Below, piece by piece: positions 1-64,000 of a stretch of DNA of 64,000 nt. The translations under genes and the position numbers were made by a program. Source of the DNA: Candidatus Staskawiczbacteria bacterium (GTDB lineage: Bacteria > Patescibacteriota > Minisyncoccia > Minisyncoccales > Staskawiczbacteraceae); assembly GCA_026395295.1 (NCBI GenBank), contig JAPLYZ010000007.1, positions 66,518 to 130,517 of the forward strand. Reading direction: 5' to 3'. The notes beneath the pieces were generated by a model. The model made no database searches and had not been told where the DNA came from. It saw nothing but the letters and a program-made list of their open reading frames with translations. Each line of letters opens with the position of its first letter. Position 1 is the stretch's first letter.

Positions 1-10
1 ATGTTATTTT

Positions 11-1339
11 TTATTTTTTAATTTTTTCTTTGCCCGTCAAACGGGACATTTCTTCTACGACCTTGTCGAGTTTTATTTCCTTTTGGATTCCCGTGTCCAT
101 ATCCCGCAAAGTGATGAAATCTTCCAACGCTTCTTTCTGACCAAAAATTAAAACCCATTTTATATTTAATTTATTAGCTGTTCTCAGCTGGGTTTTCAAA
201 GAATCTTTTGAAAAAGATTCTGCTACAGGAATCTTAGCTGACCTGAATTCTTCAAACAACTTCATACTTTTTCTTTTAGCTAACTGGCCTAATTGAGCTA
301 AAAATATTTTTGGCGGGCCGGATACTGCGTCTTTGCTAAAAGAAGTTTTCATCTCCCTGCTTTTCATTAACGCGACTATTCTTTCGATGCCGGCTGCAGA
401 ACCGCATCCCGGGACATCTCTGCCTCCCAGCATTTTTGACAAATTGTCGTACCTTCCTCCACCAATTAAGGTGCCCACAGCTGTTTCCGGATCATCGGCC
501 GAGCCTTCGGGTTTTGTCTTATCAACAATTTCAAAAACTGTTTTCGTGTAATAATCCAAACCGCGAACCAAATAAGGATTCAAAGTATATGGTAATTCCA
601 ACTCGTCTAAGAATTCCAGAACTTCTTTAAAATGAGCGTGGCAAGCCTCGCAAAGATGATCAATTACCTGAGGCGCTCCGGCTTTCACTCTCTGGCATTT
701 TTCTTCCTTGCAGTCTAAAATTCTTAATGGGTTTTCTTTAAGTCTTCTCTGACAATCAGAACACAAAGATGAGCGTTTTGATTTCAAGTAGCCCATTAAA
801 ATTTTTCTGAAATATGGCCTGCATTCCGAGTCTCCGATGGAATTTACCTCAATGGTTAAATTTTTAAATCCCAACTCTTTCAAAACGTCGTAGCTCATTT
901 GGATTATCTGTCCATCTATAGAAGGAGATGAGTCGCCTATGGCTTCAAACCCAAACTGGTGGAATTGGCGGAATCGTCCTGCCTGAGGTCTCTCATACCT
1001 GAAGAACGGACCAGTATACCAAAGCTTTACAGGCTGAGGCAAATTGTGCATTCCGTGCTCTAAATAACTTCTCATCACGCCGGCTGTGCCTTCTGGTCTT
1101 AAAGAAACCATGTCGCCTCCTTTTGTCCTGAAAGTATACATTTCTTTGCCCACAATATCTGTGTCATCTCCAACCGCTTTTTGAAAAACTTCCGTGAACT
1201 CCAAAATCGGAGTTTCAATTTTCTCAAAACTATAATAATTGGAAACAGATTCAACTGTTTTTTGAATCTTTTTAAAATAGGCCTGCTCCTGCGGTAAAAC
1301 ATCGTGCATTCCGGTTAAGCTTTGATATTTAATTTTCAT
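11..1339 (-). CDS. hisS: histidyl-tRNA synthetase
   Basis: Class II aaRS motifs (MYTFRTKGGDMVSLRPEGTAGV, GPFFRYERPQAGRFRQFHQFGFE); 442 aa. Confidence 0.9.
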   Translation of the reverse strand: MKIKYQSLTGMHDVLPQEQAYFKKIQKTVESVSNYYSFEKIETPILEFTEVFQKAVGDDTDIVGKEMYTFRTKGGDMVSLRPEGTAGVMRSYLEHGMHNLPQPVKLWYTGPFFRYERPQAGRFRQFHQFGFEAIGDSSPSIDGQIIQMSYDVLKELGFKNLTIEVNSIGDSECRPYFRKILMGYLKSKRSSLCSDCQRRLKENPLRILDCKEEKCQRVKAGAPQVIDHLCEACHAHFKEVLEFLDELELPYTLNPYLVRGLDYYTKTVFEIVDKTKPEGSADDPETAVGTLIGGGRYDNLSKMLGGRDVPGCGSAAGIERIVALMKSREMKTSFSKDAVSGPPKIFLAQLGQLAKRKSMKLFEEFRSAKIPVAESFSKDSLKTQLRTANKLNIKWVLIFGQKEALEDFITLRDMDTGIQKEIKLDKVVEEMSRLTGKEKIKK

Positions 1340-1362
1340 AATTTTTAATTAAAAACTCCAAA

Positions 1363-2004
1363 TTAATATGTGGGGCGAGAAATTTCTGACAAAGAATTTA
1401 TTGGCAAAAGTCTCAATGACGCTTTGCCGATTATATTTTGTTTCATAACAACTCCCCACATTCTCGAATCATAGGAACCATTTCTGTTATCTCCTAAAAC
1501 AAAATACTGGTCTGATTTTAGGGTTACGCGCTCGGGCGACAGCGAAAGATTATAACCGTTTGACGAGCCATATGTTTTTAAGCTGTCGGGCAAATATTTT
1601 TCGCTCAAAATTGTTGTTTTACCGTCTTTGGTTATTTGAACCGCGCCATTAGTTATTTCAATTGTCTCTCCCGGCAGTCCAATAAGCCTTTTAACAAAAC
1701 GCTGACCGGCGTATCCTGGTATAAAACCTGCATTAAAAACAATAACATCTCCCCTTTGAGGCTCGGCAAATCTGTATGAAATTTCATCAATAATCAAGTA
1801 ATTCCCGTCTTGGAGGTTAGGCGTCATTGACTCTCCTTTAACAATAAATGGCTGAAAAAGAAAATACCTGATGGGCGCTACTATTATAAAAGCAATAATT
1901 GCTATCTTAGCAAACTCCCAGATAAACGGAATATATTTCTGGGTCATTTCTGTTTTAAAGCTCTTTTTCTCTTGATTTATTTCCTCCATAGCTTTTTTAT
2001 GCAT
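1363..2004 (-). CDS. lepB: signal peptidase I
   Basis: N-terminal TM segment, GESMTPNL catalytic Ser box, GDNRNGSYDSRMWG box. Confidence 0.85.
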   Translation of the reverse strand: MHKKAMEEINQEKKSFKTEMTQKYIPFIWEFAKIAIIAFIIVAPIRYFLFQPFIVKGESMTPNLQDGNYLIIDEISYRFAEPQRGDVIVFNAGFIPGYAGQRFVKRLIGLPGETIEITNGAVQITKDGKTTILSEKYLPDSLKTYGSSNGYNLSLSPERVTLKSDQYFVLGDNRNGSYDSRMWGVVMKQNIIGKASLRLLPINSLSEISRPTY

Positions 2005-2099
2005 TATGTAGTGTATTTTATCACATTTTCAGAGGATTGCAAGCCCCCTGCGCCGGGTTGATGTCAATGTTAAAAAGTGCTACAATACCAAAAACAAAT

Positions 2100-2681
2100 A
2101 TGATTATAATAATAGGGCTGGGCAATCCCGGCGAACAATATAAAAATACCCGGCACAATGTCGGGTTTAACGCGATCGATAAAATCGCCACGAATTTTAA
2201 ATTTCCAATTTTCAATTTCCAATCAATTTCCAATTCAGAAATTTCTCAAAGTGAAATCTTGGGCAAGAAAGTCATGCTGGTCAAGCCTCAAACATTTATG
2301 AATGAGTCGGGGAAATCTGTAAAAAAAATACTATCAAAAAATAAAGACCAAGTTTCAAATATAATAGTCATACATGATGACGTTGACTTGCCGGTAGGTA
2401 AAATAAAAATTGTAGAAGAAAGAGGTTCAGCCGGACACAAGGGAGTTGAATCAATAATACAAAACATTGGAAACGACGGCCTAATAAGATTTCGCATCGG
2501 CATCGAATCAAAACAGTCCCGTGGTTCGGACTACAGGACTGAAGCAAAAGATATTGTGCTAAAAAATTTCTCAAAAGAAGAACAAAAATTAGTGGCTGAA
2601 ACTATTCAAAAAACAGTTGACGCCCTCGGTTTCTTTGTTGAACAAGGACTAGAAAAAACTATGAATGAATACAATAAGTGA
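2100..2681 (+). CDS. pth: peptidyl-tRNA hydrolase
   Basis: Internal start MIIIIGLGNPGEQY...TRHNVGF matches the Pth N-terminus. The ORF track starts further upstream at 2037. Contains a low-complexity segment encoded by TTTCCAA repeats. Confidence 0.85.
   Translation: MIIIIGLGNPGEQYKNTRHNVGFNAIDKIATNFKFPIFNFQSISNSEISQSEILGKKVMLVKPQTFMNESGKSVKKILSKNKDQVSNIIVIHDDVDLPVGKIKIVEERGSAGHKGVESIIQNIGNDGLIRFRIGIESKQSRGSDYRTEAKDIVLKNFSKEEQKLVAETIQKTVDALGFFVEQGLEKTMNEYNK
2194..2236. repeat. TTTCCAA(T) heptamer repeats inside pth coding sequence, encoding NFKFPIFNFQSIS
   Basis: atttccaa recurs three times with 3-4 nt spacers, in the coding-strand orientation. Confidence 0.6.
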
Positions 2682-4635
2682 AATAAATCAGTTACTGATA
2701 ACCGGCATTACCCCTTATTTTTTAGATAAGGAGTTTTTTTGGTTTCAAGAACATCTCCAAGAGGTGTTAGACGCGAGACATTCTCAAAATTTTTTTGAGG
2801 ACAATATAATTTTTTTGGAAAAGGATCACAGTTTCCAATTTTCACAATTTTTGAGAAAACTTGATGAAATGGGGTATGAAAGAGTTTTTAAGGTTTCTGA
2901 CCCCGGCGAATTTTCCCAACGTGGAGGCATAATTGACGTTTTTCCCATAAATTTAGCTAATGCTGTGCGTTTAGATTTTTTAGGAAACGAGGTTGATGGC
3001 ATAAGTCTGCTACCTATAAAAATTGACGACGAAAAAAAGGCAAAGGAACTGTTAAAGAAAAAATTAAAATCGCAAAAAATATTCTCTGAATTAAAAGGAT
3101 TAAAACCGGGAGATTATCTTGTACATCTTGATCACGGAATTGGAAAATTTACAGGCATAGAAAAATTTCAAACCGCAATTTCTGTGTTTCAGGAGTACTA
3201 TGTTCTAGAATACGCGCAAGAAGACAAGCTTTATGTGCCAGTTGGCTTAGAAAGAAAATTATCGAGGTACGTGGGGTTCCATGACCCAAAAATTTCGAGG
3301 CTGGGGTCTTCTCTGTGGCAAAAAACAAAACGAAAGATAAAAGAAGATGTTGAAAAATTAGCCAAAGAACTCTTGCAACTGTATGCGCAAAAAGAGATTA
3401 CAGAAAGAGCCCCTTATATAGAAGACAAGGAGCTTGAATCGCAACTTAAGTCCGGATTTATATTTCAAGAAACTCCCGACCAAACTCAAACGATAGAAGA
3501 TATTAAAGACGATTTACAGAAAACAAAACCAATGGACAGAATTGTTTGCGGAGATGTTGGATTTGGCAAAACAGAAGTGGCATTGAGAACGGCTCTGCTG
3601 GCTTGCGCCAACAACAGGCAAACAGCCCTAATATGCCCAACCACAATTCTGGCAAATCAGCACTTTAACTCTTTCAAAAAAAGGTTTGAGAAATTACCGG
3701 TCAGGGTTGCCTTGCTTTCAGGACTCCAGACAGCTTCAGAACAAACGAAGATTATAAAAGATTTGAAAGACGGTAAAGTAGACATTTTAATCGGCACCCA
3801 TCGACTTTTGTCAAAAGACGTGGATTTTAAAAACTTGCAACTTTTGATAATTGATGACGAGCAGAAATTCGGCGTTAAACAAAAAGAAAAACTAAGGCAA
3901 ATGAAAACAAGCTTAGACGTCTTGAGCCTGTCGGCCACCCCAATTCCCCGAACAATTTATTTAGCTCTTTCTTCTTTTAAAAACATAAGCCTAATGCAAA
4001 CTCCGCCAATTGGCAGACAGACTATAAAAACAGAAGTTTTGCCGTACAGTGAAAAAGCAATAAAAAAAATAATTGGCGCAGAGCTGAAAAGAAAGGGCCA
4101 GGTTTATTTTTTGCACAACAGGGTCCAAACTATTGAGGCGAAAGCAAAAGAGTTGGAAAAACTCTGCCCTAAATCGAAAATCAGTTTTATACACGGAGGA
4201 ATGCCAGAAAAAAAATTGATAAAAATAATGGACGAATTTCAAAAAGAAAAAACAAACGTGCTGGTTGCCACAACAATTATTGAGAACGGATTGGATCTGC
4301 CAAACGTAAATACAATTATAGTGGAAGACGCCACGCGACTTGGACTTTCTCAGGCGCACCAGATACGAGGCAGAGTTGGCAGGTCTGGAACGAAAAGTTT
4401 TGCTTACTTTATGTTCAGCGAAAAATCGCTGACGCCTTTGGCGAAAGAAAGGTTGAAGGCCCTGGAAGACGCGCAGGAATTGGGAGCCGGGTACAGAATC
4501 GCGATCAGAGACATGGAATTGAGGGGCGCCGGGAATATTTTAGGCAAAGAGCAATCAGGCGCCATAAACAGAATTGGCTTAAATTTATACAGCCAGATGA
4601 TATCAGAAGCAGTGGAGAAATTTAAGGTCTCCTGA
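2665..4635 (+). CDS. mfd: transcription-repair coupling factor, N-terminally short form
   Basis: Helicase motifs GDVGFGKTEVA, DEQKFGV, SATPIPRT and a C-terminal Mfd TRCF-like segment. Only about 290 aa precede motif I, so the UvrB-homology region appears absent. Confidence 0.8.
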   Translation: MNTISEINQLLITGITPYFLDKEFFWFQEHLQEVLDARHSQNFFEDNIIFLEKDHSFQFSQFLRKLDEMGYERVFKVSDPGEFSQRGGIIDVFPINLANAVRLDFLGNEVDGISLLPIKIDDEKKAKELLKKKLKSQKIFSELKGLKPGDYLVHLDHGIGKFTGIEKFQTAISVFQEYYVLEYAQEDKLYVPVGLERKLSRYVGFHDPKISRLGSSLWQKTKRKIKEDVEKLAKELLQLYAQKEITERAPYIEDKELESQLKSGFIFQETPDQTQTIEDIKDDLQKTKPMDRIVCGDVGFGKTEVALRTALLACANNRQTALICPTTILANQHFNSFKKRFEKLPVRVALLSGLQTASEQTKIIKDLKDGKVDILIGTHRLLSKDVDFKNLQLLIIDDEQKFGVKQKEKLRQMKTSLDVLSLSATPIPRTIYLALSSFKNISLMQTPPIGRQTIKTEVLPYSEKAIKKIIGAELKRKGQVYFLHNRVQTIEAKAKELEKLCPKSKISFIHGGMPEKKLIKIMDEFQKEKTNVLVATTIIENGLDLPNVNTIIVEDATRLGLSQAHQIRGRVGRSGTKSFAYFMFSEKSLTPLAKERLKALEDAQELGAGYRIAIRDMELRGAGNILGKEQSGAINRIGLNLYSQMISEAVEKFKVS

Positions 4636-4676
4636 AATTTTATGCTATTATAAATAAGTATTAACAAAAAAAACAC

Positions 4677-6725
4677 ATGAAAAGCTTAGTTATAGTTGAG
4701 AGCCCGACAAAGGCGAAGACAATTCAAAAATTTTTGGGAAGCGACTTTATTATCAAGTCGTCTTTTGGACATGTCAGAGATTTGCCCAAAAGAGAGCTTG
4801 GCGTTGATGTTGAAAACGGATTTCAACCAAAATATGTTATACCGACAAAGGCAAAAAAAGTTGTTGCTGAACTGAAAAAAGAATCAGCCAAGGCAGACAC
4901 CACCATACTGGCGACCGACGAAGACCGCGAGGGTGAATCAATTGCCTGGCACTTGCAAGAGGCCCTAAAATTAAAAGATCCTCAAAGGATTGTGTTTCAT
5001 GAAATTACCAAACCTGCAATAGAAAAAGCTCTTGAGAAGCCGAGGCATATTGATATGAATTTGGTCGATGCGCAACAGGCAAGACGCATTTTAGACAGAA
5101 TTGTGGGATACAAGATTTCGCCATTTCTATGGAAAAAAGTTGCCAAAGGTCTCTCGGCCGGTAGAGTACAATCAGTTGCCGTAAGATTAGTTGTAGAAAG
5201 AGAAAGAGAAATTGAAAAATTTGTCCCGACAGAATACTGGTCAATTGAAGCATTGCTAAAAAAGTTGGACAAAAAATTTAACGCCCTGTTGATAAAAAAA
5301 GACGATAAACCTGTTGAAAAGCTGGAAATTAAGAATAAAAATGAAGCAGATAAAATTTTACAAGATTTGAACAGCGCCGATTATATTGTTGAGTCTGTAG
5401 AAAAAAAGGAAACAAAAAGGTATCCTGCTCCCCCGTTCACCACAAGCACTTTGCAACAAGCGTCTTGGCAAAGATTTAAATTTTCGGCAAAAATGACAAT
5501 GTCCTTAGCTCAAAGGCTCTACGAAGAAGGAAACATTACCTATCACAGAACCGATTCATTGAATCTTTCTGAGATGTCTCTGGGTGAAGCCCAAAATTTC
5601 ATCACCGAAAAATATGGTCAAAATTATTGGGCAGGAAAAATAGTAAAATATAAAACCAAAGATAAGGGAGCCCAAGAAGCCCATGAAGCAATCAGACCGG
5701 CTTATGCCGACAAAACTCCCGAATCGCTAAAAGGCTTGGATGCCAGACAATTAAAGCTCTACACTTTAATTTGGCAAAGATTTATCGCCTGCCAAATGGC
5801 TCCTGCTATTTTCGATTCTGTTTTAACGGATATAAAAGCCCGTTCGACAAGCTCAGGACAAGCCGAAAGCTACACTTTCAGGGCCAACGGACAAACAGTG
5901 AAGTTTGATGGATTCTTGAAGGTTTACCCAACGAAAACCGAGGAAACAGAATTGCCCGACTTGGAAAAAAATGACAAATTAGATCTTTTGAAATTAAATT
6001 CTGTCCAGCATTTCACAGAACCGCCGGCAAGATACACGGAAGCCAGTTTGGTGAAAATTCTAGAGAAACACGGCATAGGCAGACCATCAACCTATGCGCC
6101 AATCATTTCCACCATACAAGACAGAAATTATGTCAGTAAAAACGACCAAAAAAGATTCTTTCCAAGCGAAATGGGAATAATAGTCAACGATGTTTTGGTA
6201 AAAAACTTCCCGGAAATTGTTGATGTTGATTTTACGGCAAAAATGGAAAAGGAGCTAGACGAAGTGGCTGACGGCAAAGACACATGGGAAAAAACTTGCA
6301 AAGATTTTTATAAACCATTCGCCAAAAATTTAGAGGAAAAATATAAAGAAGTGGTAAAATCCGATTTGATAAAAAAGACAGACAAGGTTTGCCCTAAGTG
6401 CGGAGCTCCCTTAATTGAACGGCTTGGGAGATTTGGCAGATTCTACGCCTGTTCAAAATTTCCGGAGTGCAAACACACAGAATCAGTTGAAGGAGACCCC
6501 GATACTTTGAATATAACCTGCCCAAAATGCAAAGAAGGAAAAATAACCGGAAAAAGGACCAGAAAGGGAAAAACATTTTATGGATGCGACCGTTTTCCAA
6601 AGTGCGACTTTGCTTTGTGGGATAAACCCATAAACGAATTTTGTCCGAAATGCGACTCTTTATTGATACAGAAAAGCAAAAACAAAATAAAGTGCTCAAA
6701 TAAAGAGTGCGATTATGTCAAATGA
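4677..6725 (+). CDS. topA: DNA topoisomerase I
   Basis: Toprim N-terminus MKSLVIVESPTKAKTI, catalytic core, C-terminal Cys4 zinc ribbons. Confidence 0.9.
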   Translation: MKSLVIVESPTKAKTIQKFLGSDFIIKSSFGHVRDLPKRELGVDVENGFQPKYVIPTKAKKVVAELKKESAKADTTILATDEDREGESIAWHLQEALKLKDPQRIVFHEITKPAIEKALEKPRHIDMNLVDAQQARRILDRIVGYKISPFLWKKVAKGLSAGRVQSVAVRLVVEREREIEKFVPTEYWSIEALLKKLDKKFNALLIKKDDKPVEKLEIKNKNEADKILQDLNSADYIVESVEKKETKRYPAPPFTTSTLQQASWQRFKFSAKMTMSLAQRLYEEGNITYHRTDSLNLSEMSLGEAQNFITEKYGQNYWAGKIVKYKTKDKGAQEAHEAIRPAYADKTPESLKGLDARQLKLYTLIWQRFIACQMAPAIFDSVLTDIKARSTSSGQAESYTFRANGQTVKFDGFLKVYPTKTEETELPDLEKNDKLDLLKLNSVQHFTEPPARYTEASLVKILEKHGIGRPSTYAPIISTIQDRNYVSKNDQKRFFPSEMGIIVNDVLVKNFPEIVDVDFTAKMEKELDEVADGKDTWEKTCKDFYKPFAKNLEEKYKEVVKSDLIKKTDKVCPKCGAPLIERLGRFGRFYACSKFPECKHTESVEGDPDTLNITCPKCKEGKITGKRTRKGKTFYGCDRFPKCDFALWDKPINEFCPKCDSLLIQKSKNKIKCSNKECDYVK

Positions 6726-8493
6726 TTTAGAAAAAATATTAAAGCAACTGACCGATAAAGCCCACCCCGTCATACGACGGGGTGCCCCATCGAATGATGG
6801 GGCAAAATTGATTTCTACGGCTTTTGAATTCGCGACACAAGCGTATAAAGAAAAAAATAGGCTGTCCGGAGAAAATTATATTTTTCATGCCGCAAGAGTC
6901 GCCTTGATGCTCGATAAAATGAACCTTGACTCAACGACAATTGCTTTTGGAATACTCCACGACGTTTTAGACGATACTCCTACCTCTGCCAAAAAAATAG
7001 AAATAAAAGAGATTGAAAAAAAGTTCGGGAAAGAAATGGGCCACTTGGTTGAGAAAACCTCAGAGTTAAGCAGGGTGAGATATTCTCTCATAATTGGAAT
7101 GAAAGACAAAAAGGCTTTTACAAAAGAGAAAGCTGAAAATCTGAGGAGAATGTTTCTTGCAATATCTGGAGACCTGAGAGTTGTCCTAATAGAGCTTTTA
7201 TCAAGATTAGACGGGCTAAACTTGTTGCACTATCTGCCGGAAGATAAACAAAAATTATTCTCTCTTGAAACTTTACAAATTTTCGTGCCGGTGGCTAACA
7301 GACTTGGCTTGTCTGAGATAAGAAGGAAGCTTGAAGACTTAGCCTTTTCTCATCTGTTCCCGGATAGGTTCAAGTGGCTGAAAGAAAACATCAAGAGCCA
7401 GTATGAAGAACGAGAAAAATATTTGAAGAAATTTATTCCTCGGCTAAAAAAAATATTGAGAAAAGAGGGGGTAAAAATTCTCGACATAAATTACCGTGCA
7501 AAATCTTATTGGAGCGCCTATCAGAAATTAATGAAACACCAGATGAACTTTGACGAAGTCCACGACTTGCTTGCGCTAAGAATAATTACGGCCGATGTTG
7601 AGAGTTGCTACAGGGTGCTAGGCATAATACATAAGCATTTTAAACCTATATCCGAAGAAATAAACGACTACATAGCGAAACCAAAGCCCAATGGTTACCG
7701 ATCGCTGCATACAACAATTTTCTCCAATGAAAACAAGATAACTGAGATTCAGATAAGAACAGATGAAATGCACAAAGAGGCAGAGTATGGTGTTTGCGCC
7801 CACTGGTCTTACAAAGAAAAAATAGACCTCAAAAAAGAAGGAAAAAACTTTGAGTGGGTGGAATCTGTTCCGGAGTTTTGGAAAACCTTTAAAATAGACT
7901 TTTTCGCGAATCAAGTTTTTACTTTTACCCCAAGAGGAGACATTGTTGTACTTCCCAAAAATTCAACTCCAATTGATTTTGCTTATGCGGTTCATTCAGA
8001 GATTGGAAATCATTGCGAATCCGCAAAAATAGACGGAAAAATTGTCCAGCTCGATAGCATCTTAAAAAACGGAGATGTGGTGGAAATATCCATTAATAAA
8101 AATAAAATCCCGTCAAAAGATTGGATGCGGTTTGTCAGAACATCTCTTGCGAAATCACATATAAAAAAGATAACAGGAGAAGACAAACCCGGCTTCAGGT
8201 TCCCATTACCGGAATTCATAAGAAAAAGAATCACAGAATTTTCCGAAGCCTCCAAAAAAAGACAGCAGGAGAGACAAAAAGCCAAAGAAGGAACTCCAAA
8301 ACAAATATATTTGGCAGGGCAAAAAGGAATGCTGACCCACATTGCCAAATGTTGCAATCCCCAGCCCGGCGACAAGGTTAGCGGGTATCTAGCCCAAAAC
8401 AGATCCGCTGTTTTGCACAAAACATCCTGCGACAATTTCAAAAAAATAGCTGAAAAATTCCCGGGGAAAATTGTCGACGCTTCATGGCAATAG
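6715..8493 (+). CDS. rel: bifunctional (p)ppGpp synthetase/hydrolase Rel/SpoT
   Basis: HD hydrolase domain (HAARVA...HDVLDDT), RelA/SpoT synthetase domain (YRSLHTT), TGS domain. The N-terminus carries an in-frame double-hairpin repeat. Confidence 0.85.
   Translation: MSNDLEKILKQLTDKAHPVIRRGAPSNDGAKLISTAFEFATQAYKEKNRLSGENYIFHAARVALMLDKMNLDSTTIAFGILHDVLDDTPTSAKKIEIKEIEKKFGKEMGHLVEKTSELSRVRYSLIIGMKDKKAFTKEKAENLRRMFLAISGDLRVVLIELLSRLDGLNLLHYLPEDKQKLFSLETLQIFVPVANRLGLSEIRRKLEDLAFSHLFPDRFKWLKENIKSQYEEREKYLKKFIPRLKKILRKEGVKILDINYRAKSYWSAYQKLMKHQMNFDEVHDLLALRIITADVESCYRVLGIIHKHFKPISEEINDYIAKPKPNGYRSLHTTIFSNENKITEIQIRTDEMHKEAEYGVCAHWSYKEKIDLKKEGKNFEWVESVPEFWKTFKIDFFANQVFTFTPRGDIVVLPKNSTPIDFAYAVHSEIGNHCESAKIDGKIVQLDSILKNGDVVEISINKNKIPSKDWMRFVRTSLAKSHIKKITGEDKPGFRFPLPEFIRKRITEFSEASKKRQQERQKAKEGTPKQIYLAGQKGMLTHIAKCCNPQPGDKVSGYLAQNRSAVLHKTSCDNFKKIAEKFPGKIVDASWQ
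6765..6803. repeat. double-hairpin repeat element (copy A) inside rel coding sequence
   Basis: CCCCGTCATACGACGGGG + GCCCCATCGAATGATGGGGC. A related copy lies at 54045-54086 with compensatory stem changes. Confidence 0.6.
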
Positions 8494-8503
8494 GCTCGGG
8501 TAA

Positions 8504-8532
8504 TTGAAAACTGGCGAAAAACATGATAGATT
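8504..8532 (+). promoter_or_regulatory. sigma70-like promoter upstream of tRNA-Leu 5' fragment / GIY-YIG / tRNA-Leu unit
   Basis: TTGAAA -N17- TAGATT, about 9 nt before the G that starts the tRNA-like sequence at 8542. Confidence 0.35.
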
Positions 8533-8541
8533 ATAAGCAAT

Positions 8542-8605
8542 GCCGAGGTGGCGGAATTAGCAGACGCACGGGACCTGCCTGCCGGCAGGCAGGCTCAAAA
8601 TCCCG
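8542..8605 (+). other. partial duplicate of tRNA-Leu 5' half (acceptor, D-arm, anticodon stem/loop) with a 20-nt palindromic hairpin inserted in the anticodon loop
   Basis: 8542-8574 is identical to 8851-8883. A 20-nt CTGCCTGCCGGCAGGCAGGC insertion sits between loop positions 32 and 33, followed by TCAAAATCCCG. The T-arm and acceptor 3' strand are missing. Confidence 0.6.
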
Positions 8606-8613
8606 ATACGCAT

Positions 8614-8850
8614 ATGTACTATGTCTATATAATAAAAAGTGAAAAAAGGAATTATAATTACGTTGGAATTACCAACAATCCCGAGCGACGGATAAAAGAA
8701 CATAATCGAGGATATAATAGAATAACTAAGCCCTATAAACCTTTTAAAATAATATTAATTGAGAAACATTTTGATAGAACCGAAGCCAGAAAAAGAGAAA
8801 AATTTCTAAAATCTGGATATGGCAAAGAATACGTTAAAGGCATCCAATAA
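8614..8850 (+). CDS. GIY-YIG nuclease family protein (UPF0213/YhbQ-like)
   Basis: YYVYIIKSEKRNYNYVGITNNPERRIKEHN...KPFKII, a GIY-YIG motif; 78 aa from the internal ATG. The ORF-track start at 8548 lies inside the tRNA fragment. Confidence 0.8.
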   Translation: MYYVYIIKSEKRNYNYVGITNNPERRIKEHNRGYNRITKPYKPFKIILIEKHFDRTEARKREKFLKSGYGKEYVKGIQ

Positions 8851-8934
8851 GCCGAGGTGGCGGAATTAGCAGACGCACGGGACTCAAAATCCCGCGACAG
8901 CAATGTCATGAGGGTGCAACTCCCTCCCCCGGCA
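8851..8934 (+). tRNA. tRNA-Leu (anticodon CAA), type II with long variable arm
   Basis: Cloverleaf folded by hand: acceptor GCCGAGG/CCCCGGC (one A-C mismatch), anticodon loop CTCAAAA, long variable arm. The T-loop TGCAACT is non-canonical with G at position 55. Discriminator A; CCA not encoded. Confidence 0.75.
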
Positions 8935-8936
8935 CA

Positions 8937-8976
8937 ATCAAAAAGCGAGTCATCACCATTTGACCCGCTTTTTATT
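8937..8976. terminator. hairpin + T-run between tRNA-Leu and the convergent MBL-fold gene (bidirectional terminator candidate)
   Basis: AGCGAGTCA..TGACCCGCT stem followed by TTTTTATTT. Confidence 0.4.
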
Positions 8977-8983
8977 TGATTCA

Positions 8984-9751
8984 TTAAGCAGTATATTCTT
9001 CTAAAGGGTTGGGCAGGATTATTTTTAATCCGGTTGAAGGGATTGCTTCTTTTACTTTTTTCCTTGTTTCGTCATTGAACGCTCTTTTGAAGTGAGCCAA
9101 CGCCAAACATTTTACATTCTGCCTTTTTGCCATTTCAAATACATCAACAGCCGCAACGTGCCCCTTAATTCTTTGGTCAAACATATAGCATTCGTGCATT
9201 AAAATATCAGCATTTTTATAAATCTTCTCGGTCCCCTCATCAAATGGTCCGTCCCCGCTGTAACAAACAACCTTATTGCCGCCCGCCTTGCCACGAGGCA
9301 GGTCATCAATCCTGATGGCAAGATTGTAGGCTGTATGACCGGTCTTGGCAAAAGATAATTTTAAATCGTTAAACTGAATTTCCTTACCATCCTCTGCCAT
9401 TATAAAATTTATTTTAAAACCATAGCTATCTATGCCAAAGTAAGCGTGCTGGCATAATCTTTCAATGTCTGCCTTAACCTGCTCAGAACAAATTATTGCC
9501 AGATCTTTTTTTCTTTCTTCCTCAAGCATACGACCCAAAAGAGCCGGAATTCCAAACAAATGGTCAGAGTGCCTGTGGGTAATATACAAAGCGTCAACCA
9601 AAGAATGATCCTGCGTATATTTCCACAGCTGCCGGACGGCAGAATCTCCGCAATCAAGCATTAACGCGGTGTTTTCTGATAAGACTAAGTGCGAATGATT
9701 GGGGTACCTTTCGTCAAAAGCCTCCCCTGTTCCTAAAAAAATTACTTTCAT
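8984..9751 (-). CDS. MBL-fold metallo-hydrolase
   Basis: HRHSDHLFG metal-binding motif; beta-lactamase fold signature. Confidence 0.7.
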
Positions 9752-10992
9752 TTTGGTAAAGGAAATTTTTTACATAATTTTTTTATTTCTTCCCTGACTT
9801 TTTTTACCGAATTTTTATTTGAAACAACCTCGTTTATCCAGCCGGCTATTATTTTCATTTCTTTTTCTTTCATTCCTCTTGTTGTAATTGCCGGGGTGCC
9901 CATTCTAATTCCCGAAGGCTTAAAAGGCGGAGCCGGGTCAAATGGAATACTATTTTTGTTAATTGTAATTCCGGCTTCTTCTAACAAATCTTGAGCTTCC
10001 GGTCCCGCAATATTCTTATTCCTCAAATCAATCAAAATTAAATGATTATCAGTTCCTCCAGAAACCAAGTTAAATCCGTATTCTTTTAATTCTTTAGCAA
10101 GGGCTCTGGCATTTTTAACTATTTGCTTGGCATATTTTTTGAACGCCGGTGTTGAAGCCTCTTTTAGGCACACAGCAATTCCTGCAATCTGATGCATGTG
10201 AGGTCCGCCTTGTAACCCGGGAAAAATTGCTCTATCTATTTTTTTTGGCAGATCAGGGTCTTTTTCAACTCCTTTTTGAGTTACCATAATCATCCCGCCC
10301 CTTGGCCCACGCAGAGTTTTGTGAGTTGTTGTTGAAACAATGTGTACATAAGGTACCGGACTTGGGTGAGCGCCTCCTGCAACTAATCCTGCAATGTGAG
10401 CTATGTCAGCTGCCAAATAAGCTCCAACGGAATCAGCAATTTCGCCCAATCTTTTCCAATCAAAAATTCTCGAATAAGCTGTTGCTCCAACAAAAATTAA
10501 TTTCGGCTTTTTCTCTTTCGCCAATTTTTCAACCTCATCATAATTTATCAAACCGGTTTTTTCATCAACTCCATACTGGACCGAATTATAAAACTTAGCG
10601 GAAAAATTAACTTTCCAGCCATGAGTTAAATGCCCGCCCATTGGCAAAGCCATGCCCATTATAGTGTCACCAGGCTCGCAAACAGCCATATAAACCGCTG
10701 CGTTTGCCGGCGAACCAGAATAAGGCTGAACATTTACATGCGCAACGCCAAATAATTTTTTTGCCCTATCTTGGCACAAATTTTCCAAAATATCGTAATA
10801 CTTTAATCCCGCATAATATCTTTTTCCCGGGTAACCCTCTGCATATTTGTCGGTGAGCAAAGAACCCAATGCCTCCCGCACAGCCGGAGAAGAATGGTTT
10901 TCTGAAGGAATCATTTCCAGAGACGTTTTTTGCCTCTCGGTTTCCAGCTCAATTAATTTTGCCACTTGCGGGTCCTGTTTTTTTAATTTCAT
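9748..10992 (-). CDS. glyA: serine hydroxymethyltransferase
   Basis: [20 protein letters not shown]-Lys region [13 protein letters not shown]. Confidence 0.9.
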
Positions 10993-11552
10993 GGTCGTAA
11001 AATATTAATTTTATTATTCGTTAAATCTATTATGGTTGAAGACTTGTTTTCTGACAAATTACCTGCGTCGACTATTGTAATGTCTTGATTTTTAAATTGC
11101 TCTAAAATATCTGCTATTTTAACAGTGGCTGGCTCGCCCGAAATGTTAGCCGAGGTCTGGGCAATTGGTTTGCCGAACTTTTCTAAAATTAAATTCAACA
11201 GCTCATATTTTGGAATTCTAATACCAATTGTTTTGTCTTTATAAACCAATTTTGGAAGACTGCTGTTTTTAGCTTTTAAAATTACCGTATTTTTATTATC
11301 TTTCAAAAATTTTTCGTGCCTACTTTCTACAAAAGCCATCTCTTTGGCAGCCTCTATTTCCTTTACAAAAACTCCTAATGGCTTTGATTTGTCTCTTTTT
11401 TTTATTTCAAAAATTTTTTTAACAGCTTCTTCATTCTCTGCATCGCAAATCAGTCCATACACAGTGTCAGTTGGCAAGACTAAAACTGCCCCGTTTTGCA
11501 GAGCAGTAATTATTTTGCTTACATTATTTTTGTTCCCCTTTATTATTTCCAT
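10989..11552 (-). CDS. tsaC: L-threonylcarbamoyladenylate synthase (YrdC/Sua5 family)
   Basis: LPTDTVYGL...KPLGV YrdC domain. Confidence 0.8.
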
Positions 11553-12282
11553 CTTCTAAAAATTTAGACATTTTTTCGATATCCTTTGGCTCGCCAAAAT
11601 CTAACCAGTTATTATTTATTTCTATCACCCTTACCTTTTTTTCTTCAGCCAAAAGAGAAACAGCATCTGTGAGTTCATACTCTCCTCTCGGCGATTTGTT
11701 TACTTGAAAAACCTTATTAAAAATCTCATAGGTAAACTTATATAATCCTACATTTACCAAATTTCCCGCATATTCTTTGGGTTTTTCAATTATTGTCTTC
11801 AATAAATTACCTTCTGCTATTAAGACTCCGTATTTTTCTGGATTGTCGTGAACCAATCCGGCAACATAATTATAACCATCGTCAATGTTTATCGCCTTCA
11901 AGTCTTCTACTGAAAACAAATTATCGCCCGAAATAAACAAAAATTGCTCATTGCCAACAAAATTTTTAATTTCTTTCAGCATTAACGGACAAGCAGTGCC
12001 ATACTTATCTTCGGGTTTAAATTCTTTATTTTGGTCTGCAAACTTTATTGTAAACTCTCCAGACACAGGGGCCGTGTAGTTTTTGATAGATTTTTCTACC
12101 AATTCCTTTTTGTAACCTGCCACTATTATTATTTCTCTATAGCCGGCTTTGAAAAGGTTGTCTAAAACGTAAAACAAAAACGGTTTTCCACTAACTTCAA
12201 TCAGATGCTTGGGCTTATCATCAGTTAAGCTCAGCATGCGCTTTCCCCTGCCTGCGGCCGCAATTACCACTTTATTGACCAT
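11524..12282 (-). CDS. sugar-phosphate nucleotidyltransferase
   Basis: N-terminal AAGRGKRM (GxGxR) NTP-transferase motif. Confidence 0.7.
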   Translation of the reverse strand: MVNKVVIAAAGRGKRMLSLTDDKPKHLIEVSGKPFLFYVLDNLFKAGYREIIIVAGYKKELVEKSIKNYTAPVSGEFTIKFADQNKEFKPEDKYGTACPLMLKEIKNFVGNEQFLFISGDNLFSVEDLKAINIDDGYNYVAGLVHDNPEKYGVLIAEGNLLKTIIEKPKEYAGNLVNVGLYKFTYEIFNKVFQVNKSPRGEYELTDAVSLLAEEKKVRVIEINNNWLDFGEPKDIEKMSKFLEDGNNKGEQK

Positions 12283-12844
12283 ATCCTAGTTCTAATGCTT
12301 TAATATTCATTTCTCTGTATTTTTCCGGAATAACGTTTTTTATCGCTTGTAATACAGACTCTTTTTTCAATGGCATTAACTTCCTGCTTATGGCGTATCC
12401 CAAAAGGTAAACGCTGGAAAGCACTTGGTTTCCAAGTTTGTCCTTGCATATTTCTGAAGCTTTCACTAAATTCAATTTATCTTTTGGTAATTTGTTCAAC
12501 TCATCTAAAATTTCCTGCTCTTTCATAGAACCAATAAAAGGCGAGTTGAACATATTTATTAAAAATTTTGTTTGCGAGCCTGCCAATTCAACAGATCTTA
12601 AACCTTCCAAAAGTTCCTGCCCGATTACCAGGTCTGCCTGACCCTTGTAGACCAATGGAGAATAAACTTTTTTTCCAAATTTTATGTGGGCTTGGACGCT
12701 TCCTTCTCTCTGCGAAAGGCCATGAAGCTCTGAAGATTTTACGTCATAGCCATTTAAAAATGCAGACTCTGCAATAATGGCAACAAGAGTAACAATTCCT
12801 TGTCCGCCAACCCCTTTTATCAACATGTTAAAATTTTTAACCAT
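12272..12844 (-). CDS. iorB: indolepyruvate:ferredoxin oxidoreductase subunit beta (2-oxoacid:Fd oxidoreductase gamma-like)
   Basis: GVGGQGIVT motif; about 190 aa; directly downstream of iorA. Confidence 0.7.
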   Translation of the reverse strand: MVKNFNMLIKGVGGQGIVTLVAIIAESAFLNGYDVKSSELHGLSQREGSVQAHIKFGKKVYSPLVYKGQADLVIGQELLEGLRSVELAGSQTKFLINMFNSPFIGSMKEQEILDELNKLPKDKLNLVKASEICKDKLGNQVLSSVYLLGYAISRKLMPLKKESVLQAIKNVIPEKYREMNIKALELGYGQ

Positions 12845-12846
12845 AA

Positions 12847-14484
12847 TTATTCTTTAGCTGCTTGTTGGCGGCGAGCTAACAAAGCACAAATTAATTTACA
12901 AACTATTACCGACACCTCGTCTTTTTCCAAAAATTCTTTTATTGTTGCGTCCAGCTCTTTGATGTTTGAAGGGTCCAGCACTTTAACATTTTTAACTCCG
13001 CAAGCCTTGGCAATATCTGCTATTTGCAATTCCTCAGCATCTTTGCCCATTAAATTTTTGCCCATGCCCGGATTGTTCTGATGCCCGGTCATTGCAGTTA
13101 TTCTGTTATCTAAAACAATAAGTATAGGGCTTGATTTGTTGTATACTGTATTAATTAAAGCTGGTATGCCGGCATGGAAAAATGTGCCGTCACCCATTAA
13201 GCTGATAACTTTTTGCCCGGTAGCTTTACTAACGCCATGGCTTATTCCTAGTCCGGCTCCCATAGCAAATTCATAGTCTTGCGTATTGTGAGGCGGATAA
13301 CCGGCAATCATATAACAACCAATGTCTCCTCCAAATACTGCATTAGGCGCTATTCTTTTGAGCGCGGCTATTGTGTACAAATGAGGACAGCCTTGGCACA
13401 ATTTTGGATAACGTCTTGGCGCTTTTGCGATAGATGCGCTCTCCTTGCTAAGCGTAAATTTTTTGCCGGTGATTTTAGATAAAGCTAACTCAATTTTCCC
13501 TGTGTCCAACTCGCCAATAACTGGCAACAAGTCTTTGCCGAATATTTGAAGTTTCGGGTTTGCCTCTTTAGCAATGGCCTTTATTTCTTTTTCTAAATAT
13601 CCGTCCAGCTCCTCAACAATTAGAACCTTTTTCAAACCCTTGATAAACTTTGCAATTTTCTTTTCTGTCAAAGGATAGAACAACCCCAGTTTCAAAACAG
13701 GCGCGCTCAGTTGCATTTCATCTAACGCCTCTAAGGTGTGCAAATGCGCCACTCCGCTTGTGATAATTCCAAGTTGGGGGGACGTCCGACGTCCGCTTAC
13801 TTTATTTAATACCGAAGATTTTTCCGCAAAAGCGCTAATTTTTTCTGTTTTCTCCAACAACTCTGCTTTCATTTCCAGAACTCTTGGAGGCATTGTGCAA
13901 AACTGCTTTGGATTTTTGACGAAGTCACCCCGCGTAGCTTTAGCAGAGTGGGGTTCTTCAAAATCAACTATCATTTTTTGGTGGTTAACTCTTGTAGTGG
14001 TTCTTAGAATAACCGGCGTATTAAACTTTTCAGAAATTTCAAATCCAAGTTTTGTAAAATCATAACACTCCTGCGGGTCGGCGGGCTCTAACATGGGAAT
14101 ATGGCTTAAATACGCGTAAGCCCTGGAATTTTGCTCTGTCTGCGCCGAACTCCAGCATGAAGGATCATCAGCCACAACAATAACCATTGGCGCTTTAGTG
14201 CCTGTGTAGGCTAACGGCAACAAGGAATCTGAACAAACATTTATTCCAAAACTTTTCATATTTACCAGAGATTTTAATCCTGAAAAGCTCGCTCCGATAG
14301 CTGCCTCTAATGCAACTTTTTCGTTGGTTGACCACTCGGCGTAAACACCATTCTTCTCGGCGATTTTTCCAAATTCATCTCCAATTTCAGCTGAAGGACA
14401 CCCAGGATAGCCCGAGACAAATGACACCCCAGACACCAGAGCCCCTTTGACTATTGCTTCATTACCTAATAATATTTTTTTCAT
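12847..14484 (-). CDS. iorA: indolepyruvate:ferredoxin oxidoreductase subunit alpha
   Basis: Pyruvate-flavodoxin oxidoreductase N-terminus, CQGCPH, TPP-binding GDGTFFHAG...DNRITAMTGHQ. Confidence 0.8.
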   Translation of the reverse strand: MKKILLGNEAIVKGALVSGVSFVSGYPGCPSAEIGDEFGKIAEKNGVYAEWSTNEKVALEAAIGASFSGLKSLVNMKSFGINVCSDSLLPLAYTGTKAPMVIVVADDPSCWSSAQTEQNSRAYAYLSHIPMLEPADPQECYDFTKLGFEISEKFNTPVILRTTTRVNHQKMIVDFEEPHSAKATRGDFVKNPKQFCTMPPRVLEMKAELLEKTEKISAFAEKSSVLNKVSGRRTSPQLGIITSGVAHLHTLEALDEMQLSAPVLKLGLFYPLTEKKIAKFIKGLKKVLIVEELDGYLEKEIKAIAKEANPKLQIFGKDLLPVIGELDTGKIELALSKITGKKFTLSKESASIAKAPRRYPKLCQGCPHLYTIAALKRIAPNAVFGGDIGCYMIAGYPPHNTQDYEFAMGAGLGISHGVSKATGQKVISLMGDGTFFHAGIPALINTVYNKSSPILIVLDNRITAMTGHQNNPGMGKNLMGKDAEELQIADIAKACGVKNVKVLDPSNIKELDATIKEFLEKDEVSVIVCKLICALLARRQQAAKE

Positions 14485-14489
14485 ATTTC

Positions 14490-16952
14490 TTAAATAACTA
14501 TGTTAATTAATTTATTGGGGACAAAGATTATTTTTACGGGCTTTTTATCACCCATCAAATTTTTTATTTTCTCTGATTTAAAAACTATCTTCTCTATTTC
14601 TTTTTGCGAAAGCCCGACATTGGCAATTATCTTATCTCTTACTTTACCATTTATCTGAACTATTAAAAGTATATTTTTTTCTTCAATTAATTTCTCGTCG
14701 TACTTCGGCCATTTTTGTTCGCAACACATTTCTTTGAACCCAGCATTACGCCAAAGTTCTTCTGCCAGGTGAGGGGCGAAAGGAGATAAAATTGTTAAAA
14801 AATCTGCTATGTCTTTCTTCTCTAAACCGATTTCCGAAACTTGCCATACATTTACAAATTCCATCATAGAACTTACAGCAGTATTGAATTTCATCAGCTC
14901 AATATCTTCCCCGACTTTCTTGATTGTTTTGTGCAAAAGTTTTTTCAAACTTTCTTCTGTCTTTGATGACAGATCCTTCTTTGTGACTAAATTATAAACT
15001 TTTTCAATAAATCTTCGGCAACCCACAACTCCTTTTGTGTCCCACGGAATCATTTGTTCAAAAGGGCCCATAAACATTTCGTAAAGGCGCAAAGTGTCGG
15101 CTCCGAACTGTTTCACAACTGTGTCAGGATTTATAACATTGCCCTTTGACTTTGACATTTTAATTCCGCCCTCTCCTAAAACCATTCCATGAGAAGTTCT
15201 TTTTTTATATGGCTCCGATCCAATTGAAGTTGACACAGCTCCAATATCCCACAAAAACTTAAAAATAAATCTTGAATACAAAAGGTGCAAAGTTGTGTGC
15301 TCCATTCCGCCATTATACCAATCAACCGGCATCCAGTATTTTGATAATGCTTCATCAACCAATTTCTTGCTGTTTTTTGGATCAACATATCTCAAATAAT
15401 ACCAGTTTGAACCTGCCCAGTTAGGCATTGTGTCTGTTTCTCTCTGAGCCAAACCTCCACATTTAGGACACTTAACCTCAACCCATTTTTTAATCAAAGC
15501 AAGCGGAGACTCTCCTGTGTCTGTCGGCTTGTATTTCTTAACGTTCGGCAATTTCACCGGCAAGTCTTTTTCGTCAACCGGCATCCAGCCTGCCTCAGCC
15601 GAACCGCCCATTGAAGCGCACTTTTTGCAATAAATCATTGGTATGGGCTCGCCCCAATAATGCTGGCGGGAAAAAACCCAGTCTCTCAGTTTATAACTTA
15701 TTTTCGGCTGAGCCAAACCCTTGAACGCCAGCCACGTTATTATTTTTGGTCTGGCTTCGGCTGACTTTAATCCATCAAACTGCGCCGAGTTATACAAGGT
15801 TCCTTCCCCTTCAAAAGATTCCTCTAAATTTTTTGTTTTTTGAGCCAAGACCTCATCATCGGGTCTTACAGAAGTCCTCAAGGGTATGCCATATTTTCTC
15901 CCCATTTTAAAATCTCTCTTGTCGTGAGCATCTGCAAAAACCGCGCCGGTACCGTACTGCTCTAAAACAAAATCAGCGACCCAAACCGGCATTTCCTCAT
16001 TGGTTGCCGGGTTTCTGACCGTAATTCCTTTCAGTTGCACGCCGGTTATTTCCTTGTCCTGATTTGTCCTGTCCATATCAGAAACATTTTTTGAGTCTTC
16101 TCTGTATTTGAAAACTTCATCTATATTTTCAATCTTGTTTTTGTATTTACCTATAAAACTATGCCCGGGCGATAAAATCAAAAAAGTTCCGGAAAAAATT
16201 GTATCAATTCTGGTTGTAAAAACTTCTATAAACTCTTCCACTCCTTCAACGGGAAACTTGACCAAAGCTCCGTGCGATTCGCCAATCCAATCTTTTTGCT
16301 GTGTTTTAATTTTTTCCAAATAATCAACCGAGTCCAAGTCCCTGATCAATCTTTCAGCATAGTTGGTAATTTTTATCATCCACTGGTCTTTTTCCCTTTT
16401 CTCAACTTTCGTCCCGCACCTTTCGCAGTTTCCCGCAACAACCTCCTCATTAGCCAAACCAATCTTACACGAAGGGCACCAGTTAATTGAAATTTTCGCT
16501 TTATAAGCCAAACCATTTTCAAACAGCTTCACAAAAATCCATTGAGTCCATTTGTAGTACTTCGGGTCGGTTGTATTTATTTCTCTTGACCAATCAAAAG
16601 ACAGCCCCAAACTTTTCATCTGACGCCTGAAATTATCTGTATTCTTTTTTGTAACAACAGACGGATGAACACCTTTTTTAATGGCGTAGTTTTCTGTTGG
16701 CAAGCCAAAGGCATCCCAGCCCATTGGATACAAAACATTATAGCCCTGCATCCTTCTTTTGCGGGCAATTATGTCAAAAGCAGTAAAACTCCGGCAATGA
16801 CCCACATGAAGCCCATCTCCCGAGGGATATGGAAACTCCACCATAAGATAGTATTTCTTCTTCTTAGAGCCGTTTTTTGCCTTAAAAACACTGGAGCCAT
16901 ACCACTTCTCCTGCCATTTTGCTTCAATTTTCCTCGGATTATACTTTGCCAT
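14490..16952 (-). CDS. leuS: leucyl-tRNA synthetase
   Basis: HVGHCRSF (HIGH-like), KMSKSKGN, editing domain; 820 aa. Confidence 0.9.
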   Translation of the reverse strand: MAKYNPRKIEAKWQEKWYGSSVFKAKNGSKKKKYYLMVEFPYPSGDGLHVGHCRSFTAFDIIARKRRMQGYNVLYPMGWDAFGLPTENYAIKKGVHPSVVTKKNTDNFRRQMKSLGLSFDWSREINTTDPKYYKWTQWIFVKLFENGLAYKAKISINWCPSCKIGLANEEVVAGNCERCGTKVEKREKDQWMIKITNYAERLIRDLDSVDYLEKIKTQQKDWIGESHGALVKFPVEGVEEFIEVFTTRIDTIFSGTFLILSPGHSFIGKYKNKIENIDEVFKYREDSKNVSDMDRTNQDKEITGVQLKGITVRNPATNEEMPVWVADFVLEQYGTGAVFADAHDKRDFKMGRKYGIPLRTSVRPDDEVLAQKTKNLEESFEGEGTLYNSAQFDGLKSAEARPKIITWLAFKGLAQPKISYKLRDWVFSRQHYWGEPIPMIYCKKCASMGGSAEAGWMPVDEKDLPVKLPNVKKYKPTDTGESPLALIKKWVEVKCPKCGGLAQRETDTMPNWAGSNWYYLRYVDPKNSKKLVDEALSKYWMPVDWYNGGMEHTTLHLLYSRFIFKFLWDIGAVSTSIGSEPYKKRTSHGMVLGEGGIKMSKSKGNVINPDTVVKQFGADTLRLYEMFMGPFEQMIPWDTKGVVGCRRFIEKVYNLVTKKDLSSKTEESLKKLLHKTIKKVGEDIELMKFNTAVSSMMEFVNVWQVSEIGLEKKDIADFLTILSPFAPHLAEELWRNAGFKEMCCEQKWPKYDEKLIEEKNILLIVQINGKVRDKIIANVGLSQKEIEKIVFKSEKIKNLMGDKKPVKIIFVPNKLINIVI

Positions 16953-16992
16953 AATTATTTATAATAGCAAAGTTCTTTTGTGCAGTAAACTC

Positions 16993-17022
16993 TTGACGCC
17001 GTCATAGAGATTATGCTATAAT
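16993..17022 (+). promoter_or_regulatory. sigma70-like promoter giving an apparently leaderless transcript for ORF 17029
   Basis: TTGACG -N18- TATAAT; the ATG lies 7 nt downstream of the -10 element. Confidence 0.4.
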
Positions 17023-17028
17023 TTTTAT

Positions 17029-17316
17029 ATGCACTTTAACAACTACACCATTCGGAGAATAATGAAAAAACGAAGCGTCAAATTAATATTCCGCTGGTCA
17101 ATACTAATCTTCATATCCAGTCTAACCTGGTATCTACTCTCGGGTGACCCCGTTCCCGTGCATCTCCTTGTTGGAGCACTCTGGGTCTGTCTAGTTTGCA
17201 CCATAGACATTGCTTTAACGGCGTTTATGGGATTCATTCTGCTAGGCTTCTTCTGCTGGCTCGCCTCACCAAATTCATGGAGAACAATCTATCACTGGCT
17301 ACTAGCCATAGATTGA
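17029..17316 (+). CDS. small membrane protein, hypothetical
   Basis: 95 aa with 2-3 predicted TM helices; promoter upstream and terminator downstream. Confidence 0.4.
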   Translation: MHFNNYTIRRIMKKRSVKLIFRWSILIFISSLTWYLLSGDPVPVHLLVGALWVCLVCTIDIALTAFMGFILLGFFCWLASPNSWRTIYHWLLAID

Positions 17317-17334
17317 TCAAGCCGAATAATTTAA

Positions 17335-17370
17335 AAGACTGTCGATAATCGTCGGACAGTCCTTTTTTTT
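17335..17370 (+). terminator. rho-independent terminator
   Basis: GACTGTCGA..TCGTCGGACAGTC hairpin followed by TTTTTTTT. Confidence 0.55.
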
Positions 17371-17430
17371 GTTCCAAAAATTACATTACAAACAACTTTG
17401 TAGATACTTTTTCACACTTTCTTACAGATA

Positions 17431-17460
17431 CTTTTTAATTTGCGACCGCAGAATAAAAAG
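17431..17460. repeat. palindromic repeat family P36, degenerate copy (core GCGACCGCAGAA)
   Basis: CTTTTTAATTTGCGACCGCAGAATAAAAAG. The core is the reverse-complement form of TTCTGCGGTCGC. Confidence 0.5.
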
Positions 17461-17484
17461 TATTCAACATATCTTACACTTTTC

Positions 17485-18057
17485 TTAGACTTTAAAAAAT
17501 TTTCTGAATTCTTTGTCGTCTCCTATGTCCTGTGAAATTACCAGCTTAGCTTCTTTGCCGTTTAACCCAAAAAAAGATTTTAACAAATTCACTTCTTTTG
17601 CGCAATCGTATGGATTAATCCAAGCGCTTTTCTGAAATAATTGAAAACCCAACTCTTTTAACTTCCCTCTCAGAGCTTCTCTATACGTTCTTTTCATCTC
17701 AGCTATATCAAATAATAGAATCCTCCATTTACCATCCCACTTTTTTGGTTTTATAATTCTTAAATCGTCTATCTGTAGCCAACCAGCTTTCTTTTTACCT
17801 CTCTCTGTAAGAGAAATATATATTTGGTTATTTTTCTCATAAAAATTAACGAACCCCCGCTCCTTCAATTTATAAAAAGTATCATAAACCTTTTTATGAG
17901 GATATTTTCTAAATTTCTTAAAACTCCGCGCAAGATTAACGACAAAAAATGGAGAGGTTGCCGCGATTACTACCATTCCTCCGATTATTAAAAATCCTAA
18001 TACATCTTTTACAATTTCCGACTTAGGGCTTGAAAAATAATTTCTGTATTTATTCAT
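17485..18057 (-). CDS. PaaX-like winged-helix transcriptional regulator with N-terminal TM anchor
   Basis: KWDGKWRILLFDIAEMKRTYREALRGKLKELGFQLFQKSAWINP matches the PaaX middle-domain signature (WDGKW...GFG...W..P). An upstream wHTH-like segment is present; the PaaX C-terminal domain is absent. Confidence 0.5.
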   Translation of the reverse strand: MNKYRNYFSSPKSEIVKDVLGFLIIGGMVVIAATSPFFVVNLARSFKKFRKYPHKKVYDTFYKLKERGFVNFYEKNNQIYISLTERGKKKAGWLQIDDLRIIKPKKWDGKWRILLFDIAEMKRTYREALRGKLKELGFQLFQKSAWINPYDCAKEVNLLKSFFGLNGKEAKLVISQDIGDDKEFRKFFKV

Positions 18058-18084
18058 ATTTTAATTATATCACAACAATCCAAA

Positions 18085-18120
18085 ATACGCCAAATTCTGC
18101 GGTCGCAGAATTTGGCGTAT
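18085..18120. repeat. palindromic repeat family P36 copy (perfect 17-nt arms)
   Basis: ATACGCCAAATTCTGCGGTCGCAGAATTTGGCGTAT, about 30 nt upstream of the PaaX-like gene start. Confidence 0.7.
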
Positions 18121-18143
18121 TCTAACTAGTACAAACATGCATA

Positions 18144-18986
18144 CTAAATGCGAAACAATTTTTTGGCGTTATCCGTGGTTTTATCCGCGACTTCTTGAAA
18201 AGTCATACCCTTTAAGTCTGCTATTTTTTGGATAACGTGTTTTACAAAAATCGGCTCATTCCTGCCAGCCTCCGCCAAAGCTACGGCGGCCAAGGGCGTT
18301 AGATAGGGGCAATCTGTCTCAACCAAAATTTTGTCCAGCGGAGTTTTTTCAATCACCTCCTTCAAATCCAATTTATCAATTATTCCATTAATGCCTAAGT
18401 AAAAACCTAGTTCCATATATTTCTGCGCCTCTGCCCAATTGCCGGTAAAACAATGAATCGTGCCTATAACTTTTTTGTTTGCCAAAATTTCTAACACGTC
18501 TTGATGCGCCATGCGACAATGAATGATCACAGGCAAGTTTAATTCTTCTGCCAATTCTAACTGTTGTATGAAAACTTTTTTCTGTTTCTGCTTAAATTGT
18601 TCTGTTTTGGTTTTACTTTTTGGTTTGTAATAGTAGTCTAAACCAATCTCGCCGATTGCTACCACCCGCCTTCGCCCTCCGGGCTTCGGCAGGGCAAGCT
18701 TTTTATAATTTTCGTAATTAAATTCTTCGCCAAGCGGTTCAAACGCGCCCTCCTCTTCGTCCATTCTTAATTTCAGTAAGTCTGTTTTTATATGGATAGG
18801 ATGCATTCCAATTGCAGCAAAAATTCCTTCATTCTTTTCAGCCAGTTCAACAGCTCTCTTTGAAGTTTCATATTTTGTTCCAACATCAATACAAAGCAAG
18901 CCTGCTTGTTGACAGCGTTTTACAACCTCCTCCCTATCAGCATCATACGCTTTGAAATTTAAATGACTATGCGTATCAATTATCAT
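18144..18986 (-). CDS. tatD: TatD family hydrolase
   Basis: MIIDTHSHL start; conserved His/Asp metal ligands. Confidence 0.85.
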   Translation of the reverse strand: MIIDTHSHLNFKAYDADREEVVKRCQQAGLLCIDVGTKYETSKRAVELAEKNEGIFAAIGMHPIHIKTDLLKLRMDEEEGAFEPLGEEFNYENYKKLALPKPGGRRRVVAIGEIGLDYYYKPKSKTKTEQFKQKQKKVFIQQLELAEELNLPVIIHCRMAHQDVLEILANKKVIGTIHCFTGNWAEAQKYMELGFYLGINGIIDKLDLKEVIEKTPLDKILVETDCPYLTPLAAVALAEAGRNEPIFVKHVIQKIADLKGMTFQEVADKTTDNAKKLFRI

Positions 18987-18988
18987 TT

Positions 18989-20458
18989 CTATTTAGCAAT
19001 TCTGGGAAACAAGTTCTCTGCTTTTTGGGTATCAACGGCCTTTTTTATTTTTTCGGCGGTTTCGGGTAAAAATGGTTCAAGCAGAACTCCAATTTCTTCT
19101 ATGGCTAAAAATAAATCGTTTATGATTTCTAATTTTTTTGCCTGCCCTGAGCTTGTCGAAGGGGTCTCCCACAATTTTTCTTCGTTTATGTATTTATCGC
19201 AAGCGCTTATAATTTCCCAAACAGCTATAAGCGCCTCGTTGAATTTGAAACTCTCCACCGCCAACTTATATTTTTTTTGTTCTTCTTTTATCTTTTTTTG
19301 TAAATTGAAATTTGAAAATTTATTGGAAATTGGAAATTGGAAATTGGAAATTTTCGTTGCTATTCCCAGCACTCTCGCCACCAAATTGCCTATGCCGCCG
19401 GCCAGGTCTGAATTGTATCTTTGTTCAAACTTTTCATAAGTAAAATCGCCGTCTTCCGTTGGAAGAATTTCTCGCAACAAATAATATCTAACTGCGTCAA
19501 CTCCATACTTTTTGACCAACTCAAACGGGTCAACCACATTTCCCAGGCTTTTAGACATCTTCTGCCCGGCAACATTAATAAACCCGTGCACAAAAATTGT
19601 TTTTGGCAATTCCAACCCGGCTGACAAAAGCATCGCCGGCCAAAAAATAGTATGAAATTTCATTATATCTTTTCCTATGCAGTGAACATTTGCCGGCCAT
19701 AATTTTTTAAATTGATCTGTTTCTTCTTCATATCCTATGGCCGAAATATAATTCGGCAAAGCGTCCATCCAAACATATAGGTTCTGCGAGGGGTCTTCAG
19801 GCACCGGCCAACCCCAATATTTATCTTTCATCCTTGAAAAACTAACATCTTCCATGCCCTGTTTTAACATGGACAAGGTCTCATTTTTTTTACCCTCCGG
19901 AACAATTTCCAGCTCTCCACTATTAATCCTTTTTTCAATCTCCTTTGTGTATTTTGAAAGCCTGAAAAAATAGTTTTCTTCTTCAACCAGTTCCAATTTT
20001 TTTAAATGTATCGGGCATTTTCCGTCTATTATTTCCCGATCCGTTTTGAAGGCTTCGCATCCCGGACAATAAAAGCCTTTGTACTTTTTCTTGTAAATAT
20101 CTCCACTTTTTTCTAATTTTTTCCAAAGCTTCTCCACTGCCGGCTTATGCCTGACTTCATCGGTTGTTCTGATAAAATCGTCGTTTGAGACGTTCAAAAC
20201 TTTAACAATATCCTTAAACTTTCCGGACATTTCGTCAGCAAAATCTTTGACATCTCGACCGGCTTCTCTTGCCACTCTCAATGTTTTAATCCCATGCTCA
20301 TCAGTGCCGGTTAAGAAAAAAACATCTTCTCCTAAACCTCTGTGATATCTGGCTAAAACATCTGCCTGAACCGCTTCCAACGCAAAACCAATGTGCGGAG
20401 GCGCATTTGTATATGGTATACTGGTAGTAACGTAGAACTTTTTGCTTTTATTTGTCAT
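18989..20458 (-). CDS. metG: methionyl-tRNA synthetase
   Basis: PYTNAPPHIGF (HIGH), KMSKSLGN, Zn knuckle CPGC..C. Contains two in-frame repeat insertions. Confidence 0.9.
   Translation of the reverse strand: MTNKSKKFYVTTSIPYTNAPPHIGFALEAVQADVLARYHRGLGEDVFFLTGTDEHGIKTLRVAREAGRDVKDFADEMSGKFKDIVKVLNVSNDDFIRTTDEVRHKPAVEKLWKKLEKSGDIYKKKYKGFYCPGCEAFKTDREIIDGKCPIHLKKLELVEEENYFFRLSKYTKEIEKRINSGELEIVPEGKKNETLSMLKQGMEDVSFSRMKDKYWGWPVPEDPSQNLYVWMDALPNYISAIGYEEETDQFKKLWPANVHCIGKDIMKFHTIFWPAMLLSAGLELPKTIFVHGFINVAGQKMSKSLGNVVDPFELVKKYGVDAVRYYLLREILPTEDGDFTYEKFEQRYNSDLAGGIGNLVARVLGIATKISNFQFPISNKFSNFNLQKKIKEEQKKYKLAVESFKFNEALIAVWEIISACDKYINEEKLWETPSTSSGQAKKLEIINDLFLAIEEIGVLLEPFLPETAEKIKKAVDTQKAENLFPRIAK
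19145..19164. repeat. intragenic 21-nt element (CCCTGAGC-NN-GTCGAAGGG) in metG, encoding ETPSTSSGQAKK
   Basis: One of four copies, all in the same orientation relative to the coding strand. Confidence 0.65.
19300..19353. repeat. TTGGAAA heptamer tandem repeat (x4) inside metG, encoding NFQFPISNKFSNF
   Basis: ttggaaattggaaattggaaattggaaatt; the coding strand reads TTTCCAA. Confidence 0.65.
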
Positions 20459-20483
20459 AATGTATTAATTATAACATTTTTTT

Positions 20484-20933
20484 ATGATTTTGCTCGTACA
20501 CCTGCTATTTGGTGCCGCAATTGGGTCTGCAATAAAAAACATTCCGCTGGCGATTATCTTGGCTTTTTTAAGCCATTACTTTTTGGATCTTTTCCCCCAT
20601 ATTGAGTATCCTATTGAAAATCTCAGAAAAAAGCAATGGGATAGGGTGGCAACCGAGGTTTTAAGCATATTCCTAGATTTTTGCTTAGGAATTTTAATTA
20701 TTATTTTTCTTGCCAAAAATCAGCTCTTTGTTTATGTCTGCGCCCTTTTAGCAATAATTCCAGACGGGTTAACGGTTTTAAGTTATCTTTTCCCAAACAA
20801 AGTCTTCACGCTACACGATATTTTCCATAGGCAAAAAATTCATTTTTTAAAAGATAAAAAAATCTCCAATTTTTGGAGAATCACAAGCCAAATTTTAGCG
20901 GCTATTATTTCTATCGCGATATTAATTTCCTAG
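20484..20933 (+). CDS. hypothetical membrane protein
   Basis: 149 aa with 4 predicted TM helices; no recognised motif. Confidence 0.4.
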   Translation: MILLVHLLFGAAIGSAIKNIPLAIILAFLSHYFLDLFPHIEYPIENLRKKQWDRVATEVLSIFLDFCLGILIIIFLAKNQLFVYVCALLAIIPDGLTVLSYLFPNKVFTLHDIFHRQKIHFLKDKKISNFWRITSQILAAIISIAILIS

Positions 20934-21964
20934 TCAGATTCAAAATTGCCCTCTCTTCTTTTTTCTAAGAACTCTTTCACAAACTCAAAAATAATTCCAA
21001 AAACAGGAACCGCAAAAATCGTTCCTAAAAATCCAAACAATTTGGCTCCTACAAGTAAAGATATTAAAACCAAAACTGGCGGCACGTCTACCAGTTTTTT
21101 CATTAAAAGCGGAGTTAAAATTTTATTGTCAATTTCCTGTATTATAAACACTGCTATTAAAATATACAGCACTGTAAGCCATGAGCCAGATGAAACGGCT
21201 ATGAATACAATTAACAACACAGTGGTTATCCATGGTCCTATATATGGCACAAAATTTAAGACTCCGGAAATCAAAGCCAAAATAAAAGCGTATTTTACCC
21301 CGAAAATAAAGAATACGACAAACGAGGCCACTCCCACAAAAAGACAGGAAAGAATTCTTGCGCCAAACCACCCGGAAACTTTGTTTTGAGCTCTTTGGAA
21401 AAGCGTTACAATATTTTCTTCAAATCTTTTTGGGAATACAAGCGTCAAAAATTTCTCAAAGGCCTTGTCTTCCAAAGAAAGAAAAAAGGCAGCTGTTAAA
21501 ATAAAGGCAGTGGAATACAATCCCCCAAAAAACGTTGCCACAGCGCTCATAACTCCCTTAGAGCTCTGGGCAAGACCTCCCACTAAAAGTTTAGTAAAAT
21601 CGTCAAAGGCTTTTGCTGTGTCAATTCCGGTTTGCTGTAAAATTGGGCTGATCTGCTCGAAGTAATCTGGCAAATGCTGGGATAGTTGCTTAAGTTCTGC
21701 GATGAAGAGCGGAGCTGTCAGATAAATTAAAATCCCTAAAATGCCAAAGATTGAAAGATAGACAAACACAACTGCCAAAATTTTCGGCACCCAGAACTTT
21801 TGCAAAAAATCAATCGCCGGCGCCAGCAAAACAGATATTGCCAAGGCAAAAAAGAACCAAAGGGCAATTTCCTTGGTCAAATAAATAAAGTAAAAAACAA
21901 AAATCGCTAAAAATATCTTAGCTATTGTCTGCCATGAAACGTCTAAAACCTGTTCTTTTTCCAT
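20930..21964 (-). CDS. AI-2E family transporter (UPF0118/PerM-like)
   Basis: 8-TM architecture and AI-2E family-like sequence. Confidence 0.75.
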   Translation of the reverse strand: MEKEQVLDVSWQTIAKIFLAIFVFYFIYLTKEIALWFFFALAISVLLAPAIDFLQKFWVPKILAVVFVYLSIFGILGILIYLTAPLFIAELKQLSQHLPDYFEQISPILQQTGIDTAKAFDDFTKLLVGGLAQSSKGVMSAVATFFGGLYSTAFILTAAFFLSLEDKAFEKFLTLVFPKRFEENIVTLFQRAQNKVSGWFGARILSCLFVGVASFVVFFIFGVKYAFILALISGVLNFVPYIGPWITTVLLIVFIAVSSGSWLTVLYILIAVFIIQEIDNKILTPLLMKKLVDVPPVLVLISLLVGAKLFGFLGTIFAVPVFGIIFEFVKEFLEKRREGNFESD

Positions 21965-21966
21965 TT

Positions 21967-23244
21967 TTATAGTTTTAATAACTGCTCCAGCTTGGAAGAA
22001 TCTTTTTCTTCCACCGGGCCAACGACAGCTAAATTGAGTTTCTCTGGAACAAAAATATCTTCTGCTACTTTCTTTATATCATTTATAGAAACCTCGTCAA
22101 TCTTCTTAAATTTTTCTTCGGGCGTTAAGATATTTTTTTCCAGTAGTTCTTGAGCTCCATAAAAAGACGCTTGATGGTCTGACGAATCCAAGGACAAAGA
22201 TGTAGTTCCTTTCAGATAATCCTTTGCTTTCTGCAATTCTTTTTCTGTAATTTTTTTGTCTCTCAAGTCTCTGTACTCCTGCAAAATCAATCCCATGGCC
22301 TTCTCCAAGTTTTTATGGTCAATGCCAGCCTGAGTAACCAAATATCCCGTGTCGGTTGAGGTGTCGGTTGAGGTGTGTATTGAATATGCTAATCCATTCC
22401 TCTCCCTTACTTTTATAAAAAGACGAGAGCTCATGTTTCCTCCCAAAATAATAGAAAGCAAAGCTAGAGCGTATCTCTTCTCATCAAATAAATTGTAAGC
22501 CCGAACTCCCAAACAAAAATGCGTCTGGTCTGTTTTTTTGTAGTGCAATAAAACTTTTGGCTCTTTCTGAATTTCTTCCGCTTTATTTTTTCCGGTTGTC
22601 TTGGCTTTTTGTGCTTTCCCAAAATAACTTTTAATCTTTTCTTCCGCTTCCTTTGACTTAACTCCTCCTGCAACACAAATTATTACGTTTGACGGAGAAT
22701 AATGAGATTTGTAATAATCCAAAACCTTTTTTCTGTTGAAGCTCAATATATTTTCTTTTTCTCCTATCACCATCCATCCTGCAGGCTGGTCGTCATACAA
22801 AAGCTTTTCCCAAAGGTCGCCAACATAAGCTGTCGGGGTGTCTAAATACATATTCATCTCCTCAATTATCACTCCTTTTTCTCTTTCCATTTCCTTTTCG
22901 TCAAACTTGGAATTCAAAAATATATCAGAAATCCAGTCTAATGCAACGCCAAAATGCTTCTTATCAACTTTCGCCCAAAAACCAGTGACTTCTTTAGAAG
23001 TAAAAGCATTATACTCTCCGCCAACTGAATCTAGGGTCTCGGAAATTTTTAAAGTGTTTGGTCGTTTTTCTGTTCCTTTAAAAAACATATGCTCTAAAAA
23101 ATGAGAGATGCCGTTTATGTCTTTTGTTTCGTATTTAGATCCGGTCCCAACCAATATCAAAACCGTGACAGAGTTAGCATTTTCCATCGGAATTGTAATC
23201 ACCCTTAACCCGTTATTTAATATTGTCTTATTATATGAGTTCAT
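21967..23244 (-). CDS. M16 family zinc peptidase (insulinase-like)
   Basis: HFLEHMFFKGT inverted zinc motif (HxxEH). Confidence 0.8.
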   Translation of the reverse strand: MNSYNKTILNNGLRVITIPMENANSVTVLILVGTGSKYETKDINGISHFLEHMFFKGTEKRPNTLKISETLDSVGGEYNAFTSKEVTGFWAKVDKKHFGVALDWISDIFLNSKFDEKEMEREKGVIIEEMNMYLDTPTAYVGDLWEKLLYDDQPAGWMVIGEKENILSFNRKKVLDYYKSHYSPSNVIICVAGGVKSKEAEEKIKSYFGKAQKAKTTGKNKAEEIQKEPKVLLHYKKTDQTHFCLGVRAYNLFDEKRYALALLSIILGGNMSSRLFIKVRERNGLAYSIHTSTDTSTDTGYLVTQAGIDHKNLEKAMGLILQEYRDLRDKKITEKELQKAKDYLKGTTSLSLDSSDHQASFYGAQELLEKNILTPEEKFKKIDEVSINDIKKVAEDIFVPEKLNLAVVGPVEEKDSSKLEQLLKL

Positions 23245-23914
23245 TTTTATAAAATGGAAGCATTAATCTTATTTTTAATATCTCAAACATCATTTTTAAT
23301 CTCAAAACAAACCCCCTGAAAAATCCCCACTTCTCTTCCTTTGTTACCACTTTTAAATTATCCAAAACAACATATTTAACCGTCGAGCCCTTAATTCTGC
23401 AATAGTAGTTAAGACTTGGCTCAACCGCAAACCCTTGTAAAAATTTATCGGGAATCTTTTCAAACAGTCCTCTTTTTATTGCCCTTTCTCCTCCAATGGC
23501 CATTAAAGGGTCGAGAGTGGCAATTAATCTTGGCAGACCCAATAAACGATCTCTTATCCCAACGCACATACCTACATCTTCCTCAAGCATCGGCTTTACC
23601 AGTTTGGAAATATGCTTTTGAGACAAACCAACCAAATCAGCATCAAAAAAAACAATAATTTCAGCGTCAGTTTTTTCCAGCCCAGCCTTCATCGCGTTGC
23701 CTTTGCCACTTCCGCCTATCTTCGGCAATTTCACAACTTCTGCCCCTAATTTTTTACCAATTTCCGCAGTTCTGTCGGTTGAGCCATCGTCCACCAAAAT
23801 AACCCTATCTAAAACTTTCGAATTTAGAAGAACTTTCAAAACTTTTCCGACATTAGCCTCTTCATCTAACGCCGGCACAATGGCCGCAATCTTTTTTTTA
23901 TTTGATTTTACCAT
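23231..23914 (-). CDS. glycosyltransferase family 2 (polyprenol-phosphate sugar transferase-like)
   Basis: IVPALDEE...LVDDGSTDRT GT2 signature; DAD motif. Confidence 0.75.
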   Translation of the reverse strand: MVKSNKKKIAAIVPALDEEANVGKVLKVLLNSKVLDRVILVDDGSTDRTAEIGKKLGAEVVKLPKIGGSGKGNAMKAGLEKTDAEIIVFFDADLVGLSQKHISKLVKPMLEEDVGMCVGIRDRLLGLPRLIATLDPLMAIGGERAIKRGLFEKIPDKFLQGFAVEPSLNYYCRIKGSTVKYVVLDNLKVVTKEEKWGFFRGFVLRLKMMFEILKIRLMLPFYKNELI

Positions 23915-25220
23915 CTAAAAATGCTGGCAAGTCTTTTATTTTTATTCTTTCCTGTTTCATGGTGTCTCTGTCTCTGACTGTTACGTCGTCATTCTTCAAA
24001 GTATCGAAGTCAATTGTTATACAAAAAGGAGTTCCAATTTCGTCTTGGCTGTAATAACGCTTGCCAATGTTCCCCCTGTCGTCAAAAGCAACTACAAAAT
24101 TTTTCTTCAAATCATGAAATACTTCTTTAGCTTTTTCTACCAACTCAGGCTTGTTTTTCAAAAGAGGAAAAACCGCAACCTTATACGGCGCCAATTTCGG
24201 TTTTAATTTCAAAACAACTCTTTCGCCATCCTCCGCATACGCATCGCAAAGCACAGCTAAAACCGACCTATCAACCCCGAAAGTCGGTTCAACAACATGA
24301 GGATACATTTTTTCTCCTGACTCAACGTCTTCATATGGCGGCTCTTTGAAATGATTTTTCAAATCAAAATCTGTGCGGTAAGCTAAGCCATATAATTCCG
24401 ACCTGCCGAAAGGATAATCATATTCTATGTCAATTGTTCTTTTGGAATAATGCGCCCGGTTTTCAGGAAGACACTCGCAATCATGAAGATTTTTCTTTTC
24501 AATGCCCAGTTCGTCGGTCGTCCAAGCCCACATTTCTTTCTGCCATGTTTCAAAAACTTTTTCCCAATCTTCAGCCTTAATAAAATATTCAATCTCCATT
24601 TGTTCAAATTCTCTTGTACGAAAAATGAAATTGCCGGGAGTTACTTCGTTTCTAAAAGCCTTGCCTATTTGCGCAATCCCAAAAGGAATTTTTCTTCTGG
24701 TTGTATCCAACACATTTTTAAAATCAACAAACATCGCCTGAGCTGTTTCCGGGCGAAAGTACACGGTGCTTGCGCTGTCTTCGGTCACACCCAAAAAGGT
24801 CTTCAACATTAAATTAAATTGTCTCGGTTCGCTCAGTTTTCCTTGGCAATCAGGACATTTAATGCTTTTATTAAATTTTTTCGTTTTTTCATAGTCAGGG
24901 TCAATGTGGTCAGCTCTAAATCTTCTTTTGCATTTTTCGCATTCAACCAGCGGGTCGGAAAACTCTTTAAGATGCCCCGAAGCTTCCCAAACTTTTGGGT
25001 TCATAATCAAGGCCGCGTCAATTCCCACCATGTCGTCTCGCTGATGGACAAAACGCTCCCACCAAAGATTTTTTATGTTATTTTTCAGTTCAACTCCCAA
25101 TGGGCCATAGTCAAACGAATTAGCCAATCCGCCATAAATTTCCGACCCGGGGAAAATAAAGCCCCGTCTTTTGCACAAAGACACAATTTTTTCTATTTTT
25201 TCCAAACTATTTTCTTTCAT
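23898..25220 (-). CDS. glyQS: glycyl-tRNA synthetase (class II, alpha2 type)
   Basis: RGFIFPGSEIYGG, FRNE, and class II motifs. Confidence 0.9.
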   Translation of the reverse strand: MKENSLEKIEKIVSLCKRRGFIFPGSEIYGGLANSFDYGPLGVELKNNIKNLWWERFVHQRDDMVGIDAALIMNPKVWEASGHLKEFSDPLVECEKCKRRFRADHIDPDYEKTKKFNKSIKCPDCQGKLSEPRQFNLMLKTFLGVTEDSASTVYFRPETAQAMFVDFKNVLDTTRRKIPFGIAQIGKAFRNEVTPGNFIFRTREFEQMEIEYFIKAEDWEKVFETWQKEMWAWTTDELGIEKKNLHDCECLPENRAHYSKRTIDIEYDYPFGRSELYGLAYRTDFDLKNHFKEPPYEDVESGEKMYPHVVEPTFGVDRSVLAVLCDAYAEDGERVVLKLKPKLAPYKVAVFPLLKNKPELVEKAKEVFHDLKKNFVVAFDDRGNIGKRYYSQDEIGTPFCITIDFDTLKNDDVTVRDRDTMKQERIKIKDLPAFLDGKIK

Positions 25221-25343
25221 GGTATCTATTTTTTTAATTTAGTTTATCTTACCTCTTAAATCGCCGAAATTCAACCTTTCACCCTCTTCAAAACAAAAAG
25301 CGAGCCGAATGATAAAATTGTCTCGCCTTAGTCTAAAAGCCAG

Positions 25344-25379
25344 ATACGTTTAATTCTGCGGTCGCAGAATTAAACGTAT
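25344..25379. repeat. palindromic repeat family P36 copy (perfect 17-nt arms)
   Basis: ATACGTTTAATTCTGCGGTCGCAGAATTAAACGTAT, just downstream of the hss stop codon. Confidence 0.7.
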
Positions 25380-25405
25380 TTGATGTTTTTACTATTTTTT
25401 TTATT

Positions 25406-26854
25406 TTATGGTAAAGTTAGAAAGTTTTTGAATTGCCAGGGGTCTGGGTCGGGCGTGCTTGCCGGGTTTTCCGGAAAGAAAACCGTCCTGCTTTTCAGAG
25501 GGGTCCAATCGCTTGCTTTGGAAATTAAATTTCCCAAATATGGTTTGGCTACTTTTAAAACATAATCGTGTGGCAAGTCTTCGGGCGAGCAAAGTCCTTT
25601 TTTAGGATTATCAATCATCCATTCTATGGCCCCCAAAAGTCCGGCGGCAACCTGCAAAGTTGTGGCATTCTTACCCTTAATTATTTTTCTTGTTTGCTCA
25701 ATGCTTAAAGAAGTTCCTGTCCACCAAGAATTGTAATCGTGCCCCATTAAAAATGCCCCCAAAATGTCTTTGCCCGAAGTTATGTCATCTGTCATTGTTC
25801 TTAATTTCGGTTGCATTATATATCGCCGGGCTTTTAATTCCACCAAAGACGAAAGAGCTTCGTGACAAGGCATATAAACATAATGAACAGTTGGTCTGTA
25901 AATGGCTTTTCCGCTTTGATCTCGCACAGTAAGCCTGTCCGAAATTCCAAAAGCTTCGCCGTGCCTGACAATCATTCCTTCTATTTCGCCAACCTCCGGA
26001 ACCCAAGACCTTGCCCAAGTATTTATTCCCATTCTGGCTAAAAAAATCTGGTTGTCGGGACCAATAACAGGTTTCTCGGCCAGCAGGGGCAATTCTTTTT
26101 CGTGCGTACCCCAGCCCATTTCCGAGGGAGCTGTTCCTTCTTCGTGAAACCCCGGGATAGACCAAGTGTTCACAAACTCATTTACCTGCTTTGGTTTGTT
26201 TGTAATTTGAGTATCTCTCTCCGAGCAATGAATAACCTTCACCCCAAGTTTTTGCGCCAGCCTCGGAAAATCTTTTTTATTTTTATATTCAAGCAATTCT
26301 TCTAAGTCTTTGCCTAGAATCTTTTTATCTTTGACCAGCTTGTCGGCAATATCCAGCAATCCCTTTTTCACAAAGTGCGATATTAACCCCGGGTTTGCGC
26401 CGTGGTCAATAACTGCTGTGGCTGAATCTTTCGGCCAAGTTTTTATCATTTCCCTCAAGCTCATCTGACGGGAATGCAAAGTTTTGCTGTAAACAGTCGG
26501 CAAATTGTTGGTGTCCCATAATTCCACGGAAGTATTTATGTATAAATTGTTGTGGTCATGGCACCATTTTATAATGTCATCTGCTCCTATGTTCCAGGCA
26601 AGGTCTATGACAAATCCGTTATCGCCGGCGTACTTTGTCATCACAGCATTTAAATTCTCTGGAGTAATCCTTTTTCTGTAATACTTCAAGCCCTTTTTTG
26701 TAAAAGGTTTCAATTGCTCCAATTTATTTTCAAAATCAATTATGGTTATATTTTTCAATGGAACATCCACGTGTTTTAAAAATAGAGGAAGCGTGCACTG
26801 TGCGACTGCGCCATAACCTAAAATTGTAATTTTTCCGTTAAATTTTTTGGACAT
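25406..26854 (-). CDS. hss: homospermidine synthase
   Basis: Aligns along its full length with bacterial HSS (ITILGYGAVAQCTLPL; DHGANPGLISHFVK; ERDTQ...VNTWS..GF; C-terminal DPWQFKNFL). Confidence 0.85.
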   Translation of the reverse strand: MSKKFNGKITILGYGAVAQCTLPLFLKHVDVPLKNITIIDFENKLEQLKPFTKKGLKYYRKRITPENLNAVMTKYAGDNGFVIDLAWNIGADDIIKWCHDHNNLYINTSVELWDTNNLPTVYSKTLHSRQMSLREMIKTWPKDSATAVIDHGANPGLISHFVKKGLLDIADKLVKDKKILGKDLEELLEYKNKKDFPRLAQKLGVKVIHCSERDTQITNKPKQVNEFVNTWSIPGFHEEGTAPSEMGWGTHEKELPLLAEKPVIGPDNQIFLARMGINTWARSWVPEVGEIEGMIVRHGEAFGISDRLTVRDQSGKAIYRPTVHYVYMPCHEALSSLVELKARRYIMQPKLRTMTDDITSGKDILGAFLMGHDYNSWWTGTSLSIEQTRKIIKGKNATTLQVAAGLLGAIEWMIDNPKKGLCSPEDLPHDYVLKVAKPYLGNLISKASDWTPLKSRTVFFPENPASTPDPDPWQFKNFLTLP

Positions 26855-26855
26855 T

Positions 26856-28046
26856 TTATTCGTTTATGTGAATAATTTTTGCAGGAGGAAAACCATTAAA
26901 ATTTGTTGCTGACGCATTCGAATATGCGCCGATGTTCTCCTGATAAATCAAATCTCCGTCTTCTAATTTTGGCAAAAAAGCATCTTTTGAATTGTGTATG
27001 TAAGAATTTTCCGAAAGTTCGTCTAAGCCATCGCAGGTCTGGCCAAAAACTTTGCACTTGATTTTTTCACCTTTTTTGAATGTTTCTAGGTTTGGTTCAA
27101 AATGGTCATATATAATAGCTGAAAAAGTATGATAAACTCCATCATCAATATGATAACAAGGCATCTCGGTTGAATGTTTCGCAAGAACAACTTTTGAAAT
27201 TGCTGTTCCGGCATTAGCCACCAAAAACCTGCCGGGCTCGGCAATTATGGCTGTATTTTCTCTTGGGAATAATTTATCGAGTTCTCTGTTTATCATTTCA
27301 GTCAATTTTCCAAAACAATTTTCATTTCCATTATACTGCGCGGGGAATCCTCCTCCTATATCCACGATTTTTATGGCGTGGTCAGAAGTTCTTTTTTCCC
27401 CAATTTCGAGTCCTCTTTTTTCCGCTTCCGCAAAAACTTCCGCCACAGACCTTAGCGCTTTTATAAAATTATCCGGATTATTGCATTGACTTCCGGCATG
27501 AAAACTTATGCCCTCAACCTCCAACCCTTCTTTGATTGTCTCCCCTATCAAATCCACCGCCAATTTTGGGTCAATACCAAATTTATTGGAAAATTTTACA
27601 ACAGAACCTTCGTCGCAAACCTTCAAACGCAATAATAATCCCGCATCGGGGCAGTGCTTTTTTATTTTTCTCATTTCTTCAACGCTGTCGTAAGTTAAGA
27701 GCGGTTTGTATAAATTCAAAACATGCAAAGAGTCGGGCTTCTTTACCGGATTAGCATAAATAATCTTATTCCAAATAAAATCTTGCAAGGCTTCCGGCTC
27801 GAGATACTTTACCATATTAAAAACAAGATTGAATTCAGGAAGCGATGCCACGTCAAAGCTGGCTCCCATGTCATACAAAGTTTTTATTATCTTCGGCTCT
27901 GAATTTGCCTTAACGGCAAAATAAACCTGCACCCGAGGAAGTTTTTTTCTAAACTCTGAATAATTTTTTCTTATTTTATCGTGGTCAATAACCAGCAACG
28001 GAGTCTCGTGCTCGTTAACTAAACTTTCAATTTTTTTTCTGTCCAT
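26856..28046 (-). CDS. ornithine/lysine decarboxylase (PLP-dependent, alanine-racemase fold)
   Basis: FAVKANSEP...GASFDVAS PLP-Lys motif; GGGF motif. Confidence 0.8.
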   Translation of the reverse strand: MDRKKIESLVNEHETPLLVIDHDKIRKNYSEFRKKLPRVQVYFAVKANSEPKIIKTLYDMGASFDVASLPEFNLVFNMVKYLEPEALQDFIWNKIIYANPVKKPDSLHVLNLYKPLLTYDSVEEMRKIKKHCPDAGLLLRLKVCDEGSVVKFSNKFGIDPKLAVDLIGETIKEGLEVEGISFHAGSQCNNPDNFIKALRSVAEVFAEAEKRGLEIGEKRTSDHAIKIVDIGGGFPAQYNGNENCFGKLTEMINRELDKLFPRENTAIIAEPGRFLVANAGTAISKVVLAKHSTEMPCYHIDDGVYHTFSAIIYDHFEPNLETFKKGEKIKCKVFGQTCDGLDELSENSYIHNSKDAFLPKLEDGDLIYQENIGAYSNASATNFNGFPPAKIIHINE

Positions 28047-28164
28047 TAATTTTTAATTTTAAATTTCTAAATTATTTTATTCTACTCTTTCCAAAATTAA
28101 ATTTCAATATCATTTTTATCCGTATAAAAAAATTCCCAATGTTCGGCAAAGCGTTCACTGGGAC

Positions 28165-28743
28165 TTAAGTCTTTCTTTTTTTAGAAGCTATTTCCAACAA
28201 TTTCTGCTTAGCATGCTCGTATTCCCCGTCAAGAATGGCTTTTATCTCCGGCTCAATTTTATCCCAATCTCTCGCCAGTTTTTCGGCAAGTGTTTGGTAC
28301 ACCGCCACCTCTAAAATTCCCCGGTCTTCCACCTGGACCCGCCACAGCTCCTCCAAATTTCCGAAATGTTCTATTGCGTCCGCCGCCGCTACACATTTCG
28401 CTTCAATTGTTTGAAATGCAATCCTTTGGCTTCCACGATGAGAATAAACGGCGCTTATTATTGGTCCTATCAACGGCAAGGGACATCCGCACTTAAGCAG
28501 AATCGGCCCAGCTTCTTGCGCTCCGGTAATATGATGGTTTTCCTTTCCATATTTCGCCGCTCCCACGTCGTGAAGAAGACCTCCTGCTTCAGCGACGAAC
28601 TTATCTCCCTGCATTTTTCCCGCAAAGTCTTTTGCATATTGCGCGACCCGTTGAGCGTGCCGCCAAATAAAAAGTTTGTAGTGAGGGCTGGACAGGTAAA
28701 TCGGTTTTACTTCCCTTCTTATTCTTCTGATGACGCATTCCAT
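28165..28743 (-). CDS. HD-domain phosphohydrolase
   Basis: H..HD motif (LLHDVG); higher GC than neighbouring genes. Confidence 0.6.
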   Translation of the reverse strand: MECVIRRIRREVKPIYLSSPHYKLFIWRHAQRVAQYAKDFAGKMQGDKFVAEAGGLLHDVGAAKYGKENHHITGAQEAGPILLKCGCPLPLIGPIISAVYSHRGSQRIAFQTIEAKCVAAADAIEHFGNLEELWRVQVEDRGILEVAVYQTLAEKLARDWDKIEPEIKAILDGEYEHAKQKLLEIASKKRKT

Positions 28744-28878
28744 AGTCAGCTCCTTTCTGTAAATTATTTTTTAATGTGCATTGAATTTATATTACATCGT
28801 TAAAACAATTTGTCAACAAACCGCACCCAAAAAATCGGCTCAAATGATGGAAATAATACGCCTTAGTCTCAGAGTCAA

Positions 28879-28914
28879 ATACGTTTTATTCTGCGGTCGC
28901 AGAATTCAGCGTAT
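28879..28914. repeat. palindromic repeat family P36 copy (imperfect arms)
   Basis: ATACGTTTTATTCTGCGGTCGCAGAATTCAGCGTAT, upstream of the HD gene. Shares the CGCCTTAGTCT flank with the 25344 copy. Confidence 0.65.
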
Positions 28915-28990
28915 CTGATATTTTCAATTGTTAATTGATTTATTTTGCTTTCTTAAAAATCAAATTTCCATTTATTGCTTTCGATCATAT

Positions 28991-29400
28991 AAAAAAATGC
29001 GCACGTCCTTTTGGTCGTGCGCTTTGTGCCAACTTGGAATGTTTCATCCTTCGCGAGACAGTCGGCGTGCCTATGGTCAGAAGACCATCCGTTGTTTCCC
29101 ATAAAAGCGTGAGCTCATACGGGTGATAAAATCCCTGTTCTCGGGGGTACAGCGGCGATTCCCTAAAAAGCAAAACCACTTTGTTCCTTGCGCATCTGTC
29201 CCTACCTAGTATGGAGGTATCAGCGCAAAATTCTGCTTTTCTGAAGAACAGCACCCACATGGCAGCACGGGTTTTCCCTTTTTATACCCGAAGGGTTCCC
29301 CGTGTGTGGGCTTTGAGCATACCAGGATTTTAGCGGGCGATGATATATCTCATAGGCATATCCTTTCTTGTCAAAGAGCAAACCATTTGCTCCGTACCTT
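28991..29400 (-). ncRNA. unassigned structured ncRNA candidate (GC-rich island, no plausible ORF)
   Basis: About 50% GC in a roughly 37% GC genome. Candidate promoter TTGACA -N17- ATTATA near 29430 on the minus strand. Clean terminator GCGCACG..CGTGCGC + T7 at 28991-29022. Only spurious ORFs cross it. Confidence 0.35.
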
Positions 29401-29484
29401 TATAATAATCCTAATCCCTATTTTGTCAAAACAAAAACCCAAAAGAATAACTTCGGACTTTGTTTCTAGAAAAATAAACCTTTT

Positions 29485-31146
29485 TTATTGGACGATGCCG
29501 CCGCCGGAGTTGGCAAAGTCATCTGGCAAGCTTGTGGTTATTCCAGAATCTTGGGCCGTGATAGTTGTATTTGTAAACTGGTTTTCTCCTGAAATTTGAG
29601 CCTGACCTATAAGAGGCGCCTGTGATCCTTTTTGCGAATTGGTCGGAGTAAGAGAAACTTGGAAAGAAAGAGAAATTGGGTCACCGGTCACCCCTGTTCC
29701 AGCCTGCACATCGCCAACTGACCAAACAATTTCGCGACTGGCTGAATCAAAAGAAAAATTTGATAACTCGTCCTGCGGCATAATTTTTCCGGTCAAACTT
29801 ACATTTGCCGGCAGAATTGCTTTTAACTTAACGTTTTTGGCGTCGCTGAAATAATTTTTAATTTCCCAATTTATTGTGTAAGTGGTTGCTTTGCCTGCCT
29901 GCGGAGGAATTGGTCCGGAATTGGAAATGTCGGAGCTCTGATAATATGCTCTTTGAGAAATCACCAACCCTGAGCTTACTTTTATTGTGAACTTTTGGGT
30001 TATCTGAGAAATATTTACTTCGTCAGTAATAACAGTGTTACTTGCGTCAATCGCCGACGAACTCCAGTTGTCTTTCACCTTCACGTTAAAATCAACTTCG
30101 CCTTGCTGCTGAACAGCCAAATGACTTAACTGCGAAGACTGGCTGTGGTCCCAAATAATCATGTTATCATTTTGCTGGACTTGACCTCCCGCCTCGGCTT
30201 GCAAAGTAGACAAATCCAAAGCCGGGCTGTCAATTTTTGCCACCAAAAATAAATCTTCAAAAGGGGTTGACCCAACATTGGTGAAAAAAATCTGATAATG
30301 AAGGGTCTCGCCGGGTTTGGCAACATAAGAAGATGAACTATTAACCAGCTGGGAAATAAACAGCAACGGCTGTATTGCCTGCGCAGTAACGCTGGCTTCT
30401 TTCACAACAATAAAACTTCCGTTCTGCCACATTCCCAGTTTCGCCGAAAAAATTAAACTCTGGCTGGTAGCTGCCGAAATTCTGCCCGAGATTGTAATTC
30501 TTCCTCCTTGCGCCTTGTTCAAGGTTTGCAGTTTCCATTCTAAATTATCCAAAGACTTCGGGTCAGATGATATAAAATCAAAACCGGGCATAGGGTCAAC
30601 TTTTATGCTCAAATTTTCCAGCGGATAGTTTACATTGGAAAAATAATTAATTGAGTACTGTAAATTTTTTCCTTGCTCCACCTTAGTTGGCAAATCGAAA
30701 TCCAAAGTAATAGGGCTTGCATCAATTTTAGTTATAAAAGTTGTGTCCGACTCGTAGGTGGCTGTTATATTTTTGGGCACATAAGAAAGCGATGCTTTGG
30801 CGGTTTTCAAATCTCCATCTTTGCCCAAAAGTCTGGCTTTAATTTTTACCGACTCCTGACCTCCAGGATATATATCTTTTAAACTCTGCACAAACATTGT
30901 CCTGCTGTCTTCGGTCAGAGAGTTGTCCGGCAAAATAAAAACTAACTTCGCTTTCTCTAAAACAAAGTTGCCGTTATTTTTGTATTGCACTGTATATTCT
31001 ATCTCGTCTCCTATTTTGGCTGTGCTGGGCCCAAAAATTTCCAGCCTCAAAATTTCTTTTGAAAACATACTGCTCTTGTAATACAAGAACACCGCCAACA
31101 CCACTATTATAATTATAAACAAAATTAAAAGTATTTTTTTCGCCAT
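29485..31146 (-). CDS. cell-surface protein with N-terminal TM anchor and DUF11-like (CARDB-like) repeats
   Basis: Signal-anchor followed by repeated beta-rich modules (Y.I...N.G pattern). Confidence 0.55.
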   Translation of the reverse strand: MAKKILLILFIIIIVVLAVFLYYKSSMFSKEILRLEIFGPSTAKIGDEIEYTVQYKNNGNFVLEKAKLVFILPDNSLTEDSRTMFVQSLKDIYPGGQESVKIKARLLGKDGDLKTAKASLSYVPKNITATYESDTTFITKIDASPITLDFDLPTKVEQGKNLQYSINYFSNVNYPLENLSIKVDPMPGFDFISSDPKSLDNLEWKLQTLNKAQGGRITISGRISAATSQSLIFSAKLGMWQNGSFIVVKEASVTAQAIQPLLFISQLVNSSSSYVAKPGETLHYQIFFTNVGSTPFEDLFLVAKIDSPALDLSTLQAEAGGQVQQNDNMIIWDHSQSSQLSHLAVQQQGEVDFNVKVKDNWSSSAIDASNTVITDEVNISQITQKFTIKVSSGLVISQRAYYQSSDISNSGPIPPQAGKATTYTINWEIKNYFSDAKNVKLKAILPANVSLTGKIMPQDELSNFSFDSASREIVWSVGDVQAGTGVTGDPISLSFQVSLTPTNSQKGSQAPLIGQAQISGENQFTNTTITAQDSGITTSLPDDFANSGGGIVQ

Positions 31147-31270
31147 AGTTTTTTATATGTTAAATTCGTTATTTTTTTGTATAGCTATTGACAAGGACAT
31201 ATAAAATGATAACATTAACTTACTAAACGTGGGGCGGATTCTATATGAGTCCGTCCCATTTACTTTTACT

Positions 31271-31921
31271 TTATTTTTTCTTATCTTCCATTTTCAGCAT
31301 ATATTTCAAATATTCAAAATCCCTAAAATTGCTTCCTGCGAACTGACGAATTTCTCTGGCAGTCCTTGGTCCTCTGGCTAAAACTACAACTTCTTTTTTC
31401 TGCTCTCTCAGATATTTCAAAACCGGTAAAAAATCACCATCGCCAGATAAAACTATAATCTTATCAAAATTATCCATTTCTTTCATCAGATAAAAAGTCA
31501 TGTCAACATCGCAATTTGCTTTCCTCTTGCTTACTAACATCTGTTGGTCTTCGTCATAATCATAATATAATTTTACCGGCTTTAAATGCAACTCATAGCC
31601 GAAACTTTTTAATTTCGAATAAAATTTTATCCTCTTTAGATGCCGATTTATCAATATCAATTTTACGTCATCAAGTTTATCGCTTTTGTTTTTTATCTTG
31701 TCCAATAAATGTCTTGCCACATCTTCAATCGGCACAGTATCTTGAAGTAGATAATTATAGTTGAAATCATATATTTCCGCCCCGCCAAAATACAACGCCC
31801 TTGATATACCATATTTTTCTTTCAAGTAATTCAAAAGCTTCTGATAGTCAATTTTCCAGCCTAAACTTTTCTCCCCGCCATAAAAAAGATTAGAAGCATC
31901 AATAAAAACAAACGTCCTCAT
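31271..31921 (-). CDS. NYN domain (LabA-like PIN-related) protein
   Basis: FIDASNL..., LSGDGDF acidic motifs typical of NYN/LabA. Confidence 0.7.
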   Translation of the reverse strand: MRTFVFIDASNLFYGGEKSLGWKIDYQKLLNYLKEKYGISRALYFGGAEIYDFNYNYLLQDTVPIEDVARHLLDKIKNKSDKLDDVKLILINRHLKRIKFYSKLKSFGYELHLKPVKLYYDYDEDQQMLVSKRKANCDVDMTFYLMKEMDNFDKIIVLSGDGDFLPVLKYLREQKKEVVVLARGPRTAREIRQFAGSNFRDFEYLKYMLKMEDKKK

Positions 31922-31954
31922 ATTTTTATTCTACTGCACTTTAACCAAAAAAGC

Positions 31955-31985
31955 GAGCTTAAGCTCGCTTTGTTAAGCTCTCTTT
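31955..31985. terminator. palindromic hairpin flanked by A- and T-runs (bidirectional terminator candidate)
   Basis: AAAAAAGCGAGCTTAAGCTCGCTTTGTT. Confidence 0.4.
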
Positions 31986-32148
31986 TATTCGTTAACCTAA
32001 TCTCAATTCCATTATTGCATAGAATTTATTAAAAGTAAAAAAAGAAGCGGTCTTCCACAAGGTGAGTTGTGAAAAACCGCTTTTTGGCCGCGAACGAAAG
32101 ATTCAAGGAATAAGAATTCGAAAGAATCAAGCGTTTGAGGCTTGAGGG

Positions 32149-33147
32149 TTACTGCGAGACGAACCCCGACGCAGAGCCGAAGTTGTCGCTCGGGCTGGAC
32201 ACATCGTCCGCGCCGAACTTGGCCTCGACGCTGAAGCCGAAGTACGGAGCGTGGCCGAACCGACCATCGCAGTCATCGGAGAATTCGTCGCCGGCCATGT
32301 CCATGTCCAGCTCTTCCCAGCGAACGAGGCGTTCCGGATGAACCAGAACGATTGAGCCTCCAGCGACGCTGGTAAGGCCGTACTCGCCCTTGGTGAAAGA
32401 TTCGCGTGCGAGACCGACGCAGTATCCGCCCCAACGCTTACCGAGCTGGCAAGCCTGAATACGGAAATCGCCTTGCTGTTGGTCCCGCATCTTCTGCATA
32501 ACTTCCCGAGTGTGCTGAGAGACGCGGATGTGAGCCGCGTCAATCTGGTTTTCGCGCCAGTTCGTGAACGAACGCGATTCGGCAATCTTCTGAAAGATGA
32601 GCTGCAGCGCCCGGCAGTACATCTCGGCGGGGTCTTTGACCTCGGGAAAATACTTTCGGGATAGCGCATCCTCCCACGGAACAAGGAATGCTCCTTCCAC
32701 CCAATTAGGTAGTGCGATTTTCTGCTGCACGTCCCTGTAGTAGCGAAACGCAGGTTCGGGGTCGAACCCGGGAAAATGCCGAAGCATCACCTCTGCCTGT
32801 TGCTGCATGGATTTGGGACCCTTGTACTCGCGCGGATAGTCGTAGGCCGGCCGAACCTTCTTACCCGCGTACTTGCTCTGTGGAGCGCGATGCTCCTCTA
32901 TCCAAGTAGCGATGTGTTCGGAGAGGCCAGGCGTGTCGTTAATACGCTGAGCTTCCCCTTCTGTACCATCTGACAAGCCGGCTTTATCGTAAGCGGCTGT
33001 CACGATTGACACGAACTTGAGACCTTTCGAGTCCCGTGATGTGACTGACGGAGCCAATTTTTGCATCGGAGCCATCCTTTCTACCGCGTTAAACGCGGTT
33101 TTCAATGTGCGTGTTGCGAATGCCCCGCAACAGGGCGTCCTAAACAT
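32149..33147 (-). CDS. hypothetical protein on a GC-rich (about 58% GC) foreign-looking segment
   Basis: Sharp GC and codon-usage shift (GC3-rich codons) confined to the ORF body. Putative extended -10 TGnTATAAT at 33166-33176 (minus strand). Terminator hairpin + T-run at about 32033-32079. Start is ambiguous (33147 or 33075). No recognisable family. Confidence 0.5.
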   Translation of the reverse strand: MFRTPCCGAFATRTLKTAFNAVERMAPMQKLAPSVTSRDSKGLKFVSIVTAAYDKAGLSDGTEGEAQRINDTPGLSEHIATWIEEHRAPQSKYAGKKVRPAYDYPREYKGPKSMQQQAEVMLRHFPGFDPEPAFRYYRDVQQKIALPNWVEGAFLVPWEDALSRKYFPEVKDPAEMYCRALQLIFQKIAESRSFTNWRENQIDAAHIRVSQHTREVMQKMRDQQQGDFRIQACQLGKRWGGYCVGLARESFTKGEYGLTSVAGGSIVLVHPERLVRWEELDMDMAGDEFSDDCDGRFGHAPYFGFSVEAKFGADDVSSPSDNFGSASGFVSQ

Positions 33148-33190
33148 TGTGTTCAGTATGCATTTATTATATCAAATAGTGGTTTTTATG

Positions 33191-33955
33191 TCAATGGTGA
33201 TAATTATTTTTGGAGGAATGGCCGGACAATATGTAAGCATAATAATTTTCGGAAACGTTTTCAAATAATTTTTGGCTGGACACCTCAATTTTTAATTTTG
33301 ACAGCATCTGCCAATCCTTCTTAAAAATCAATCTGAAAATTTTCACGATATCAGAATTTATCTTGGTCGCAGAGGCGTCGTGTCCTAAACACTTTTTGCA
33401 AATAGTCCCGCCAATTTTATCGGAAAAATAGATTGCGTATGGATTAAGTTTCTGCTGACATATATTACATTTTTCCACCTGAGGATGGTAACCCAACAGA
33501 GAAAGGAGACTCCACAAAAAATAATAATACAAAGCTTGGAACTTGGAACTTGGAACTTGGAACTTATCCAGCGTGGTAAATGTTTCGTTTAATAAGTTGA
33601 AGACATTTTCATCTTTTTGCTCGCCTTTTATAAAATTATCTAAAACTTCGCCTATTCTATTGGCAGTTTTAAATTTTTCTAAATCCTGCCAGACATTATT
33701 GAATTTTTCTGTTGCCACCGCATCTGTGAGAGTCTTTCGCGTCTTGCCCTGTATAAATTCTATCTCCGACATAAAAAAAATATCAATCCCGCTTCTTAGC
33801 TTAGAGGCTGTTTTCCTTATAGCCTTGCCAAAAATTTCCAGCCTGCCGAATTCTTCGGTAAAAACAGAAAAAAACCTGTCCGACTCGCCCATGTCGCTTT
33901 TCTTAAAAACAAAAGCTCTTGTTTTATATTTTAAAGCCATGCTATTTGATGCCAC
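33191..33955 (-). CDS. recO: DNA repair protein RecO
   Basis: OB-fold N-terminus and Cys4 zinc motif (CNICQQK...CKKC). Contains an in-frame heptamer repeat. Confidence 0.8.
   Translation of the reverse strand: MASNSMALKYKTRAFVFKKSDMGESDRFFSVFTEEFGRLEIFGKAIRKTASKLRSGIDIFFMSEIEFIQGKTRKTLTDAVATEKFNNVWQDLEKFKTANRIGEVLDNFIKGEQKDENVFNLLNETFTTLDKFQVPSSKFQALYYYFLWSLLSLLGYHPQVEKCNICQQKLNPYAIYFSDKIGGTICKKCLGHDASATKINSDIVKIFRLIFKKDWQMLSKLKIEVSSQKLFENVSENYYAYILSGHSSKNNYHH
33534..33564. repeat. CTTGGAA heptamer tandem repeat (x4) inside recO, encoding KFQVPSSKFQ
   Basis: cttggaacttggaacttggaacttggaactt; the coding strand reads GTTCCAA. Confidence 0.65.
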
Positions 33956-34991
33956 CGATTTTTTTTAGAAAATTTACTTCTTTCCTAATCTTAGAGTGCT
34001 CTGTGGCATTTTTAGCGCCAGACATTTTCTGATTTAGTTTTCTGATGCCTTGTTTCAAATCTGCCTTAGAAATATTACTCCCGAAATCAGAAGAAAACAC
34101 GTTCTCAATCAACTTCTCTCTTTCCATAGGACTTAACGTAAGCCCGGCCTGCTTTGCCGCCTTCCATATCTTAGTGTCTGTTTCCATTTCGTGCTCCAGT
34201 TTTAATTTAGAAACTTCAGATTTGCCCTCAAAAATAGACTGATCTGTGCTACCGGGGTGAATTGTTGATAGTTTCGTCCTGGCGCCAATTACCACATCTT
34301 GGCGCGCCACATTTTGATGCATAGAATGGGAACCCAATTTATCTTCTACAAAACCTGGCTTTTGAAGGTCTTGCTCGCCATGATCAGCGCCAATCACCGA
34401 TGCCGGAATAGACGCTGTCGGATTATGTCCTGGAATTGGAATTTTTATTCCCTGGATTGACCCCTGTGCTCTATTACCTTCCTGCGGACCAGAAGCGTTA
34501 TTGGCTCGCGATGGCATTTTCGATTCTAGCGATTCTTCATCTTGTACTTGTTTCGATTTCAGCTTACCAAGACTTTCTGAAATATCCTTCTTTTCTTTTT
34601 CCTCATAAGTTTTTACAACATCCTTCTCTTTTTCAGCAGATGCCTCGGCATTAGCGGGCGGTTTTTTCTCGCCGGCGTTAAAACTCCCCAGAGAATCTCC
34701 GCCGGAAACCTTTGGCGCAGGATTATTATTTATCTGTTCTTGATCTTTTGGCTGATGCAACCATTCTGTGCTCTGTTTTTTATTGAACTTAGCTTTTTTA
34801 ACATCTGCGCCAAATATCTTAATAATAATTTTCCTCAAAGCTTTTATAATTTTAGAAATGATTATAAAAACAACCGAGATGATAATTACGGCTGCAACTA
34901 AAAATATAGACAAAAATATTAAGTTGTCTCTGTTGGAGAGATCAATATTTTTTAATATTGAGAAATCAATTGCCATTAATAATTTTGACAA
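33942..34991 (-). CDS. hypothetical membrane-anchored protein with long low-complexity region
   Basis: N-terminal TM helix; K/E/S/G-rich disordered body; no recognised motif. Confidence 0.4.
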   Translation of the reverse strand: MSKLLMAIDFSILKNIDLSNRDNLIFLSIFLVAAVIIISVVFIIISKIIKALRKIIIKIFGADVKKAKFNKKQSTEWLHQPKDQEQINNNPAPKVSGGDSLGSFNAGEKKPPANAEASAEKEKDVVKTYEEKEKKDISESLGKLKSKQVQDEESLESKMPSRANNASGPQEGNRAQGSIQGIKIPIPGHNPTASIPASVIGADHGEQDLQKPGFVEDKLGSHSMHQNVARQDVVIGARTKLSTIHPGSTDQSIFEGKSEVSKLKLEHEMETDTKIWKAAKQAGLTLSPMEREKLIENVFSSDFGSNISKADLKQGIRKLNQKMSGAKNATEHSKIRKEVNFLKKIGGIK

Positions 34992-37863
34992 GGCGTTTAG
35001 CGCCAGTGGCGTCTGCGTTCCCTTTTGCAGAAATTTCTGTTGCTCTGAATTCTTTTAGTAAAAATTCTTTATTTTTTTCTATCAACAGTTTTTCTTTTTC
35101 CGGAACAACTAGCTCAACAGATATTTTATCTTGTGGCACCAAGTTCTGCGCCTTTCTCTCAGCTTGAACTAACCTTATTATCTCTCTTAGAATTCCCTCG
35201 TTCTCCAGCTCTTCTGTAATATTCAAATCCAGTTCCACCTCATTTTTAATCTTACCATCGAAAATAATTTCTTTAACATTCACCTCATCTTTAATCAACT
35301 CTAATAATTCTTCACCCAAAACTTTTAACTTTATACTTTTAACTTTCAACTTCGCCAACGGCTGTTTAACTTTTATCCCTTTGGCGGTTCTTTCAGCTAA
35401 AGCCAAATTAACAATTTGCCTTACTTCTTCCATTTTATTTTCTAAATCTTTATCAATTTTTTTCTTATCGAACTTTGGCCACTCACACAAATGCACAGAC
35501 TCTGGCAACTTATCTACTTTCAAATCCTGATAAACTTGTTCTGCAAAAAATGGCATCACCGGAGCCGACAGCTTGGCAGTATTCAAAAGAATATAATAAA
35601 AAGTGGCAATGGCTTCATCTTTTTCTGGGTTGTCTTCGTGCAATCTTTTCCTGGATCTTCTAATATACCACAACGATAAATCGTTTATGAAGAAATCCTC
35701 TAAATTAGAGACAAACCTGGCGATGTCATATTTGTCTAAATTAATCCCTGATGCATAAATCAAACTATTTATCCTTGAGATAATCCATTTGTCTAAAATA
35801 TTCTTTGATTTTGTTTTCAAAAATTTCTCGGGGTTTCCACTTGCGGTCATCTCCTCTTTTTTTACATAAGTGTTGAAAAAAACATATGAATTGTACAAAG
35901 TCATCAATTTTCTTTTTGTTTCCTCAGCCACGTTGTAGCCAAACCCAAGATTTTCGGCCGGGTTTTGTTTGGCATAAAGCCATCTCATTGGGTCAGCTCC
36001 AATTTTTTCCACCGCGTCGTCAAACCAGATGGCGTTTCCTTTGGACTTGTGCATTTCCTCTCCTTTTTCGTCCTTAACAGAAGCATAACCAAAAATTGTT
36101 TCTGTGGGCTCCTTATCCTCTAAAACAGCCGACATTACCAGCAAAGAATAAAACCAATTTTTAAACTGACCCGGGAAAGATTCACAAACCAAATTCGCCG
36201 GAAACCATTTCTTCCAATATTTTTTATCTCCAAAATATTTCATTGTGGAGAAAGAAACAATGCCGGCGTCTAACCAAGGGTTTCCAACGTCTTCAACTCT
36301 TGAAACAATCTCTCCGCATTTCTTACACTTTATTTTTACATTATCAATAAATGGCTTGTGTGGAGATTTTCCTTCAAACTGATCCCATCCTTCAACGGCC
36401 CTCTTTTTTAATTCTTCCTTCCCGCCAACCACCTCAAAATTCCCGCATTTCTTGCATTCAAAAACCGGCAAAGCCAGCCCCCAATATCGATTCTTTTTGG
36501 AAATCAGCCAGTCGTGCATATTTTTTAGCCAATCCAGTTCTCTTTCTTTTCCAAATTCCGGTATCCAGTTTATTTTTTTTGTTATCTCAACCAGCGACTT
36601 TCTGATTTTATCCATAGAAATATACCATTCATCAGCCACCTTCCAAACTAATTCTGTTTTGCATCTCCAGCAGGCAGGGTATCTGTGTTTATATGAAAAA
36701 ATTGAAAAAAGAAAATCCTGATTGCTCATGAAATAATTCAAAATTATTTCTGGATGCTTTTTAGCATTTTTCCCGGAAAATTCGCCAAGCCCTGTCAGAT
36801 AATCTGCGCTATCATTAATAACTGAAATTACGGGCAAGCCTAATTTTTTGCCAAGCCTAAAATCTTCTCCTCCAGCGCCGGGGGCCATGTGCACCATTCC
36901 GGTTCCTTCTTCTGTTGATATGGGCATAATCAAAGAATCGGTTAAAACAACTGAATGAAATTTTTCTGGATTTTCTTGTCTTGCCGTTTCAACAACTGCC
37001 AAACTGTCAAAAATAGTTTTGTAATGCAATCCTTCCAGCGACTTTCCCTTTTCTGTATTCAAAATTTTATAACTTTTTTCCTTAAAAACCGTTTTTACCA
37101 AAGCATCAGCTACCCAATATTTTTTATCTGTTAGCTTCACCAGCGAATAATCAATTTTTTTATCAACTGCAACCGCAACATTAGCCGGAATTGTCCAAGG
37201 AGTTGTTGTCCAAACTAAAAGATACTCCTTTTCTCGCCCAACTATGGGCAACTGCATTATTATAGACTCGTGAACCAGCTCTTTGTAGTCCTCGGTCAAA
37301 ATTTCGTGTTGCGAAATTGCTGTTTCACATCTTGGACACCATGGCACAGAATCATGTCCTTTGTAAACTAATCCTTTCTCGTGACAAACTTTCAAAAAGT
37401 GCCAAATAGCATAGTTATTTTCGTCAGACATCGTGTAATACGAATTTTCCCAATCCATCCACTGGCCCAGCCTAATTGACTGCTGAGTCTGAATTGCCGA
37501 ATATTTTCTTACCCTCTCTTTGCATTTTTCAACAAATTTATCAATTCCATAAACCTCAATGTCCTTCTTATTTTTAAATCCCAGTTCTTTTTCAACTTCA
37601 ACTTCAACCCAAAGTCCTTGGCAATCAAATCCGTTTTGATACCTCTCATCAAACCCTTGCATTGCCTTGTATCTTTGCAATAAATCCTTATAAGTCCTTC
37701 CCCAAGCGTGGTGCACGCCCATTGGGTTGTTGGCAGTAATTGGCCCATCTAAAAACGACCAGGGCTTTCCCTTTTTATTTTTTTCTCTCAGTTTCTCAAA
37801 AATCTTATTCTCCTCCCAAAACTTTAAAACTTTTTTTTCTTCCTCTGGAAAATTATACGCCAT
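34966..37863 (-). CDS. ileS: isoleucyl-tRNA synthetase
   Basis: HIGH-type motif (PMGVHHAWG), KMSKSKGN, editing domain; 965 aa. Confidence 0.9.
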   Translation of the reverse strand: MAYNFPEEEKKVLKFWEENKIFEKLREKNKKGKPWSFLDGPITANNPMGVHHAWGRTYKDLLQRYKAMQGFDERYQNGFDCQGLWVEVEVEKELGFKNKKDIEVYGIDKFVEKCKERVRKYSAIQTQQSIRLGQWMDWENSYYTMSDENNYAIWHFLKVCHEKGLVYKGHDSVPWCPRCETAISQHEILTEDYKELVHESIIMQLPIVGREKEYLLVWTTTPWTIPANVAVAVDKKIDYSLVKLTDKKYWVADALVKTVFKEKSYKILNTEKGKSLEGLHYKTIFDSLAVVETARQENPEKFHSVVLTDSLIMPISTEEGTGMVHMAPGAGGEDFRLGKKLGLPVISVINDSADYLTGLGEFSGKNAKKHPEIILNYFMSNQDFLFSIFSYKHRYPACWRCKTELVWKVADEWYISMDKIRKSLVEITKKINWIPEFGKERELDWLKNMHDWLISKKNRYWGLALPVFECKKCGNFEVVGGKEELKKRAVEGWDQFEGKSPHKPFIDNVKIKCKKCGEIVSRVEDVGNPWLDAGIVSFSTMKYFGDKKYWKKWFPANLVCESFPGQFKNWFYSLLVMSAVLEDKEPTETIFGYASVKDEKGEEMHKSKGNAIWFDDAVEKIGADPMRWLYAKQNPAENLGFGYNVAEETKRKLMTLYNSYVFFNTYVKKEEMTASGNPEKFLKTKSKNILDKWIISRINSLIYASGINLDKYDIARFVSNLEDFFINDLSLWYIRRSRKRLHEDNPEKDEAIATFYYILLNTAKLSAPVMPFFAEQVYQDLKVDKLPESVHLCEWPKFDKKKIDKDLENKMEEVRQIVNLALAERTAKGIKVKQPLAKLKVKSIKLKVLGEELLELIKDEVNVKEIIFDGKIKNEVELDLNITEELENEGILREIIRLVQAERKAQNLVPQDKISVELVVPEKEKLLIEKNKEFLLKEFRATEISAKGNADATGAKRLVKIINGN

Positions 37864-37870
37864 TTTTTTA

Positions 37871-38863
37871 TTATTTTTTATCTTCTATTTTTATAGCTCT
37901 TGTTTCTTCGCCTAATTTCCTGAATGCTCCTTTGCCATAGGTTTTCTCTACCAAACGAGCAACCCTTAACCTTTTACCGGTAAAATACGCTTCTGCAAAA
38001 ACATTAAAAACATCTTCTCTCGTTTGAAATTGTTCAGGATTTTTTAGCTGAATATCTTTCATCATTCCCTTTAACTTTTTCCGTTCCTCGCGATATGCAT
38101 AAGGTCTGCCCGCTGTAGATTTTTCTTTTGTTACAAATAGACTGGCTACAACCCCTGGATTAACTCTAACTGTCGCGCTAAAACTATCTCTTTCCCGTAT
38201 ATCGTCTGCCAACACTGAAATTGATCCAAAATATTCTTTATCAAATCTTTTTGTAAGCTCTTCTGTAACAGCCTCATTGATACCCTTAAAATAGTCTTCT
38301 TCTGCTTTCGTCGTCGATACAAATCCTTCAACCCTACTCGATATTTTTCCATCTTTAGAACCATAATTAGCAGACTGGAAAGCATTAAAATGTATCAGCT
38401 CATGAGCCACTCTTTGGGCAAAATATAATCTACTTTCCATTTCAGGAAGAATAAAGATGGAAACTGCCTGTTTATAAGGACGGTACCGCCCTCCAACCTT
38501 ATTTTTAGCATTATCAATCTTTTCTCTTTGCTCTTCCGTTAATTCACTCAAATCTACCTTATCAAAGTCTATAATATGAACATGCTCAGGCTTTATAGGT
38601 GCTGGATCACCTCCATATTTTTCAATAAATTCAGGAATGCAAGATGAAATTTGACTTATTATCTCCAATTCTTCTGGGCTTTTCTCTCGCTCTATCCCGT
38701 AGGGAGCTTGTTTGTCGAATAATTCTGTTTTAACGTTTTTTAAAATTGTTTTTTCCTGTCCCCGCGAAACACCGACAACCCTCATCAAGCCCGAAGTTCT
38801 TTCTGGCTTTTGCTCTTCCGGCTGTGGTTCTTCTTCGAAATGTTCGCCTGGCTCTTTTAACAT
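37871..38863 (-). CDS. hypothetical protein with HExxH motif (putative metallopeptidase)
   Basis: VAHELIHF motif; otherwise unassigned. Confidence 0.35.
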   Translation of the reverse strand: MLKEPGEHFEEEPQPEEQKPERTSGLMRVVGVSRGQEKTILKNVKTELFDKQAPYGIEREKSPEELEIISQISSCIPEFIEKYGGDPAPIKPEHVHIIDFDKVDLSELTEEQREKIDNAKNKVGGRYRPYKQAVSIFILPEMESRLYFAQRVAHELIHFNAFQSANYGSKDGKISSRVEGFVSTTKAEEDYFKGINEAVTEELTKRFDKEYFGSISVLADDIRERDSFSATVRVNPGVVASLFVTKEKSTAGRPYAYREERKKLKGMMKDIQLKNPEQFQTREDVFNVFAEAYFTGKRLRVARLVEKTYGKGAFRKLGEETRAIKIEDKK

Positions 38864-38935
38864 AAATTTTATTTTCTATTCTTTATTATCTCAGGTTATC
38901 ATACGATAACCAACGTTTTATATTGCAAATTGCAT

Positions 38936-38973
38936 ATAGTAAGTTTTTTGGCTCGAGCCAAAAAACTTACTAT
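38936..38973. terminator. perfect 38-nt palindrome after the phosphatase gene (terminator/operator candidate)
   Basis: ATAGTAAGTTTTTTGGCTCGAGCCAAAAAACTTACTAT. Confidence 0.45.
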
Positions 38974-38977
38974 TCTG

Positions 38978-39676
38978 TTATATTAAATCTTTCAATGACT
39001 TTAAAATTTTACCCTTGCCTTGCCTAAATTCTCTCTCGCTAATTTTGACTCTTCTCAACAAATTTCCGTCATCCTCTTTTTTATACGGATTAAGCTCTAT
39101 TAATTCGCCTTTTGTGACTTTTTTCTCTTGAAGAATCTTTTTCAGTTTTTCTACGTCTTTCAAAACAGAAGCGTCTATAATTTTTGCCCGCAAAAGCATA
39201 AGAGGGGCTTGGTGGCTGACAACCAAAATGTTTTTGCTTCTATATTTCTCGTTTATTTCTTTGAAAAAATCAAACACTCTTTTAACAACCTCTGTATAAT
39301 TTTCCCCGCCCGGAGTTTTATTTTTTATCCTATCTATGTCTGCTAATCCCGGACCCTTAAAATATCTTACAAATTCATCAACTGGCTTAGAATTAAAAAT
39401 TCCGACATCAATTTCTCTCAAGCGCTTATCAAAAATCACTTTTAGCCCCAGCTTTTTTGCAACAATCTCTGCTGTTTGTTCTGTTCTTAGTAAATCTGAC
39501 GCAAAAATCAAATCAATATTTTTTGCTTTCAATTTCTCGGCCTCTTCTTTTATTTTTTCCTTGCCATTTTTTGTAAGTGGATTTTTGAACTTCTCCGGCC
39601 AAGAGGAAACAACATCTTTGACATTTGACTTCGCCTCTCCATGCCTCAACAAAAAATACTTGTTATTAAGTTTCAT
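38978..39676 (-). CDS. histidine phosphatase family protein (phosphoglycerate mutase-like)
   Basis: LLRHGE catalytic RHG motif; SHQ. Confidence 0.7.
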   Translation of the reverse strand: MKLNNKYFLLRHGEAKSNVKDVVSSWPEKFKNPLTKNGKEKIKEEAEKLKAKNIDLIFASDLLRTEQTAEIVAKKLGLKVIFDKRLREIDVGIFNSKPVDEFVRYFKGPGLADIDRIKNKTPGGENYTEVVKRVFDFFKEINEKYRSKNILVVSHQAPLMLLRAKIIDASVLKDVEKLKKILQEKKVTKGELIELNPYKKEDDGNLLRRVKISEREFRQGKGKILKSLKDLI

Positions 39677-39680
39677 TTTA

Positions 39681-41378
39681 TTACATTCTATTCAAAGTTT
39701 TCATCCCCAACAGCCATAAACCGTTTTCCATAATCCGAGTAAATGCGATGGTCAGCGCCACCCTATAAGGCGATGTCTCTTTTTCGTCAACAATTTTATT
39801 CTCCGCATAATAAGTATTAAATGTTGCGGCAAGTTCCGTCAGGTACAGCGAAACATAGTGAGGCTCATAACTTTTACCGGCTTGTACCACAATATCTGGG
39901 AAATAGCACATTATTTTTTCCAACTGAGTAATTTTTTCCGGCGCATTCTTAAAGGATGCTTTTAGCCCCTGTTCTTTGGCTTTCCTTAAAACCGACTTCG
40001 CCCTCGCATATGAGTATTGTAGGTAAGGACCCGAATCGCCCTCAAAAGAAATTGAATGTTCAAAATTAAAAATAATATCGTGTCCTATCGTCTGTTTTAA
40101 AATTGAATACTTTATGGCGCCTATAGCAACATCTTCAATAATTTCTTTTTTTTCTTTTTCTGACAATTCTCTGTCTTTTATTTTTTCTCTTACCAATTCT
40201 TCAACTTTTTCTATTAAAGATTCTCCGGTTATAACTTTCCCCGTGCGAGATGACATCTTTCCTTCGGGCAGCCTCAACATTCCATGACCGATATGTTTTG
40301 TTTTCTCTGCGAGCTTTGGTAAAACTTTATCCATTGCACAAAGCATCACCTTGAAATAATCATTCACCTCATTTCCGGTGACAATCACCGATTTGTCATA
40401 AGCATATTTTTCATACTTTATTTTCGCCAATCCCAAATCTTTTGCCTCGTACGTGGGTAAGCCATCCGAATTGATAAACACCCTTGTGTGTAAACCATAT
40501 TTTTCACCTTTAAAAATAATCGCTCCATTCTCTCCCTTCTCAAAAATTCCATCTTTTAACCCTTTCTCAACGATTTTTTTACCCAAATCGGCGACCTGGC
40601 TCTCAAAGATGAAATAGTCAAATTCTGTTCCGAGTTTTTTATAAATCTCGTTAAAATACTTTAGACTTACTTTTTTGCCTTCGTTATAAAGTTTATTTAT
40701 ATTTTTATCGCTCTTCTCAAATATTTTTTTATTTAATTCTGTTATTTCTTTCTTGGATATATCACTACTTTCGTATGCTTCAGAACCAAATCTATATGCT
40801 GTCCCCCAGATATGAACCATATCTGTCAGAGTGTCATTCTTTCTAATAAAATGACTGTTTTTTTCCATTTGTATCGCACCCCAAACCGCTTTTGCAATGC
40901 TAATTCCCACGTCTGACTGATAACAAGCTCTCTTTACTTTGGCTCCCTGAAATTCAAAGATACGAGATAATGATTCGCCGATAGCATTGCTCATCAGGTG
41001 TCCGATATGGAACTCTTTCAGTATGTTCGGGTCCGTGTAATCAATAATAATTTTTTTACTCTTTAATTCGTTTCCTTTACCAAAATCTTCATCTATATTT
41101 TTCAAATTCTCTATAAAAACTTTATCAGAAACAAAAAAATTAATGAAACCATTCGCCACTTCAATCTTCTCAAAAAAATCTTGCTTGCCAATCTTTTCTT
41201 TTATTGAATTGGCGACCTCAGAGGGATTCTTTCCTAATTTCTTAGCCAAAATCAGCGCGACATTTGTTGAGTAATCGCCATTTCTTTTGTCGCTGGGAAC
41301 TTCAACTGAAAAATCGCTGACTTCATTAAAGTCCTTAACAACCTCCTTAATTAAATTTATTATTTTTGCTTTTAACAT
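39681..41378 (-). CDS. argS: arginyl-tRNA synthetase
   Basis: HIGH-region HIGHLMSNAIG, catalytic core, DALR anticodon-binding C-terminus. Confidence 0.9.
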   Translation of the reverse strand: MLKAKIINLIKEVVKDFNEVSDFSVEVPSDKRNGDYSTNVALILAKKLGKNPSEVANSIKEKIGKQDFFEKIEVANGFINFFVSDKVFIENLKNIDEDFGKGNELKSKKIIIDYTDPNILKEFHIGHLMSNAIGESLSRIFEFQGAKVKRACYQSDVGISIAKAVWGAIQMEKNSHFIRKNDTLTDMVHIWGTAYRFGSEAYESSDISKKEITELNKKIFEKSDKNINKLYNEGKKVSLKYFNEIYKKLGTEFDYFIFESQVADLGKKIVEKGLKDGIFEKGENGAIIFKGEKYGLHTRVFINSDGLPTYEAKDLGLAKIKYEKYAYDKSVIVTGNEVNDYFKVMLCAMDKVLPKLAEKTKHIGHGMLRLPEGKMSSRTGKVITGESLIEKVEELVREKIKDRELSEKEKKEIIEDVAIGAIKYSILKQTIGHDIIFNFEHSISFEGDSGPYLQYSYARAKSVLRKAKEQGLKASFKNAPEKITQLEKIMCYFPDIVVQAGKSYEPHYVSLYLTELAATFNTYYAENKIVDEKETSPYRVALTIAFTRIMENGLWLLGMKTLNRM

Positions 41379-42131
41379 TTAGCTAATTACTGTGCCTATA
41401 AACGGCTTGTTATTTAAAAAATCTTCTAACCGCTCTAAATTTTTACCATTAATCATTATGACTTTTAGTTTTAACTGAGCCGCCAATTTTGAAGCTTTTG
41501 GGTCAAACGGCATTGAAAGGCCTGGTATCCATTTATCGCCCACAATTCTTTCAAAATTTTTCCAATCAATATCTTTTAGGGGCTTAGCATCGGGAAATTG
41601 AAGTGGATTCTTGTCATACACATAATCAACATTTGTAAGGTTAATTATGGTTTTTAATCCGTAATTTTTGGCTGTTAAAACAGAAACGTAATCGGTTGAC
41701 CAGCCGGGCTTGTATCCTGCGCCAACTATAATTTCCTTGGTGGTTTTTATTTTCTTTTTCGGGTCTGTAACAATTTTAGGATAAGAATAGCCGGAAAATA
41801 ACTGTTTTACAACTTCTGCGTTTAATTTTGTAACATCAATTCCAATCCAATCTCTTTCATTAGACTTTGCGCCAAATTCCAAAAGAGCTTTTTGATATGC
41901 TCTCGCAATTTTCCCTCCACCAACCAAGACAAAGAATTGTCTTGCCCTGAGCGGAGTCGAAGGGCTATCCCCGATATATTTACTAAGAGAGTGCCGGAAA
42001 TTCTTCAAAAATCCTAAATCAATCTCATCTGGCGCCACCAACGACCCTCCCAAAGATATAATTATTGTTTCCCTCGCCCCGCGAAGCGGGGTACCCTTTG
42101 GGTCGGAAGTGGGGTTTTTTACATTATCCAT
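41379..42131 (-). CDS. pyrH: UMP kinase, archaeal-type (amino-acid kinase family)
   Basis: IIISLGGSLV, VLVGGGKIAR, LTNVDYVYDKNP match archaeal-type PyrH. Extra in-frame segment DSPSTPLRARQ relative to homologues. Confidence 0.65.
   Translation of the reverse strand: MDNVKNPTSDPKGTPLRGARETIIISLGGSLVAPDEIDLGFLKNFRHSLSKYIGDSPSTPLRARQFFVLVGGGKIARAYQKALLEFGAKSNERDWIGIDVTKLNAEVVKQLFSGYSYPKIVTDPKKKIKTTKEIIVGAGYKPGWSTDYVSVLTAKNYGLKTIINLTNVDYVYDKNPLQFPDAKPLKDIDWKNFERIVGDKWIPGLSMPFDPKASKLAAQLKLKVIMINGKNLERLEDFLNNKPFIGTVIS
41945..41965. repeat. intragenic 21-nt element (CCCTGAGC-GGA-GTCGAAGGG) in pyrH, encoding SPSTPLRARQ
   Basis: Shares the TTGTCTTGC upstream flank with the polX copy. Confidence 0.65.
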
Positions 42132-42191
42132 AATAAAATTTTAGCACATATCCGCATAAAATTAAAGTTTTTGTCTTCCATTCGATTAATT

Positions 42192-42250
42192 CAAACTATC
42201 AACCTCGTGTCAGGTTAACATTATGTTAACCTGAATTAATTTGATAGTGG
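42192..42250. promoter_or_regulatory. nested palindromes in the pyrH-argS upstream region
   Basis: CAGGTTAACATTATGTTAACCTG flanked by CAAACTATCAA / TTGATAGTG. A further palindrome TTTTTTCACGTGGCGTGAAAAAA lies at 42307-42329. Confidence 0.4.
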
Positions 42251-42442
42251 TAAGATTTTTGTCGTTCGGCAAAAAACCTACCATTATCTTTTTCGTTATT
42301 TTCATATTTTTTCACGTGGCGTGAAAAAATACCCATTGTAGTTTCTTCATGTTGTTTGTTCTGTCTAACAAAGCAGTGCGATATCAAAAGGATGACAAAG
42401 CTGAGCCATGCAAAAAAAGAGCACCTACTTAATTTCGGTGCC

Positions 42443-42856
42443 TTACTTGGTAACGGAGGGCATTCCCATGAGGATTAAAATTTCTCGTAACTCCCGTATA
42501 GACTTTTTCCCCATGTTCCGAGCCTTAATCAATTCCATTTCTGTTGTTTCGGCTACATCCTTTACGGTCCAGCACGCGATTCGGTGCAGTGCATTGCGTA
42601 TCCTCGTAGATACGGGCAGGTCGTCGATAGACAGGTCTCCCACTTTTCCGTTCTTAATCGCACGTTGCAATCGACTCATTCGTTCGATAATTAGTTCACC
42701 TTCCCCGATCAATATAGTAACACGCGATTCCGATATGCAAAATCGCTTGCCGATTTTTCCAAGACTCTTACCACTTTTGCGCAACCTTAGAATAGCTTTT
42801 ATCCGTCCATCGGACACCAGATTAATCTTAGCTTCACTGAATCTTATTATTTTCAT
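42443..42856 (-). CDS. putative transcription regulator: sigma-70 region-4-like HTH fused to RNA polymerase alpha C-terminal-domain-like (HhH) domain
   Basis: N-terminal half ILRLRKSGKSLGKIGKRFCISESRVTILI resembles sigma region 4.2. C-terminal half DDLPVSTRIRNALHRIACWTVKDVAETTEMELIKARNMGKKSIRELREIL aligns with the alpha-CTD DDLELTVRSANCLK...LLKTPNLGKKSLTEIK. GC is higher than flanking DNA. Confidence 0.5.
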   Translation of the reverse strand: MKIIRFSEAKINLVSDGRIKAILRLRKSGKSLGKIGKRFCISESRVTILIGEGELIIERMSRLQRAIKNGKVGDLSIDDLPVSTRIRNALHRIACWTVKDVAETTEMELIKARNMGKKSIRELREILILMGMPSVTK

Positions 42857-42958
42857 TCCTATCCTTATTATACAGTTTAAAGTGCTACATAATACATAGC
42901 ATATAAAGAGTACGATGTCAATATTTTCTGAAATGCAAATAAATGATAATCTTAATCA

Positions 42959-43405
42959 ATGAAGATATTTAGTGAAAATAAAAAAGCGGGGTTTGATTAT
43001 GAAGTCCTGGAAAGGTTTGAGGCAGGGCTGGTTTTGTTTGGCCAAGAGGTAAAATCCATAAAAACCGGACATATAAATTTATCTGGAGCTTACGTGAGTT
43101 TGGCGTCAGGCGAGCCTTTTTTGGTGGGGGTAAAAGTGCCTCCCTACCAGCCAAATAATGCCGGAGCCGGCTACAACGACGAACGTCAAAGAAAGCTTCT
43201 TCTAAACAAAAAAGAGATTGATTATTTGCAAGGAAAGACAAAAGTTAAGGGTTTTTCGCTTATACCCTTGAAAGTTTACGAAAAGAGTGGTAGGATAAAG
43301 CTCGAATTCGGATTAGCCCGCGGTAAGAAGAAATTTGATAAAAAAGAGAAAATAAAAAAGAGAGACGTGGAAAGAGAGGTTAATCGCGAATTATCAAGGG
43401 AGTGA
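42959..43405 (+). CDS. smpB: SsrA-binding protein
   Basis: FDYEVLERFEAGLVLFGQEVKS... canonical SmpB sequence. Confidence 0.9.
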   Translation: MKIFSENKKAGFDYEVLERFEAGLVLFGQEVKSIKTGHINLSGAYVSLASGEPFLVGVKVPPYQPNNAGAGYNDERQRKLLLNKKEIDYLQGKTKVKGFSLIPLKVYEKSGRIKLEFGLARGKKKFDKKEKIKKRDVEREVNRELSRE

Positions 43406-43751
43406 ATGTTTCGATGGATAGTTTTTTTGAGTAAGGCAAGTTGAGCTTTCTTGGGGCTCGTTAATATCCGGGAAAAAACATAATTGCTAATTTATTTAAC
43501 TTTAATAAGCAACCAGCGTTAGCTTTCGCTTAATGCTGCATCCTTACCGTTGACTCCTAATAAACGGACCAAGGGTGTTATATTATTAGGATAGGCATTT
43601 CATTTCTCCGGTGACTTGCCGAAACTAAGGAGATAAGGCGTTAAAAATTTTGTTAATTCTTTATTTAACGTTCGAACACCAGAATTAACTAAACTTGTAG
43701 AATTGCTTTCAAAAACTTTTCAGACGCGAGTTCAATCTCGCCACTTCCACA
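43398..43751 (+). ncRNA. ssrA: tmRNA (ssrA)
   Basis: 5' GGGAGUGAAUGUUUCGAUGG resembles the tmRNA 5' end. 3' tRNA-like end GACGCGAGTTCAATCTCGCCACTTCCA, with acceptor GGGAGTG/CACTTCC pairing. Tag ORF 43486-43533 encodes ANLFNFNKQPALAFA*. Overlaps the smpB stop codon. Confidence 0.7.
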
Positions 43752-43782
43752 CTTCGACAAACTCAGTGTAAACCAAAAAACT

Positions 43783-44289
43783 TTGGATAAAATTTTAATC
43801 AACAATTTCATAAGGGCAAAAGAGGTACGGGTTATTTCAGAAACCGGCGAACAGCTGGGAGTTATGAATATCTTTCAAGCAATTGATTTGGCAAAATCAA
43901 AAAGTTTGGACTTAATCCAAGTTACAGAAAAGGTTGAACCGCCAGTTTGCAGGATTGGAAATTACGGAAAATATCTTTATCAGCAACAAAAAAAGGAAAA
44001 GAAAATGACAAAACCCAAGGGCGGAGACTTGAAAGAAATAAGATTAACTTTTAACATTTCACCCCACGACATGGAAGTAAGGGCAAAACAAGCTAAAAAA
44101 TTCTTAGACGATGGCGACAAAGTTAAAATAAATATGTCGCTAAGGGGCAGAGAGAAAGCAATGGGCGGATTTGCCACAGAAAAAGTAAAATTATTTTTAG
44201 GAAATTTAAATTCGTTAATACCAATTAAAACAGAGAGAGAATTAAAACGTGAACCCAGAGGTTTCACAATGATTGTCTCTAAGCAATAA
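43783..44289 (+). CDS. infC: translation initiation factor IF-3
   Basis: INNFIRAKEVRVI...; the C-terminal domain is conserved. Confidence 0.85.
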   Translation: MDKILINNFIRAKEVRVISETGEQLGVMNIFQAIDLAKSKSLDLIQVTEKVEPPVCRIGNYGKYLYQQQKKEKKMTKPKGGDLKEIRLTFNISPHDMEVRAKQAKKFLDDGDKVKINMSLRGREKAMGGFATEKVKLFLGNLNSLIPIKTERELKREPRGFTMIVSKQ

Positions 44290-44290
44290 T

Positions 44291-44479
44291 ATGAATAAGA
44301 CTAAAAAAGCCTTGATAAAAAGGTTCAAAATAACAAAAAACGGCAAAATTTTAAGACGAGCAACCGGCCAAAACCATTATAGATCAAAAAAAACCGGCGA
44401 GCAGAGGAGAAAAGGTCGCAAATGGATACCTCTAGCAAAAAACGAGGCGCAAAAATTAAAAAAGTTTTTAACCAAGTAA
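44291..44479 (+). CDS. rpmI: 50S ribosomal protein L35
   Basis: MNKTKKALIKRFKITKNGKILRR; internal start used. Confidence 0.8.
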   Translation: MNKTKKALIKRFKITKNGKILRRATGQNHYRSKKTGEQRRKGRKWIPLAKNEAQKLKKFLTK

Positions 44480-44480
44480 C

Positions 44481-44834
44481 ATGTCAAGAGTCAAAAGAGC
44501 TGTGCTTGCCCGCAAACACAGAAAAGGCATAATGAAACATGCCAAGGGCTACAGGCAGGCAAGAAAATCAAAATTTAAAGCGGCAAAAGACGCATTAAGA
44601 CATGCGTGGACTTATGCATACAGAGACAGAAAAAATAAAAAGAGAACTTTCAGGAATTTGTGGAATTTGCAGATCAATGCGTTAGCAAGACAAAACGGGA
44701 TCACGTACAGCAGGCTGATGGAGGGCTTAAGAAAGAAAAGCATAGAATTAGACAGAAAAGTTTTGTCTGAATTAGCAAACGATTATCCCGAAGTGTTTAT
44801 AAAAATCGTAGAAGAAGTACGTTCAACCAAATAG
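44481..44834 (+). CDS. rplT: 50S ribosomal protein L20
   Basis: MSRVKRAVLARKHRK...; infC-rpmI-rplT operon order. Confidence 0.9.
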   Translation: MSRVKRAVLARKHRKGIMKHAKGYRQARKSKFKAAKDALRHAWTYAYRDRKNKKRTFRNLWNLQINALARQNGITYSRLMEGLRKKSIELDRKVLSELANDYPEVFIKIVEEVRSTK

Positions 44835-44908
44835 AAAACAAAAAAAGAACCGCTTCCTGAAAAGGGGGCGGTTTTCGTTTGTGTTATATCCATAAATCAC
44901 GCCAAAGT

Positions 44909-45196
44909 TTAGCCTGATGGATACCTTATCGTTGTGAATATTTCAAGGTTCCTGAATGCGCGACTCAGCAGGACCGCTATCTCTGACTCGGTTACTGGGA
45001 AAAAATAGAAACTGGCTGCTGTTGCAGAATATCTTGATCCGCTCCAGCGAAGATGTCGAACAACATCGTGCGCTTCTTTGGTAAACACATAGACCTCCGC
45101 TCCAAACAGGGGCATTATCTTAACAACTAAATCATACCCATTAGACATTGATATCTCGCAATCTCCCCAGACGTTTTTCATTAGAAGAGCTCTCAT
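44909..45196 (-). CDS. hypothetical small protein (compositionally atypical, about 46% GC)
   Basis: 95-aa ORF with no recognised motif; convergent with rplT. Confidence 0.3.
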   Translation of the reverse strand: MRALLMKNVWGDCEISMSNGYDLVVKIMPLFGAEVYVFTKEAHDVVRHLRWSGSRYSATAASFYFFPVTESEIAVLLSRAFRNLEIFTTIRYPSG

Positions 45197-45306
45197 TTTT
45201 GCCTCCTTCTCAAATCAATAGGTGTATCATCATATCTCTTACTATCACATTTTTTGCTCTAAGTAAACAAAAAAACGCCACTGCGTCTATAATTTTTAAT
45301 TGGGCA

Positions 45307-45792
45307 CTATCTTTCAATTTTTATAATGAAATCATTTGCCTCTTTCAATAATTTTTTTGAATTTTTGAACGTTGTTTTCTTAATTGCCTCGGCAATGGGC
45401 AACCATAAAAATCCTGAATGCTCAGAAGAAATTTTAATTTCTTTGGTTTTTGTTTCTGCAGCAAAAAATGCCACCAATTTAAAAACCCATGGAGTTTTCC
45501 CTGCCTTTCTGTCTGCTTCAGAAACATTTTCTTTATATTGTCTGAAAAAATATTTCATATACTTTTTGAAACCCGGAATAAGTTTTAAATCTTTGATGCC
45601 GGTTTCTTCTGCCACCTCTCTTCTTACGGTCTCTTCCTCGGTCTCTTTTCCTTCAATGTGCCCCTTGGGAAACTCCCAATGACCCGACCCGTAATGCAAA
45701 AGTAAAAAATATCTTTTATATTTTTTACCCTGAGCCGAGTCGAAGGGCTCGTCTCTGAAAATTATAGCTCCTGCTGATTTTTCTTTAGGCAT
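45307..45792 (-). CDS. NUDIX hydrolase
   Basis: Nudix box GHWEFPKGHIEGKETEEETVRREVAEETG. Extra in-frame segment DEPFDSAQGKK. Confidence 0.75.
   Translation of the reverse strand: MPKEKSAGAIIFRDEPFDSAQGKKYKRYFLLLHYGSGHWEFPKGHIEGKETEEETVRREVAEETGIKDLKLIPGFKKYMKYFFRQYKENVSEADRKAGKTPWVFKLVAFFAAETKTKEIKISSEHSGFLWLPIAEAIKKTTFKNSKKLLKEANDFIIKIER
45728..45748. repeat. intragenic 21-nt element (CCCTGAGC-CGA-GTCGAAGGG) in NUDIX gene, encoding EPFDSAQG
   Basis: Different reading frame through the element than in the other three copies. Confidence 0.65.
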
Positions 45793-47570
45793 TACTTAAA
45801 AAATTCTAATAATTTTTCTACGGACAACGTGTTTATTATATCTGCTTTTTCTGCCCAGCCACGATGTGCTTGACCAATTCCATATTCCATCAAATTCAAC
45901 TGTTCTTTATTGTGGCTGTCTGTGTTTATTATCATCTTTAATCCATGCGTTTTGGCTCTTCGAATGTTGAAACCATTCAGATCCAATCTCAAGGGCGAGG
46001 AATTAATTTCTAAAATTGTGCCATTTTCCTTGGCAACTTCTAAAATTTTATCAAAATCCATTTGATATTCGTCTCTTTTTCCAATCAGCCTCCCGGTTGG
46101 ATGGCCAAATATATCAACATTACGGTTCTTTATGGCTTTTATTATTCTGGCTGTCATTTTTTTCTTTTCCATTTTCATACCTGAATGCACGCTGGCAATA
46201 ACATAATCTAATTTTTCTAAAATTTCGTCCTTCGCATTAAGCGATCCGTCCAACATTATGTCTGCCTCGCACCCATGCAACACTCTAAATTTCAAATTTT
46301 GTTTTTTAAATTTTGCATTTAGCTCTTCTATTTTTTTATGCTGTTTTAGAATTTCTTTTTCGTCTAGCCCATTGGTCACTCCCAAAAATTTCGTATGGTC
46401 GGAAATTCCCACATATTCATAGCCTAAATCCATTGCCGAACGAACCATTTCTTCAATTGAATCTTTTCCGTCGGAAGCAACCGTGTGGCAGTGCAGGTCG
46501 CCCTTTATATCTTTTTGTTTAATCAAAACAGGCAACGAACCGTTTAAAACAGCTTGAATTTCTCCATCGTCTTCGCGCATTTCCGGAGCTACAAAAGAAA
46601 GTCCAATTGCTTTATAAACATCTTCCTCGGTTGCCCCCGCTATTTGTCTTGCTCGCCCTGAGCCTGTCGAAGGGTTCCCTTCGAAAACTCCGTATTCAGA
46701 AAGTTTTAACCCTTTCTCAATGGCAATTTTCCGCGTGCTAATGTTGTGTTCCTTGGAGCCTGTAAAATATTGTAAAGCCGAGCCAAAACTTTCTCTTTTC
46801 ACCATTCTCAAGTCCACATCAAAGCCAGCTTTAAGCCTTACAGAGCATTTTGTAGAACCTTCTGCCCAAATTTTTTCAACCTCGGGCAAGCTAACAAAAA
46901 AATCAGCTGTTTTTTTAGGATTTTCCGACACCACTAAAATATCGATGTCTCCAATTGTCTCCTTCTGTCGTCTTACCGAGCCGGCAACGCTCACTTCTTT
47001 TATTTCCTTTCTTGCCCTTAAGCTCTCCTCAATAATTTTTACAGTCGGCATAATATCTCCAAGCAAAAACCTGCCTTTACTCCTCTTCAAAAATTCCAAC
47101 CCTTGCAAAATATTCTGCTCTGTTTTTTCTCCAAAACCAAAAAGCGGAGATATTTTATGGGCTTTAGCGGCTTTTCCCAAATCTTTCAAATCTTTAACTC
47201 CCAGTTCCCGATAAAGAACTTTTATTTTTTTAGGACCAAGGCTTTCAACCCTCAACAACTCGTCAACCTTCAGGGGTAACTTTTTTTTGAGCTCTTCCAA
47301 GCTTTTTATTTTTCCGCTTTTTAAATATTCCTCAATAGCTTTGGCAATTCCTTCGCCAACTCCCGGAATTTCTTGCAAACCTTTAATTCCTTTGCTTCTG
47401 TAAATTTCGCCAACATCCTCTTTCCAGTTATCTAAAGATAACGCCACTTTTCTGTAAGCATAGGGCTTAAAATCCACGCCTTCTATTTCCAAATAATCAG
47501 CCATTTCAAAAAATATTTTAGATAATTCCTGATTTTTCACCCCGTTAGAAGTCTTCTTTTTATTTTTCAA
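45792..47570 (-). CDS. polX: DNA polymerase X family protein with C-terminal PHP domain
   Basis: HhH motifs, pol-beta nucleotidyltransferase GSVRRQKETIGDIDILV, PHP domain DLHCHTVASDG. Confidence 0.85.
   Translation of the reverse strand: MKNKKKTSNGVKNQELSKIFFEMADYLEIEGVDFKPYAYRKVALSLDNWKEDVGEIYRSKGIKGLQEIPGVGEGIAKAIEEYLKSGKIKSLEELKKKLPLKVDELLRVESLGPKKIKVLYRELGVKDLKDLGKAAKAHKISPLFGFGEKTEQNILQGLEFLKRSKGRFLLGDIMPTVKIIEESLRARKEIKEVSVAGSVRRQKETIGDIDILVVSENPKKTADFFVSLPEVEKIWAEGSTKCSVRLKAGFDVDLRMVKRESFGSALQYFTGSKEHNISTRKIAIEKGLKLSEYGVFEGNPSTGSGRARQIAGATEEDVYKAIGLSFVAPEMREDDGEIQAVLNGSLPVLIKQKDIKGDLHCHTVASDGKDSIEEMVRSAMDLGYEYVGISDHTKFLGVTNGLDEKEILKQHKKIEELNAKFKKQNLKFRVLHGCEADIMLDGSLNAKDEILEKLDYVIASVHSGMKMEKKKMTARIIKAIKNRNVDIFGHPTGRLIGKRDEYQMDFDKILEVAKENGTILEINSSPLRLDLNGFNIRRAKTHGLKMIINTDSHNKEQLNLMEYGIGQAHRGWAEKADIINTLSVEKLLEFFK
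46656..46685. repeat. intragenic 21-nt element (CCCTGAGC-CT-GTCGAAGGG) in polX, encoding NPSTGSGRARQ
   Basis: This copy is extended into a perfect palindrome TCGAAGGGTTCCCTTCGA. Confidence 0.65.
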
Positions 47571-47634
47571 AAACTTCTGTACTTTTTATTTAATTTTTCC
47601 CCGTCCGACTTCTAACGGGGTTCATTTTTCTAAT

Positions 47635-48279
47635 TTACGGCTCTACAACTGGTTTTTCTCCGGAAAAAATAACGAAATGACCATCTCTGGCAAAAACGTG
47701 CTTCCTTATCGAAAACAATAAAATTGCGGAGACTATCGTGAGCGCACTTACACAAATAAAAAGAGTGTGGAATCCTGCAATAGATACTAAAAGACCGCTC
47801 AGCCCCCCTGCTATGCCAGCCCCTGTGCCAATTGAAGAAGTTTCCATGCCCCATTCAAAAGCTTCTTTCCCTTTATCTATATGACGAGTGAATATGGCCA
47901 ACCAAGAAGGAAGAGTCATAGCCATGCCTGCGGCATAAATAACCTGAAGCAAATAAATGTGCCATGGCACAGTGGCAAAAGTATAACCTATTGGGATCAA
48001 TGATATTATAAACATTCCTATAATCATTGACCAAAAATCATCCTTTTCTCCGTGGTGCTTATCTAGATAAATGGCTATTGGTATTTCAAAAAATGATTTT
48101 GGTATCCAATAAAAAAGAGCAGCTAACCCTGCTATCTCTGCCGCCTGCAAGGGGTTGCCACGAGTGATGTTCTCTAAAATAAAAATTGCGAACACCGGGG
48201 ACAAAAGACCCCACCCTAAATTTATGAAAAGATCGCTTATTATTAGTGTTTTTATAACCTTGTTGATAATTTTTGCCAT
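47635..48279 (-). CDS. MFS-like membrane protein (short, about 6 TM)
   Basis: Hydrophobic 6-TM pattern, MFS-like loop; possibly a truncated transporter. Confidence 0.45.
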   Translation of the reverse strand: MAKIINKVIKTLIISDLFINLGWGLLSPVFAIFILENITRGNPLQAAEIAGLAALFYWIPKSFFEIPIAIYLDKHHGEKDDFWSMIIGMFIISLIPIGYTFATVPWHIYLLQVIYAAGMAMTLPSWLAIFTRHIDKGKEAFEWGMETSSIGTGAGIAGGLSGLLVSIAGFHTLFICVSALTIVSAILLFSIRKHVFARDGHFVIFSGEKPVVEP

Positions 48280-48363
48280 TTTTTTACTTTTAATGTTATT
48301 ACAGCATTATACTATAAAACAATTAAACAAAAAACCCCGAAAAGGGGCTTTGTGCTTGTTTCA

Positions 48364-48981
48364 CTATGGGTGGAACTTTTTAGCTATCTCATCAACGAAT
48401 TCCAAAGAAACAGGATCGTCGAAAAATTCTCTTGCCCATTCCCACCAAGGACCTTTGGGCGGATTTTTATACTTTTTATGGTATTCCATCGCCTGCAAAA
48501 AATTTTCCAACCTGTCGGCTTGTTTGAAAAATCTTCCCTCTTTTGTCAAACCTTTCTCATAATCAAGCCAAAGGTGTCTGATTTCACTGCTTAACTCCCT
48601 GGGCAAATCTTTTATAATTTTTTCTAAAGAAGCCTTTTCTTTCTTATATTTCTTTTCTTTTAATCTAGTTCTTTCCTTTTCAGACAATCTCGGCCATGTC
48701 TTCATCAACTCCTTTCTTTTCTTAGCATCTTTCGGCAGAATGGAGTCATACGGGGTTGTGTCTCCGGCATAAACTTCACAAATGTCGTGTATCAACGCAG
48801 TTTTCAGAACTCTTTCTATATTGAGTTTTTGTTTGCTACCCAAAATCCAGGCCATCAAAGATGCTCTAAAAATGTGATCGGCGATGCTCTCCGGATTTTT
48901 AATGTCATTTATCACCCATCCACGCCGGGGCATATCTTTTAGCTTGCCGACTTGATTGAAAAAATTAATTAAATCTTTCAT
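48364..48981 (-). CDS. HD-domain 5'-deoxynucleotidase-like hydrolase (YfbR-like)
   Basis: HIFRASLMAW...LIHDICEVYAGD HD motif. Confidence 0.7.
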   Translation of the reverse strand: MKDLINFFNQVGKLKDMPRRGWVINDIKNPESIADHIFRASLMAWILGSKQKLNIERVLKTALIHDICEVYAGDTTPYDSILPKDAKKRKELMKTWPRLSEKERTRLKEKKYKKEKASLEKIIKDLPRELSSEIRHLWLDYEKGLTKEGRFFKQADRLENFLQAMEYHKKYKNPPKGPWWEWAREFFDDPVSLEFVDEIAKKFHP

Positions 48982-48989
48982 TTTGGCAA

Positions 48990-49466
48990 TTAGCTAATTT
49001 CGTATTTTATGTTTTTTATTTTATATGATATTTCCACCGGCGAAGAAATAACCACCTCATCTCCAATTTTATGACCCAAAAGAGCCCTGCCAACAGGAGA
49101 CTCGTTACTAATTTTTCCCAAAGCCGGGTTTGCCTCAAGCGTTCCGACAATCAAAAACTCGTCTTTTTGCCCATCCACGGCAATTTTAACTTTCGCGCCC
49201 AGTCCAATGACTCCTTGCTTGTCTTTTGGCGGATTTTTTATTAATTCATGATGCCCCATAATATTCCCCAACTCATCAATCCTTGCCCTCAAAAAACCGA
49301 TGTCTTCCTGGAAACTTACAAACTCGGGATTTAAATCTTCTGACTCTAAAATTTTCGGCGCTTCTTGCCCTAAAGATTTTTTCCGCTCAAAATCTACAAG
49401 CTCTTCGTATTCATTTTTGAGCTCCTGCAATTTCGCCTTTGTTATGTAAAAAATTTTTCCCTCCAT
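48990..49466 (-). CDS. greA: transcription elongation factor GreA
   Basis: N-terminal coiled coil, C-terminal FKBP-like domain GKISNESPVGRALLGHKIGDEV. Confidence 0.85.
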   Translation of the reverse strand: MEGKIFYITKAKLQELKNEYEELVDFERKKSLGQEAPKILESEDLNPEFVSFQEDIGFLRARIDELGNIMGHHELIKNPPKDKQGVIGLGAKVKIAVDGQKDEFLIVGTLEANPALGKISNESPVGRALLGHKIGDEVVISSPVEISYKIKNIKYEIS

Positions 49467-49524
49467 AACATTATATTATTATCCTATATTATTCCGTGAG
49501 CTTAGAAAAGTCAACTCCCGTTTT

Positions 49525-50814
49525 TTATAACAAGGTTTTTTGCTTCAAAATTTTGCTTTTGCTTTTTAGCCTATTTCCATCTGCAAAAATTTTGATTTTT
49601 CCGTAAACTCCATCGTACCCGGGCTCAATTAAAACTTTTCCTTGTCGCATGCTTAAAACAGCTTCTGCAATCTCGGGCAAAGACTCTTTGGTGATTTCTT
49701 TTTCTGTTGATTCCAAAAGTATCTTAAATTCGCTGCCTAAAGTTTTTATCAAATTGTTGTAATGTCTCAAAACTTCTTTCCCTGCCACAGAAACTCCAAT
49801 TGACTCGGCGATTATTTCATTTAAGGGAATTAGACTTTTGAATGGAATTGCATTTTTCGGGACAAATCCTTCGGGTCTGTCAGCTAATTCCTCAACCCTG
49901 TTCAATACCCCAATTACCAGGGGCTTTGCGCATTTTGGGCAAATATTATTATATTTTTTTGATTGTTGCGGAGTCAGGCTCAAACTGCACAATCTGTGGC
50001 CATCATAGTGGTATTTTCCTTCTTCCGGAAAAAATTCCATTGTGTAAAGAAATTTTTTGCTGTCTTTAAACTTAATGGCTTCTGCAATTCCCTGATAACT
50101 TAATTCTGTGTCAAAAACATTTGCTTCCCTGCCAATTTTCTGCGGAGAATGAGCGTCGCTGTTGGAAATTAAAGTTATTTTGTCCAGTTGAGACAACCTC
50201 CAGTTCATTTTAGGGTCTGACGAAAGCCCTGTTTCAATTGCATAAATGTATTTTGTGTATTCATCAAAACATTCTTCCAAAGAATTAAATCCGGATTTTG
50301 AACCAAAAACAGCAAACCATGGCGTCCAGGCGTGAGCAGGCACCACCAGACAATTTTCATCAGCATCTAAAACAATTTTTGCCAATTCTTTTGCGTCTAA
50401 TCCTAAAATTGGTCTGCCATCTGAATGCAGGTTTCCAATTTTGTTTAATTTTTCATTTATTTTTTCAACAACTCTTACAGATGGGGCAAAAACAATAATA
50501 TGAACCTTCCTGACTTTGTTATTTTTTTTATAAATACAGCTGATTTCCGATGTGAGTAAAAATCTAGTAGCAAAATTATCATCAAATTGTCCCGCCTTTG
50601 GCGTGATCTGACTGTGGCGGGAAAAAAGACCCCGCTCAGCGGGGTTCAATTCTTTCTTTATGCTCTCAAACCATTTAGGGTGGGTAAAGTCGCCCGTGCC
50701 CAAAACTTTAATCCCCTTTATCTTCGCCCATCTGTCCAAATTTTCTAAATCCATAGACGGCGAAGTCGCCCTGGAATATTTTGAATGTATGTGAAAATCT
50801 CCAATAAACTTCAT
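49525..50814 (-). CDS. endoQ: endonuclease Q-like PHP-domain nuclease
   Basis: DFHIHSKYSRA, LGTGD, PAHAWTPW, SNSDAHSP, Zn finger CPKCAKP, PGYDGVYGKIKI. Aligns along its length with archaeal EndoQ. Confidence 0.75.
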   Translation of the reverse strand: MKFIGDFHIHSKYSRATSPSMDLENLDRWAKIKGIKVLGTGDFTHPKWFESIKKELNPAERGLFSRHSQITPKAGQFDDNFATRFLLTSEISCIYKKNNKVRKVHIIVFAPSVRVVEKINEKLNKIGNLHSDGRPILGLDAKELAKIVLDADENCLVVPAHAWTPWFAVFGSKSGFNSLEECFDEYTKYIYAIETGLSSDPKMNWRLSQLDKITLISNSDAHSPQKIGREANVFDTELSYQGIAEAIKFKDSKKFLYTMEFFPEEGKYHYDGHRLCSLSLTPQQSKKYNNICPKCAKPLVIGVLNRVEELADRPEGFVPKNAIPFKSLIPLNEIIAESIGVSVAGKEVLRHYNNLIKTLGSEFKILLESTEKEITKESLPEIAEAVLSMRQGKVLIEPGYDGVYGKIKIFADGNRLKSKSKILKQKTLL

Positions 50815-51296
50815 ACCTTTATGCTACTTTTTTCAATTAAACTTAGTATTACATGACCCAGTTCTTTTGTTTCTATCAAAAATTTTGAGTATTTGCTTTT
50901 CTGTTTAAAGTCCAGAGGCGCTTCAAATCTTAAAAAACCCTGGGCAACTTCGGCAATATCCTTGAATTGCAAACTGGGCACCAGCCAGATATAATTACCA
51001 AGCTTCTGTCCAACCTCGTCAAAATAAGCAAAAAGCATGTAAAAGTTCTTGTCGGCCTTAAAACCCTCTTGCTGAAAATCTTTTATTAAAATTTCCTCTT
51101 TAGCCGGTCCGGCGAGAATATTGATTTTTAAGTGAGCCTCCCTGCCTTTCTCCTTGTACTCTCCTCTTTTCTCTACAACTAAATCAGCTCCGAAAAGACT
51201 TTTTTCCGGCTTAAAAATCACAAGCCGTCCGTTAACCCCGGAATTAATGCAATCAATCACCTTGTCTTCTATTTCCTCTTGTATGTTGTCTGCCAT
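50811..51296 (-). CDS. hypothetical protein co-transcribed with endoQ (4-nt overlap)
   Basis: 161 aa, no recognised motif. A possible nuclease-like acidic motif (GADLVVEK) is weak. Confidence 0.3.
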   Translation of the reverse strand: MADNIQEEIEDKVIDCINSGVNGRLVIFKPEKSLFGADLVVEKRGEYKEKGREAHLKINILAGPAKEEILIKDFQQEGFKADKNFYMLFAYFDEVGQKLGNYIWLVPSLQFKDIAEVAQGFLRFEAPLDFKQKSKYSKFLIETKELGHVILSLIEKSSIKV

Positions 51297-51299
51297 ATA

Positions 51300-51602
51300 T
51301 TATATTTTGAAAACGCGATACCCTTCGTGCACCTTCTCCTTTATTTTCATACCAACTCCGTCTCCTTTCTTGCCGGACTTAACCTTTTCATGATCAATTT
51401 GAAGAGACTCAACCTCTTGTTCGAAATCTGTCTCTTGCCCGCCCACAACTCTAATTGTGTCTCCAACCTTCAACGGAGCCGACAAATCAATAACCGCCAC
51501 TTCAATCTCGGAGAAATAATGAGTAATTTTTCCTATTAATTTCCCCTCTTTATCTTTTTTTGCTATTTTTTCAATTGATTTTTTTACTATTTTCTTTACC
51601 AT
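51300..51602 (-). CDS. hypothetical small beta-barrel-like protein
   Basis: 100 aa, K-rich N-terminus; no recognised motif. Confidence 0.3.
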   Translation of the reverse strand: MVKKIVKKSIEKIAKKDKEGKLIGKITHYFSEIEVAVIDLSAPLKVGDTIRVVGGQETDFEQEVESLQIDHEKVKSGKKGDGVGMKIKEKVHEGYRVFKI

Positions 51603-51926
51603 AATTTTTTAGTTTATTTTATTAATATGACCTTTACTCTTATCTTATCACTCTATAAAAATTTTTCAAACACAAAACACCAGTTTTGACTGGTGTTCTC
51701 TGGTGAGGGGGTTAATAACCTACAACGAGTTAGTGTTTTTCCTCGAGTCTAAATTCGGACAATGAATTCAGTTATATACTTTTTTTCACCTTCGTTGCAG
51801 GCTACTGTGTCCTTGAGAATAATTCTCGCACCCCCTCATAAATGCCATTGTATTATAAAATGCCTTAATGTCAACAGGGAACAGGTTGATGAGTATTAAC
51901 CTGACATTTTTTATCCTTCCATAAAA

Positions 51927-53051
51927 TTATTTTTCCATTAAGAACAGGTATTCTTGGTGCGCGCCATCACTGTTTACCCATTCGTTTGTCCAGCGCATGT
52001 TTGCCATTACATTTTTTCTATAGTCTATCTCTATCGCTTTTAATAATTTCCCCGATTCGCTTATAATGCCATTTAGTTCTTCCTTTGTGGCTCTGCCACC
52101 AGAGCTGTATGATAATAAAATATAATGCGACTTGGTCTCTTTTATCAATCTACGCAACGCTTTCATTGCGATGAATGAACCGTCCGTATCTCTTCTAAAC
52201 TCTTCAAAAACAGAACCTGCGACTTGGTCTCTGCTGTCTTCCCTGCGATTAGCTTTTCCAAAAACAACCGGCTTATCGTGTTTTATTATTGTTGTCCAAA
52301 TATGATAATAGGAGGCATAGCGCACTCTGCTCGGCGGCATTTTTTCGTTGTTTGAACCGTATGGAGGGTCAAAATAAACGAAATCAAATTCATTATTTTT
52401 TATTGTTTCGAAGATATCTCCTCTCGTAACTTTATGCTGGTCGTTATTTACAAGCCTGTTTGGTAATTTTAAAACCATATCTTTATATGAACGAGGAGAC
52501 CATTTTGATAAATAGGCGACATAATGTCCGAGCGTACTGTCAACAGAGTCGAGGGCGCGAATTAAACTTGTAAGAATTACGCACTTATCCTCCCAATTTA
52601 AATTCAATTTTTCAATTTCGTCTCTAATAGCGTCTAATTTTCTGGTATTTTTTGCCTGAAATGGTTTTTTTTCTCCCTCTTTTCTTGCCCCATAATGCTC
52701 TGTATACCAGCCGTCGTGACCCTTCAAATTATTTAAATTGTCTATAATTTCTTGATAAAACTTATCCGGTTTTTTTGATAACAAATAGCAAGTAGCAAAA
52801 ACCTCAGACCAGGTCGAAATATCGCTCGACGTCGTGTTGTATCCTAACTTTGCGAATGCCTGAGAGACGCGAGTGGACCCGCTGAATCCATCTAAAACAT
52901 TTTTTACTCCATTCAATCCATTTAAAATTTCTACAATGTAGGGTAAAATTTTTAATTTTGAACCGGCATATTTTATCCCCTCTGTTTTTGGGGTTGCTAA
53001 AATTGTTCTCCCGTAAATATTTAATTGCCGGCTCAGTTGCTGGTTTGTCAT
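51927..53051 (-). CDS. N6-adenine DNA methyltransferase (Dam/D12 class)
   Basis: KYAGSK (motif I-like) and DPPY (motif IV). Confidence 0.8.
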   Translation of the reverse strand: MTNQQLSRQLNIYGRTILATPKTEGIKYAGSKLKILPYIVEILNGLNGVKNVLDGFSGSTRVSQAFAKLGYNTTSSDISTWSEVFATCYLLSKKPDKFYQEIIDNLNNLKGHDGWYTEHYGARKEGEKKPFQAKNTRKLDAIRDEIEKLNLNWEDKCVILTSLIRALDSVDSTLGHYVAYLSKWSPRSYKDMVLKLPNRLVNNDQHKVTRGDIFETIKNNEFDFVYFDPPYGSNNEKMPPSRVRYASYYHIWTTIIKHDKPVVFGKANRREDSRDQVAGSVFEEFRRDTDGSFIAMKALRRLIKETKSHYILLSYSSGGRATKEELNGIISESGKLLKAIEIDYRKNVMANMRWTNEWVNSDGAHQEYLFLMEK

Positions 53052-53920
53052 TTGTTAAAATTATTTTTCAATTTATCAATATCTTTCTGTAAAATTTCGC
53101 TTGCTAACTTATGACCCTCCTCTGTGCTGTTGAGCGCAAGACTAAATAATCTTACCAATATTTTATTGTGTGAATAATTTATCCATCCGTTCGTAAGCGA
53201 ATCAAAATAGAAAATGGCATTTTTGGTGTGCGTCCAAAGACCTCTTTGCAGGGCGTTAGCCGATGCTCCGCCATATCTTACCTCGCAAATATAATTCCCT
53301 TGGTTATCTAAAAACATAAAAATTGGGTGCTTCCTTCCTTTGCCGGCGACCACTTTATTCAAATTTTTATCAAATTTTTGTTTTTTATCAATGAAAATAA
53401 TCCTGTCAGTTTTCTGCGCCGCTTTTTTATTATCAAAAATTATTATATTGCAAATCTGCTTTTTTTCGTTATAAATAAGGGGCATAACGTTTATTGAACC
53501 AAAATCTTTAAATTCTTCTGATTTAAAAATTGCCTCAATCTGTTTCTTGCCCTTGATGTCCTTCCCCTGTTTCATCAGGAAAGGAAACATTTTCTGTTCG
53601 CTATCTGTTGAAAGTTGCAATGGTCCGTCTCCATACGCCTTCAAGCTTATGGGAAATTCAGCTTTTGTAATTTCATTTATAATCATAATGTCTTCTTCGT
53701 GCTCTTTAGCCCTGAATAAATCCTTGCCCACATGAATACTTTTATAGTCATACATAAACTGATTTATAAACTCAGCAATGCCGATTTCTGCCAAATCGCC
53801 GTGGGTTTTATTTCCTATTAGTCGCATTGTAAAAATATTAGATAAAGTATTTATTACTAATTTATGATTTTTACTCGCCAATAGTTTAAACCTATTTTTA
53901 AATTCTTCGTATTCTTTCAT
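53048..53920 (-). CDS. putative type II restriction endonuclease (cognate of the adjacent methyltransferase)
   Basis: 4-nt overlap with the MTase gene; 290 aa. No family assignable by eye. Confidence 0.45.
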   Translation of the reverse strand: MKEYEEFKNRFKLLASKNHKLVINTLSNIFTMRLIGNKTHGDLAEIGIAEFINQFMYDYKSIHVGKDLFRAKEHEEDIMIINEITKAEFPISLKAYGDGPLQLSTDSEQKMFPFLMKQGKDIKGKKQIEAIFKSEEFKDFGSINVMPLIYNEKKQICNIIIFDNKKAAQKTDRIIFIDKKQKFDKNLNKVVAGKGRKHPIFMFLDNQGNYICEVRYGGASANALQRGLWTHTKNAIFYFDSLTNGWINYSHNKILVRLFSLALNSTEEGHKLASEILQKDIDKLKNNFNK

Positions 53921-54044
53921 ATTTTTTTATTTAAAATATATTACTTTATTCTATCCCTAAAAAAGAGCGCTTTCAAGCCCGACGCCATTCGGGTCAAAAG
54001 CGTCGCATCTGACCCGAATCATCTTTAAAACAAACCTGTGCCCT

Positions 54045-54086
54045 CAACAGGAATCGCCCAGTCATACGACTGGGCGCCCTATCGTA
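54045..54086. repeat. double-hairpin repeat element (copy B), intergenic next to tRNA-Arg
   Basis: GCCCAGTCATACGACTGGGC + GCCCTATCGTATGATGGGGC. Compensatory G-to-A / C-to-T changes relative to copy A preserve the first stem. Confidence 0.6.
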
Positions 54087-54095
54087 TGATGGGGC

Positions 54096-54168
54096 GAACC
54101 ATTAGTGTCCCCGAGCTGATTTGAACAGCTATTTTTTCCTTCGGAGGGAAATGTTCTATCCAATTGAA
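54096..54168 (-). tRNA. tRNA-Arg (anticodon CCG)
   Basis: Acceptor GTCCCCG/CGGGGAC, D-arm GTTC..GAAC, anticodon loop CTCCGAA, T-arm AGCTG-TTCAAAT-CAGCT, discriminator A. Confidence 0.8.
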
Positions 54169-54182
54169 CTACGGGGACGAAA

Positions 54183-55082
54183 TCAAAAAAACAAAGTTGC
54201 CAAATATCCCATTATGGAGAACAAAGCAATTGGAGGAAGAGCTGGAATCGGTTCTTTTTCCTTCATAAATATGTAATAGCTGAAAAATAAACCAAACAGC
54301 GAAAATAAGGCAATAATTAACGACTTGGAAAACCCAAAAGGAATTACTGAAACCGCCAGTAAGCTTGGGAAAACAACGTCCCCTCCGCCTAAAATCATAA
54401 AATTTTCAGAATACTTTTCGGGCCGCTTAATTTCTTTCAAATTACTCGAAAAAAACCTAAATGCTTTCGGAATTATAAACCCTAAAATAACCTTTTTCTC
54501 AATCATCTCCTTAAGCATCGCAACCATATGTTTAGTCTTATAAACCGCAACGAAATCGTAAACAGAAAAAATTAACAAAAGCGCCACCACAACCGCAGGG
54601 GCAAACCCCAGCCCAAAAAAACCGGCGGCTCCGGCCAATCCTAGAATCACTAAAACATCATGCACCCAAACAGATGGCGCTTCTAGCCACAAAGCCATCA
54701 AAATTCCCATTATTAAGATAGCAACAAAAACCGGCATAAATAAATTTAAAACAGTCATTCCTCCCCAGAAAACAGTTATAATAAAAATTCCTTTATAAAT
54801 TACTTCCTTAAACTTATTTATTTTTTTGTTATTATACAAGGCAAAAATTAAAACAAAGAACATTACAAACAAAAAAGAAAATAAAAAATCCTGCAAAGAA
54901 TTTTGCGGCAGATAAATTTTCTGCGCTTGGGCTAATTTGTCCAACTTAAAGGCTGAAACAACAGACAAAACAGAAGTTAGTAAAAATAACCCGCCCTCAA
55001 TTAAAAAAACTTTCCAAAATTGCTTTTGATTTTCTGCTTTATTTTTTTTATCTCTTATAATTTTCGGCAATTTATATTTCAT
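54183..55082 (-). CDS. presenilin/signal-peptide-peptidase-like intramembrane aspartyl protease
   Basis: Multi-TM protein with YD (SVYDFVAVY), GxGD (LGGGDVVFP) and PAL (IPALPP) motifs in the canonical order. Confidence 0.5.
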   Translation of the reverse strand: MKYKLPKIIRDKKNKAENQKQFWKVFLIEGGLFLLTSVLSVVSAFKLDKLAQAQKIYLPQNSLQDFLFSFLFVMFFVLIFALYNNKKINKFKEVIYKGIFIITVFWGGMTVLNLFMPVFVAILIMGILMALWLEAPSVWVHDVLVILGLAGAAGFFGLGFAPAVVVALLLIFSVYDFVAVYKTKHMVAMLKEMIEKKVILGFIIPKAFRFFSSNLKEIKRPEKYSENFMILGGGDVVFPSLLAVSVIPFGFSKSLIIALFSLFGLFFSYYIFMKEKEPIPALPPIALFSIMGYLATLFF

Positions 55083-55181
55083 ATATAATAGTATATTCTA
55101 CCGCGTCCCTCCGAAGCTTTCAAGCGAAGGGGGATCAAAAAACCGCCTCAATGAAAAGACGGCTTTTGAAAATAACATTTT

Positions 55182-56126
55182 TTAAACTCTGGAAAAACGC
55201 GTGAAGCCCGAGCAGGGGATAATCTCAATACCTTGTTCTTCCAACTCGTCCATAAATAAATTCACTCCCAAAGAATCCGAAGACATGTGCCCGGCTATAA
55301 CAACATTTATATGGGCTCCTTCAGCTTCTTTTTTATGTTCCTCGGAAATATGCATTCCAACAACTGTGCCAACTCCTGCCTGGGCCAGTTTCTCATAAAG
55401 TTTGGAAGAACCTTCTGTGCCCCCGGTAATTTCGGTCAAGGCAATTTTTCCGCAATGATTTTCCGGACTGCCCACAAAAATTTTCGGACCAACTCCAATT
55501 TTCATCGCCTCTTTATATTCGGGAATTTCTTTTAATGCTTCAATTAGCTCGCCGACTTTTTCTATTTTTTTGCCCTCAATAAAATTTTTCAAAAATTTAG
55601 CGGCTAAATTATCGCAAGGGGTGTGAGAGTTCATTAAGTTAACTTTCATAAGTCGCGCCGCGTCAACTGTCCGCTGGTGGTTTGAAGAATTCACTCCTCT
55701 GGCAACTTCGGAAATTCTTTCCCTCATCATTCCTTCGGCAACATTAATCGGCACTCCATAATGATTGTAAACATCTGCCTGCAACTCCATAACATCTGCA
55801 AGTTTTGCCAATCCTTTTCCCATTGGATGGTGGGCAATAACTAAATCAATATTGCCCAATTCTTTGGCAATTAAAACTTCCTCGGGTCCAATGTCTATTC
55901 CAACCAAAACTTTTTTGATTTCTTTATCATCGGCAACATTATAAACCCCCGAATCTAAATATGGGTTTTCCAAGGCGTCTTTATCAAACTCCTGCTTCTC
56001 CTTTTCCGACATTTTTTCAAACTTATTCTTTTTTGCATCCAAAAGCTTCTGCGCGCCATCTCGGCCCCTGAAGTCAGAGTCCATGCCCAGCTTAATTGAT
56101 AAATTTTGGATATCTTGTATCTTCAT
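55182..56126 (-). CDS. Nif3-family dinuclear metal centre protein
   Basis: VIAHHP motif, C-terminal His ligands. Confidence 0.6.
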   Translation of the reverse strand: MKIQDIQNLSIKLGMDSDFRGRDGAQKLLDAKKNKFEKMSEKEKQEFDKDALENPYLDSGVYNVADDKEIKKVLVGIDIGPEEVLIAKELGNIDLVIAHHPMGKGLAKLADVMELQADVYNHYGVPINVAEGMMRERISEVARGVNSSNHQRTVDAARLMKVNLMNSHTPCDNLAAKFLKNFIEGKKIEKVGELIEALKEIPEYKEAMKIGVGPKIFVGSPENHCGKIALTEITGGTEGSSKLYEKLAQAGVGTVVGMHISEEHKKEAEGAHINVVIAGHMSSDSLGVNLFMDELEEQGIEIIPCSGFTRFSRV

Positions 56127-56128
56127 TT

Positions 56129-56290
56129 TTACACTTTTTCTTTTATTATTTTAACAGGATTAAGCTTTACATACATTTCTTTAATGGCTTCTTCCTGTTT
56201 TTTTGCATCCCAAAACTGGCGCCTTATTTGCGCTTTTTGTGAGCGAATAAATATCCTTATTGACTTTGGAAACTTTTTGTGTGTTTTCAT
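56129..56290 (-). CDS. rpsU: putative 30S ribosomal protein S21 (N-terminus may extend upstream)
   Basis: KVRIHKN...PKSIRIFIRSQKAQIRRQFWDAKK loosely matches S21 KVREN..ALRRFKRS..EVRRREFYEKP. Start is uncertain. Confidence 0.35.
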   Translation of the reverse strand: MKTHKKFPKSIRIFIRSQKAQIRRQFWDAKKQEEAIKEMYVKLNPVKIIKEKV

Positions 56291-56333
56291 ATTTTTGTGT
56301 ATTCTCACCTTACCATAGATTAAGGAAAAGAGC

Positions 56334-56365
56334 AAAAAAACTGGACTCTACGTGAGGTAGGGTCC
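56334..56365 (-). terminator. rho-independent terminator immediately upstream of the putative rpsU start
   Basis: GGACCCTACCTCACGTAGAGTCC + TTTTTTT on the minus strand. Confidence 0.5.
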
Positions 56366-56419
56366 ATTGTTCGCGCCTTTTACAGCGCTTTTGTTGCAAT
56401 GTGCAACCCATTGCTCGGG

Positions 56420-56518
56420 TCACATGCCGGTAACGATCGCGCTGGTCCAACTGGCGCCGTTGATAATCGCCGTAACCGATGCCTGACTCCGAAGAGTCCA
56501 TTTATTGATCTTCATCAT
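56420..56518 (-). CDS. candidate 32-aa small ORF / leader peptide in the GC-rich intergenic region
   Basis: RBS GAAGGAAAGGAAC 5 nt before ATGATG; encodes MMKINKWTLRSQASVTAIINGASWTSAIVTGM; followed by the terminator. Not in the ORF track because it is under 60 aa. Confidence 0.25.
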   Translation of the reverse strand: MMKINKWTLRSQASVTAIINGASWTSAIVTGM

Positions 56519-56688
56519 ACGTTCCTTTCCTTCGTACTGCATTCATTGCAGGTTAGAGGGCTGCCATAAGCAATTGAGGCAGCCATAGCCATAAAACTCC
56601 AAAATTAATTAGGGACTTATGGCTACAACTGCCAAAATAAAATTGTTAAAGAGCTATTTACTTTTAATTTATTTTATCAAAAAGCCAA

Positions 56689-57891
56689 TTACCTTGTCAA
56701 GCTTTCAACAGCTTCTCTGGCTATTTTTCTGTCGTCCCAAGGAATTTTCTTACCATTTTCTATACACATCCATGGCTCTGACCCTTTTCCGGTTATCACA
56801 ACAACATCCCCTGGCTTAGCCAGCTTTATAGCTTTTTTAATCGCCTCCCTGCGATCTAAGATTATTTGGTGTCTGGAATTTGCCCCGTCAGCCGACAGGG
56901 CGCTTTCTATCTCTTTAATGATAGAAAGCGGGTTTTCGTCGTATGGGTCTTCATTGGTGATTATAATTTTTTTGCAATATTTCTCTGCAATCTGGCCTAA
57001 TATTGGCCTCTTCCATTTGTCCCTTCCTCCTCCACAACTCCCTAAAACACAAATCAAATTTTTGCCTTGGAAAGTTTTATAAACCGCCTCAAGCTGAGCC
57101 GGCGTATGAGCATAATCCACAACAACCCCAAATGGTTCTTTTGCTACAACTTCCATTCTTCCGGAAATCACTTTCGCTTTTTCCAAGGCGCGCTTGCAGG
57201 TTTCCAAATCAATGCCATAGGCTTTTGCAACCGTAATTGCGGCCAAAGCGTTTAAAACATTGAAATCCCCAAGTAAATTTAATCTTAGCCCAACTTTTTC
57301 TGCATCTTTTGCCGAAAATCCAATTTTTTGTTTTGCCGGAATGTTCCAAAAGTATTTTGAATTTTCGTCATCGGTGTTTATAACATGAATATTTTTTGTG
57401 GCGTGAAACAATTTTAGCTTTTCGTTTCTATAATTTTCAAAACCGCCATGGCTCTCAATGTGCTCGGGGGTTAAATTGGTAAAAACAACCGCGTCAAAAT
57501 TTATAAACTTATGGCGAAATTGCCTGATGCCTTCTGATGTAACTTCCAAAACAACATATTTACAGCCGGCAGTTTTCGCCTGCCTTAAAAATTTCCGAAC
57601 CACAAATCTGCCGGGCATTGTCATTTTATATTTATTCTCCCATTCTTTTTCGCCAACCTTAAACCTTATTGAAGACGCCGAAGCCACCTTGCTTCCAGAC
57701 TCTTCTAAAATTCTGGTAATAAAATCAACTGTTGTAGATTTTCCGCTGGTGCCGGTAACTCCAATTATTTTCAGCGATTTGTCCATGCCAGGGAAACCAA
57801 AAAGCACAGCTCCCAAAAAAGCCAAACAAAAATGGTAGAACCTCAGCAAAAACTTTGGTATAAATTTTTTAATTACCTCTTTGGCGCTCAT
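56689..57891 (-). CDS. Mur ligase family protein (MurE/MurF-like)
   Basis: GVTGTSGKSTT P-loop, TNLTPEHIESHG, DYAHTP motif. Confidence 0.65.
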   Translation of the reverse strand: MSAKEVIKKFIPKFLLRFYHFCLAFLGAVLFGFPGMDKSLKIIGVTGTSGKSTTVDFITRILEESGSKVASASSIRFKVGEKEWENKYKMTMPGRFVVRKFLRQAKTAGCKYVVLEVTSEGIRQFRHKFINFDAVVFTNLTPEHIESHGGFENYRNEKLKLFHATKNIHVINTDDENSKYFWNIPAKQKIGFSAKDAEKVGLRLNLLGDFNVLNALAAITVAKAYGIDLETCKRALEKAKVISGRMEVVAKEPFGVVVDYAHTPAQLEAVYKTFQGKNLICVLGSCGGGRDKWKRPILGQIAEKYCKKIIITNEDPYDENPLSIIKEIESALSADGANSRHQIILDRREAIKKAIKLAKPGDVVVITGKGSEPWMCIENGKKIPWDDRKIAREAVESLTR

Positions 57892-57944
57892 ATTGTTAAT
57901 TTATCACAATAAACGAATAAAAAAAAGCCAGTCATATGACCGAC

Positions 57945-58391
57945 CTACGATTTGGCTGAAGCCGACAAATAAAGGAGCCCCTTTTTCAAACCTTTTACCA
58001 CGGAGCCCAGGCTGGCATCAATCAAGTTCTCGGAACATTCTTCTCCACTGCAACGAAGCTGACCGTTAAAAAACGCAACTCTGACCCGAGCAAGAGACTT
58101 GACGTCACCGTTGGAGTGCTCCTCATGAACCCTGCGCTCAACGAGACTCATGCTCGCCACCGCCGGGAAAAAAGGAGCGAGTGTATTTCTCATGGCAATG
58201 TCTATCACCTCAATCAACACCTTGCCGTCGGCGACTCCCCGCACTACTATCGCCTTTTTGCCCTTTGCTTTCACCGCGACTTTCACGACCACCTCCAGCG
58301 AACTTGTCTGTTTCCCCCCGGAAAAAACTCCTACCCCGTGGACGCTGTATCCAATGACCTTAAAAGACTCATACACTGTTTTCATAATCAA
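57945..58391 (-). CDS. hypothetical protein (about 50% GC, compositionally atypical)
   Basis: 148 aa with no recognised motif. Codon usage differs from neighbouring genes. Confidence 0.3.
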   Translation of the reverse strand: MIMKTVYESFKVIGYSVHGVGVFSGGKQTSSLEVVVKVAVKAKGKKAIVVRGVADGKVLIEVIDIAMRNTLAPFFPAVASMSLVERRVHEEHSNGDVKSLARVRVAFFNGQLRCSGEECSENLIDASLGSVVKGLKKGLLYLSASAKS

Positions 58392-58454
58392 TTCTTTCCA
58401 TATCTTTTTTCAAACAACTGCTGTTAATTTACTCTGAACTGGCGCTTTTGTCAA

Positions 58455-59009
58455 TTATTTTCCAAGCAACTTCAAGGCTTGCTTTATTCGTTCCTCCGGG
58501 TCTTTGCTGGAAACTCGGCTTAACGCGTCTTTTGCTTGCTGTTTGGAAAACCCAAGTTGCGTCAACGCGCTTTCGGCTTCGTCAGCTGAACCTTTTTTTT
58601 GCCCCAACATTTTTATTTTCCCCGTTAGCTCCAAAATTATTGTCATAGCTTTTTTAGAACCAATGCCCGGAATGCCCTCAAAAATTTTCTCGTCTTGTTT
58701 TAAAATTCTGTCTTTTATTTTATCTAAAGAACCAAGAGCCGAAATGTCTAGGGCCGACTTTGGCCCCACCCCGCGAATGTCCATTAATGTTTCAAAAAAT
58801 TCCAGCTCGTCGTAGGTAAAAAATCCGTATAAATCTAATGCCTCCTCTTTAACATTCTGAAATGTAAACGCCTTGATTGTCTCGCCAATTTCGGGTAATC
58901 TTAATAAGTTCTGGCGGTTTAGAAAAACCTTGTAGCCAACACCGGCCACTTCCAAAATTATAAACTTATCTTTCTTTAATATGATTTTTCCCTGCAAATA
59001 GCTTATCAT
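58455..59009 (-). CDS. ruvA: Holliday junction DNA helicase RuvA
   Basis: MISYLQGK start, HhH pairs (GVGPKSA; IPGIGSKKA), C-terminal domain III. The ORF track extends spuriously upstream of this start. Confidence 0.8.
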   Translation of the reverse strand: MISYLQGKIILKKDKFIILEVAGVGYKVFLNRQNLLRLPEIGETIKAFTFQNVKEEALDLYGFFTYDELEFFETLMDIRGVGPKSALDISALGSLDKIKDRILKQDEKIFEGIPGIGSKKAMTIILELTGKIKMLGQKKGSADEAESALTQLGFSKQQAKDALSRVSSKDPEERIKQALKLLGK

Positions 59010-59016
59010 TAATATA

Positions 59017-60969
59017 TTGTATATGAAGTTCCAACTAAAATCAAAATTCCACCCCACCGGCGACCAGCCAAAAGCCATAAAACAACTGGTGAAAAATTTA
59101 GAATCTGGAGTAGAAGCCCAGGTGCTTTTAGGCGTAACCGGCAGTGGGAAAACCTTTACTATGGCAAAGGTAATTGAAAAAATGCAAAAACCAACTTTGG
59201 TTATTTCCCCCAACAAAACCTTGGCGGCCCAGCTTTACCAAGAATTCAAAGAGTTTTTTCCCGACAATGCGGTCCACTATTTTGTTTCTTACTACGATTA
59301 CTATCAGCCCGAGGCCTACATCCCGCAATCAGACACATATATAGAGAAGGATGCAAAAATCAATGAAGAAATTGACAGGTTAAGGCATGCGGCGGTCCAA
59401 GACGTTACAACAAGAAAAGATGTTATTGTGGTTGCCTCGGTTTCCTGCATTTACAACATTGGCTCGCCTGAAAACTATGAGAATATCTCGTTGGAAATAA
59501 AATTAAAGCAGGGAATTAAAAGAAAAGATTTTTTAATTTTGTTGAGTAATCTGCAGTACCAAAGAAATGACATTGACTTCAAGCCCGGGTTTTTCCGCGT
59601 TCGCGGAGATATTGTTGAAATTTACATTGTCACTGGCGAAAAAATCCTAAGAATAGAATTTAACGGCAATATAATAGAAAAAATTTCTGAAACAGAACCC
59701 GGCTTAATTTCCAGCTACAAGCTACAAGATAAAAGCTACAAGCTCTTCCCTGCTCATTTCTGGGTAACTCCGCAAGACAAAGTCAACATCGCCATGAATA
59801 ATATAAAATTAGAATTGGACACAAGATTGAAAGAACTGAAAAACCAAAATAAATTACTGGAAGCGGAAAGATTGGAGCAAAAAACAAGCTATGACTTAGA
59901 GATGCTTAAAGAAACCGGCTGGTGCCATGGCATTGAAAATTATTCAAGCCACATGGAATTCAGAAAACCAGGTGAGGCGCCGTTCTCTTTGGTTGATTAT
60001 TTCGGATATTTTAATCCTAAGAACTTTTTGCTTTTTATTGATGAGTCGCACATTTCGGTTTCACAAATTCGGGCTATGTCAGTCCAAGACAGAATAAGAA
60101 AACAAACTTTAATAGACTTTGGATTCCGCCTGCCCTCGGCAATAGACAACAGGCCCTTAACTTTCAGCGAGTTTGAAGAAAGACAAAACCAAACAATTTA
60201 TGTGTCGGCCACTCCGGCCAATTTTGAACGGCAAAAAGCCGGTGAACATATTGCAGAACAGCTGATAAGACCAACCGGTTTGTTGGAGCCGTCAATTGAA
60301 ATCAGAAAAACCGAAAATCAAATTAAAAACTTGGTAGAAGAAATAAAAAAACAAGTTTCTAACAAACACCGAACACTGGTTGTTACCCTAACAAAACGAC
60401 TGGCAGAAGAAATTTCCGACTATTTAATTGAGAAAGGAATCAAAACTCAATACTTGCATTCGGAAGTTAAAACAATGGAACGGCCAGAAATTTTAAAAAA
60501 TCTTAGAGAAGGAAAATATGATGTGCTGGTTGGAATAAATTTGTTAAGAGAGGGCATTGATCTGCCCGAAGTTTCGCTGGTGGCCATATTAGACGCTGAC
60601 AAAGAAGGATTTTTAAGAAATGAAACAACATTGATACAAACAATGGGCAGGGCAGCCCGCCACATAAATGGCAGAATAATTTTGTATGCCGACAAAGAGA
60701 CTCTCTCAATGAAAAACGCCATTAACGAAATAAACAGAAGGAGAAAAATCCAGGAAACCTATAATAAAAAAAATAATATAACTCCTAAAACAATTATTTC
60801 GGGCATACGAGATTGGAGTTTCTCAAAAAAAGAAGAAGTTGCCGATGAGTTCGGCTTTGTGAACGACAAAAAACTTTTAGAAAAAGAAATGAAATTAGCG
60901 GCCAAAAATTTAGACTTTGAACGCGCCGCCGAACTCCGCGACCTAATTGAGAAACTAAAAACAAAGTAG
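59017..60969 (+). CDS. uvrB: excinuclease ABC subunit B
   Basis: GVTGSGKTFT Walker A, beta-hairpin region, C-terminal UVR domain (FERAAELRD). Confidence 0.9.
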   Translation: MYMKFQLKSKFHPTGDQPKAIKQLVKNLESGVEAQVLLGVTGSGKTFTMAKVIEKMQKPTLVISPNKTLAAQLYQEFKEFFPDNAVHYFVSYYDYYQPEAYIPQSDTYIEKDAKINEEIDRLRHAAVQDVTTRKDVIVVASVSCIYNIGSPENYENISLEIKLKQGIKRKDFLILLSNLQYQRNDIDFKPGFFRVRGDIVEIYIVTGEKILRIEFNGNIIEKISETEPGLISSYKLQDKSYKLFPAHFWVTPQDKVNIAMNNIKLELDTRLKELKNQNKLLEAERLEQKTSYDLEMLKETGWCHGIENYSSHMEFRKPGEAPFSLVDYFGYFNPKNFLLFIDESHISVSQIRAMSVQDRIRKQTLIDFGFRLPSAIDNRPLTFSEFEERQNQTIYVSATPANFERQKAGEHIAEQLIRPTGLLEPSIEIRKTENQIKNLVEEIKKQVSNKHRTLVVTLTKRLAEEISDYLIEKGIKTQYLHSEVKTMERPEILKNLREGKYDVLVGINLLREGIDLPEVSLVAILDADKEGFLRNETTLIQTMGRAARHINGRIILYADKETLSMKNAINEINRRRKIQETYNKKNNITPKTIISGIRDWSFSKKEEVADEFGFVNDKKLLEKEMKLAAKNLDFERAAELRDLIEKLKTK

Positions 60970-61033
60970 ACATTTTGTGGTTTCATTTATTAGGAGTATA
61001 ATAAATGAATAGAAATTAACTAAATAAAAAAAT

Positions 61034-61603
61034 ATGGAAAAAATTTCGTCAGGAAAAACAGCCTCTCTAATTTTTAGCTCGGTGGTTTTTTGTTTCGCGG
61101 TTGTCTCTCTTTCCTTTGCCGCGTGGCAAGGACCGCAAGGAGTTCCGCCAGCAAACAATGTTTATGCCCCGATAAACATAAGTGCGAATGCGCAAGGCAA
61201 GCTGGGAAACTTAGGCATTGGCACAGCAAGTCCGCTTGAAGCGCTTCATGTTGTTGGAAATGTGAAAATAGGCGGCGCTAATAAACAATTAATTTTTAAT
61301 TCTTCTTCTGATGTCCCTGCTTGGAATTCAGCGGCAATATCAGCTTATGATGAGGGCGGTAACTATAAAGCTTCACTAAAATTCTTTACTAACTCTGGCG
61401 GAGGAAACACCAATTTGTCGGAAGCAATGAGAATAACCAGCTCTGGCAATGTTGGCATTGGAACAACAACGCCAAGCAAAAAACTTGAAATAGTTGGCGG
61501 ACCAACCAAAACAACCGGCGGGTTAATTATTGAAACAACAACATCAGACCCCGGCGCCCCGGAAACAGGCAGAATGTGGCTAAGAACAGACATCAATAAT
61601 TAA
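61034..61603 (+). CDS. secreted protein with tail-fibre-like G/T/S-rich repeats
   Basis: Signal peptide; repeated GN(V)GIGT(A/T)SP..LE(V/I)VG modules. Confidence 0.4.
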   Translation: MEKISSGKTASLIFSSVVFCFAVVSLSFAAWQGPQGVPPANNVYAPINISANAQGKLGNLGIGTASPLEALHVVGNVKIGGANKQLIFNSSSDVPAWNSAAISAYDEGGNYKASLKFFTNSGGGNTNLSEAMRITSSGNVGIGTTTPSKKLEIVGGPTKTTGGLIIETTTSDPGAPETGRMWLRTDINN

Positions 61604-61625
61604 AAAATTATTAAAACAAAAAACA

Positions 61626-63098
61626 ATGTCCAAAAAAAATAATCTAATTTTATTTATTTTTACAGTTTTCTTTGTTTTTTCTTTTGCCACAATTTCTGCC
61701 CAAATCGCCAATCCGCCATCACCACTCGAGATCCAAAACAGAGCTCGCGAGTCTGGACAAACGAGATTTGCGCAATATGGTAATGAGGTAGAGCAATTTG
61801 GTACACCCCAACAAAAAGCCGCATTAAACATTCCCCAGCCGCCAACAGGTTCTAATTTTCCTAAAGACACGTTCAATTGTTTTGACTACTATCATTTTGG
61901 AAGCGTTCAAACCACATTAACGGCCCAGAGTTTCAATTTTAACCCCGGGGACACTATAACTTTCAGCGGACCAATAACCAACCAAAATGATTATCCAATT
62001 GTAGATGGCCAATTATATATAAAAATTTTGAGAAGCAGGGGAACAACAAAAGACATTAACGGGCCCGATGTTGTTGACCAATTTGTTGCAATTGACAACA
62101 TCACAATACCTACCAAAGGAAAATCGCCTGTTTCTTTTTCGTGGAAAGTTCCAACTTCCTTAAGCGCTGGCGAGTATAAAATAGCCAGCTTTTTTACAGT
62201 TGCTCATAAATTCAATCTTCTGGGTTTGAGTTTCACTAACGATGTAATAGGAAATACTTTTGATTTTAATGTAAGCGGAACAAAATCTAATGTTCAATTT
62301 GACGAGGCAGGGGTTGCAATAAACAATTCTCCATATTTTTTCGCGGCTTTTCCACCAAACATTCCAAGCCAAAACCCCGCAATTGTTTCGGCGAAGATAA
62401 ATAATTCCACAAATAAAGATGAAACCGTTGACATAACGTGGAAATTATACAGCTGGGACAGCGCAGACCCTTCCAACTTAATCAGAACCGCCACAGCAAA
62501 AGCCACCATAAAAGCCAACTCGTCCAATAATGTCCAAATAACTATTCCTGAAAACACTGAGCCGGTTTATTATCTGGTTGGAGAATTAAATTACAAAGAT
62601 TCAAAATCCATTCTTGATATTCGTTTTGTCAGACCCGAAAATGACAAGTTAAGAATAAACTTTCCGTCAATTATGAGCTTCCCGATAAAAAAGGGCGCAA
62701 ACTCCACAATGTTTTCCTGTCTTTACCACTCCGGCAATCCGGGACAATCTGACCTCAACGGGAAGTTAGTTCTTAATCTTGCCAACGCCAGCAAAAAAAC
62801 CATTGCCACATACACCTATGACGGACCAATTACCGGCATGATGGCTGTTAAAAAAGACTTTGTGACAAAAAGCAACCTTGACCATTTCTTCTTAACTGCC
62901 CAAATTTTTCATTCTGACAAATTGGTTGACCAAGCCACATTAGAATACGATTGTAACAAAATTGATTCCAAATTATGCAATCTTAAAAATGAAAGTAATA
63001 TAAATATTTATATAATTATCGGAATAATTATTTTGTTGGCAATAATAATTAGCGCAATTGTTGTGTTTGTCAAAAGGAAACAAAACAGTGAAAAGTAA
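61626..63098 (+). CDS. cell-surface protein (signal peptide + C-terminal TM anchor)
   Basis: N-terminal signal peptide, beta-rich body, C-terminal IIIGIIILLAIIISAIVVFVKRK anchor. Confidence 0.4.
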   Translation: MSKKNNLILFIFTVFFVFSFATISAQIANPPSPLEIQNRARESGQTRFAQYGNEVEQFGTPQQKAALNIPQPPTGSNFPKDTFNCFDYYHFGSVQTTLTAQSFNFNPGDTITFSGPITNQNDYPIVDGQLYIKILRSRGTTKDINGPDVVDQFVAIDNITIPTKGKSPVSFSWKVPTSLSAGEYKIASFFTVAHKFNLLGLSFTNDVIGNTFDFNVSGTKSNVQFDEAGVAINNSPYFFAAFPPNIPSQNPAIVSAKINNSTNKDETVDITWKLYSWDSADPSNLIRTATAKATIKANSSNNVQITIPENTEPVYYLVGELNYKDSKSILDIRFVRPENDKLRINFPSIMSFPIKKGANSTMFSCLYHSGNPGQSDLNGKLVLNLANASKKTIATYTYDGPITGMMAVKKDFVTKSNLDHFFLTAQIFHSDKLVDQATLEYDCNKIDSKLCNLKNESNINIYIIIGIIILLAIIISAIVVFVKRKQNSEK

Positions 63099-64000
63099 AA
63101 ATTATATTTCAATTTTAATAATTGTTTTAATTGCAACCGGATTATCGGCCTCTGTTTGCTTGGCCACCACCTACCCTACCACAAAAAGCCAAGTGTGGAC
63201 TAATACTGACCCTAACGCACTGGCTTTTGCTTGGTGGGGACAATGGCTGGCGGGATTAAATTCAAGAACCGTTAATATAACTTACAGTGTTGGCGTAAAA
63301 AATCTCACAACGGGCGATAACGTCAGCAATGGTGGCACAGTAAATGTAGGAGATCAACTGCTTCTCAGCTTCACGCCTCATGCATATACTGATATTAATT
63401 GGTTCAGTAGCGGATACACTTTTTCCGGATCAACGGGTATACCATATGACAGCCCATTTGGAAAATGGGATAACTTCTGCACTAATATTTATGGAAATTT
63501 AGTGCCGTGCGGAGGATTCTCGGCATGTGGCAATAATGATTTTGTTCAACGTGTCAACACATGTGGTTGCGACATCAACGTGTATGCTTCTCTTGTGATA
63601 GCCCCTCCTACAGAAACTATCACTGACGCCGACAGCTCGGGGGGAATGGTGTGCGGAAATTTAACAACTACTGCAGACGGCGGGACTATGACCTGCACGG
63701 TAACAATCGCCGGCACAATAAATCCGACATTTAATTTTAATTCTACTGTCGGACGGTATTATTATAGCTTCCAAGATTTGGGCGTAGATCCCGATCCCGG
63801 CTACTGGACCTACGCCGCGGATGGTATACACTACTGCAGTCTTAAAATCGGAAAGGGAAAATGTTTTGATAATTATACTGGATATGGCTTCAGTTCATAT
63901 GCTATGGCAGCAATAGGTCATCCGGTTGCTTTCAGCTCTTGTGCGGGCAATAGTTACGTTGGCCTTAATAGATATGATCTTAATGTCCCCGCTCAAACAA
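63088..64000 (+). CDS. secreted Cys-containing protein, partial (runs off window end)
   Basis: GTG start overlapping the previous stop; signal peptide; no stop codon before 64000. Confidence 0.35.
   Translation, partial: MKSKNYISILIIVLIATGLSASVCLATTYPTTKSQVWTNTDPNALAFAWWGQWLAGLNSRTVNITYSVGVKNLTTGDNVSNGGTVNVGDQLLLSFTPHAYTDINWFSSGYTFSGSTGIPYDSPFGKWDNFCTNIYGNLVPCGGFSACGNNDFVQRVNTCGCDINVYASLVIAPPTETITDADSSGGMVCGNLTTTADGGTMTCTVTIAGTINPTFNFNSTVGRYYYSFQDLGVDPDPGYWTYAADGIHYCSLKIGKGKCFDNYTGYGFSSYAMAAIGHPVAFSSCAGNSYVGLNRYDLNVPAQT

Follow-up and report, generated by a model that had tools for sequence, protein, structure and literature searches.

Heptanucleotide repeat arrays in pth, metG and recO of a Candidatus Staskawiczbacteria bacterium: likely ordinary microsatellites of a clade-wide class

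Introduction

In many prokaryotes, heptanucleotide repeats are described as the commonest class among long simple sequence repeats (SSRs) with units of 5-11 nt; the proposed cause is polymerase slippage (Mrazek 2007, cited through PMC4679880 and PMC4692102). In these secondary accounts, the long SSRs of Mrazek, Guo & Shah (2007) are 7-nt tandems beyond chance expectation, with period 7 dominant and slippage presumed; they are mostly intergenic and found in large or GC-rich genomes, and non-triplet units are reported as rare in genes. The arrays of Staskawiczbacteria examined here share the 7-nt period, but nearly all of them lie in housekeeping genes of an AT-rich, 91%-coding genome of ~1 Mb and are held at about 31-32 nt. 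Few-unit heptamer tandems scattered over the genome are also known as the GGGAATC/GGGGAYT repeats of Xanthomonas and Nostoc, for which a preference for four units has been reported (PMC4692102), and as the TAACTGA repeats of Beggiatoaceae and cyanobacteria (PMC4679880). In both families a single unit predominates in any one genome. Their copies lie between genes, close to starts or stops, are under-represented within coding sequence, and have been assigned a possible G-quadruplex or translational role (PMC4692102, PMC4679880). The Staskawiczbacteria arrays, in contrast, are built from many different units, are coding and have no predicted structure.

The neuO gene of E. coli K1, an accessory phage-borne surface-modification gene, carries a long, highly polymorphic 5' array that keeps the frame at certain copy numbers only, with slippage shifting the copy number by whole units. 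As in the present arrays, this phase-variable heptanucleotide repeat places a 7-nt unit within a coding region (PMC13001214, PMC9659370). The Staskawiczbacteria arrays differ in being short, internal to essential genes and stable from one near-identical strain to the next. Rickettsia palindromic elements (RPEs) are dispersed palindromes of conserved sequence that conserved proteins accommodate in frame in their surface loops. Set beside RPEs by description, the heptamer arrays are likewise short repeated DNA in frame in loops of conserved proteins, but they are direct repeats; the hairpin (0 kcal/mol) and the single conserved sequence that mark MITE, REP and RPE families were both absent. The STRR heptamers of heterocystous cyanobacteria (CCCCAGT, TTGGTCA, CAACAGT) are intergenic, and our arrays differ from them in units, host phylum and coding location and fall outside that family.

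Results

In-frame heptamer arrays in the window

We analysed a 64,000-nucleotide stretch, referred to as the window, of the genome of a Candidatus Staskawiczbacteria bacterium, a member of the CPR/Patescibacteria. An earlier note on this DNA had described heptamer arrays in pth, metG and recO with TTCCAA on the coding strand and had listed their peptides. The arrays are present, perfect over 31 nt (4.4 copies) in metG and recO and decayed in pth; the motif is on the coding strand in all three genes, and the peptides are as described. For the three host genes, identity was established from Pfam together with database proteins that match at 100%. The features are:

2100..2681, plus strand: pth (peptidyl-tRNA hydrolase), host gene
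2193..2250, plus strand: decayed heptamer array in pth, TTTCCAA/TTTTCAA units; residues 32-45, NFKFPIFNFQSISN
18989..20458, minus strand: metG (methionine--tRNA ligase, MetRS), host gene
19140..19162, minus strand: GC-rich ~23-nt in-frame element in metG (PSTSSGQAKK)
19295..19353, minus strand: heptamer array in metG, perfect stretch and decayed tail; MetRS residues 369-387, ISNFQFPISNKFSNFNLQ
33191..33955, minus strand: recO, host gene
33535..33565, minus strand: perfect recO array (CTTGGAA)x4.4, 31 nt, coding strand (AAGTTCC)x4.4; residues 131-140, KFQVPSSKFQ
35319..35352, minus strand: additional in-frame heptamer array, AAAGTTA/AAAGTTG type, peptide KLKVKSIKLKV, in a class-I aminoacyl-tRNA synthetase gene (34966..37863)
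45792..47570: family-X polymerase gene
59713..59744, plus strand: additional in-frame heptamer array, AGCTACA type, peptide SYKLQDKSYKL, in uvrB (59017..60969)

The perfect stretch in metG spans 19322-19352 and reads (ATTGGAA)x4.4, or (AATTTCC)x4.4 on the coding strand; a decayed period-7 tail stretches the array out to 19295-19353. The pth array is imperfect overall, with TTCCAA intact at 2203, 2217 and 2228. Its 58 nt are 78% alike to the metG array in complementary orientation. The metG and recO arrays are the only perfect period-7 arrays of at least 2.5 copies in the window, and no other perfect tandem repeat there with a period between 4 and 15 is as long. The pattern TTCCAANTTCCAA, allowing at most one mismatch, matches the window eight times; 100 shuffles gave 2.0 matches on average and at most 7.

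All arrays are internal to their host genes, which encode MetRS, a class-I aminoacyl-tRNA synthetase, Pth, RecO and UvrB. The MetRS array sits between the Pfam catalytic and anticodon-binding domains and aligns with a short loop of solved MetRS structures. The GC-rich element in metG represents a second kind of small insert, unrelated to the array and patchy in its occurrence across orthologues; by description it appears to be a better RPE analogue than the heptamer arrays. The arrays are unstructured, with a minimum free energy of 0 kcal/mol on both strands. Slip-out hairpins were therefore rejected as a driver, as the arrays do not fold. An Rfam search over the window returned one tmRNA and two tRNAs only, leaving the arrays without a match.

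Period 7 dominates and its units are diverse

In the window together with 1.05 Mb of sequence from relatives, 34 perfect arrays of at least 24 nt have period 7, compared with 7 for all other periods from 4 to 15 combined; long ORFs contain 33 of the 34. The bias is also seen outside the relatives (6 versus 0 in other CPR loci, 45 versus 14 in non-CPR loci). The 34 arrays comprise at least 17 unit classes, and although (TTCCAAN)n occurs repeatedly across many phyla, many further heptamer units are equally present there. As in described heptamer long SSRs, which belong to a class with units of 1-11 nt, head-to-tail copies occur beyond chance and period 7 is in excess; a whole-unit change was found in one case (L221, below).

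Sense-strand units contain 4% G, where about 24% is expected, and even among units free of stop codons on both strands, one orientation is favoured about 6:1. A stop-codon filter was considered as a full account of TTCCAA-like units; because 52% of the heptamer probability mass is stop-free and the G deficit stays unaccounted for, it explains them in part only. A composite element of heptamer arms flanking a GC-rich core was rejected as a systematic feature, with just three matches in 1.05 Mb. The AAATTTC unit of one relative fits a -1 frameshift 'slippery heptamer', as does none of the window arrays; since the fit is limited to that single unit, we judged it coincidental.

Orthologous loops carry different units in different lineages

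Alignments of orthologues place the arrays in hypervariable, indel-rich loops of MetRS, RecO, Pth and LeuRS, which carry different units in different lineages, often with neutral effect on length. Perfect arrays of AATTTCC, AATTTTC and ATCCAAA units occur in the MetRS loop, of AAGTTCC, TTACCAG and CAATTTA/G units in the RecO loop, and of AAATCTC versus AAATTTC units in LeuRS. The MetRS loop measures 41 aa in the window against a baseline of 35-36 aa. Reading the segments as insertions fits metG, at about +5 to +7 aa, but not recO and pth, whose arrays, like that at LeuRS site A, leave the length unchanged relative to orthologues. At the recO site, the relative L121 has an equally long, degenerate AATTYCN array, and the AAGTTCC unit of the window is a one-base variant of this AATTTCC-type array, present in all copies at constant length. 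A homologous decayed array is found in pth of the relative L212.

Same-site homologous arrays occur in many independent metagenomes, and close orthologues without arrays exist as well. Block patterns of the form t1 t1 t2 t2 were found in the arrays, and neighbouring units are more similar than under shuffled unit order (p=0.02, subject to selection bias). Taken together at the sequence level, the arrays appear to be old at their sites and kept perfect by homogenisation. The window and L121 share 39 identical nt despite saturated 4-fold sites (40% identical), L146 has a near-identical 58-nt MetRS loop at 60% amino acid identity, and the distribution of arrays on the MetRS tree is patchy. Either recombination or self-correcting homogenisation is therefore needed; recombination was detected for L184 versus L185 only. 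The proposal that these genes are hot spots for small insertions is supported by the hypervariable loops and by GC-rich mini-inserts inside arrays of orthologues, the in-silico excision of which restores a perfect 31-nt array in two of five cases examined.

Array length and unit-step change

Perfect coding arrays of the clade show a sharp peak at 31-32 nt and a dip at 3.4-4 copies. In other phyla (non-CPR loci), where the arrays are mostly non-coding, numbers instead fall monotonically, one unit at a time (Fisher tests, p=0.036 and p=0.007). Outside search-pattern selection, the other-phyla arrays number 76 at 17-21 nt, 24 at 24-28 nt and 14 at 30-34 nt. An intrinsic four-unit preference of heptamer arrays was rejected on account of this stepwise decay, which also marks the 30-33-nt mode among pattern matches as a sampling effect. 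The earlier note had offered recent origin or selection on total length as alternatives: the peak at 31-32 nt indicates that length is constrained, while recent origin is too simple.

The relative L221 is otherwise identical to L126 and lacks exactly one unit (-7 nt) in metG, which is broken into ORFs of 384 aa and 72 aa; a change in copy number does frameshift the gene, as had been predicted. The arrays are identical within L126/127, L184/186 and L189/192, and L221 is the sole length variant seen. Across 10 independent assemblies, which were retrieved by identical protein sequence, the pth locus agrees at every base. The population of the window is contained in sequencing runs SRR20698651, SRR20698638, SRR20698639 and ERR15302170/174/187/190/196/198/212, and L221 in ERZ27293393. 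The earlier note had suggested looking for length variation in multiples of 21 nt; comparison of near-identical strains showed no ±21-nt polymorphism. The truncated Pth proteins P0385 and P0386 were rejected as frameshift alleles, being contig-end fold-back or low-quality artefacts.

Discussion

We consider it likely that the pth, metG and recO arrays are ordinary heptanucleotide microsatellites of a genome-wide and clade-wide class, made and homogenised by 7-nt slippage and filtered by frame, stop codons and loop tolerance. Judging from the patterns described above and the one observed -7 allele, DNA synthesis would misalign preferentially in a 7-nt register and thereby generate tandem heptamers; the patterns further suggest that one unit is repeatedly copied over its neighbours, by which arrays would stay or become perfect. 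Arrays land in genes because the genome is about 91% coding. The survivors would be arrays in tolerant surface or inter-domain loops, with a net length change that preserves the frame and with units lacking a sense-direction stop codon, since translation passes through a heptamer array in each of the three phases. Such filters would leave short arrays of about 31-32 nt. The NTTCCAA likeness of the three units would then reflect a common family of A/T/C-only units encoding N/F/Q/P/I/S/K loop peptides, not a shared function, and the arrays would also act as preferred sites for other small insertions. They are probably slightly deleterious passengers, as each ±7 slip frameshifts an essential gene.

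Several observations count against slippage. Each single step toward 4.4 perfect units is a frameshift in an essential gene. The G deficit (4% versus about 24%), the orientation bias of about 6:1 and the lack of ±21-nt polymorphism weigh in the same direction, as do the 39 nt shared with L121, the L146 loop and the patchy MetRS tree. It is conceivable, though doubtful, that a 7-nt register-specific templated misalignment acts in replication or repair of CPR/Patescibacteria, writing and re-homogenising ~31-nt arrays in permissive loops of essential genes. Such a process would involve +21-nt jumps, in-place unit conversion and a strand-asymmetric, G-free sense signature, and the arrays would act as landing or break sites for GC-rich mini-insertions. 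If this is true, CPR genomes would offer a natural system to find the enzyme behind the long-noted prokaryotic heptanucleotide excess.

It is unlikely that the arrays are mobile, cassette-like segments of about 31-58 nt, spread between lineages and loci by recombination, ectopic gene conversion or other insertion. Three separate clades share near-identical 58-nt MetRS loop DNA that their sister lineages lack, but the flanks of these shared loops track the host clade. L184 and L185, 97% identical, have unrelated loops within a recombination patch of ~170-200 nt, which amounts to ordinary homologous recombination of a gene segment rather than transposition. The near-constant array size, the likeness of the window's pth and metG arrays and a chimeric MetG-MurC protein joined within an array all speak for mobility; the high unit diversity, the substitution of existing sequence at unchanged length in recO, pth and LeuRS site A, and the absence of inverted repeats, hairpin and target duplication speak against it.

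We find it improbable that the arrays are functional, either as a repeated DNA or mRNA binding site (for example, of an OB-fold, cold-shock-type or CsrA-type protein, one per heptamer) or as a selected flexible linker peptide. Heptamer repeats have been speculated to bind such proteins (PMC4679880), and nucleotide-level identity among divergent lineages, recurrence of (TTCCAAN)n across many phyla, and a consistent sense orientation with G-free composition, which would keep the mRNA unstructured, are in keeping with this idea. The units, however, vary by locus and lineage, other heptamers are equally present in other phyla, the encoded peptides are free to vary, and close orthologues lack the arrays entirely. 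With at least 17 unit classes, no structure and no Rfam match in the window, the shared function, RNA motif or TTCCAA-specific element once proposed for the three genes finds no support.

Phase variation, with host genes switched off and on by slippage of ±1 unit as in neuO, is highly improbable. Non-triplet SSRs in coding regions are a classic device of this kind (PMC3315296), and a -7 allele that splits metG does occur naturally. The hosts, however, are essential housekeeping genes (aminoacyl-tRNA synthetases, Pth, UvrB, RecO) rather than dispensable genes for surface, restriction or modification functions; the arrays are mid-protein, neither N-terminal nor 5', with just about four units each, and apart from L221 they are identical in all near-identical strain pairs and in the 10 assemblies, which were picked by identical protein. 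Assembly or sequencing artefacts, about which the earlier note had been cautious, can be set aside almost completely: some truncated or chimeric database proteins do originate at contig ends near arrays, but 31 nt is far below read and k-mer length, the pth DNA is identical in the independent assemblies, orthologous arrays recur at the same sites across many studies, and the ORFs remain open across the arrays.

Non-triplet microsatellites are normally purged from mid-coding sequence (PMC3315296). In the Staskawiczbacteria clade, non-triplet arrays are the dominant tandem repeat, nearly all within housekeeping genes of a minimal genome. Slippage-made arrays would supply a mechanistic source for many lineage-specific loop insertions of CPR proteins, and they mark fragile points at which essential genes can split. 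Because of the frame constraint, the step size and register of slippage can be read from the sequence alone, which could help in testing a long-standing proposal that attributes the heptamer excess to a 7-nt polymerase footprint. For annotators and assemblers, the arrays call for caution regarding low-complexity peptides, chimeric joins and antisense phantom ORFs. Two antisense ORFs of the window, 18963..19439 and 33543..33968, have no Pfam match and were treated as by-products of the stop-free repeats.

Heptamer arrays in the window

The window scan places heptamer arrays in pth, metG and recO, where an earlier note had reported them. TTCCAA lies on the coding strand of all three, and both this reading and the peptides that the note assigned to them match. 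The arrays are listed below with two further in-frame arrays.

Heptamer arrays in the window
19322-19352, - strand: perfect (ATTGGAA)x4.4 array of 31 nt in metG (18989..20458, - strand)
19295-19353, - strand: whole metG array, including a decayed period-7 tail
33535-33565: perfect (CTTGGAA)x4.4 array of 31 nt in recO (33191..33955, - strand)
2193-2250: imperfect array in pth (2100..2681, + strand)
35319-35352: array in frame in a class-I aminoacyl-tRNA synthetase
59713-59744: array in frame in UvrB

Besides the metG and recO arrays, no perfect period-7 array in the 64-kb window reaches 2.5 copies, and no other perfect tandem repeat there, at any period between 4 and 15, is as long. A two-unit motif, allowing at most one mismatch, is found 8 times, where 2.0 are expected and shuffles give at most 7. 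The reported arrays are real and far from random. The identities of Pth, MetRS and RecO are backed by Pfam, and their closest database proteins, 100% identical, come from a Candidatus Staskawiczbacteria MAG, which belongs to the CPR (Patescibacteria).

An array of at least three copies of a heptamer is read in all three phases, so that units with a sense-strand stop codon are excluded. This filter is weak, passing 52% of heptamer probability mass. Observed sense-strand units consist of 47% A, 22% C, 4% G and 27% T, against about 24% G predicted from the stop filter, and an A/C-rich sense orientation is favoured roughly 6:1 among units stop-free on both strands. Behind this bias may lie selection for hydrophilic N/K/S/Q/P loops, or a mutation process that acts asymmetrically on the two strands. 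The unit TTCCAAN itself contains no stop codon in any of the six frames. Antisense ORFs run through the metG array (18963-19439, +, 158 aa) and the recO array (33543-33968, +, 141 aa); neither has a Pfam match, and they are probably phantom ORFs enabled by six-frame stop-free repeats.

Heptamer excess in relatives and other phyla

Together with the window, 80 metagenomic loci carrying MetRS relatives at 57-83% identity make up 1.05 Mb. In this set, period 7 accounts for 34 perfect tandem arrays of at least 24 nt, and all other periods from 4 to 15 combined for 7. The period-7 arrays, all spanning 24-35 nt and 33 of them within long ORFs, are built from at least 17 canonical units, among them AATTTCC, AAATTCC, AAAATCA, AAAATTC, AAGTCAA and AAGTTAC. 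The pth, metG and recO arrays are therefore long simple sequence repeats (SSRs) of the heptanucleotide class. A dedicated TTCCAA element is rejected, given at least 17 units and a general heptamer excess.

A (TTCCAAN)x4 scan with a single genome for each species returned at least 120 loci (L001-L120) in many phyla. Among the matches listed, 30 of 120 are CPR, with arrays of 29-38 nt within long ORFs and mostly the unit TTCCAAT; 24 of these 30 read NFQFPISN and six the reverse, WKLEIGN. Other heptamer units are common in these loci too and other periods rare: the arrays number 6 versus 0 in the CPR loci and 45 versus 14 elsewhere. Also among the matches listed, arrays of at least four copies occur in Bacteroidota, Verrucomicrobiota, Planctomycetota, Acidobacteriota and others, reaching 19 copies, mostly outside long ORFs, at host GC up to 0.73; period 7 leads other periods in these non-CPR loci too.

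In the passages that cite the work, heptanucleotides are given as the commonest class among long-SSR units of 5-11 nt in many prokaryotes and are ascribed to polymerase slippage (Mrazek 2007, as cited in PMC4679880, PMC4692102). The class is known; we met no description of the variant found in the window and its relatives in the literature searched.

Array sites in the host proteins

Alignments of 120 orthologues per protein place the MetRS, RecO and Pth arrays in hypervariable loops. The MetRS array lies between the catalytic Pfam domain, ending at residue 364, and the anticodon domain, starting at 385-389, and aligns with a short loop in the solved Aquifex MetRS. Following GNLVARVLGIA, this loop has a baseline of 35-36 aa, 38-43 aa where heptamer-coded and 41 aa in the window. 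The proposal that the segments are insertions accordingly stands for MetRS and fails for RecO (TLDKFQVPSSKFQALYYYF versus KLNDQNLNNKKYALLYYYF) and Pth (NFKFPIFNFQSISN versus KNNFPEFKLQKKSN), whose length is unchanged against orthologues. An array in LeuRS likewise formed in place at constant segment length. Overall, the idea holds only in part. More distant RecOs have a loop 5-8 aa shorter.

Array length, unit turnover and slippage

Lengths of perfect period-7 runs have a bimodal distribution in the clade: there is a shoulder at 17-20 nt and, beyond a trough at 21-30 nt, a sharp peak at 31-32 nt that takes in 14 of the 16 runs of 30-34 nt. Imperfect arrays most often total 31-33 nt, and three measure 52-53 nt. 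By comparison, heptamer arrays that the search pattern did not select, which are largely non-coding and come from other phyla, fall stepwise (76, 24 and 14 for 2.4-3, 3.4-4 and 4.3-4.9 copies). The two sets differ significantly in the 4.4-copy versus 3.4-copy class (Fisher p=0.036) and in concentration at 31-32 nt (Fisher p=0.007). A length of 31-32 nt can be broken down into one unit, 3-4 nt of microhomology and a further 21 nt, which would agree with expansions visible only as three-unit, frame-preserving steps.

Orthologous sites carry different perfect-array units in different lineages: AATTTCC, AATTTTC and ATCCAAA in the MetRS loop, and AAGTTCC (window), TTACCAG (L193) and CAATTTA x2 + CAATTTG x2 (L163) in the RecO loop. 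In locus L121, recO has a degenerate AATTYCN array as long as the perfect AAGTTCC array of the window; a single-base variant has therefore spread over every unit without length change, which is concerted evolution. Identical neighbouring units are frequent in degenerate arrays (L182, L164, L161), and neighbours are more alike than in shuffled unit order (p=0.02), in a test biased by array detection. The metG genes of the window and L121 share 78% identity; although their 4-fold sites are near saturation (40/100 identical), a stretch of 39 nt around the array is the same in both.

A direct slippage product is seen in L221 (ENA ERZ27293393, 43-kb contig), whose metG (1501-2930) differs from that of L126 by one SNP and by lacking exactly one unit (-7 nt). 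This breaks the gene into ORFs of 384 and 72 aa at the catalytic/anticodon domain junction, bearing out the prediction that copy-number change frameshifts the gene. Arrays are otherwise identical within near-identical strain pairs, and 10 assemblies, themselves retrieved by identical protein, agree at every base of the pth locus. Phase variation, in which arrays would switch their host genes, is unlikely: the hosts are essential, and the arrays are internal and stable between near-identical strains. A common function at the RNA, DNA or peptide level finds no support, because the arrays have a minimum free energy of 0 on both strands, match no Rfam family, vary in unit and peptide by lineage and are missing from close orthologues.

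The account that we favour, and hold to be probable, is that the arrays are heptanucleotide microsatellites: slippage in a 7-nt register would create them and homogenise their units, and reading frame, stop codons and loop tolerance would then filter them.

Patchy loops and a recombination tract

Three clades, window/L121, L126/127 and L146 (the last at 60% amino-acid identity), share near-identical 58-nt MetRS loops, which the sister lineages of each clade lack. Loci L184 and L185 are 97% identical with unrelated loops (42 versus 35 aa) inside a patch of raised divergence of about 170-200 nt. This patch is a homologous-recombination tract, one documented mechanism of patchiness; in other shared-loop cases the flanks track the host clade, so transfer is documented for L184/L185 alone. 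In the database protein P0362 (JGI, 1857-nt contig), MetRS switches to MurC-like sequence exactly inside a heptamer array, reflecting either ectopic recombination where arrays are similar or a chimeric assembly.

Inserts in arrays and the GC-rich element

Arrays of orthologues contain GC-rich mini-inserts, which supports the suggestion of hot spots for small insertions. Removing a 42-nt insert from L213 recO restores a perfect 31-nt (AATTTCC)x4.4 array, and removing 30 nt from L215 pth a perfect 31-nt (AATTTTC)x4.4 array; three more cases are less clean. In the window, the metG copy of a GC-rich element lies outside any array.

GC-rich element (about 23 nt, CCTTCGACAAGCTCAGGGCAAGC and variants) in the window
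5841-5863, + strand: in frame in TopA, RSTSSGQAES
19140-19162, - strand: in frame in MetRS, PSTSSGQAKK
46651-46673, - strand: in frame in family-X polymerase (PolX), PSTGSGRARQ
41942-41966 and 45725-45749: related pair, in frame in two other ORFs

No copies are expected by chance in the window, and the element is patchy among MetRS orthologues. The family-X DNA polymerase, which has a PHP domain (45792-47570, -) and is itself interrupted by the element, is a candidate for short-patch synthesis. At 6647-6743 of L153, two heptamer arrays in inverted orientation lie on either side of a 50-nt GC-rich hairpin, and the whole makes up a single long composite inverted repeat.

Other features

Downstream of pth in L211/L212 (1572-2579; Pth 70% identical) directly follow an RVT_1 reverse transcriptase and a bAvd gene, which look like a diversity-generating retroelement; the window lacks one of this type. 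Intergenic palindromes AAATACG..AATTCTGCGGTCGCAGAATT..CGTAT, REP-like or terminator-like, lie in the window at 17425-17464, 18083-18120, 25341-25383 and 28875-28917, two of them inside a 112-nt repeat (25295-25406 versus 28830-28941, 75% identical). The 332-aa ORF adjoining recO (32149-33147, -) has no Pfam match, lies in the sole stretch of raised GC in the window (0.46 versus about 0.38) and may be of foreign origin. An exact 33-nt copy of the tRNA-Leu(CAA) 5' end lies 309 nt upstream of the gene (8542-8574 versus 8851-8883) and may be a remnant of integration or duplication. A tmRNA gene occupies 43398-43752 (+; Rfam, 109 bits).

Follow-up and report, generated by a model that had tools for sequence, protein, structure and literature searches.

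What kind of DNA can lie once in frame within the coding region of rel and once more next to a tRNA gene of the same bacterium? The question is raised by a 64-kb window (64,000 nucleotides, the whole stretch analysed here) from a Candidatus Staskawiczbacteria MAG, in which the initial annotation had recognized two copies of a double-hairpin repeat, one inside rel (copy A) and one beside tRNA-Arg (copy B). Both copies are real. A 35-nt degenerate pattern matched exactly twice in the window and not once in 100 shuffles, and a covariance model scored copy A (6763..6804, + strand) at 74.7 bits and copy B (54055..54096, + strand) at 74.6 bits, with E ~1e-16. The full element is 42 nt long, CG-CCCCGTC ATAC GACGGGG-CG-CCCCATC GAAT GATGGGG-CG, with the consensus CGCCCCGTCATACGACGGGGCGCCCCATCGAATGATGGGGCG, and its 38-nt core consists of two 18-nt hairpins and a joining dinucleotide, with a complementary dinucleotide on either side. 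The two-hairpin architecture agrees with the first description except for its longer stems, since each hairpin can reach 9 bp around a 4-nt loop; the central YG dinucleotide is common to both hairpins. Hairpin 2 approximates hairpin 1 in reverse complement, the model matching the reverse strand at 49-64 bits, and the ends of the element, CGCCCC..GGGGCG, are inverted repeats. Its GC content is ~70%, against 38% for the window. The predicted DNA fold has two hairpins in all copies, with z-scores of −3.5 to −7.7 (−18.6 kcal/mol and z −5.5 for copy A; −15.0 kcal/mol and z −4.3 for copy B). A search of Rfam 15 left the element below every gathering threshold, the best match being CRISPR-DR9 with 18.4 bits against a threshold of 45, and the only families passing threshold were tRNA and tmRNA.

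Collection scans together with the covariance model yielded six more copies, in three other CPR-like contigs. One follows a tRNA-Ser gene that has a GIY-YIG ORF directly upstream (L001); one lies between two pilin genes, ~22 nt past a stop codon (L009); three are found around a single tRNA-Ser (L010a, L010b and L010c); and the sixth sits in frame in ligA, the gene for DNA ligase, where it encodes ANPVIRPGAPFIAGA in the HhH-BRCT linker (L034). The element points in the direction of local transcription in rel, in ligA and between the pilin genes, and against it after tRNA-Arg and tRNA-Ser. Copies from different genomes are 80-95% identical, and near-identical copies recur in independent assemblies from different studies. 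The element is nevertheless found in low numbers, with two, perhaps three, copies in the window, a single copy in an exact-pattern scan of one genome per species across 185,579 species, and two contigs in a metagenome scan. No copy was present in ~60 kb from relatives, syntenic rel and tRNA-Arg loci included, and the six population contigs of the L010 locus were identical, with no strain-level presence/absence polymorphism. None of the loci examined contained a longer element with the same ends, and among the ~25 window ORFs scanned there was no transposase or integrase, Y1 type included.

When the eight copies were aligned, 94.5% of the cells were paired and both sides had changed in 8 of the 16 stem pairs, a result matched by none of 500 shuffles; pair 9-20, for example, was seen as CG, AU, GC and UA. 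Slid controls reached a pairing of 27-48% only, and covariation support was absent for an alternative single long hairpin. Each hairpin is separately kept by selection. The structural selection initially deduced from one compensated pair has far stronger support than that pair could give. The compensation in stem 1 itself is real, but it is a change from C:G to A:T (CCCC/GGGG vs CCCA/TGGG) rather than a G-to-A change matched by C-to-T. Two features had been overlooked initially: the outer pairs of copy A are likewise compensated (CA..TG..CA vs CG..CG..CG), and hairpin 2 of copy B has a T.G wobble (GCCCT/GGGGC). Two T.G wobble pairs are tolerated, on the forward strand only. As the search patterns held GTCATACGAC and ATGATGG fixed, the conservation of these bases in five copies is partly a matter of ascertainment. 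Across the copies the flanking, terminal bases co-vary with the internal dinucleotide (CG/CG/CG, CA/TG/CA and TG/CA/TG), which can be explained equally well by transitions at CG dinucleotides combined with selection for 9-bp stems.

The rel gene (6715..8493, + strand) codes for a RelA/SpoT-family protein of 592 aa with HD, synthetase and TGS domains (Pfam HD_4 36-199, RelA_SpoT 261-369 and TGS 402-458). Copy A makes up codons 17-30, in frame and N-terminal to the HD domain, which begins at residue 36, and encodes the peptide HPVIRRGAPSNDGA, as had been claimed. The segment is absent from all 119 best-matching Rel orthologues, which share 68-80% identity and mostly have 576-578 aa as opposed to 592, and no copy of the element occurs in 21.7 kb of the syntenic rel locus from the closest relative. 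Both checks proposed in the initial annotation, on the Rel orthologues and on further copies elsewhere, thus favoured its interpretation. The identical 592-aa Rel is encoded on contigs of at least six independent sequencing runs, which rules out an assembly artefact as the origin of copy A. The net gain in rel is 33 nt when measured against QLTD-type orthologues or 45 nt against the common 577-aa form. An insertion of 40 nt would by itself shift the frame, so an accompanying indel is needed; judging from these alignments, the exact insertion junctions in rel cannot be reconstructed. The consensus is free of stops in four of its six reading frames, and the rel and ligA copies are read in the identical frame.

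The proposal that structured repeats can sit in frame within essential ORFs is also borne out by other GC-rich hairpins of this genome. A weak candidate for a solo-hairpin relative, TG-CCCCGTC AGCC GACAGGG-CG, was picked up by a hairpin scan at 56881..56902 within a Mur-ligase ORF (model score 29.9 bits, E 1e-5 over 56876-56933), where it coincides with 5 additional aa in comparison with the closest relative (ESALSADGANSRHQ vs -----AEKAGPEAK). Another GC-rich hairpin corresponds to an in-frame insert of 7 aa in an MBL-fold protein, again relative to the closest relative. A CCTGCC..GGCAGG palindrome occurs in three tRNA-Leu cassettes, at 8574-8593 in the window and in contigs L030 and L031.

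Copy B is intergenic and beside the 3′ end of tRNA-Arg, as annotated, but the coordinates first given for it (54045-54086) were ~10 nt too low. The tRNA-Arg(CCG) gene occupies 54105..54178 on the − strand (ARAGORN; Rfam tRNA, 67.4 bits), leaving 8 nt between the end of the element and the tRNA 3′ end at 54105. Copy B stands where a variable region begins, one that differs between relatives and holds restriction-modification genes in the source genome. In relatives with the same SPP-tRNA-Arg synteny there was nothing comparable past the tRNA, and three such loci had no copy of the element. The flank of copy B (54035..54054, − strand), which on the tRNA-sense strand reads ATTCCTGTTGAGGGCACAGG and then TTTGTTTT, is unique in the window and was called terminator-like. 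Its nature is ambiguous: joined to GGTTCG across the element, it may be a split T-loop (GGTTCG|ATTCC) with a tRNA 3′ fragment, or it may be a small terminator-like hairpin (CCTGT..ACAGG and a T-run). Neither the tRNA-Arg 3′ end nor this flank is directly repeated elsewhere in the window. As for the element itself, we discarded an intrinsic (Rho-independent) terminator, as it has no T-run of its own, every copy has AAA or AAC as its forward flank, and two copies are within ORFs. The terminator scan flagged one hairpin of copy B solely because its flank ATTCCTGTTG contains Ts; it is the separate small hairpin that is followed by a true T-run.

Comparison with related loci places the copies at sites that hold none in relatives. 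In seven copies whose flanks were compared, position −1 is T in six and position +1 is A in all seven. Two paralogue comparisons bear on the junctions themselves, one in an anticodon loop (L010a) and one in a T-loop (L001). Where intact tRNA-Ser genes have CTCT-CG-AAAAGC, the leftover half at L010 has CTCT-CA-[38 nt]-CG-AAAAGC and is 40 nt longer on balance. At L001, 23 nt of the tRNA-Ser 3′ end, from CG|AATCC of the T-loop onwards, are repeated exactly behind the element. The sites of the element appear to be of an nTCGAA type and, from these two comparisons, 2 nt appear to be duplicated. The comparison of L010c with L011 gives a difference of 67-70 nt, not a clean 40 nt and, the two paralogue comparisons aside, the conserved T..AA flanks could belong to the element rather than reflect a target preference. 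Dead tRNA fragments harbour several of the copies, within sequences that resemble T-loops or belong to anticodon loops, and some of these sites adjoin GIY-YIG cassettes. Motifs of the nTCGAA type are contained in the tRNA T-loop (GGTTCGAATCC) and in the anticodon loop of tRNA-Ser(CGA) (CTCGAAAA), which may be why copies are found in such loops of non-functional fragments beside intact tRNA genes. The element is preceded by TAATG(A)G in both copy B and L001.

Taken as a whole, we consider it probable that the double hairpin is a miniature, non-autonomous, GC-rich palindromic mobile DNA of the AT-rich CPR (Patescibacteria) genomes. Because each hairpin is individually kept by selection, a single-stranded or cruciform form of the DNA would be recognized when the element is made or moved. 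Insertion would take place at nTCGAA-type sites, the central 2 nt being duplicated. Survival within genes, part of which can be read directly from the coding copies, would require a net change that keeps the frame, the use of one of the four stop-free frames and the addition of the 13-15 extra residues to a tolerant linker (the segment before the HD domain in Rel, the HhH-BRCT linker in LigA). Two candidate enzymes could drive the process. One would be the small GIY-YIG nucleases, which are found as cassettes at tRNA genes of these genomes and whose relatives cut with a 2-nt stagger; the other, a Y1/HUH transposase of the IS200/IS605-RAYT type, by which the flanks might be recognized through pairing with internal guide bases. 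Extending the former, the double hairpin and the other GC-rich palindromes might be substrates or products of the small GIY-YIG nucleases abundant in CPR, which would make a 2-nt staggered cut at loop-encoding DNA (TTCGAA in tRNA genes) where a hairpin is inserted or copied, its central dinucleotide pairing with the flank as a 2-nt guide. We hold this to be improbable; if true, nuclease and hairpin would together form a mobility system not described before, by which tRNA loci are remodelled and essential proteins now and then acquire additional peptides.

Other explanations accommodate part of these observations. The double hairpin may lack independent mobility and be a boundary or junction module of larger tRNA-targeting DNA (GIY-YIG cassettes or integrative islands), carried along with it or formed or required at sites of recombination or cleavage, with the rel, ligA and pilin copies as rare secondary events. 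Five of the eight copies (B, L001, L010a, L010b and L010c) abut tRNA genes or fragments, and the L010 element, which lies in the remaining 5′ half of the tRNA and ahead of a GIY-YIG ORF, takes the position that the CCTGCC..GGCAGG palindrome has in the tRNA-Leu cassettes. The GIY-YIG ORF next to the L001 tRNA-Ser, the location of copy B at the edge of the variable region with its restriction-modification genes, and the sequence preceding both B and L001 also agree with such a module. It is, however, hard to reconcile with the copies in rel, ligA and the pilin spacer, which have no adjoining tRNA fragment or GIY-YIG gene, with the lack of a second tRNA-Arg 3′ end or B flank in the window, or with the distance from the intact tRNA to the "displaced" fragment, which amounts to 5-15 nt plus the element and is unlike the remnant of an integrated island; we regard the module as unlikely.

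We give even less credence to a host RNA or DNA motif (an RNA stabilizer, a processing site, a terminator-like hairpin or a protein-binding site) kept for its function and not as selfish DNA. The strong covariation in both hairpins would suit it, as would wobbles confined to the forward strand, the L009 copy shortly after a stop codon between pilin genes, and the placement of copy B in the tRNA-Arg 3′ trailer, where a simple scan flagged one hairpin as terminator-like. Yet copies reside within the rel and ligA coding sequences and in both orientations relative to transcription, the orthologous positions are empty in all relatives examined, and the element matches no Rfam family and is followed by no T-run. 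A coincidental or convergent similarity, or an assembly or sequencing artefact, is refuted: the copy number is low, and single hairpin-like matches do arise by chance in high-GC phage contigs (L008 and L020), but the shuffles, the model E-values and the near-identical copies in independent assemblies leave it practically no probability.

A mobile palindrome of this sort would not be without precedent. Paquin and colleagues are said to have described, in 2000, elements of Allomyces mitochondria that consist of two adjacent hairpins and were inferred to be mobile. The GC42 cluster of yeast mitochondria, a palindrome of 42 nt, duplicates 2 nt (AG) of its target site, and its hairpin stems are under selection (PMC4478555). 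Like these, the CPR element is a GC-rich palindromic unit of ~40 nt in an AT-rich genome, with constrained hairpins and no encoded transposase, and it has the trait of GC clusters (a GC-rich palindrome of 30-50 nt, constrained hairpins and an AT-rich genome). Mitochondrial clusters are organellar, number tens to hundreds of copies and are presumably unrelated in sequence, whereas the CPR element is bacterial, of low copy number, common to different genomes and, unlike them, shows an apparent CG duplication at nTCGAA sites and recurs in tRNA-loop sequences. Mitochondrial residence was rejected, the context being a bacterial chromosome with rel, topA, tRNA and tmRNA genes. To our knowledge, the mechanism by which mitochondrial GC clusters move is still unsolved.

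REPs are defined as short imperfect palindromes with a terminal GTAG or CGTC tetranucleotide (PMC3733652), and some of them are located within genes (PMC3733652; see also PMC3337134). With REPINs the CPR element shares two inverted palindromes, that is, the doublet organization, and a non-autonomous character; unlike REPs, it has no GTAG, and CGTC is found only inside the stem of hairpin 1 and not as a terminal tag. REPINs are ~70-110 nt long, typically lineage-bound and RAYT-associated, with tens to hundreds of mostly extragenic copies, as opposed to 42 nt, abutting hairpins with no spacer, and a low number of copies spread across genomes; the DNA we examined, with two, perhaps three, copies in 64 kb, contained no RAYT gene. 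A MITE (miniature inverted-repeat transposable element) is recognized by terminal inverted repeats, a target-site duplication of fixed length and a parent insertion sequence that has the same ends and encodes the transposase. The CPR element has inverted-repeat ends, and a 2-nt duplication is suggested by the two paralogue comparisons; the loci compared yielded no clean orthologous empty site. RPEs, reportedly described by Ogata and colleagues in 2000, are palindromic repeats in frame in protein-coding genes, essential ones included. These Rickettsia palindromic elements are also discussed in PMC3733652. The likeness lies in the in-frame palindrome within genes (here rel and ligA), the small AT-rich genome and the tolerated additional peptide; RPEs, however, have ~100-150 nt, are restricted to Rickettsia and are unrelated in sequence to the 42-nt element of this MAG with its 13-15 residues. 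In IS608, both the cleavage site and the target site are recognized through base pairing with guide bases inside the element. The co-variation of terminal and internal dinucleotides resembles this pairing, and IS200/IS605 elements and their miniature derivatives also use single-strand hairpins, but they insert 3′ of a 4-5-nt site with no target duplication, and no TnpA was seen for the CPR element. Our best reading sets the element, as a probable mobile palindrome, beside mitochondrial GC clusters, REPINs and RPEs.

CPR/Patescibacteria genomes are tiny and streamlined, and our literature search found no description of REP-, MITE- or GC-cluster-like elements in them. If our preferred reading is true, a miniature palindromic mobile DNA would be shared among CPR lineages, where it reshapes tRNA loci and can add short peptides to essential proteins, Rel and DNA ligase among them. 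It would bear on the origin of indels in CPR proteins, on gene calling, with its spurious extensions at N termini and its odd inserts, and on the unexplained abundance of small GIY-YIG genes, and would provide a bacterial counterpart to the mitochondrial GC clusters.

In the Candidatus Staskawiczbacteria (Parcubacteria/CPR) metagenome-assembled genome studied here, whose GC content runs at 35–46% in the window, a 42-nt GC-rich double hairpin occurs twice in that window. Copy A (6763-6804, + strand; CA-CCCCGTCATACGACGGGG-TG-CCCCATCGAATGATGGGG-CA) lies in frame within rel (ORF 6715-8493), where it supplies residues 17–30, upstream of the HD domain that begins at residue 36. Copy B (54055-54096, + strand; CG-CCCAGTCATACGACTGGG-CG-CCCTATCGTATGATGGGG-CG) lies between genes, its end 8 nt away from the 3′ terminus of tRNA-Arg(CCG) (54105-54178, − strand); the initial annotation had placed it about 10 nt too low. 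The matches to a 35-nt degenerate pattern were exactly these two copies, with none in 100 shuffles. The window organism is present in samples SRR20698651, SRR20698638 and ERR15302187, among others. Apart from them, a covariance model built from the element copies (R1) gave one other match in the window, a weak one: at 56881-56902 a Mur-ligase ORF contains one hairpin resembling those of the element, and the protein there is five residues longer than in the closest relative. The Mur ligase gene of that relative (L027) has two in-frame segments of its own, at ~628-660 and ~720-750, which are missing in the window orthologue: a double hairpin distinct from the element, CCCGCCTCGGGCGGG-ATCCCGCTATGGCGGGAT, encoding PPRAGSRYGG, and a run of CTAAACC-like heptamers encoding PKPLTLNP.

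Further copies exist elsewhere, as the initial annotation had anticipated. A scan of species-representative genomes returned one true copy, past a tRNA-Ser in a MAG labelled Gammaproteobacteria with ~40% GC (L001), and a metagenome scan returned copies in a pilin spacer (L009) and at a tRNA-Ser (L010). Using R1, we found two more, degenerate copies adjoining the first in L010, and a diverged copy within the NAD-dependent DNA ligase gene (ligA) in extra DNA of the L009 organism. The ligase copy encodes ANPVIRPGAPFIAGA, positioned in the HhH-BRCT linker, and is read in the same frame as the rel copy; the predicted peptides through the element are HPVIRRGAPSNDGA in rel and NPVIRPGAPFIAGA in ligA. 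A peptide query that joined the translations of the four open frames was uninformative as to other coding copies, no candidate having enough 5-residue words in common with it. The assemblies with copies include the window MAG (locus tags NT155_, with a 162-kb contig), GCA_964373925.1, GCA_003589615.1 with its relative GCA_049325535.1, and the 88-kb contig Ga0247841_10000646. Three pattern scans of a viral collection gave chance matches without stems, a lone hairpin in a high-GC coding region (phage contigs L008 and L020), or nothing. The contig behind L001 and L032, CAYJWS010000003.1, is labelled ‘uncultured Gammaproteobacteria’ and carries several small T4SS_pilin-like genes in a row, together with a small GIY-YIG gene adjoining tRNA-Ser; its gene content looks CPR-like, so it may be misbinned or mislabelled.

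Each hairpin comprises up to 9 bp and a 4-nt loop, with a central dinucleotide common to both, and DNA folding gave two adjacent hairpins in every copy (z-scores of −3.5 to −7.7). When eight copies were aligned, 94.5% of the cells were paired, both sides had changed in eight of the 16 pairs, and one pair was seen as C-G, A-T, G-C and T-A. None of 500 shuffles reached these pairing and covariation values, and sliding the partners lowered pairing to 27–48%. The compensatory stem change first noticed between the window copies is real, but the base change is C:G to A:T, not the G to A originally described. The terminal and central dinucleotides also co-vary, in three states: CG/CG/CG (copy B, L001 and L009), CA/TG/CA (copy A) and TG/CA/TG (L010c, one of the three L010 copies). 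These covarying positions were left free in the search patterns, in which GTCATACGAC and ATGATGG were fixed, so the conservation of those two strings in five copies is partly ascertainment. Hairpin 2 approximates the reverse complement of hairpin 1, which makes a single long hairpin possible on paper; it would be 79.7% paired, a value that 383 of 500 shuffles equalled or surpassed, and we rejected it because its covariation does not rise above the shuffled level.

The closest Rel orthologues indeed lack the segment. The best 119 Rel homologues are 68–80% identical to the window protein and mostly 576–578 aa long, versus 592 aa, and none of the 119 carries the copy A residues; the site falls in an N-terminal stretch that is also variable by a 4-residue indel. 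The synteny HisS...TopA-rel...tRNA-Leu is kept in the closest relative, where R1 found no match over 21.7 kb of the syntenic rel region, and the DNA of the rel 5′ end is too diverged from the closest orthologue for insertion junctions to be placed. At the other locus, relatives keep a presenilin-like protease (SPP) gene and then tRNA-Arg(CCG) within 4 nt, followed by unrelated sequence and different genes; neither the element nor restriction-modification genes were found past the tRNA at these loci. The window instead has, at 51927-53920 (− strand), an adenine methyltransferase of the D12 class and an ORF of 290 aa without a Pfam match, possibly the restriction enzyme. The variability of the region downstream of tRNA-Arg among the window and its relatives (L027, L028 and L029) suggests that it may be an island hot spot. 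A tRNA-integrating island of the classical type, with a direct repeat at its far end, was rejected, as the window holds no second tRNA-Arg 3′ end or copy B flank. The methyltransferase stop is separated from the next ORF by a non-coding stretch of ~200 nt (~51660-51860, − strand). It has long complementary ends (GAGGGGGTGCGAG ... CCCCCTCACC), a promoter that is ttgaca/tataat-like and a terminal hairpin with a T-run, and it matched no Rfam family at threshold.

Read in the forward orientation of the element, the preceding base is T in six of seven copies, the following base is A in all seven, and the second following base is A in six, giving the context nT-CG...CG-AA. Two comparisons show that these flanks in all probability belong to the target. 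In L010 the element interrupts the anticodon loop of a remnant tRNA-Ser(CGA) 5′ half: the intact tRNA-Ser of L010 and of a related complete genome, L011, reads CTCT-CG-AAAAGC, and the remnant half, 40 nt longer at this point, reads CTCT-CA-[38 nt]-CG-AAAAGC. In L001, GAGTTCG stands before the element and CGAATCCCTCCCTCTCCGATTTT after it; the latter, 23 nt long, exactly repeats the terminal portion of the neighboring intact tRNA-Ser, from the T-loop on. Copies B, L010b and L010c share with L001 the context GTTCG/GTTCA...A(A/T/G)TCC. The downstream flank of copy B is no more than a possible tRNA 3′ fragment, as it also forms a small terminator-like hairpin, and L010c differs from L011 by 67–70 nt rather than by a clean 40 nt. 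In L010, positions 356-480, downstream of tRNA-Ser, hold stacked degenerate hairpin elements and tRNA-3′-end-like fragments; L011 has different hairpins in the same place (3792-3880), TCTGAGA..TCTCAGA and ACTCG..CGAGT. All six population contigs at the L010 locus are identical, with no strain-level polymorphism.

From the eight copies and the two paralogue comparisons, we infer that the element inserts at nTCGAA sites and duplicates 2 nt. The DNA of T-loops and of the tRNA-Ser anticodon loop would then offer natural targets, in which insertion would be tolerated only within dead tRNA fragments. The window retains 46 empty TCGAA/TTCGA sites and has no CpG depletion; activity of the element is therefore probably low. 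As a gain of 40 nt breaks the frame, further indels must have come with the coding copies. In rel the net change is +33 nt relative to QLTD-type orthologues, and the consensus element is open in four of six reading frames.

Directly past rel, the window has a GIY-YIG gene cassette inserted at a tRNA gene (8544-8935). A leftover tRNA-Leu half (8544-8606) duplicates nt 1–44 of tRNA-Leu(CAA) and bears in its anticodon loop the 20-nt palindrome CTGCCTGCCGGCAGGCAGGC (8574-8593); a 78-aa GIY-YIG ORF (8614-8850) and the intact tRNA-Leu (8851-8935) follow, and the closest relative has a plain tRNA-Leu. Two other tRNA-Leu loci (L030 and L031) are laid out alike, their related CCTGCC..GGCAGG palindromes lying elsewhere in the leftover piece. 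The order of native promoter with leftover 5′ tRNA piece, GIY-YIG ORF and intact tRNA recurs in the window, L030, L031, L010 and L001, and the leftover piece always has a GC-rich palindrome, of the CCTGCC..GGCAGG family or, in L010, the double hairpin. The GIY-YIG family comprises 4973 clusters (50% identity) at E ≤ 0.001; gene callers frequently run the ORF into the tRNA piece, and many called members have N-terminal extensions resembling translated tRNA halves and palindromes.

Other features of the window include a GC-rich hairpin, CCTTGCCACGAGGCAGG (9283-9300), in an MBL-fold ORF (8984-9751, − strand), which coincides with seven extra residues (LPRGKAG) that the closest relative's orthologue, 81% identical, does not have. 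A tmRNA gene (43398-43752, + strand) directly past smpB (42959-43405) was matched by Rfam at 109 bits and not reported by ARAGORN. A 332-aa ORF without a Pfam family (32149-33147, − strand) occupies the one stretch of the window that is clearly richer in GC, at 46% versus ~38%.

The closest analogues of the element are repeats of several kinds. Rickettsia palindromic elements are in-frame inserts within genes; the element here differs from them in size. REPINs, which RAYT transposases move, are pairs of REPs in inverted orientation (PMC3733652); the element lacks the REP tag. Mitochondrial GC clusters, such as the 42-nt palindromic yeast GC42 with its AG target-site duplication and stem constraint (PMC4478555), and the double-hairpin elements of Allomyces are organellar, whereas ours is not. 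It works like these families yet cannot be filed under any of them, and no account of such elements in Patescibacteria was found in the literature library searched.

Chance or artefact is scarcely credible for a repeat absent from all 100 shuffles, whose rel copy turns up on contigs of six or more sequencing runs. That the host keeps it as a structured RNA or DNA motif seems improbable: covarying stems would fit such a role, but the relatives' loci are without it, and an Rfam search of the element returned no family. That it is a junction module, belonging to cassettes or islands that target tRNA genes, is somewhat more likely, though still unlikely; in L010 the double hairpin occupies the very spot of the cassette palindrome, but the rel, ligA and pilin copies have no GIY-YIG gene adjoining. 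The cassette association makes GIY-YIG nucleases one candidate enzyme behind the element. The window ORFs scanned included no local transposase or integrase. The homing endonuclease SegB, related to GIY-YIG nucleases, is reported to leave mostly 2-nt 3′ overhangs (PMC2330249). The initial interpretation is supported and the finding is real; on balance, we favor a small, low-copy palindromic mobile element, shared horizontally, as its most likely nature.

Follow-up and report, generated by a model that had tools for sequence, protein, structure and literature searches.

A GIY-YIG mini-nuclease gene and a 20-nt palindrome within a partial tRNA-Leu duplication: a candidate Ssn-like cassette

Results

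Layout of the locus

The locus lies on the forward strand of the window (the whole 64-kb stretch of DNA that was analysed) and comprises an intact tRNA-Leu preceded by a partial copy of its own 5' end and a small nuclease gene. The intact tRNA-Leu(CAA) at 8851..8935 is called by ARAGORN and scores 47.1 bits against the Rfam tRNA model (gathering score 29), about 10 bits under its orthologues (56-57 bits). It is atypical: the unusual T-loop TGCAACT (G55) pointed out in the original prediction is indeed present in the sequence, together with A18 and an A5.C68 mismatch. As also predicted, 8542-8574 is identical to 8851-8883 (33/33 nt), the first 33 nt of the tRNA, but the duplication extends further: a second stretch, 8594-8605, equals 8883-8894 (12/12 nt), so that 44 nt of the tRNA are duplicated in all. 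These cover the acceptor 5' strand, the D-arm and the entire anticodon stem-loop. The first part of the fragment (8542..8573, forward strand) holds tRNA nt 1-32 (acceptor 5' strand, D-arm and 5' strand of the anticodon stem; 100% identical to 8851-8882), the second (8594..8605, forward strand) tRNA nt 33-44 (anticodon loop and 3' strand of the anticodon stem), and here the copy stops. This upstream copy is called by neither ARAGORN nor the Rfam tRNA model.

The two parts are separated by a perfect palindrome, CCTGCCTGCCGGCAGGCAGG (8574..8593, no strand assigned; hereafter PAL), which forms an exact 20-nt insertion at tRNA position 32|33, the start of the anticodon loop. Its halves, CCTGCCTGCC and GGCAGGCAGG, are in perfect register (10+10, 100% complementary). 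Because a C is shared, this register is ambiguous by 1 nt, and the anticodon-loop insert reported earlier (CTGCC...GGC) is the same one, shifted by 1 nt. Structure predictions, whether for DNA or for RNA, show PAL as a hairpin nested within the anticodon stem. By chance, 64 kb should contain about 0.06 perfect palindromes of 20 nt (64000 x 4^-10), and PAL is single-copy in the window even with 3 mismatches allowed.

Directly upstream of the intact tRNA we find the gene of a single-domain GIY-YIG nuclease (8614..8850, forward strand; 78 aa plus TAA; PF01541). The predicted gap of 1 nt between this ORF and the tRNA proved wrong, as the TAA (8848-8850) abuts tRNA position 1 (gap 0 nt). Behind the tRNA, in front of a convergent MBL-fold gene, an inverted repeat, AAAAAGCGAGTCA / TGACCCGCTTTTT (8935..8978, no strand assigned; 18-nt arms, 83% complementary), is tentatively regarded as terminator-like; the terminator scan did not call it. 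The whole insert measures about 290 nt and holds one 78-aa ORF and no integrase, and the tRNA end that is duplicated is the 5' end, not the 3' end as for integrase-mediated elements.

The GIY-YIG protein

The 78-aa ORF is intact, in agreement with the original prediction, and matches Pfam PF01541 with 63.3 bits (cut-off 22.6, E=2.7e-17). In an alignment of 33 sequences the GIY-YIG catalytic residues Y5, Y16, R26, H30 and E62 are invariant. The AF2 model (pLDDT 94.6) has the topology E-E-H-E-H-H, in line with the beta-beta-alpha-beta-alpha fold of the superfamily, with SLX1 (TM 0.72), UPF0213, I-TevI and the UvrC N-terminal domain as best folds. All 78 aa are accounted for by the catalytic domain, leaving no DNA-binding domain. 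Between the window and the related locus L236 the ORF shows dN 0.088 and dS 1.23 (dN/dS ~0.07), and hence is under purifying selection.

Database searches with the protein returned no match in NCBIfam, nothing beyond a spurious weak Cas3b in PADLOC, and in PHROGs only weak matches to generic homing-endonuclease families. The clade is very large, with 6,273 50%-identity clusters at E<=1e-10. The public annotation (P0001) gives a protein of 100 aa whose start at GTG 8548 extends the coding sequence over the tRNA fragment and PAL; this call is probably too long. Gene callers routinely stretch such ORFs through tRNA fragments and palindrome, which results in 'LPAGRQ' N-termini (LPAGRQ being what PAL adds when read in frame). 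The idea that the ATG of the ORF derives from the tRNA variable arm was dropped, as the loci are inconsistent.

Relatives at tRNA-Leu genes

We confirmed 541 relatives, 80 of which were kept and fetched for locus comparison. They belong to Patescibacteria, Bacteroidota, Ignavibacteria, Nitrospirota, Omnitrophota and Planctomycetota, plus MAGs labelled Proteobacteria. A co-oriented tRNA-Leu (anticodon CAA, GAG, CAG, TAA or TAG) adjoins the ORF in about 75 of the 80 loci: configuration A (tRNA downstream) occurs 39 times, configuration B 22 times and both together 6 times. Five more ORFs reach into the downstream tRNA, being tRNA-Leu in three cases, tRNA-Asn in L059 and tRNA-Arg in L080. Most loci hold a partial tRNA copy across the ORF, usually 100% identical to the neighbouring tRNA. 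For Bacteroidota the fragments and hairpins are located downstream of the ORF, often past a terminator, and tandem copies or fragment arrays are seen at L034, L045, L048 and L066. Cultivable carriers such as Algoriphagus and Mucilaginibacter psychrotolerans are represented among L022-L034. The tRNA-Leu isoacceptor and the side of the tRNA on which the gene is found vary from phylum to phylum. The proteins are 65-78% identical even across phyla, and the nearest protein neighbours are often from another phylum. A relA gene precedes the arrangement in 13 other Patescibacteria loci (RelA identity 36-63%). Among 2.9 million viral contigs only 4 loci of the family turned up; the cassette is thus not primarily phage-borne.

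An uninterrupted tRNA-Leu, the arrangement to look for in related genomes according to the original prediction, is found in the Staskawiczbacteria loci L239 and L241. Here the same promoter sits directly on tRNA-Leu(CAA), and fragment, palindrome and ORF are all absent. The window, L236, L044, L001 and others are occupied; L191 was considered as an empty site as well, but was ruled out by its different gene order. Universal conservation, named beforehand as an argument against insertion, is thus not observed: the arrangement is widely conserved, but empty sites exist. The cassette is an insertion, and its presence and absence point to gain and loss at the tRNA-Leu locus.

Within occupied sites the fragment follows its own tRNA. 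The D-loop bases are lineage-specific: the window fragment matches the window tRNA, and L236 differs in both its copies. Despite a dS of 1.23 the fragment thus still equals its own tRNA in both lineages, meaning that fragment and tRNA evolve in concert.

Promoter and transcription

A consensus scan yields a sigma-70-like promoter at 8504..8532 (forward strand; TTGAAA-N17-TAGATT with a TG-extended -10), and the same element is present in relatives. The promoter in the original prediction is therefore present, although the consensus by itself lacks significance (5 sites against an expectation of 3.5). In L239 and L241, the empty sites, the same element is located 8-10 nt upstream of tRNA +1, and at L236 it lies at the same distance upstream of the fragment. 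Given these positions, the element at 8504..8532 can be read as the resident tRNA-Leu promoter, now driving fragment, ORF and tRNA. Between this promoter and the tRNA no second promoter-like or terminator-like site was seen. The stop codon is 0-15 nt from the tRNA in 37 of the 45 measured downstream-tRNA gaps (39 loci of configuration A and 6 with both configurations). Fragment, GIY-YIG mRNA and tRNA very probably form one transcript, as had been proposed; the conserved tRNA promoter ahead of the fragment supports this.

Distribution of the palindrome

An exact PAL is found within 400 nt of the ORF in 39 of the 80 related loci (55 with <=2 mismatches). Close to the gene its density reaches 0.89/kb, compared with 0.015/kb in the remainder of these loci, a 60-fold local enrichment. 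Mapping of about 50 cases shows PAL as an exact insert of 20 nt between neighbouring tRNA positions (index n | n+1) in the D-, anticodon- and T-loop, and altogether a dozen tRNA-copy positions are used (14|15, 15|16, 23|24, 32|33, 64|65, 68|69 and others). Between the window and L236 it occupies the same site with 19/20 nt conserved. 'GQGRKFLD'-type proteins come with other hairpins (GTCGCC-N3-GGCGAC and CCCGCC-N3-GGCGGG-type) at the same tRNA positions, with compensatory changes in the stems; hairpin type thus co-varies with nuclease subfamily.

On its own, the identical 20-mer is present in at least 120 metagenome contigs and at least 35 viral contigs. More than 150 PAL contigs have neither a tRNA nor a GIY-YIG gene nearby, and of the 169 PAL copies retrieved by sequence alone, 154 have no GIY-YIG relative or tRNA within 600 nt; many of these distant copies lie in high-GC phage contigs. 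The contigs with PAL span a GC content of 0.29-0.71. The flanks of PAL are compositionally unbiased; neither sequence conservation in them nor an element extending beyond the 20 nt was found. PAL can also be found in real genes in frame, among them SecA, with an exact +7-aa insert. That PAL always lands in hairpin loops holds for tRNA copies; elsewhere flank complementarity is not enriched, and a hairpin-loop target is therefore no general rule. Overall, PAL is a discrete, independent and invariant repeat unit that belongs to neither the tRNA nor the ORF insertion.

Discussion

Similarity to known systems

The closest parallel in organization is offered by the Ssn family (CDD cd10448), site-specific ssDNA endonucleases that are paired with NTS/SRM hairpin repeats (Chenal et al. 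2025, PMC11893778). Ssn proteins are single-domain GIY-YIG enzymes of about 90-100 aa that cut ssDNA at a distance of a few nt from the hairpin and leave dsDNA and RNA intact; cleavage needs the oriented HGTCWY flank of the SRM consensus (HGTCWY-N0-2-YYVSBRH-N0-5-WNVSBRG-N0-2-RNCYNB), and in Neisseria Ssn modulates natural transformation (PMC11893778). Both Ssn and the present family are single-domain GIY-YIG proteins of less than 100 aa with the same catalytic spacing (Y6, Y17 and E64 in SsnA; Y5, Y16 and E62 here), and in both a hairpin-forming repeat flanks the gene, recurs elsewhere and is conserved over large phylogenetic distances. With hhalign, the family matches a 94-aa S. meliloti GIY-YIG protein flanked by CGTCATCCTCGGGCTTGACCCGAGGATCC (NTS/SRM-like) at 97.3% probability (E=1.8e-11, 37% identity); this SRM-flanked homologue, taken from a plasmid collection, stands in for the SsnA sequence. 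There are also differences. PAL is perfect and orientation-less, with flanks that lack a conserved GTC and do not follow the SRM consensus; the protein is shorter and ends in KSGxGKEyLK instead of the Ssn-type RWxREWKIxLIE; and the gene resides inside tRNA-Leu duplications, whereas the main text of PMC11893778 never mentions tRNA.

The best matches in sequence and fold are UPF0213 (BH0048, EF2693) and the nuclease domain of SLX1. To UPF0213 BH0048 (E=1e-11; structure match 1zg2, E=1.2e-11) the family is roughly as close as to the S. meliloti proxy, yet UPF0213 proteins have been assigned no function and are not known to be associated with repeats or tRNAs. SLX1 acts as a structure-specific nuclease on branched DNA (PDB entry titles) and differs in having a RING domain and SLX4 as a partner. 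A GIY-YIG gene among tRNA genes is known from SegB, the free-standing homing endonuclease of the tRNA gene clusters of phages T4 and T6, which stays active without its 28 C-terminal residues (PMC2330249; PMC13096335). SegB cuts within tRNA sequences and thereby induces recombination-dependent tandem amplification of tRNA+segB units, with microhomology to the tRNA 5' end (PMC13096335). Such amplified units resemble the partial and tandem tRNA copies described here, but SegB is longer, phage-encoded and tied to neither a single tRNA species nor a palindrome, in contrast to the 78-aa, chromosomal and tRNA-Leu-specific family.

As short dispersed intergenic palindromes, PAL copies also resemble Rickettsia palindromic elements (RPEs) and REP/RAYT systems. 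RPEs are well over 100 bp, lineage-restricted, and inserted in frame in protein-coding genes (like PAL in SecA and other genes) as well as in RNA genes; REPs are confined to single species and go together with HUH (Y1) transposase-like RAYTs. PAL, on the other hand, is only 20 bp, invariant across phyla and GIY-YIG-linked. Our literature search found no paper with the exact 20-mer, nor one tying small GIY-YIG genes to tRNA-Leu or to such a palindrome.

A model for the cassette

Building on the observed anatomy, the tRNA-Leu linkage, the exact PAL insertions and the homology to an SRM-flanked Ssn-type protein, we consider it somewhat probable that the locus holds an Ssn-like nuclease, specific for structured or single-stranded DNA, with its cognate hairpin, in a cassette that is gained and lost in tRNA-Leu genes and is expressed from the tRNA promoter; the biochemistry is drawn by analogy. 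The locus would be one copy of a widespread cassette, in which a minimal gene for a catalytic-domain-only nuclease of 77-80 aa, a likely sister of the Ssn endonucleases and of UPF0213/SLX1, sits within a partial tRNA-Leu duplication. The tRNA promoter would read the old tRNA 5' end (nt 1-44), then the ORF and then the complete tRNA-Leu. RNase P, in maturing the 5' end of the tRNA, would free the mRNA just past its stop codon, so that the tRNA would stay functional and the nuclease would obtain a strong promoter.

The substrate and cleavage specificity, the mobilisation of PAL by the nuclease and the recombination route we infer as follows. PAL may be the cognate hairpin motif of the nuclease, a counterpart of the NTS/SRM repeats, which would insert exactly and without target duplication into loops of dispensable tRNA copies, intergenic DNA and occasionally genes in frame. 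The nuclease would bind the hairpin once it is extruded in ssDNA or branched DNA and would nick beside it, and the breaks would be repaired through recombination between tRNA-Leu sequences. Such recombination could create and homogenise the partial tRNA duplications, let the cassette come and go in a homing-like manner with the conserved tRNA as homology arm, and seed new copies of the palindrome.

Alternative explanations

It might be argued that the 20-mer marks the entry of a classical homing endonuclease, or a degenerate intron, in the anticodon loop of tRNA-Leu. Phage SegB is after all a GIY-YIG homing endonuclease in tRNA clusters, the protein weakly matches PHROG 'homing endonuclease' families, and the locus shows presence/absence polymorphism (occupied in the window, L236 and L044; empty in L239 and L241). 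The anatomy, however, largely refutes this explanation, which we regard as very improbable. The 78-aa protein has no (C-terminal) DNA-binding domain. The insert in the anticodon loop is the 20-mer alone, which in the copies of relatives occupies many other positions as well, and both its many tRNA positions and the more than 150 contigs without tRNA or GIY-YIG gene are incompatible with a footprint of the ORF. The ORF junction falls behind tRNA position 44, outside the anticodon loop. There is no room for a ribozyme, and with Rfam at permissive E-values the intact tRNA was the sole match, without any intron. When PAL was deleted in silico, a single one of 289 copies (L225) became a tRNA again: the interrupted copy is truncated, and removal of the insert therefore restores no tRNA. 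A domesticated host nuclease deserves more credit, though we still deem it unlikely. Here a vertically inherited housekeeping or competence-related ssDNA nuclease would be placed in a tRNA operon for strong expression, with fragment and palindrome as by-products that have no role in mobility. The position downstream of relA in the 13 other Patescibacteria loci with RelA identities of 36-63%, the dN/dS of ~0.07, the 65-78% protein identity across phyla and the effect of Ssn on natural transformation in Neisseria (PMC11893778) all fit this explanation. It is contradicted by close relatives with empty sites, by isoacceptors and sides of the tRNA that vary by phylum, by the tandem copies and fragment arrays (L034, L045, L048, L066) and by closest protein neighbours that often stem from another phylum, while placement for expression alone does not explain the specificity for tRNA-Leu.

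Two further explanations operate at the RNA level. A nuclease that cuts tRNA-Leu RNA, with the hairpin fragment as RNA decoy or antitoxin, receives next to no credence from us: only the strict tRNA-Leu linkage and the tRNA-like fragments point that way, PADLOC gives no match, PAL is dispersed far from tRNAs, and to our knowledge the GIY-YIG enzymes characterised so far all act on DNA. Alternatively, tRNA fragment and hairpin might act as an mRNA leader that stabilises the transcript as a 5' stem-loop or serves its processing or regulation, with PAL selected for this role. Co-transcription is likely, the part of the fragment ahead of PAL nearly always matches the tRNA at 100% identity, PAL is conserved at 19/20 over a dS of ~1.2, the hairpins of the other subfamily carry compensatory changes, and PAL nests as a stable predicted hairpin in the retained anticodon stem. 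We nonetheless judge a leader role improbable, as Bacteroidota have their fragments and hairpins downstream of the ORF and often beyond a terminator, the same 20-mer occurs at hundreds of unrelated intergenic and coding sites, and the position of PAL in the leader varies among relatives (12|13, 14|15, 32|33). Against both explanations, SsnA neither binds RNA nor acts on it (PMC11893778).

The Ssn-like cassette has its own difficulties. The oriented HGTCWY flank needed for Ssn cleavage is missing from PAL. Most PAL copies are far from any GIY-YIG gene or tRNA, many of them in phage contigs where the family is rare, and some other factor could therefore mobilise PAL. GIY-YIG enzymes hydrolyse DNA with no covalent intermediate, so a GIY-YIG enzyme alone cannot paste the palindrome. 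Moreover, the retention at relA-tRNA-Leu in Patescibacteria and the strong purifying selection fit a host-beneficial gene as well as a selfish one.

A bolder idea, which we offer tentatively and consider rather doubtful, is that PAL itself is the mobile element, and the smallest described. It would be a non-coding hairpin, leaving no target-site duplication, that is moved in trans by a tRNA-Leu-resident Ssn-like mini-nuclease together with host repair, and that colonises tRNA copies, intergenic DNA, phage genomes and, in frame, essential genes in many phyla. The tRNA-Leu duplication would then serve the nuclease gene as a safe harbour and as a universal homology arm for spread between phyla.

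Conclusions

The nuclease-plus-hairpin cassette is widespread, and our literature search found it in no paper. If the Ssn-like reading is true, the principle of a tiny nuclease with its own hairpin repeat would extend to a second, very large clade, reaching candidate-phyla bacteria and adding a new genomic lifestyle inside tRNA-Leu genes. The invariant 20-mer and its dedicated 78-aa enzyme would in that case also be an attractive ssDNA tool. In many genomes the cassette could account for partial tRNA copies and for over-extended 'GIY-YIG nuclease family protein' calls, and it is a concrete candidate for the origin and spread of short palindromic repeats in bacterial genomes.

Results

The window comes from the genome of a Candidatus Staskawiczbacteria (Patescibacteria), and the locus shows a gene order common to relatives: TopA-RelA-[fragment+PAL-ORF]-tRNA-Leu(CAA)-MBL-SHMT, in which a partial tRNA-Leu copy (the fragment), a 20-nt perfect palindrome (PAL) and a small GIY-YIG ORF together form a cassette. 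As stated in the original prediction, the initial 33 nt of the tRNA-Leu(CAA) gene (8851-8935) are duplicated at 8542-8574. The following 12 nt of this gene recur at 8594-8605, and the upstream copy therefore spans tRNA nt 1-44. It is split at the first anticodon loop position by exactly 20 nt, the palindrome CCTGCCTGCC/GGCAGGCAGG (8574-8593), which agrees with the predicted insert at 32|33 (the tRNA positions flanking the insertion point). The ORF starts at 8614, 8 nt past the end of the copy; its predicted length of 78 codons holds, but the predicted 1-nt gap before the tRNA does not, since the TAA stop directly adjoins position 1 of the intact gene. A promoter-like site (TTGAAA-N17-TAGATT) ends 9 nt upstream of the fragment. 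Both PAL and the GIY-YIG gene are single copy in the 64-kb window. Convergent to the tRNA lies an MBL-fold hydrolase gene (8984-9751, - strand), whose orthologues carry the Pfam name Anti-Pycsar_Apyc1 / Lactamase_B_2.

The intact tRNA-Leu(CAA) is itself atypical. A18 replaces G18 (a change also found in the upstream fragment) and G55 replaces U55 (as predicted for its unusual T-loop), so that both bases of the G18-psi55 elbow contact are altered; further deviations are C59 and an acceptor-stem mismatch (A5.C68). The Rfam score is 47.1 bits, against 56-57 bits in five orthologues.

The ORF product is a whole GIY-YIG catalytic domain with no further domain (Pfam E=2.7e-17), and its AF2 model (pLDDT 94.6) best matches the folds of the SLX1 nuclease domain and UPF0213 BH0048. 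The family comprises 6,273 clusters of 50% identity (E<=1e-10); proteins of different phyla are 65-78% identical, and the nearest neighbour often belongs to another phylum. The public call for the window protein (P0001, 8548-8850, 100 aa) starts at GTG 8548, and translation therefore runs through the tRNA fragment and PAL. Upstream over-extension by gene callers, whether it takes in tRNA fragments plus palindrome or an entire tRNA lying upstream, also affects the database proteins P0005, P0007, P0012, P0217, P0221 and others, yielding spurious N-termini (MAELADARDLPAGRQ or ...GFESH...); many N-terminal extensions in database entries are translated tRNA pieces or PAL (e.g. 'LPAGRQ', 'AELVD').

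The ORF is found 3' of relA in 13 other Patescibacteria loci. Uninterrupted tRNA-Leu genes without it, which the original prediction proposed to look for in related genomes, are present in two Staskawiczbacteria, L239 (RelA 76%) and L241 (RelA 70%). Here the same promoter leads straight onto tRNA-Leu(CAA), and fragment, PAL and ORF are all absent at this gene. The cassette has therefore been gained or lost, and the window fragment is the 5' end of the original tRNA, still behind its own promoter. In a further relative, L236, the GIY-YIG protein is 84% identical and PAL, with one mismatch, occupies the same site (32|33). In the window as well as in L236, fragment and tRNA of the same genome match down to lineage-specific D-loop bases, AATTAGCAGA in the window pair and AACTGGCAGA in the L236 pair; the two thus show concerted evolution, through gene conversion or re-formation. 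Between the window and L236 the ORF is under strong purifying selection (dN 0.088, dS 1.23), and PAL, conserved at 19/20 positions over the same divergence, is therefore other than neutral junk. In another Staskawiczbacteria relative (L240, 5340-6112), a 238-aa ORF with a faint LAGLIDADG_3 match follows and overlaps the tRNA-Leu(CAA) that separates relA from the MBL gene, suggesting that further endonuclease genes are drawn to this tRNA locus.

A pattern scan with one genome per species confirmed 541 relatives; 80 loci were retained and compared as stretches of at most about 15 kb each. These represent Patescibacteria, Bacteroidota, Ignavibacteria, Nitrospirota, Omnitrophota and Planctomycetota, plus MAGs labelled Proteobacteria (some MAG labels may be wrong). 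About 75 of the 80 ORFs directly adjoin a co-oriented tRNA-Leu gene of any anticodon (ARAGORN): the ORF lies 5' of the tRNA in 39 loci (configuration A), 3' in 22, mostly Bacteroidota (B), and between two tRNA genes, usually both tRNA-Leu, in 6 (AB). Of the 45 downstream tRNAs measured (A and AB), 37 start 0-15 nt past the stop codon, and 5 more ORFs run into the downstream tRNA, including L059 (tRNA-Asn) and L080 (tRNA-Arg). Partial tRNA-Leu copies, mostly 100% identical to the adjoining tRNA, usually lie on the far side of the ORF (5' fragments in A, 3' fragments in B). At L007 (3275-3373) and upstream in L075, short masked N-runs start inside a second fragment+palindrome copy 3' of the ORF, and the downstream tRNA of both loci is therefore unreadable.

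An exact PAL lies no more than 400 nt from the ORF in 39 of 80 loci (55 with up to 2 mismatches), at a density of 0.89 copies/kb against 0.015/kb in the remainder of the same loci. About 50 PAL copies were mapped against the adjoining intact tRNA; in every one the tRNA continues at the very next nucleotide, which makes them exact 20-nt insertions without target duplication or deletion. Insertion points are concentrated in the D-loop (14|15, 15|16, 17|18, 22|23, 23|24), at the anticodon-loop edges (32|33 as in the window, 39|40) as well as in the T-loop (62|63 to 70|71). Relatives more distant than L236 have PAL at another position of the fragment than the window does (12|13 in L001, 14|15 in L044). 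PAL-bearing copies are truncated; the one case in which deletion of PAL yields a complete tRNA is an otherwise intact phage tRNA-Met with PAL in its variable loop, on a viral contig (L225, 2239-2330). In Algoriphagus (L034, L048), PAL occurs as a 22-nt variant, accompanied by additional hairpin inserts.

PAL is absent from the subfamily of proteins ending in GQGRKFLD (L033, L062, L242, L244), where other small hairpins are found at the same tRNA-Leu fragment positions in D-loop and anticodon loop (e.g. L242 1245-1320, L244 60-120): GTCGCC-N3-GGCGAC at 23|24, and CCCGCC / CCAGCC / TCCGCC-N3-GGCGGG / GGCTGG / GGCGGA at 15|16 or 32|33, the latter with compensatory stem changes. Nuclease subfamily and hairpin type thus co-vary.

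A search with the 20-mer alone returned at least 120 metagenome contigs and 35 viral contigs (GC 0.29 to 0.71); the exact 20-mer had no match in the searchable literature. Among the matches listed, 15 of 169 PAL copies have a GIY-YIG relative or tRNA within 600 nt, flanking bases are not conserved, and coding sequence is depleted of PAL (long ORFs contain 46% of the copies but 80% of random positions). Direct repeats (7-mers) common to both flanks occur in 14% of these matches against 4.7% of controls, and the palindrome may give rise to local duplications or favour them as sites. Many dispersed copies (L083, L126, L209, L194, L222 and others) have an identical 8-20-nt sequence on both sides of PAL, or lie in short tandem-repeat-like spacers. 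Several copies lie in frame within genuine, partly essential protein genes and mostly read xLPAGRQ, the 20-nt unit requiring one additional base for the frame to hold: SecA (L162 1197-1216, exactly +7 aa compared to E. coli SecA), a CopA-type ATPase (L173 12286), GH115 (L110 4699), PurH (L117 1401) and ORFs with, judged by eye, LigA- and PheS-like motifs (L135 8498, L089 5257). PAL is an independent and invariant unit.

Discussion

The best-supported reading is a putative Ssn-like mini-nuclease that would act on ssDNA or on specific structures and be paired with a cognate hairpin; the two form a gain/loss cassette in a partial tRNA-Leu duplication, an arrangement that keeps the tRNA intact, and are presumably driven by the tRNA promoter. 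The closest characterised system is the Ssn family of single-domain GIY-YIG enzymes of about 94 aa. Their substrate is ssDNA, in which they recognise and bind a hairpin repeat (NTS/SRM) and cleave a few nt upstream of it; copies of this repeat occur on the flanks of the ssn gene and scattered across the genome, and the main text makes no mention of tRNA (Chenal et al. 2025, PMC11893778). A 94-aa GIY-YIG homologue of S. meliloti aligns to the window family at 97.3% probability (hhalign) and is flanked by the clearly NTS/SRM-like CGTCATCCTCGGGCTTGACCCGAGGATCC, whereas PAL falls outside the SRM consensus. Phage SegB offers a further parallel: this GIY-YIG homing endonuclease, like the window family, resides among tRNA genes, and it drives recombination-dependent tandem amplification of tRNA+segB units (PMC13096335).

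Of the main rivals, the homing-element or intron-like footprint in the anticodon loop, as originally proposed, is largely excluded by the anatomy. Another is a domesticated host nuclease with fragment and PAL as by-products. The third takes fragment and hairpin for an RNA leader.

With an Ssn-like nuclease and cognate hairpin, a nick beside the extruded hairpin would lead to recombination between tRNA-Leu sequences. Such recombination could both make and homogenise tRNA-Leu duplications and would let the cassette move among tRNA-Leu genes, while nicking activity together with host repair may seed new PAL copies.
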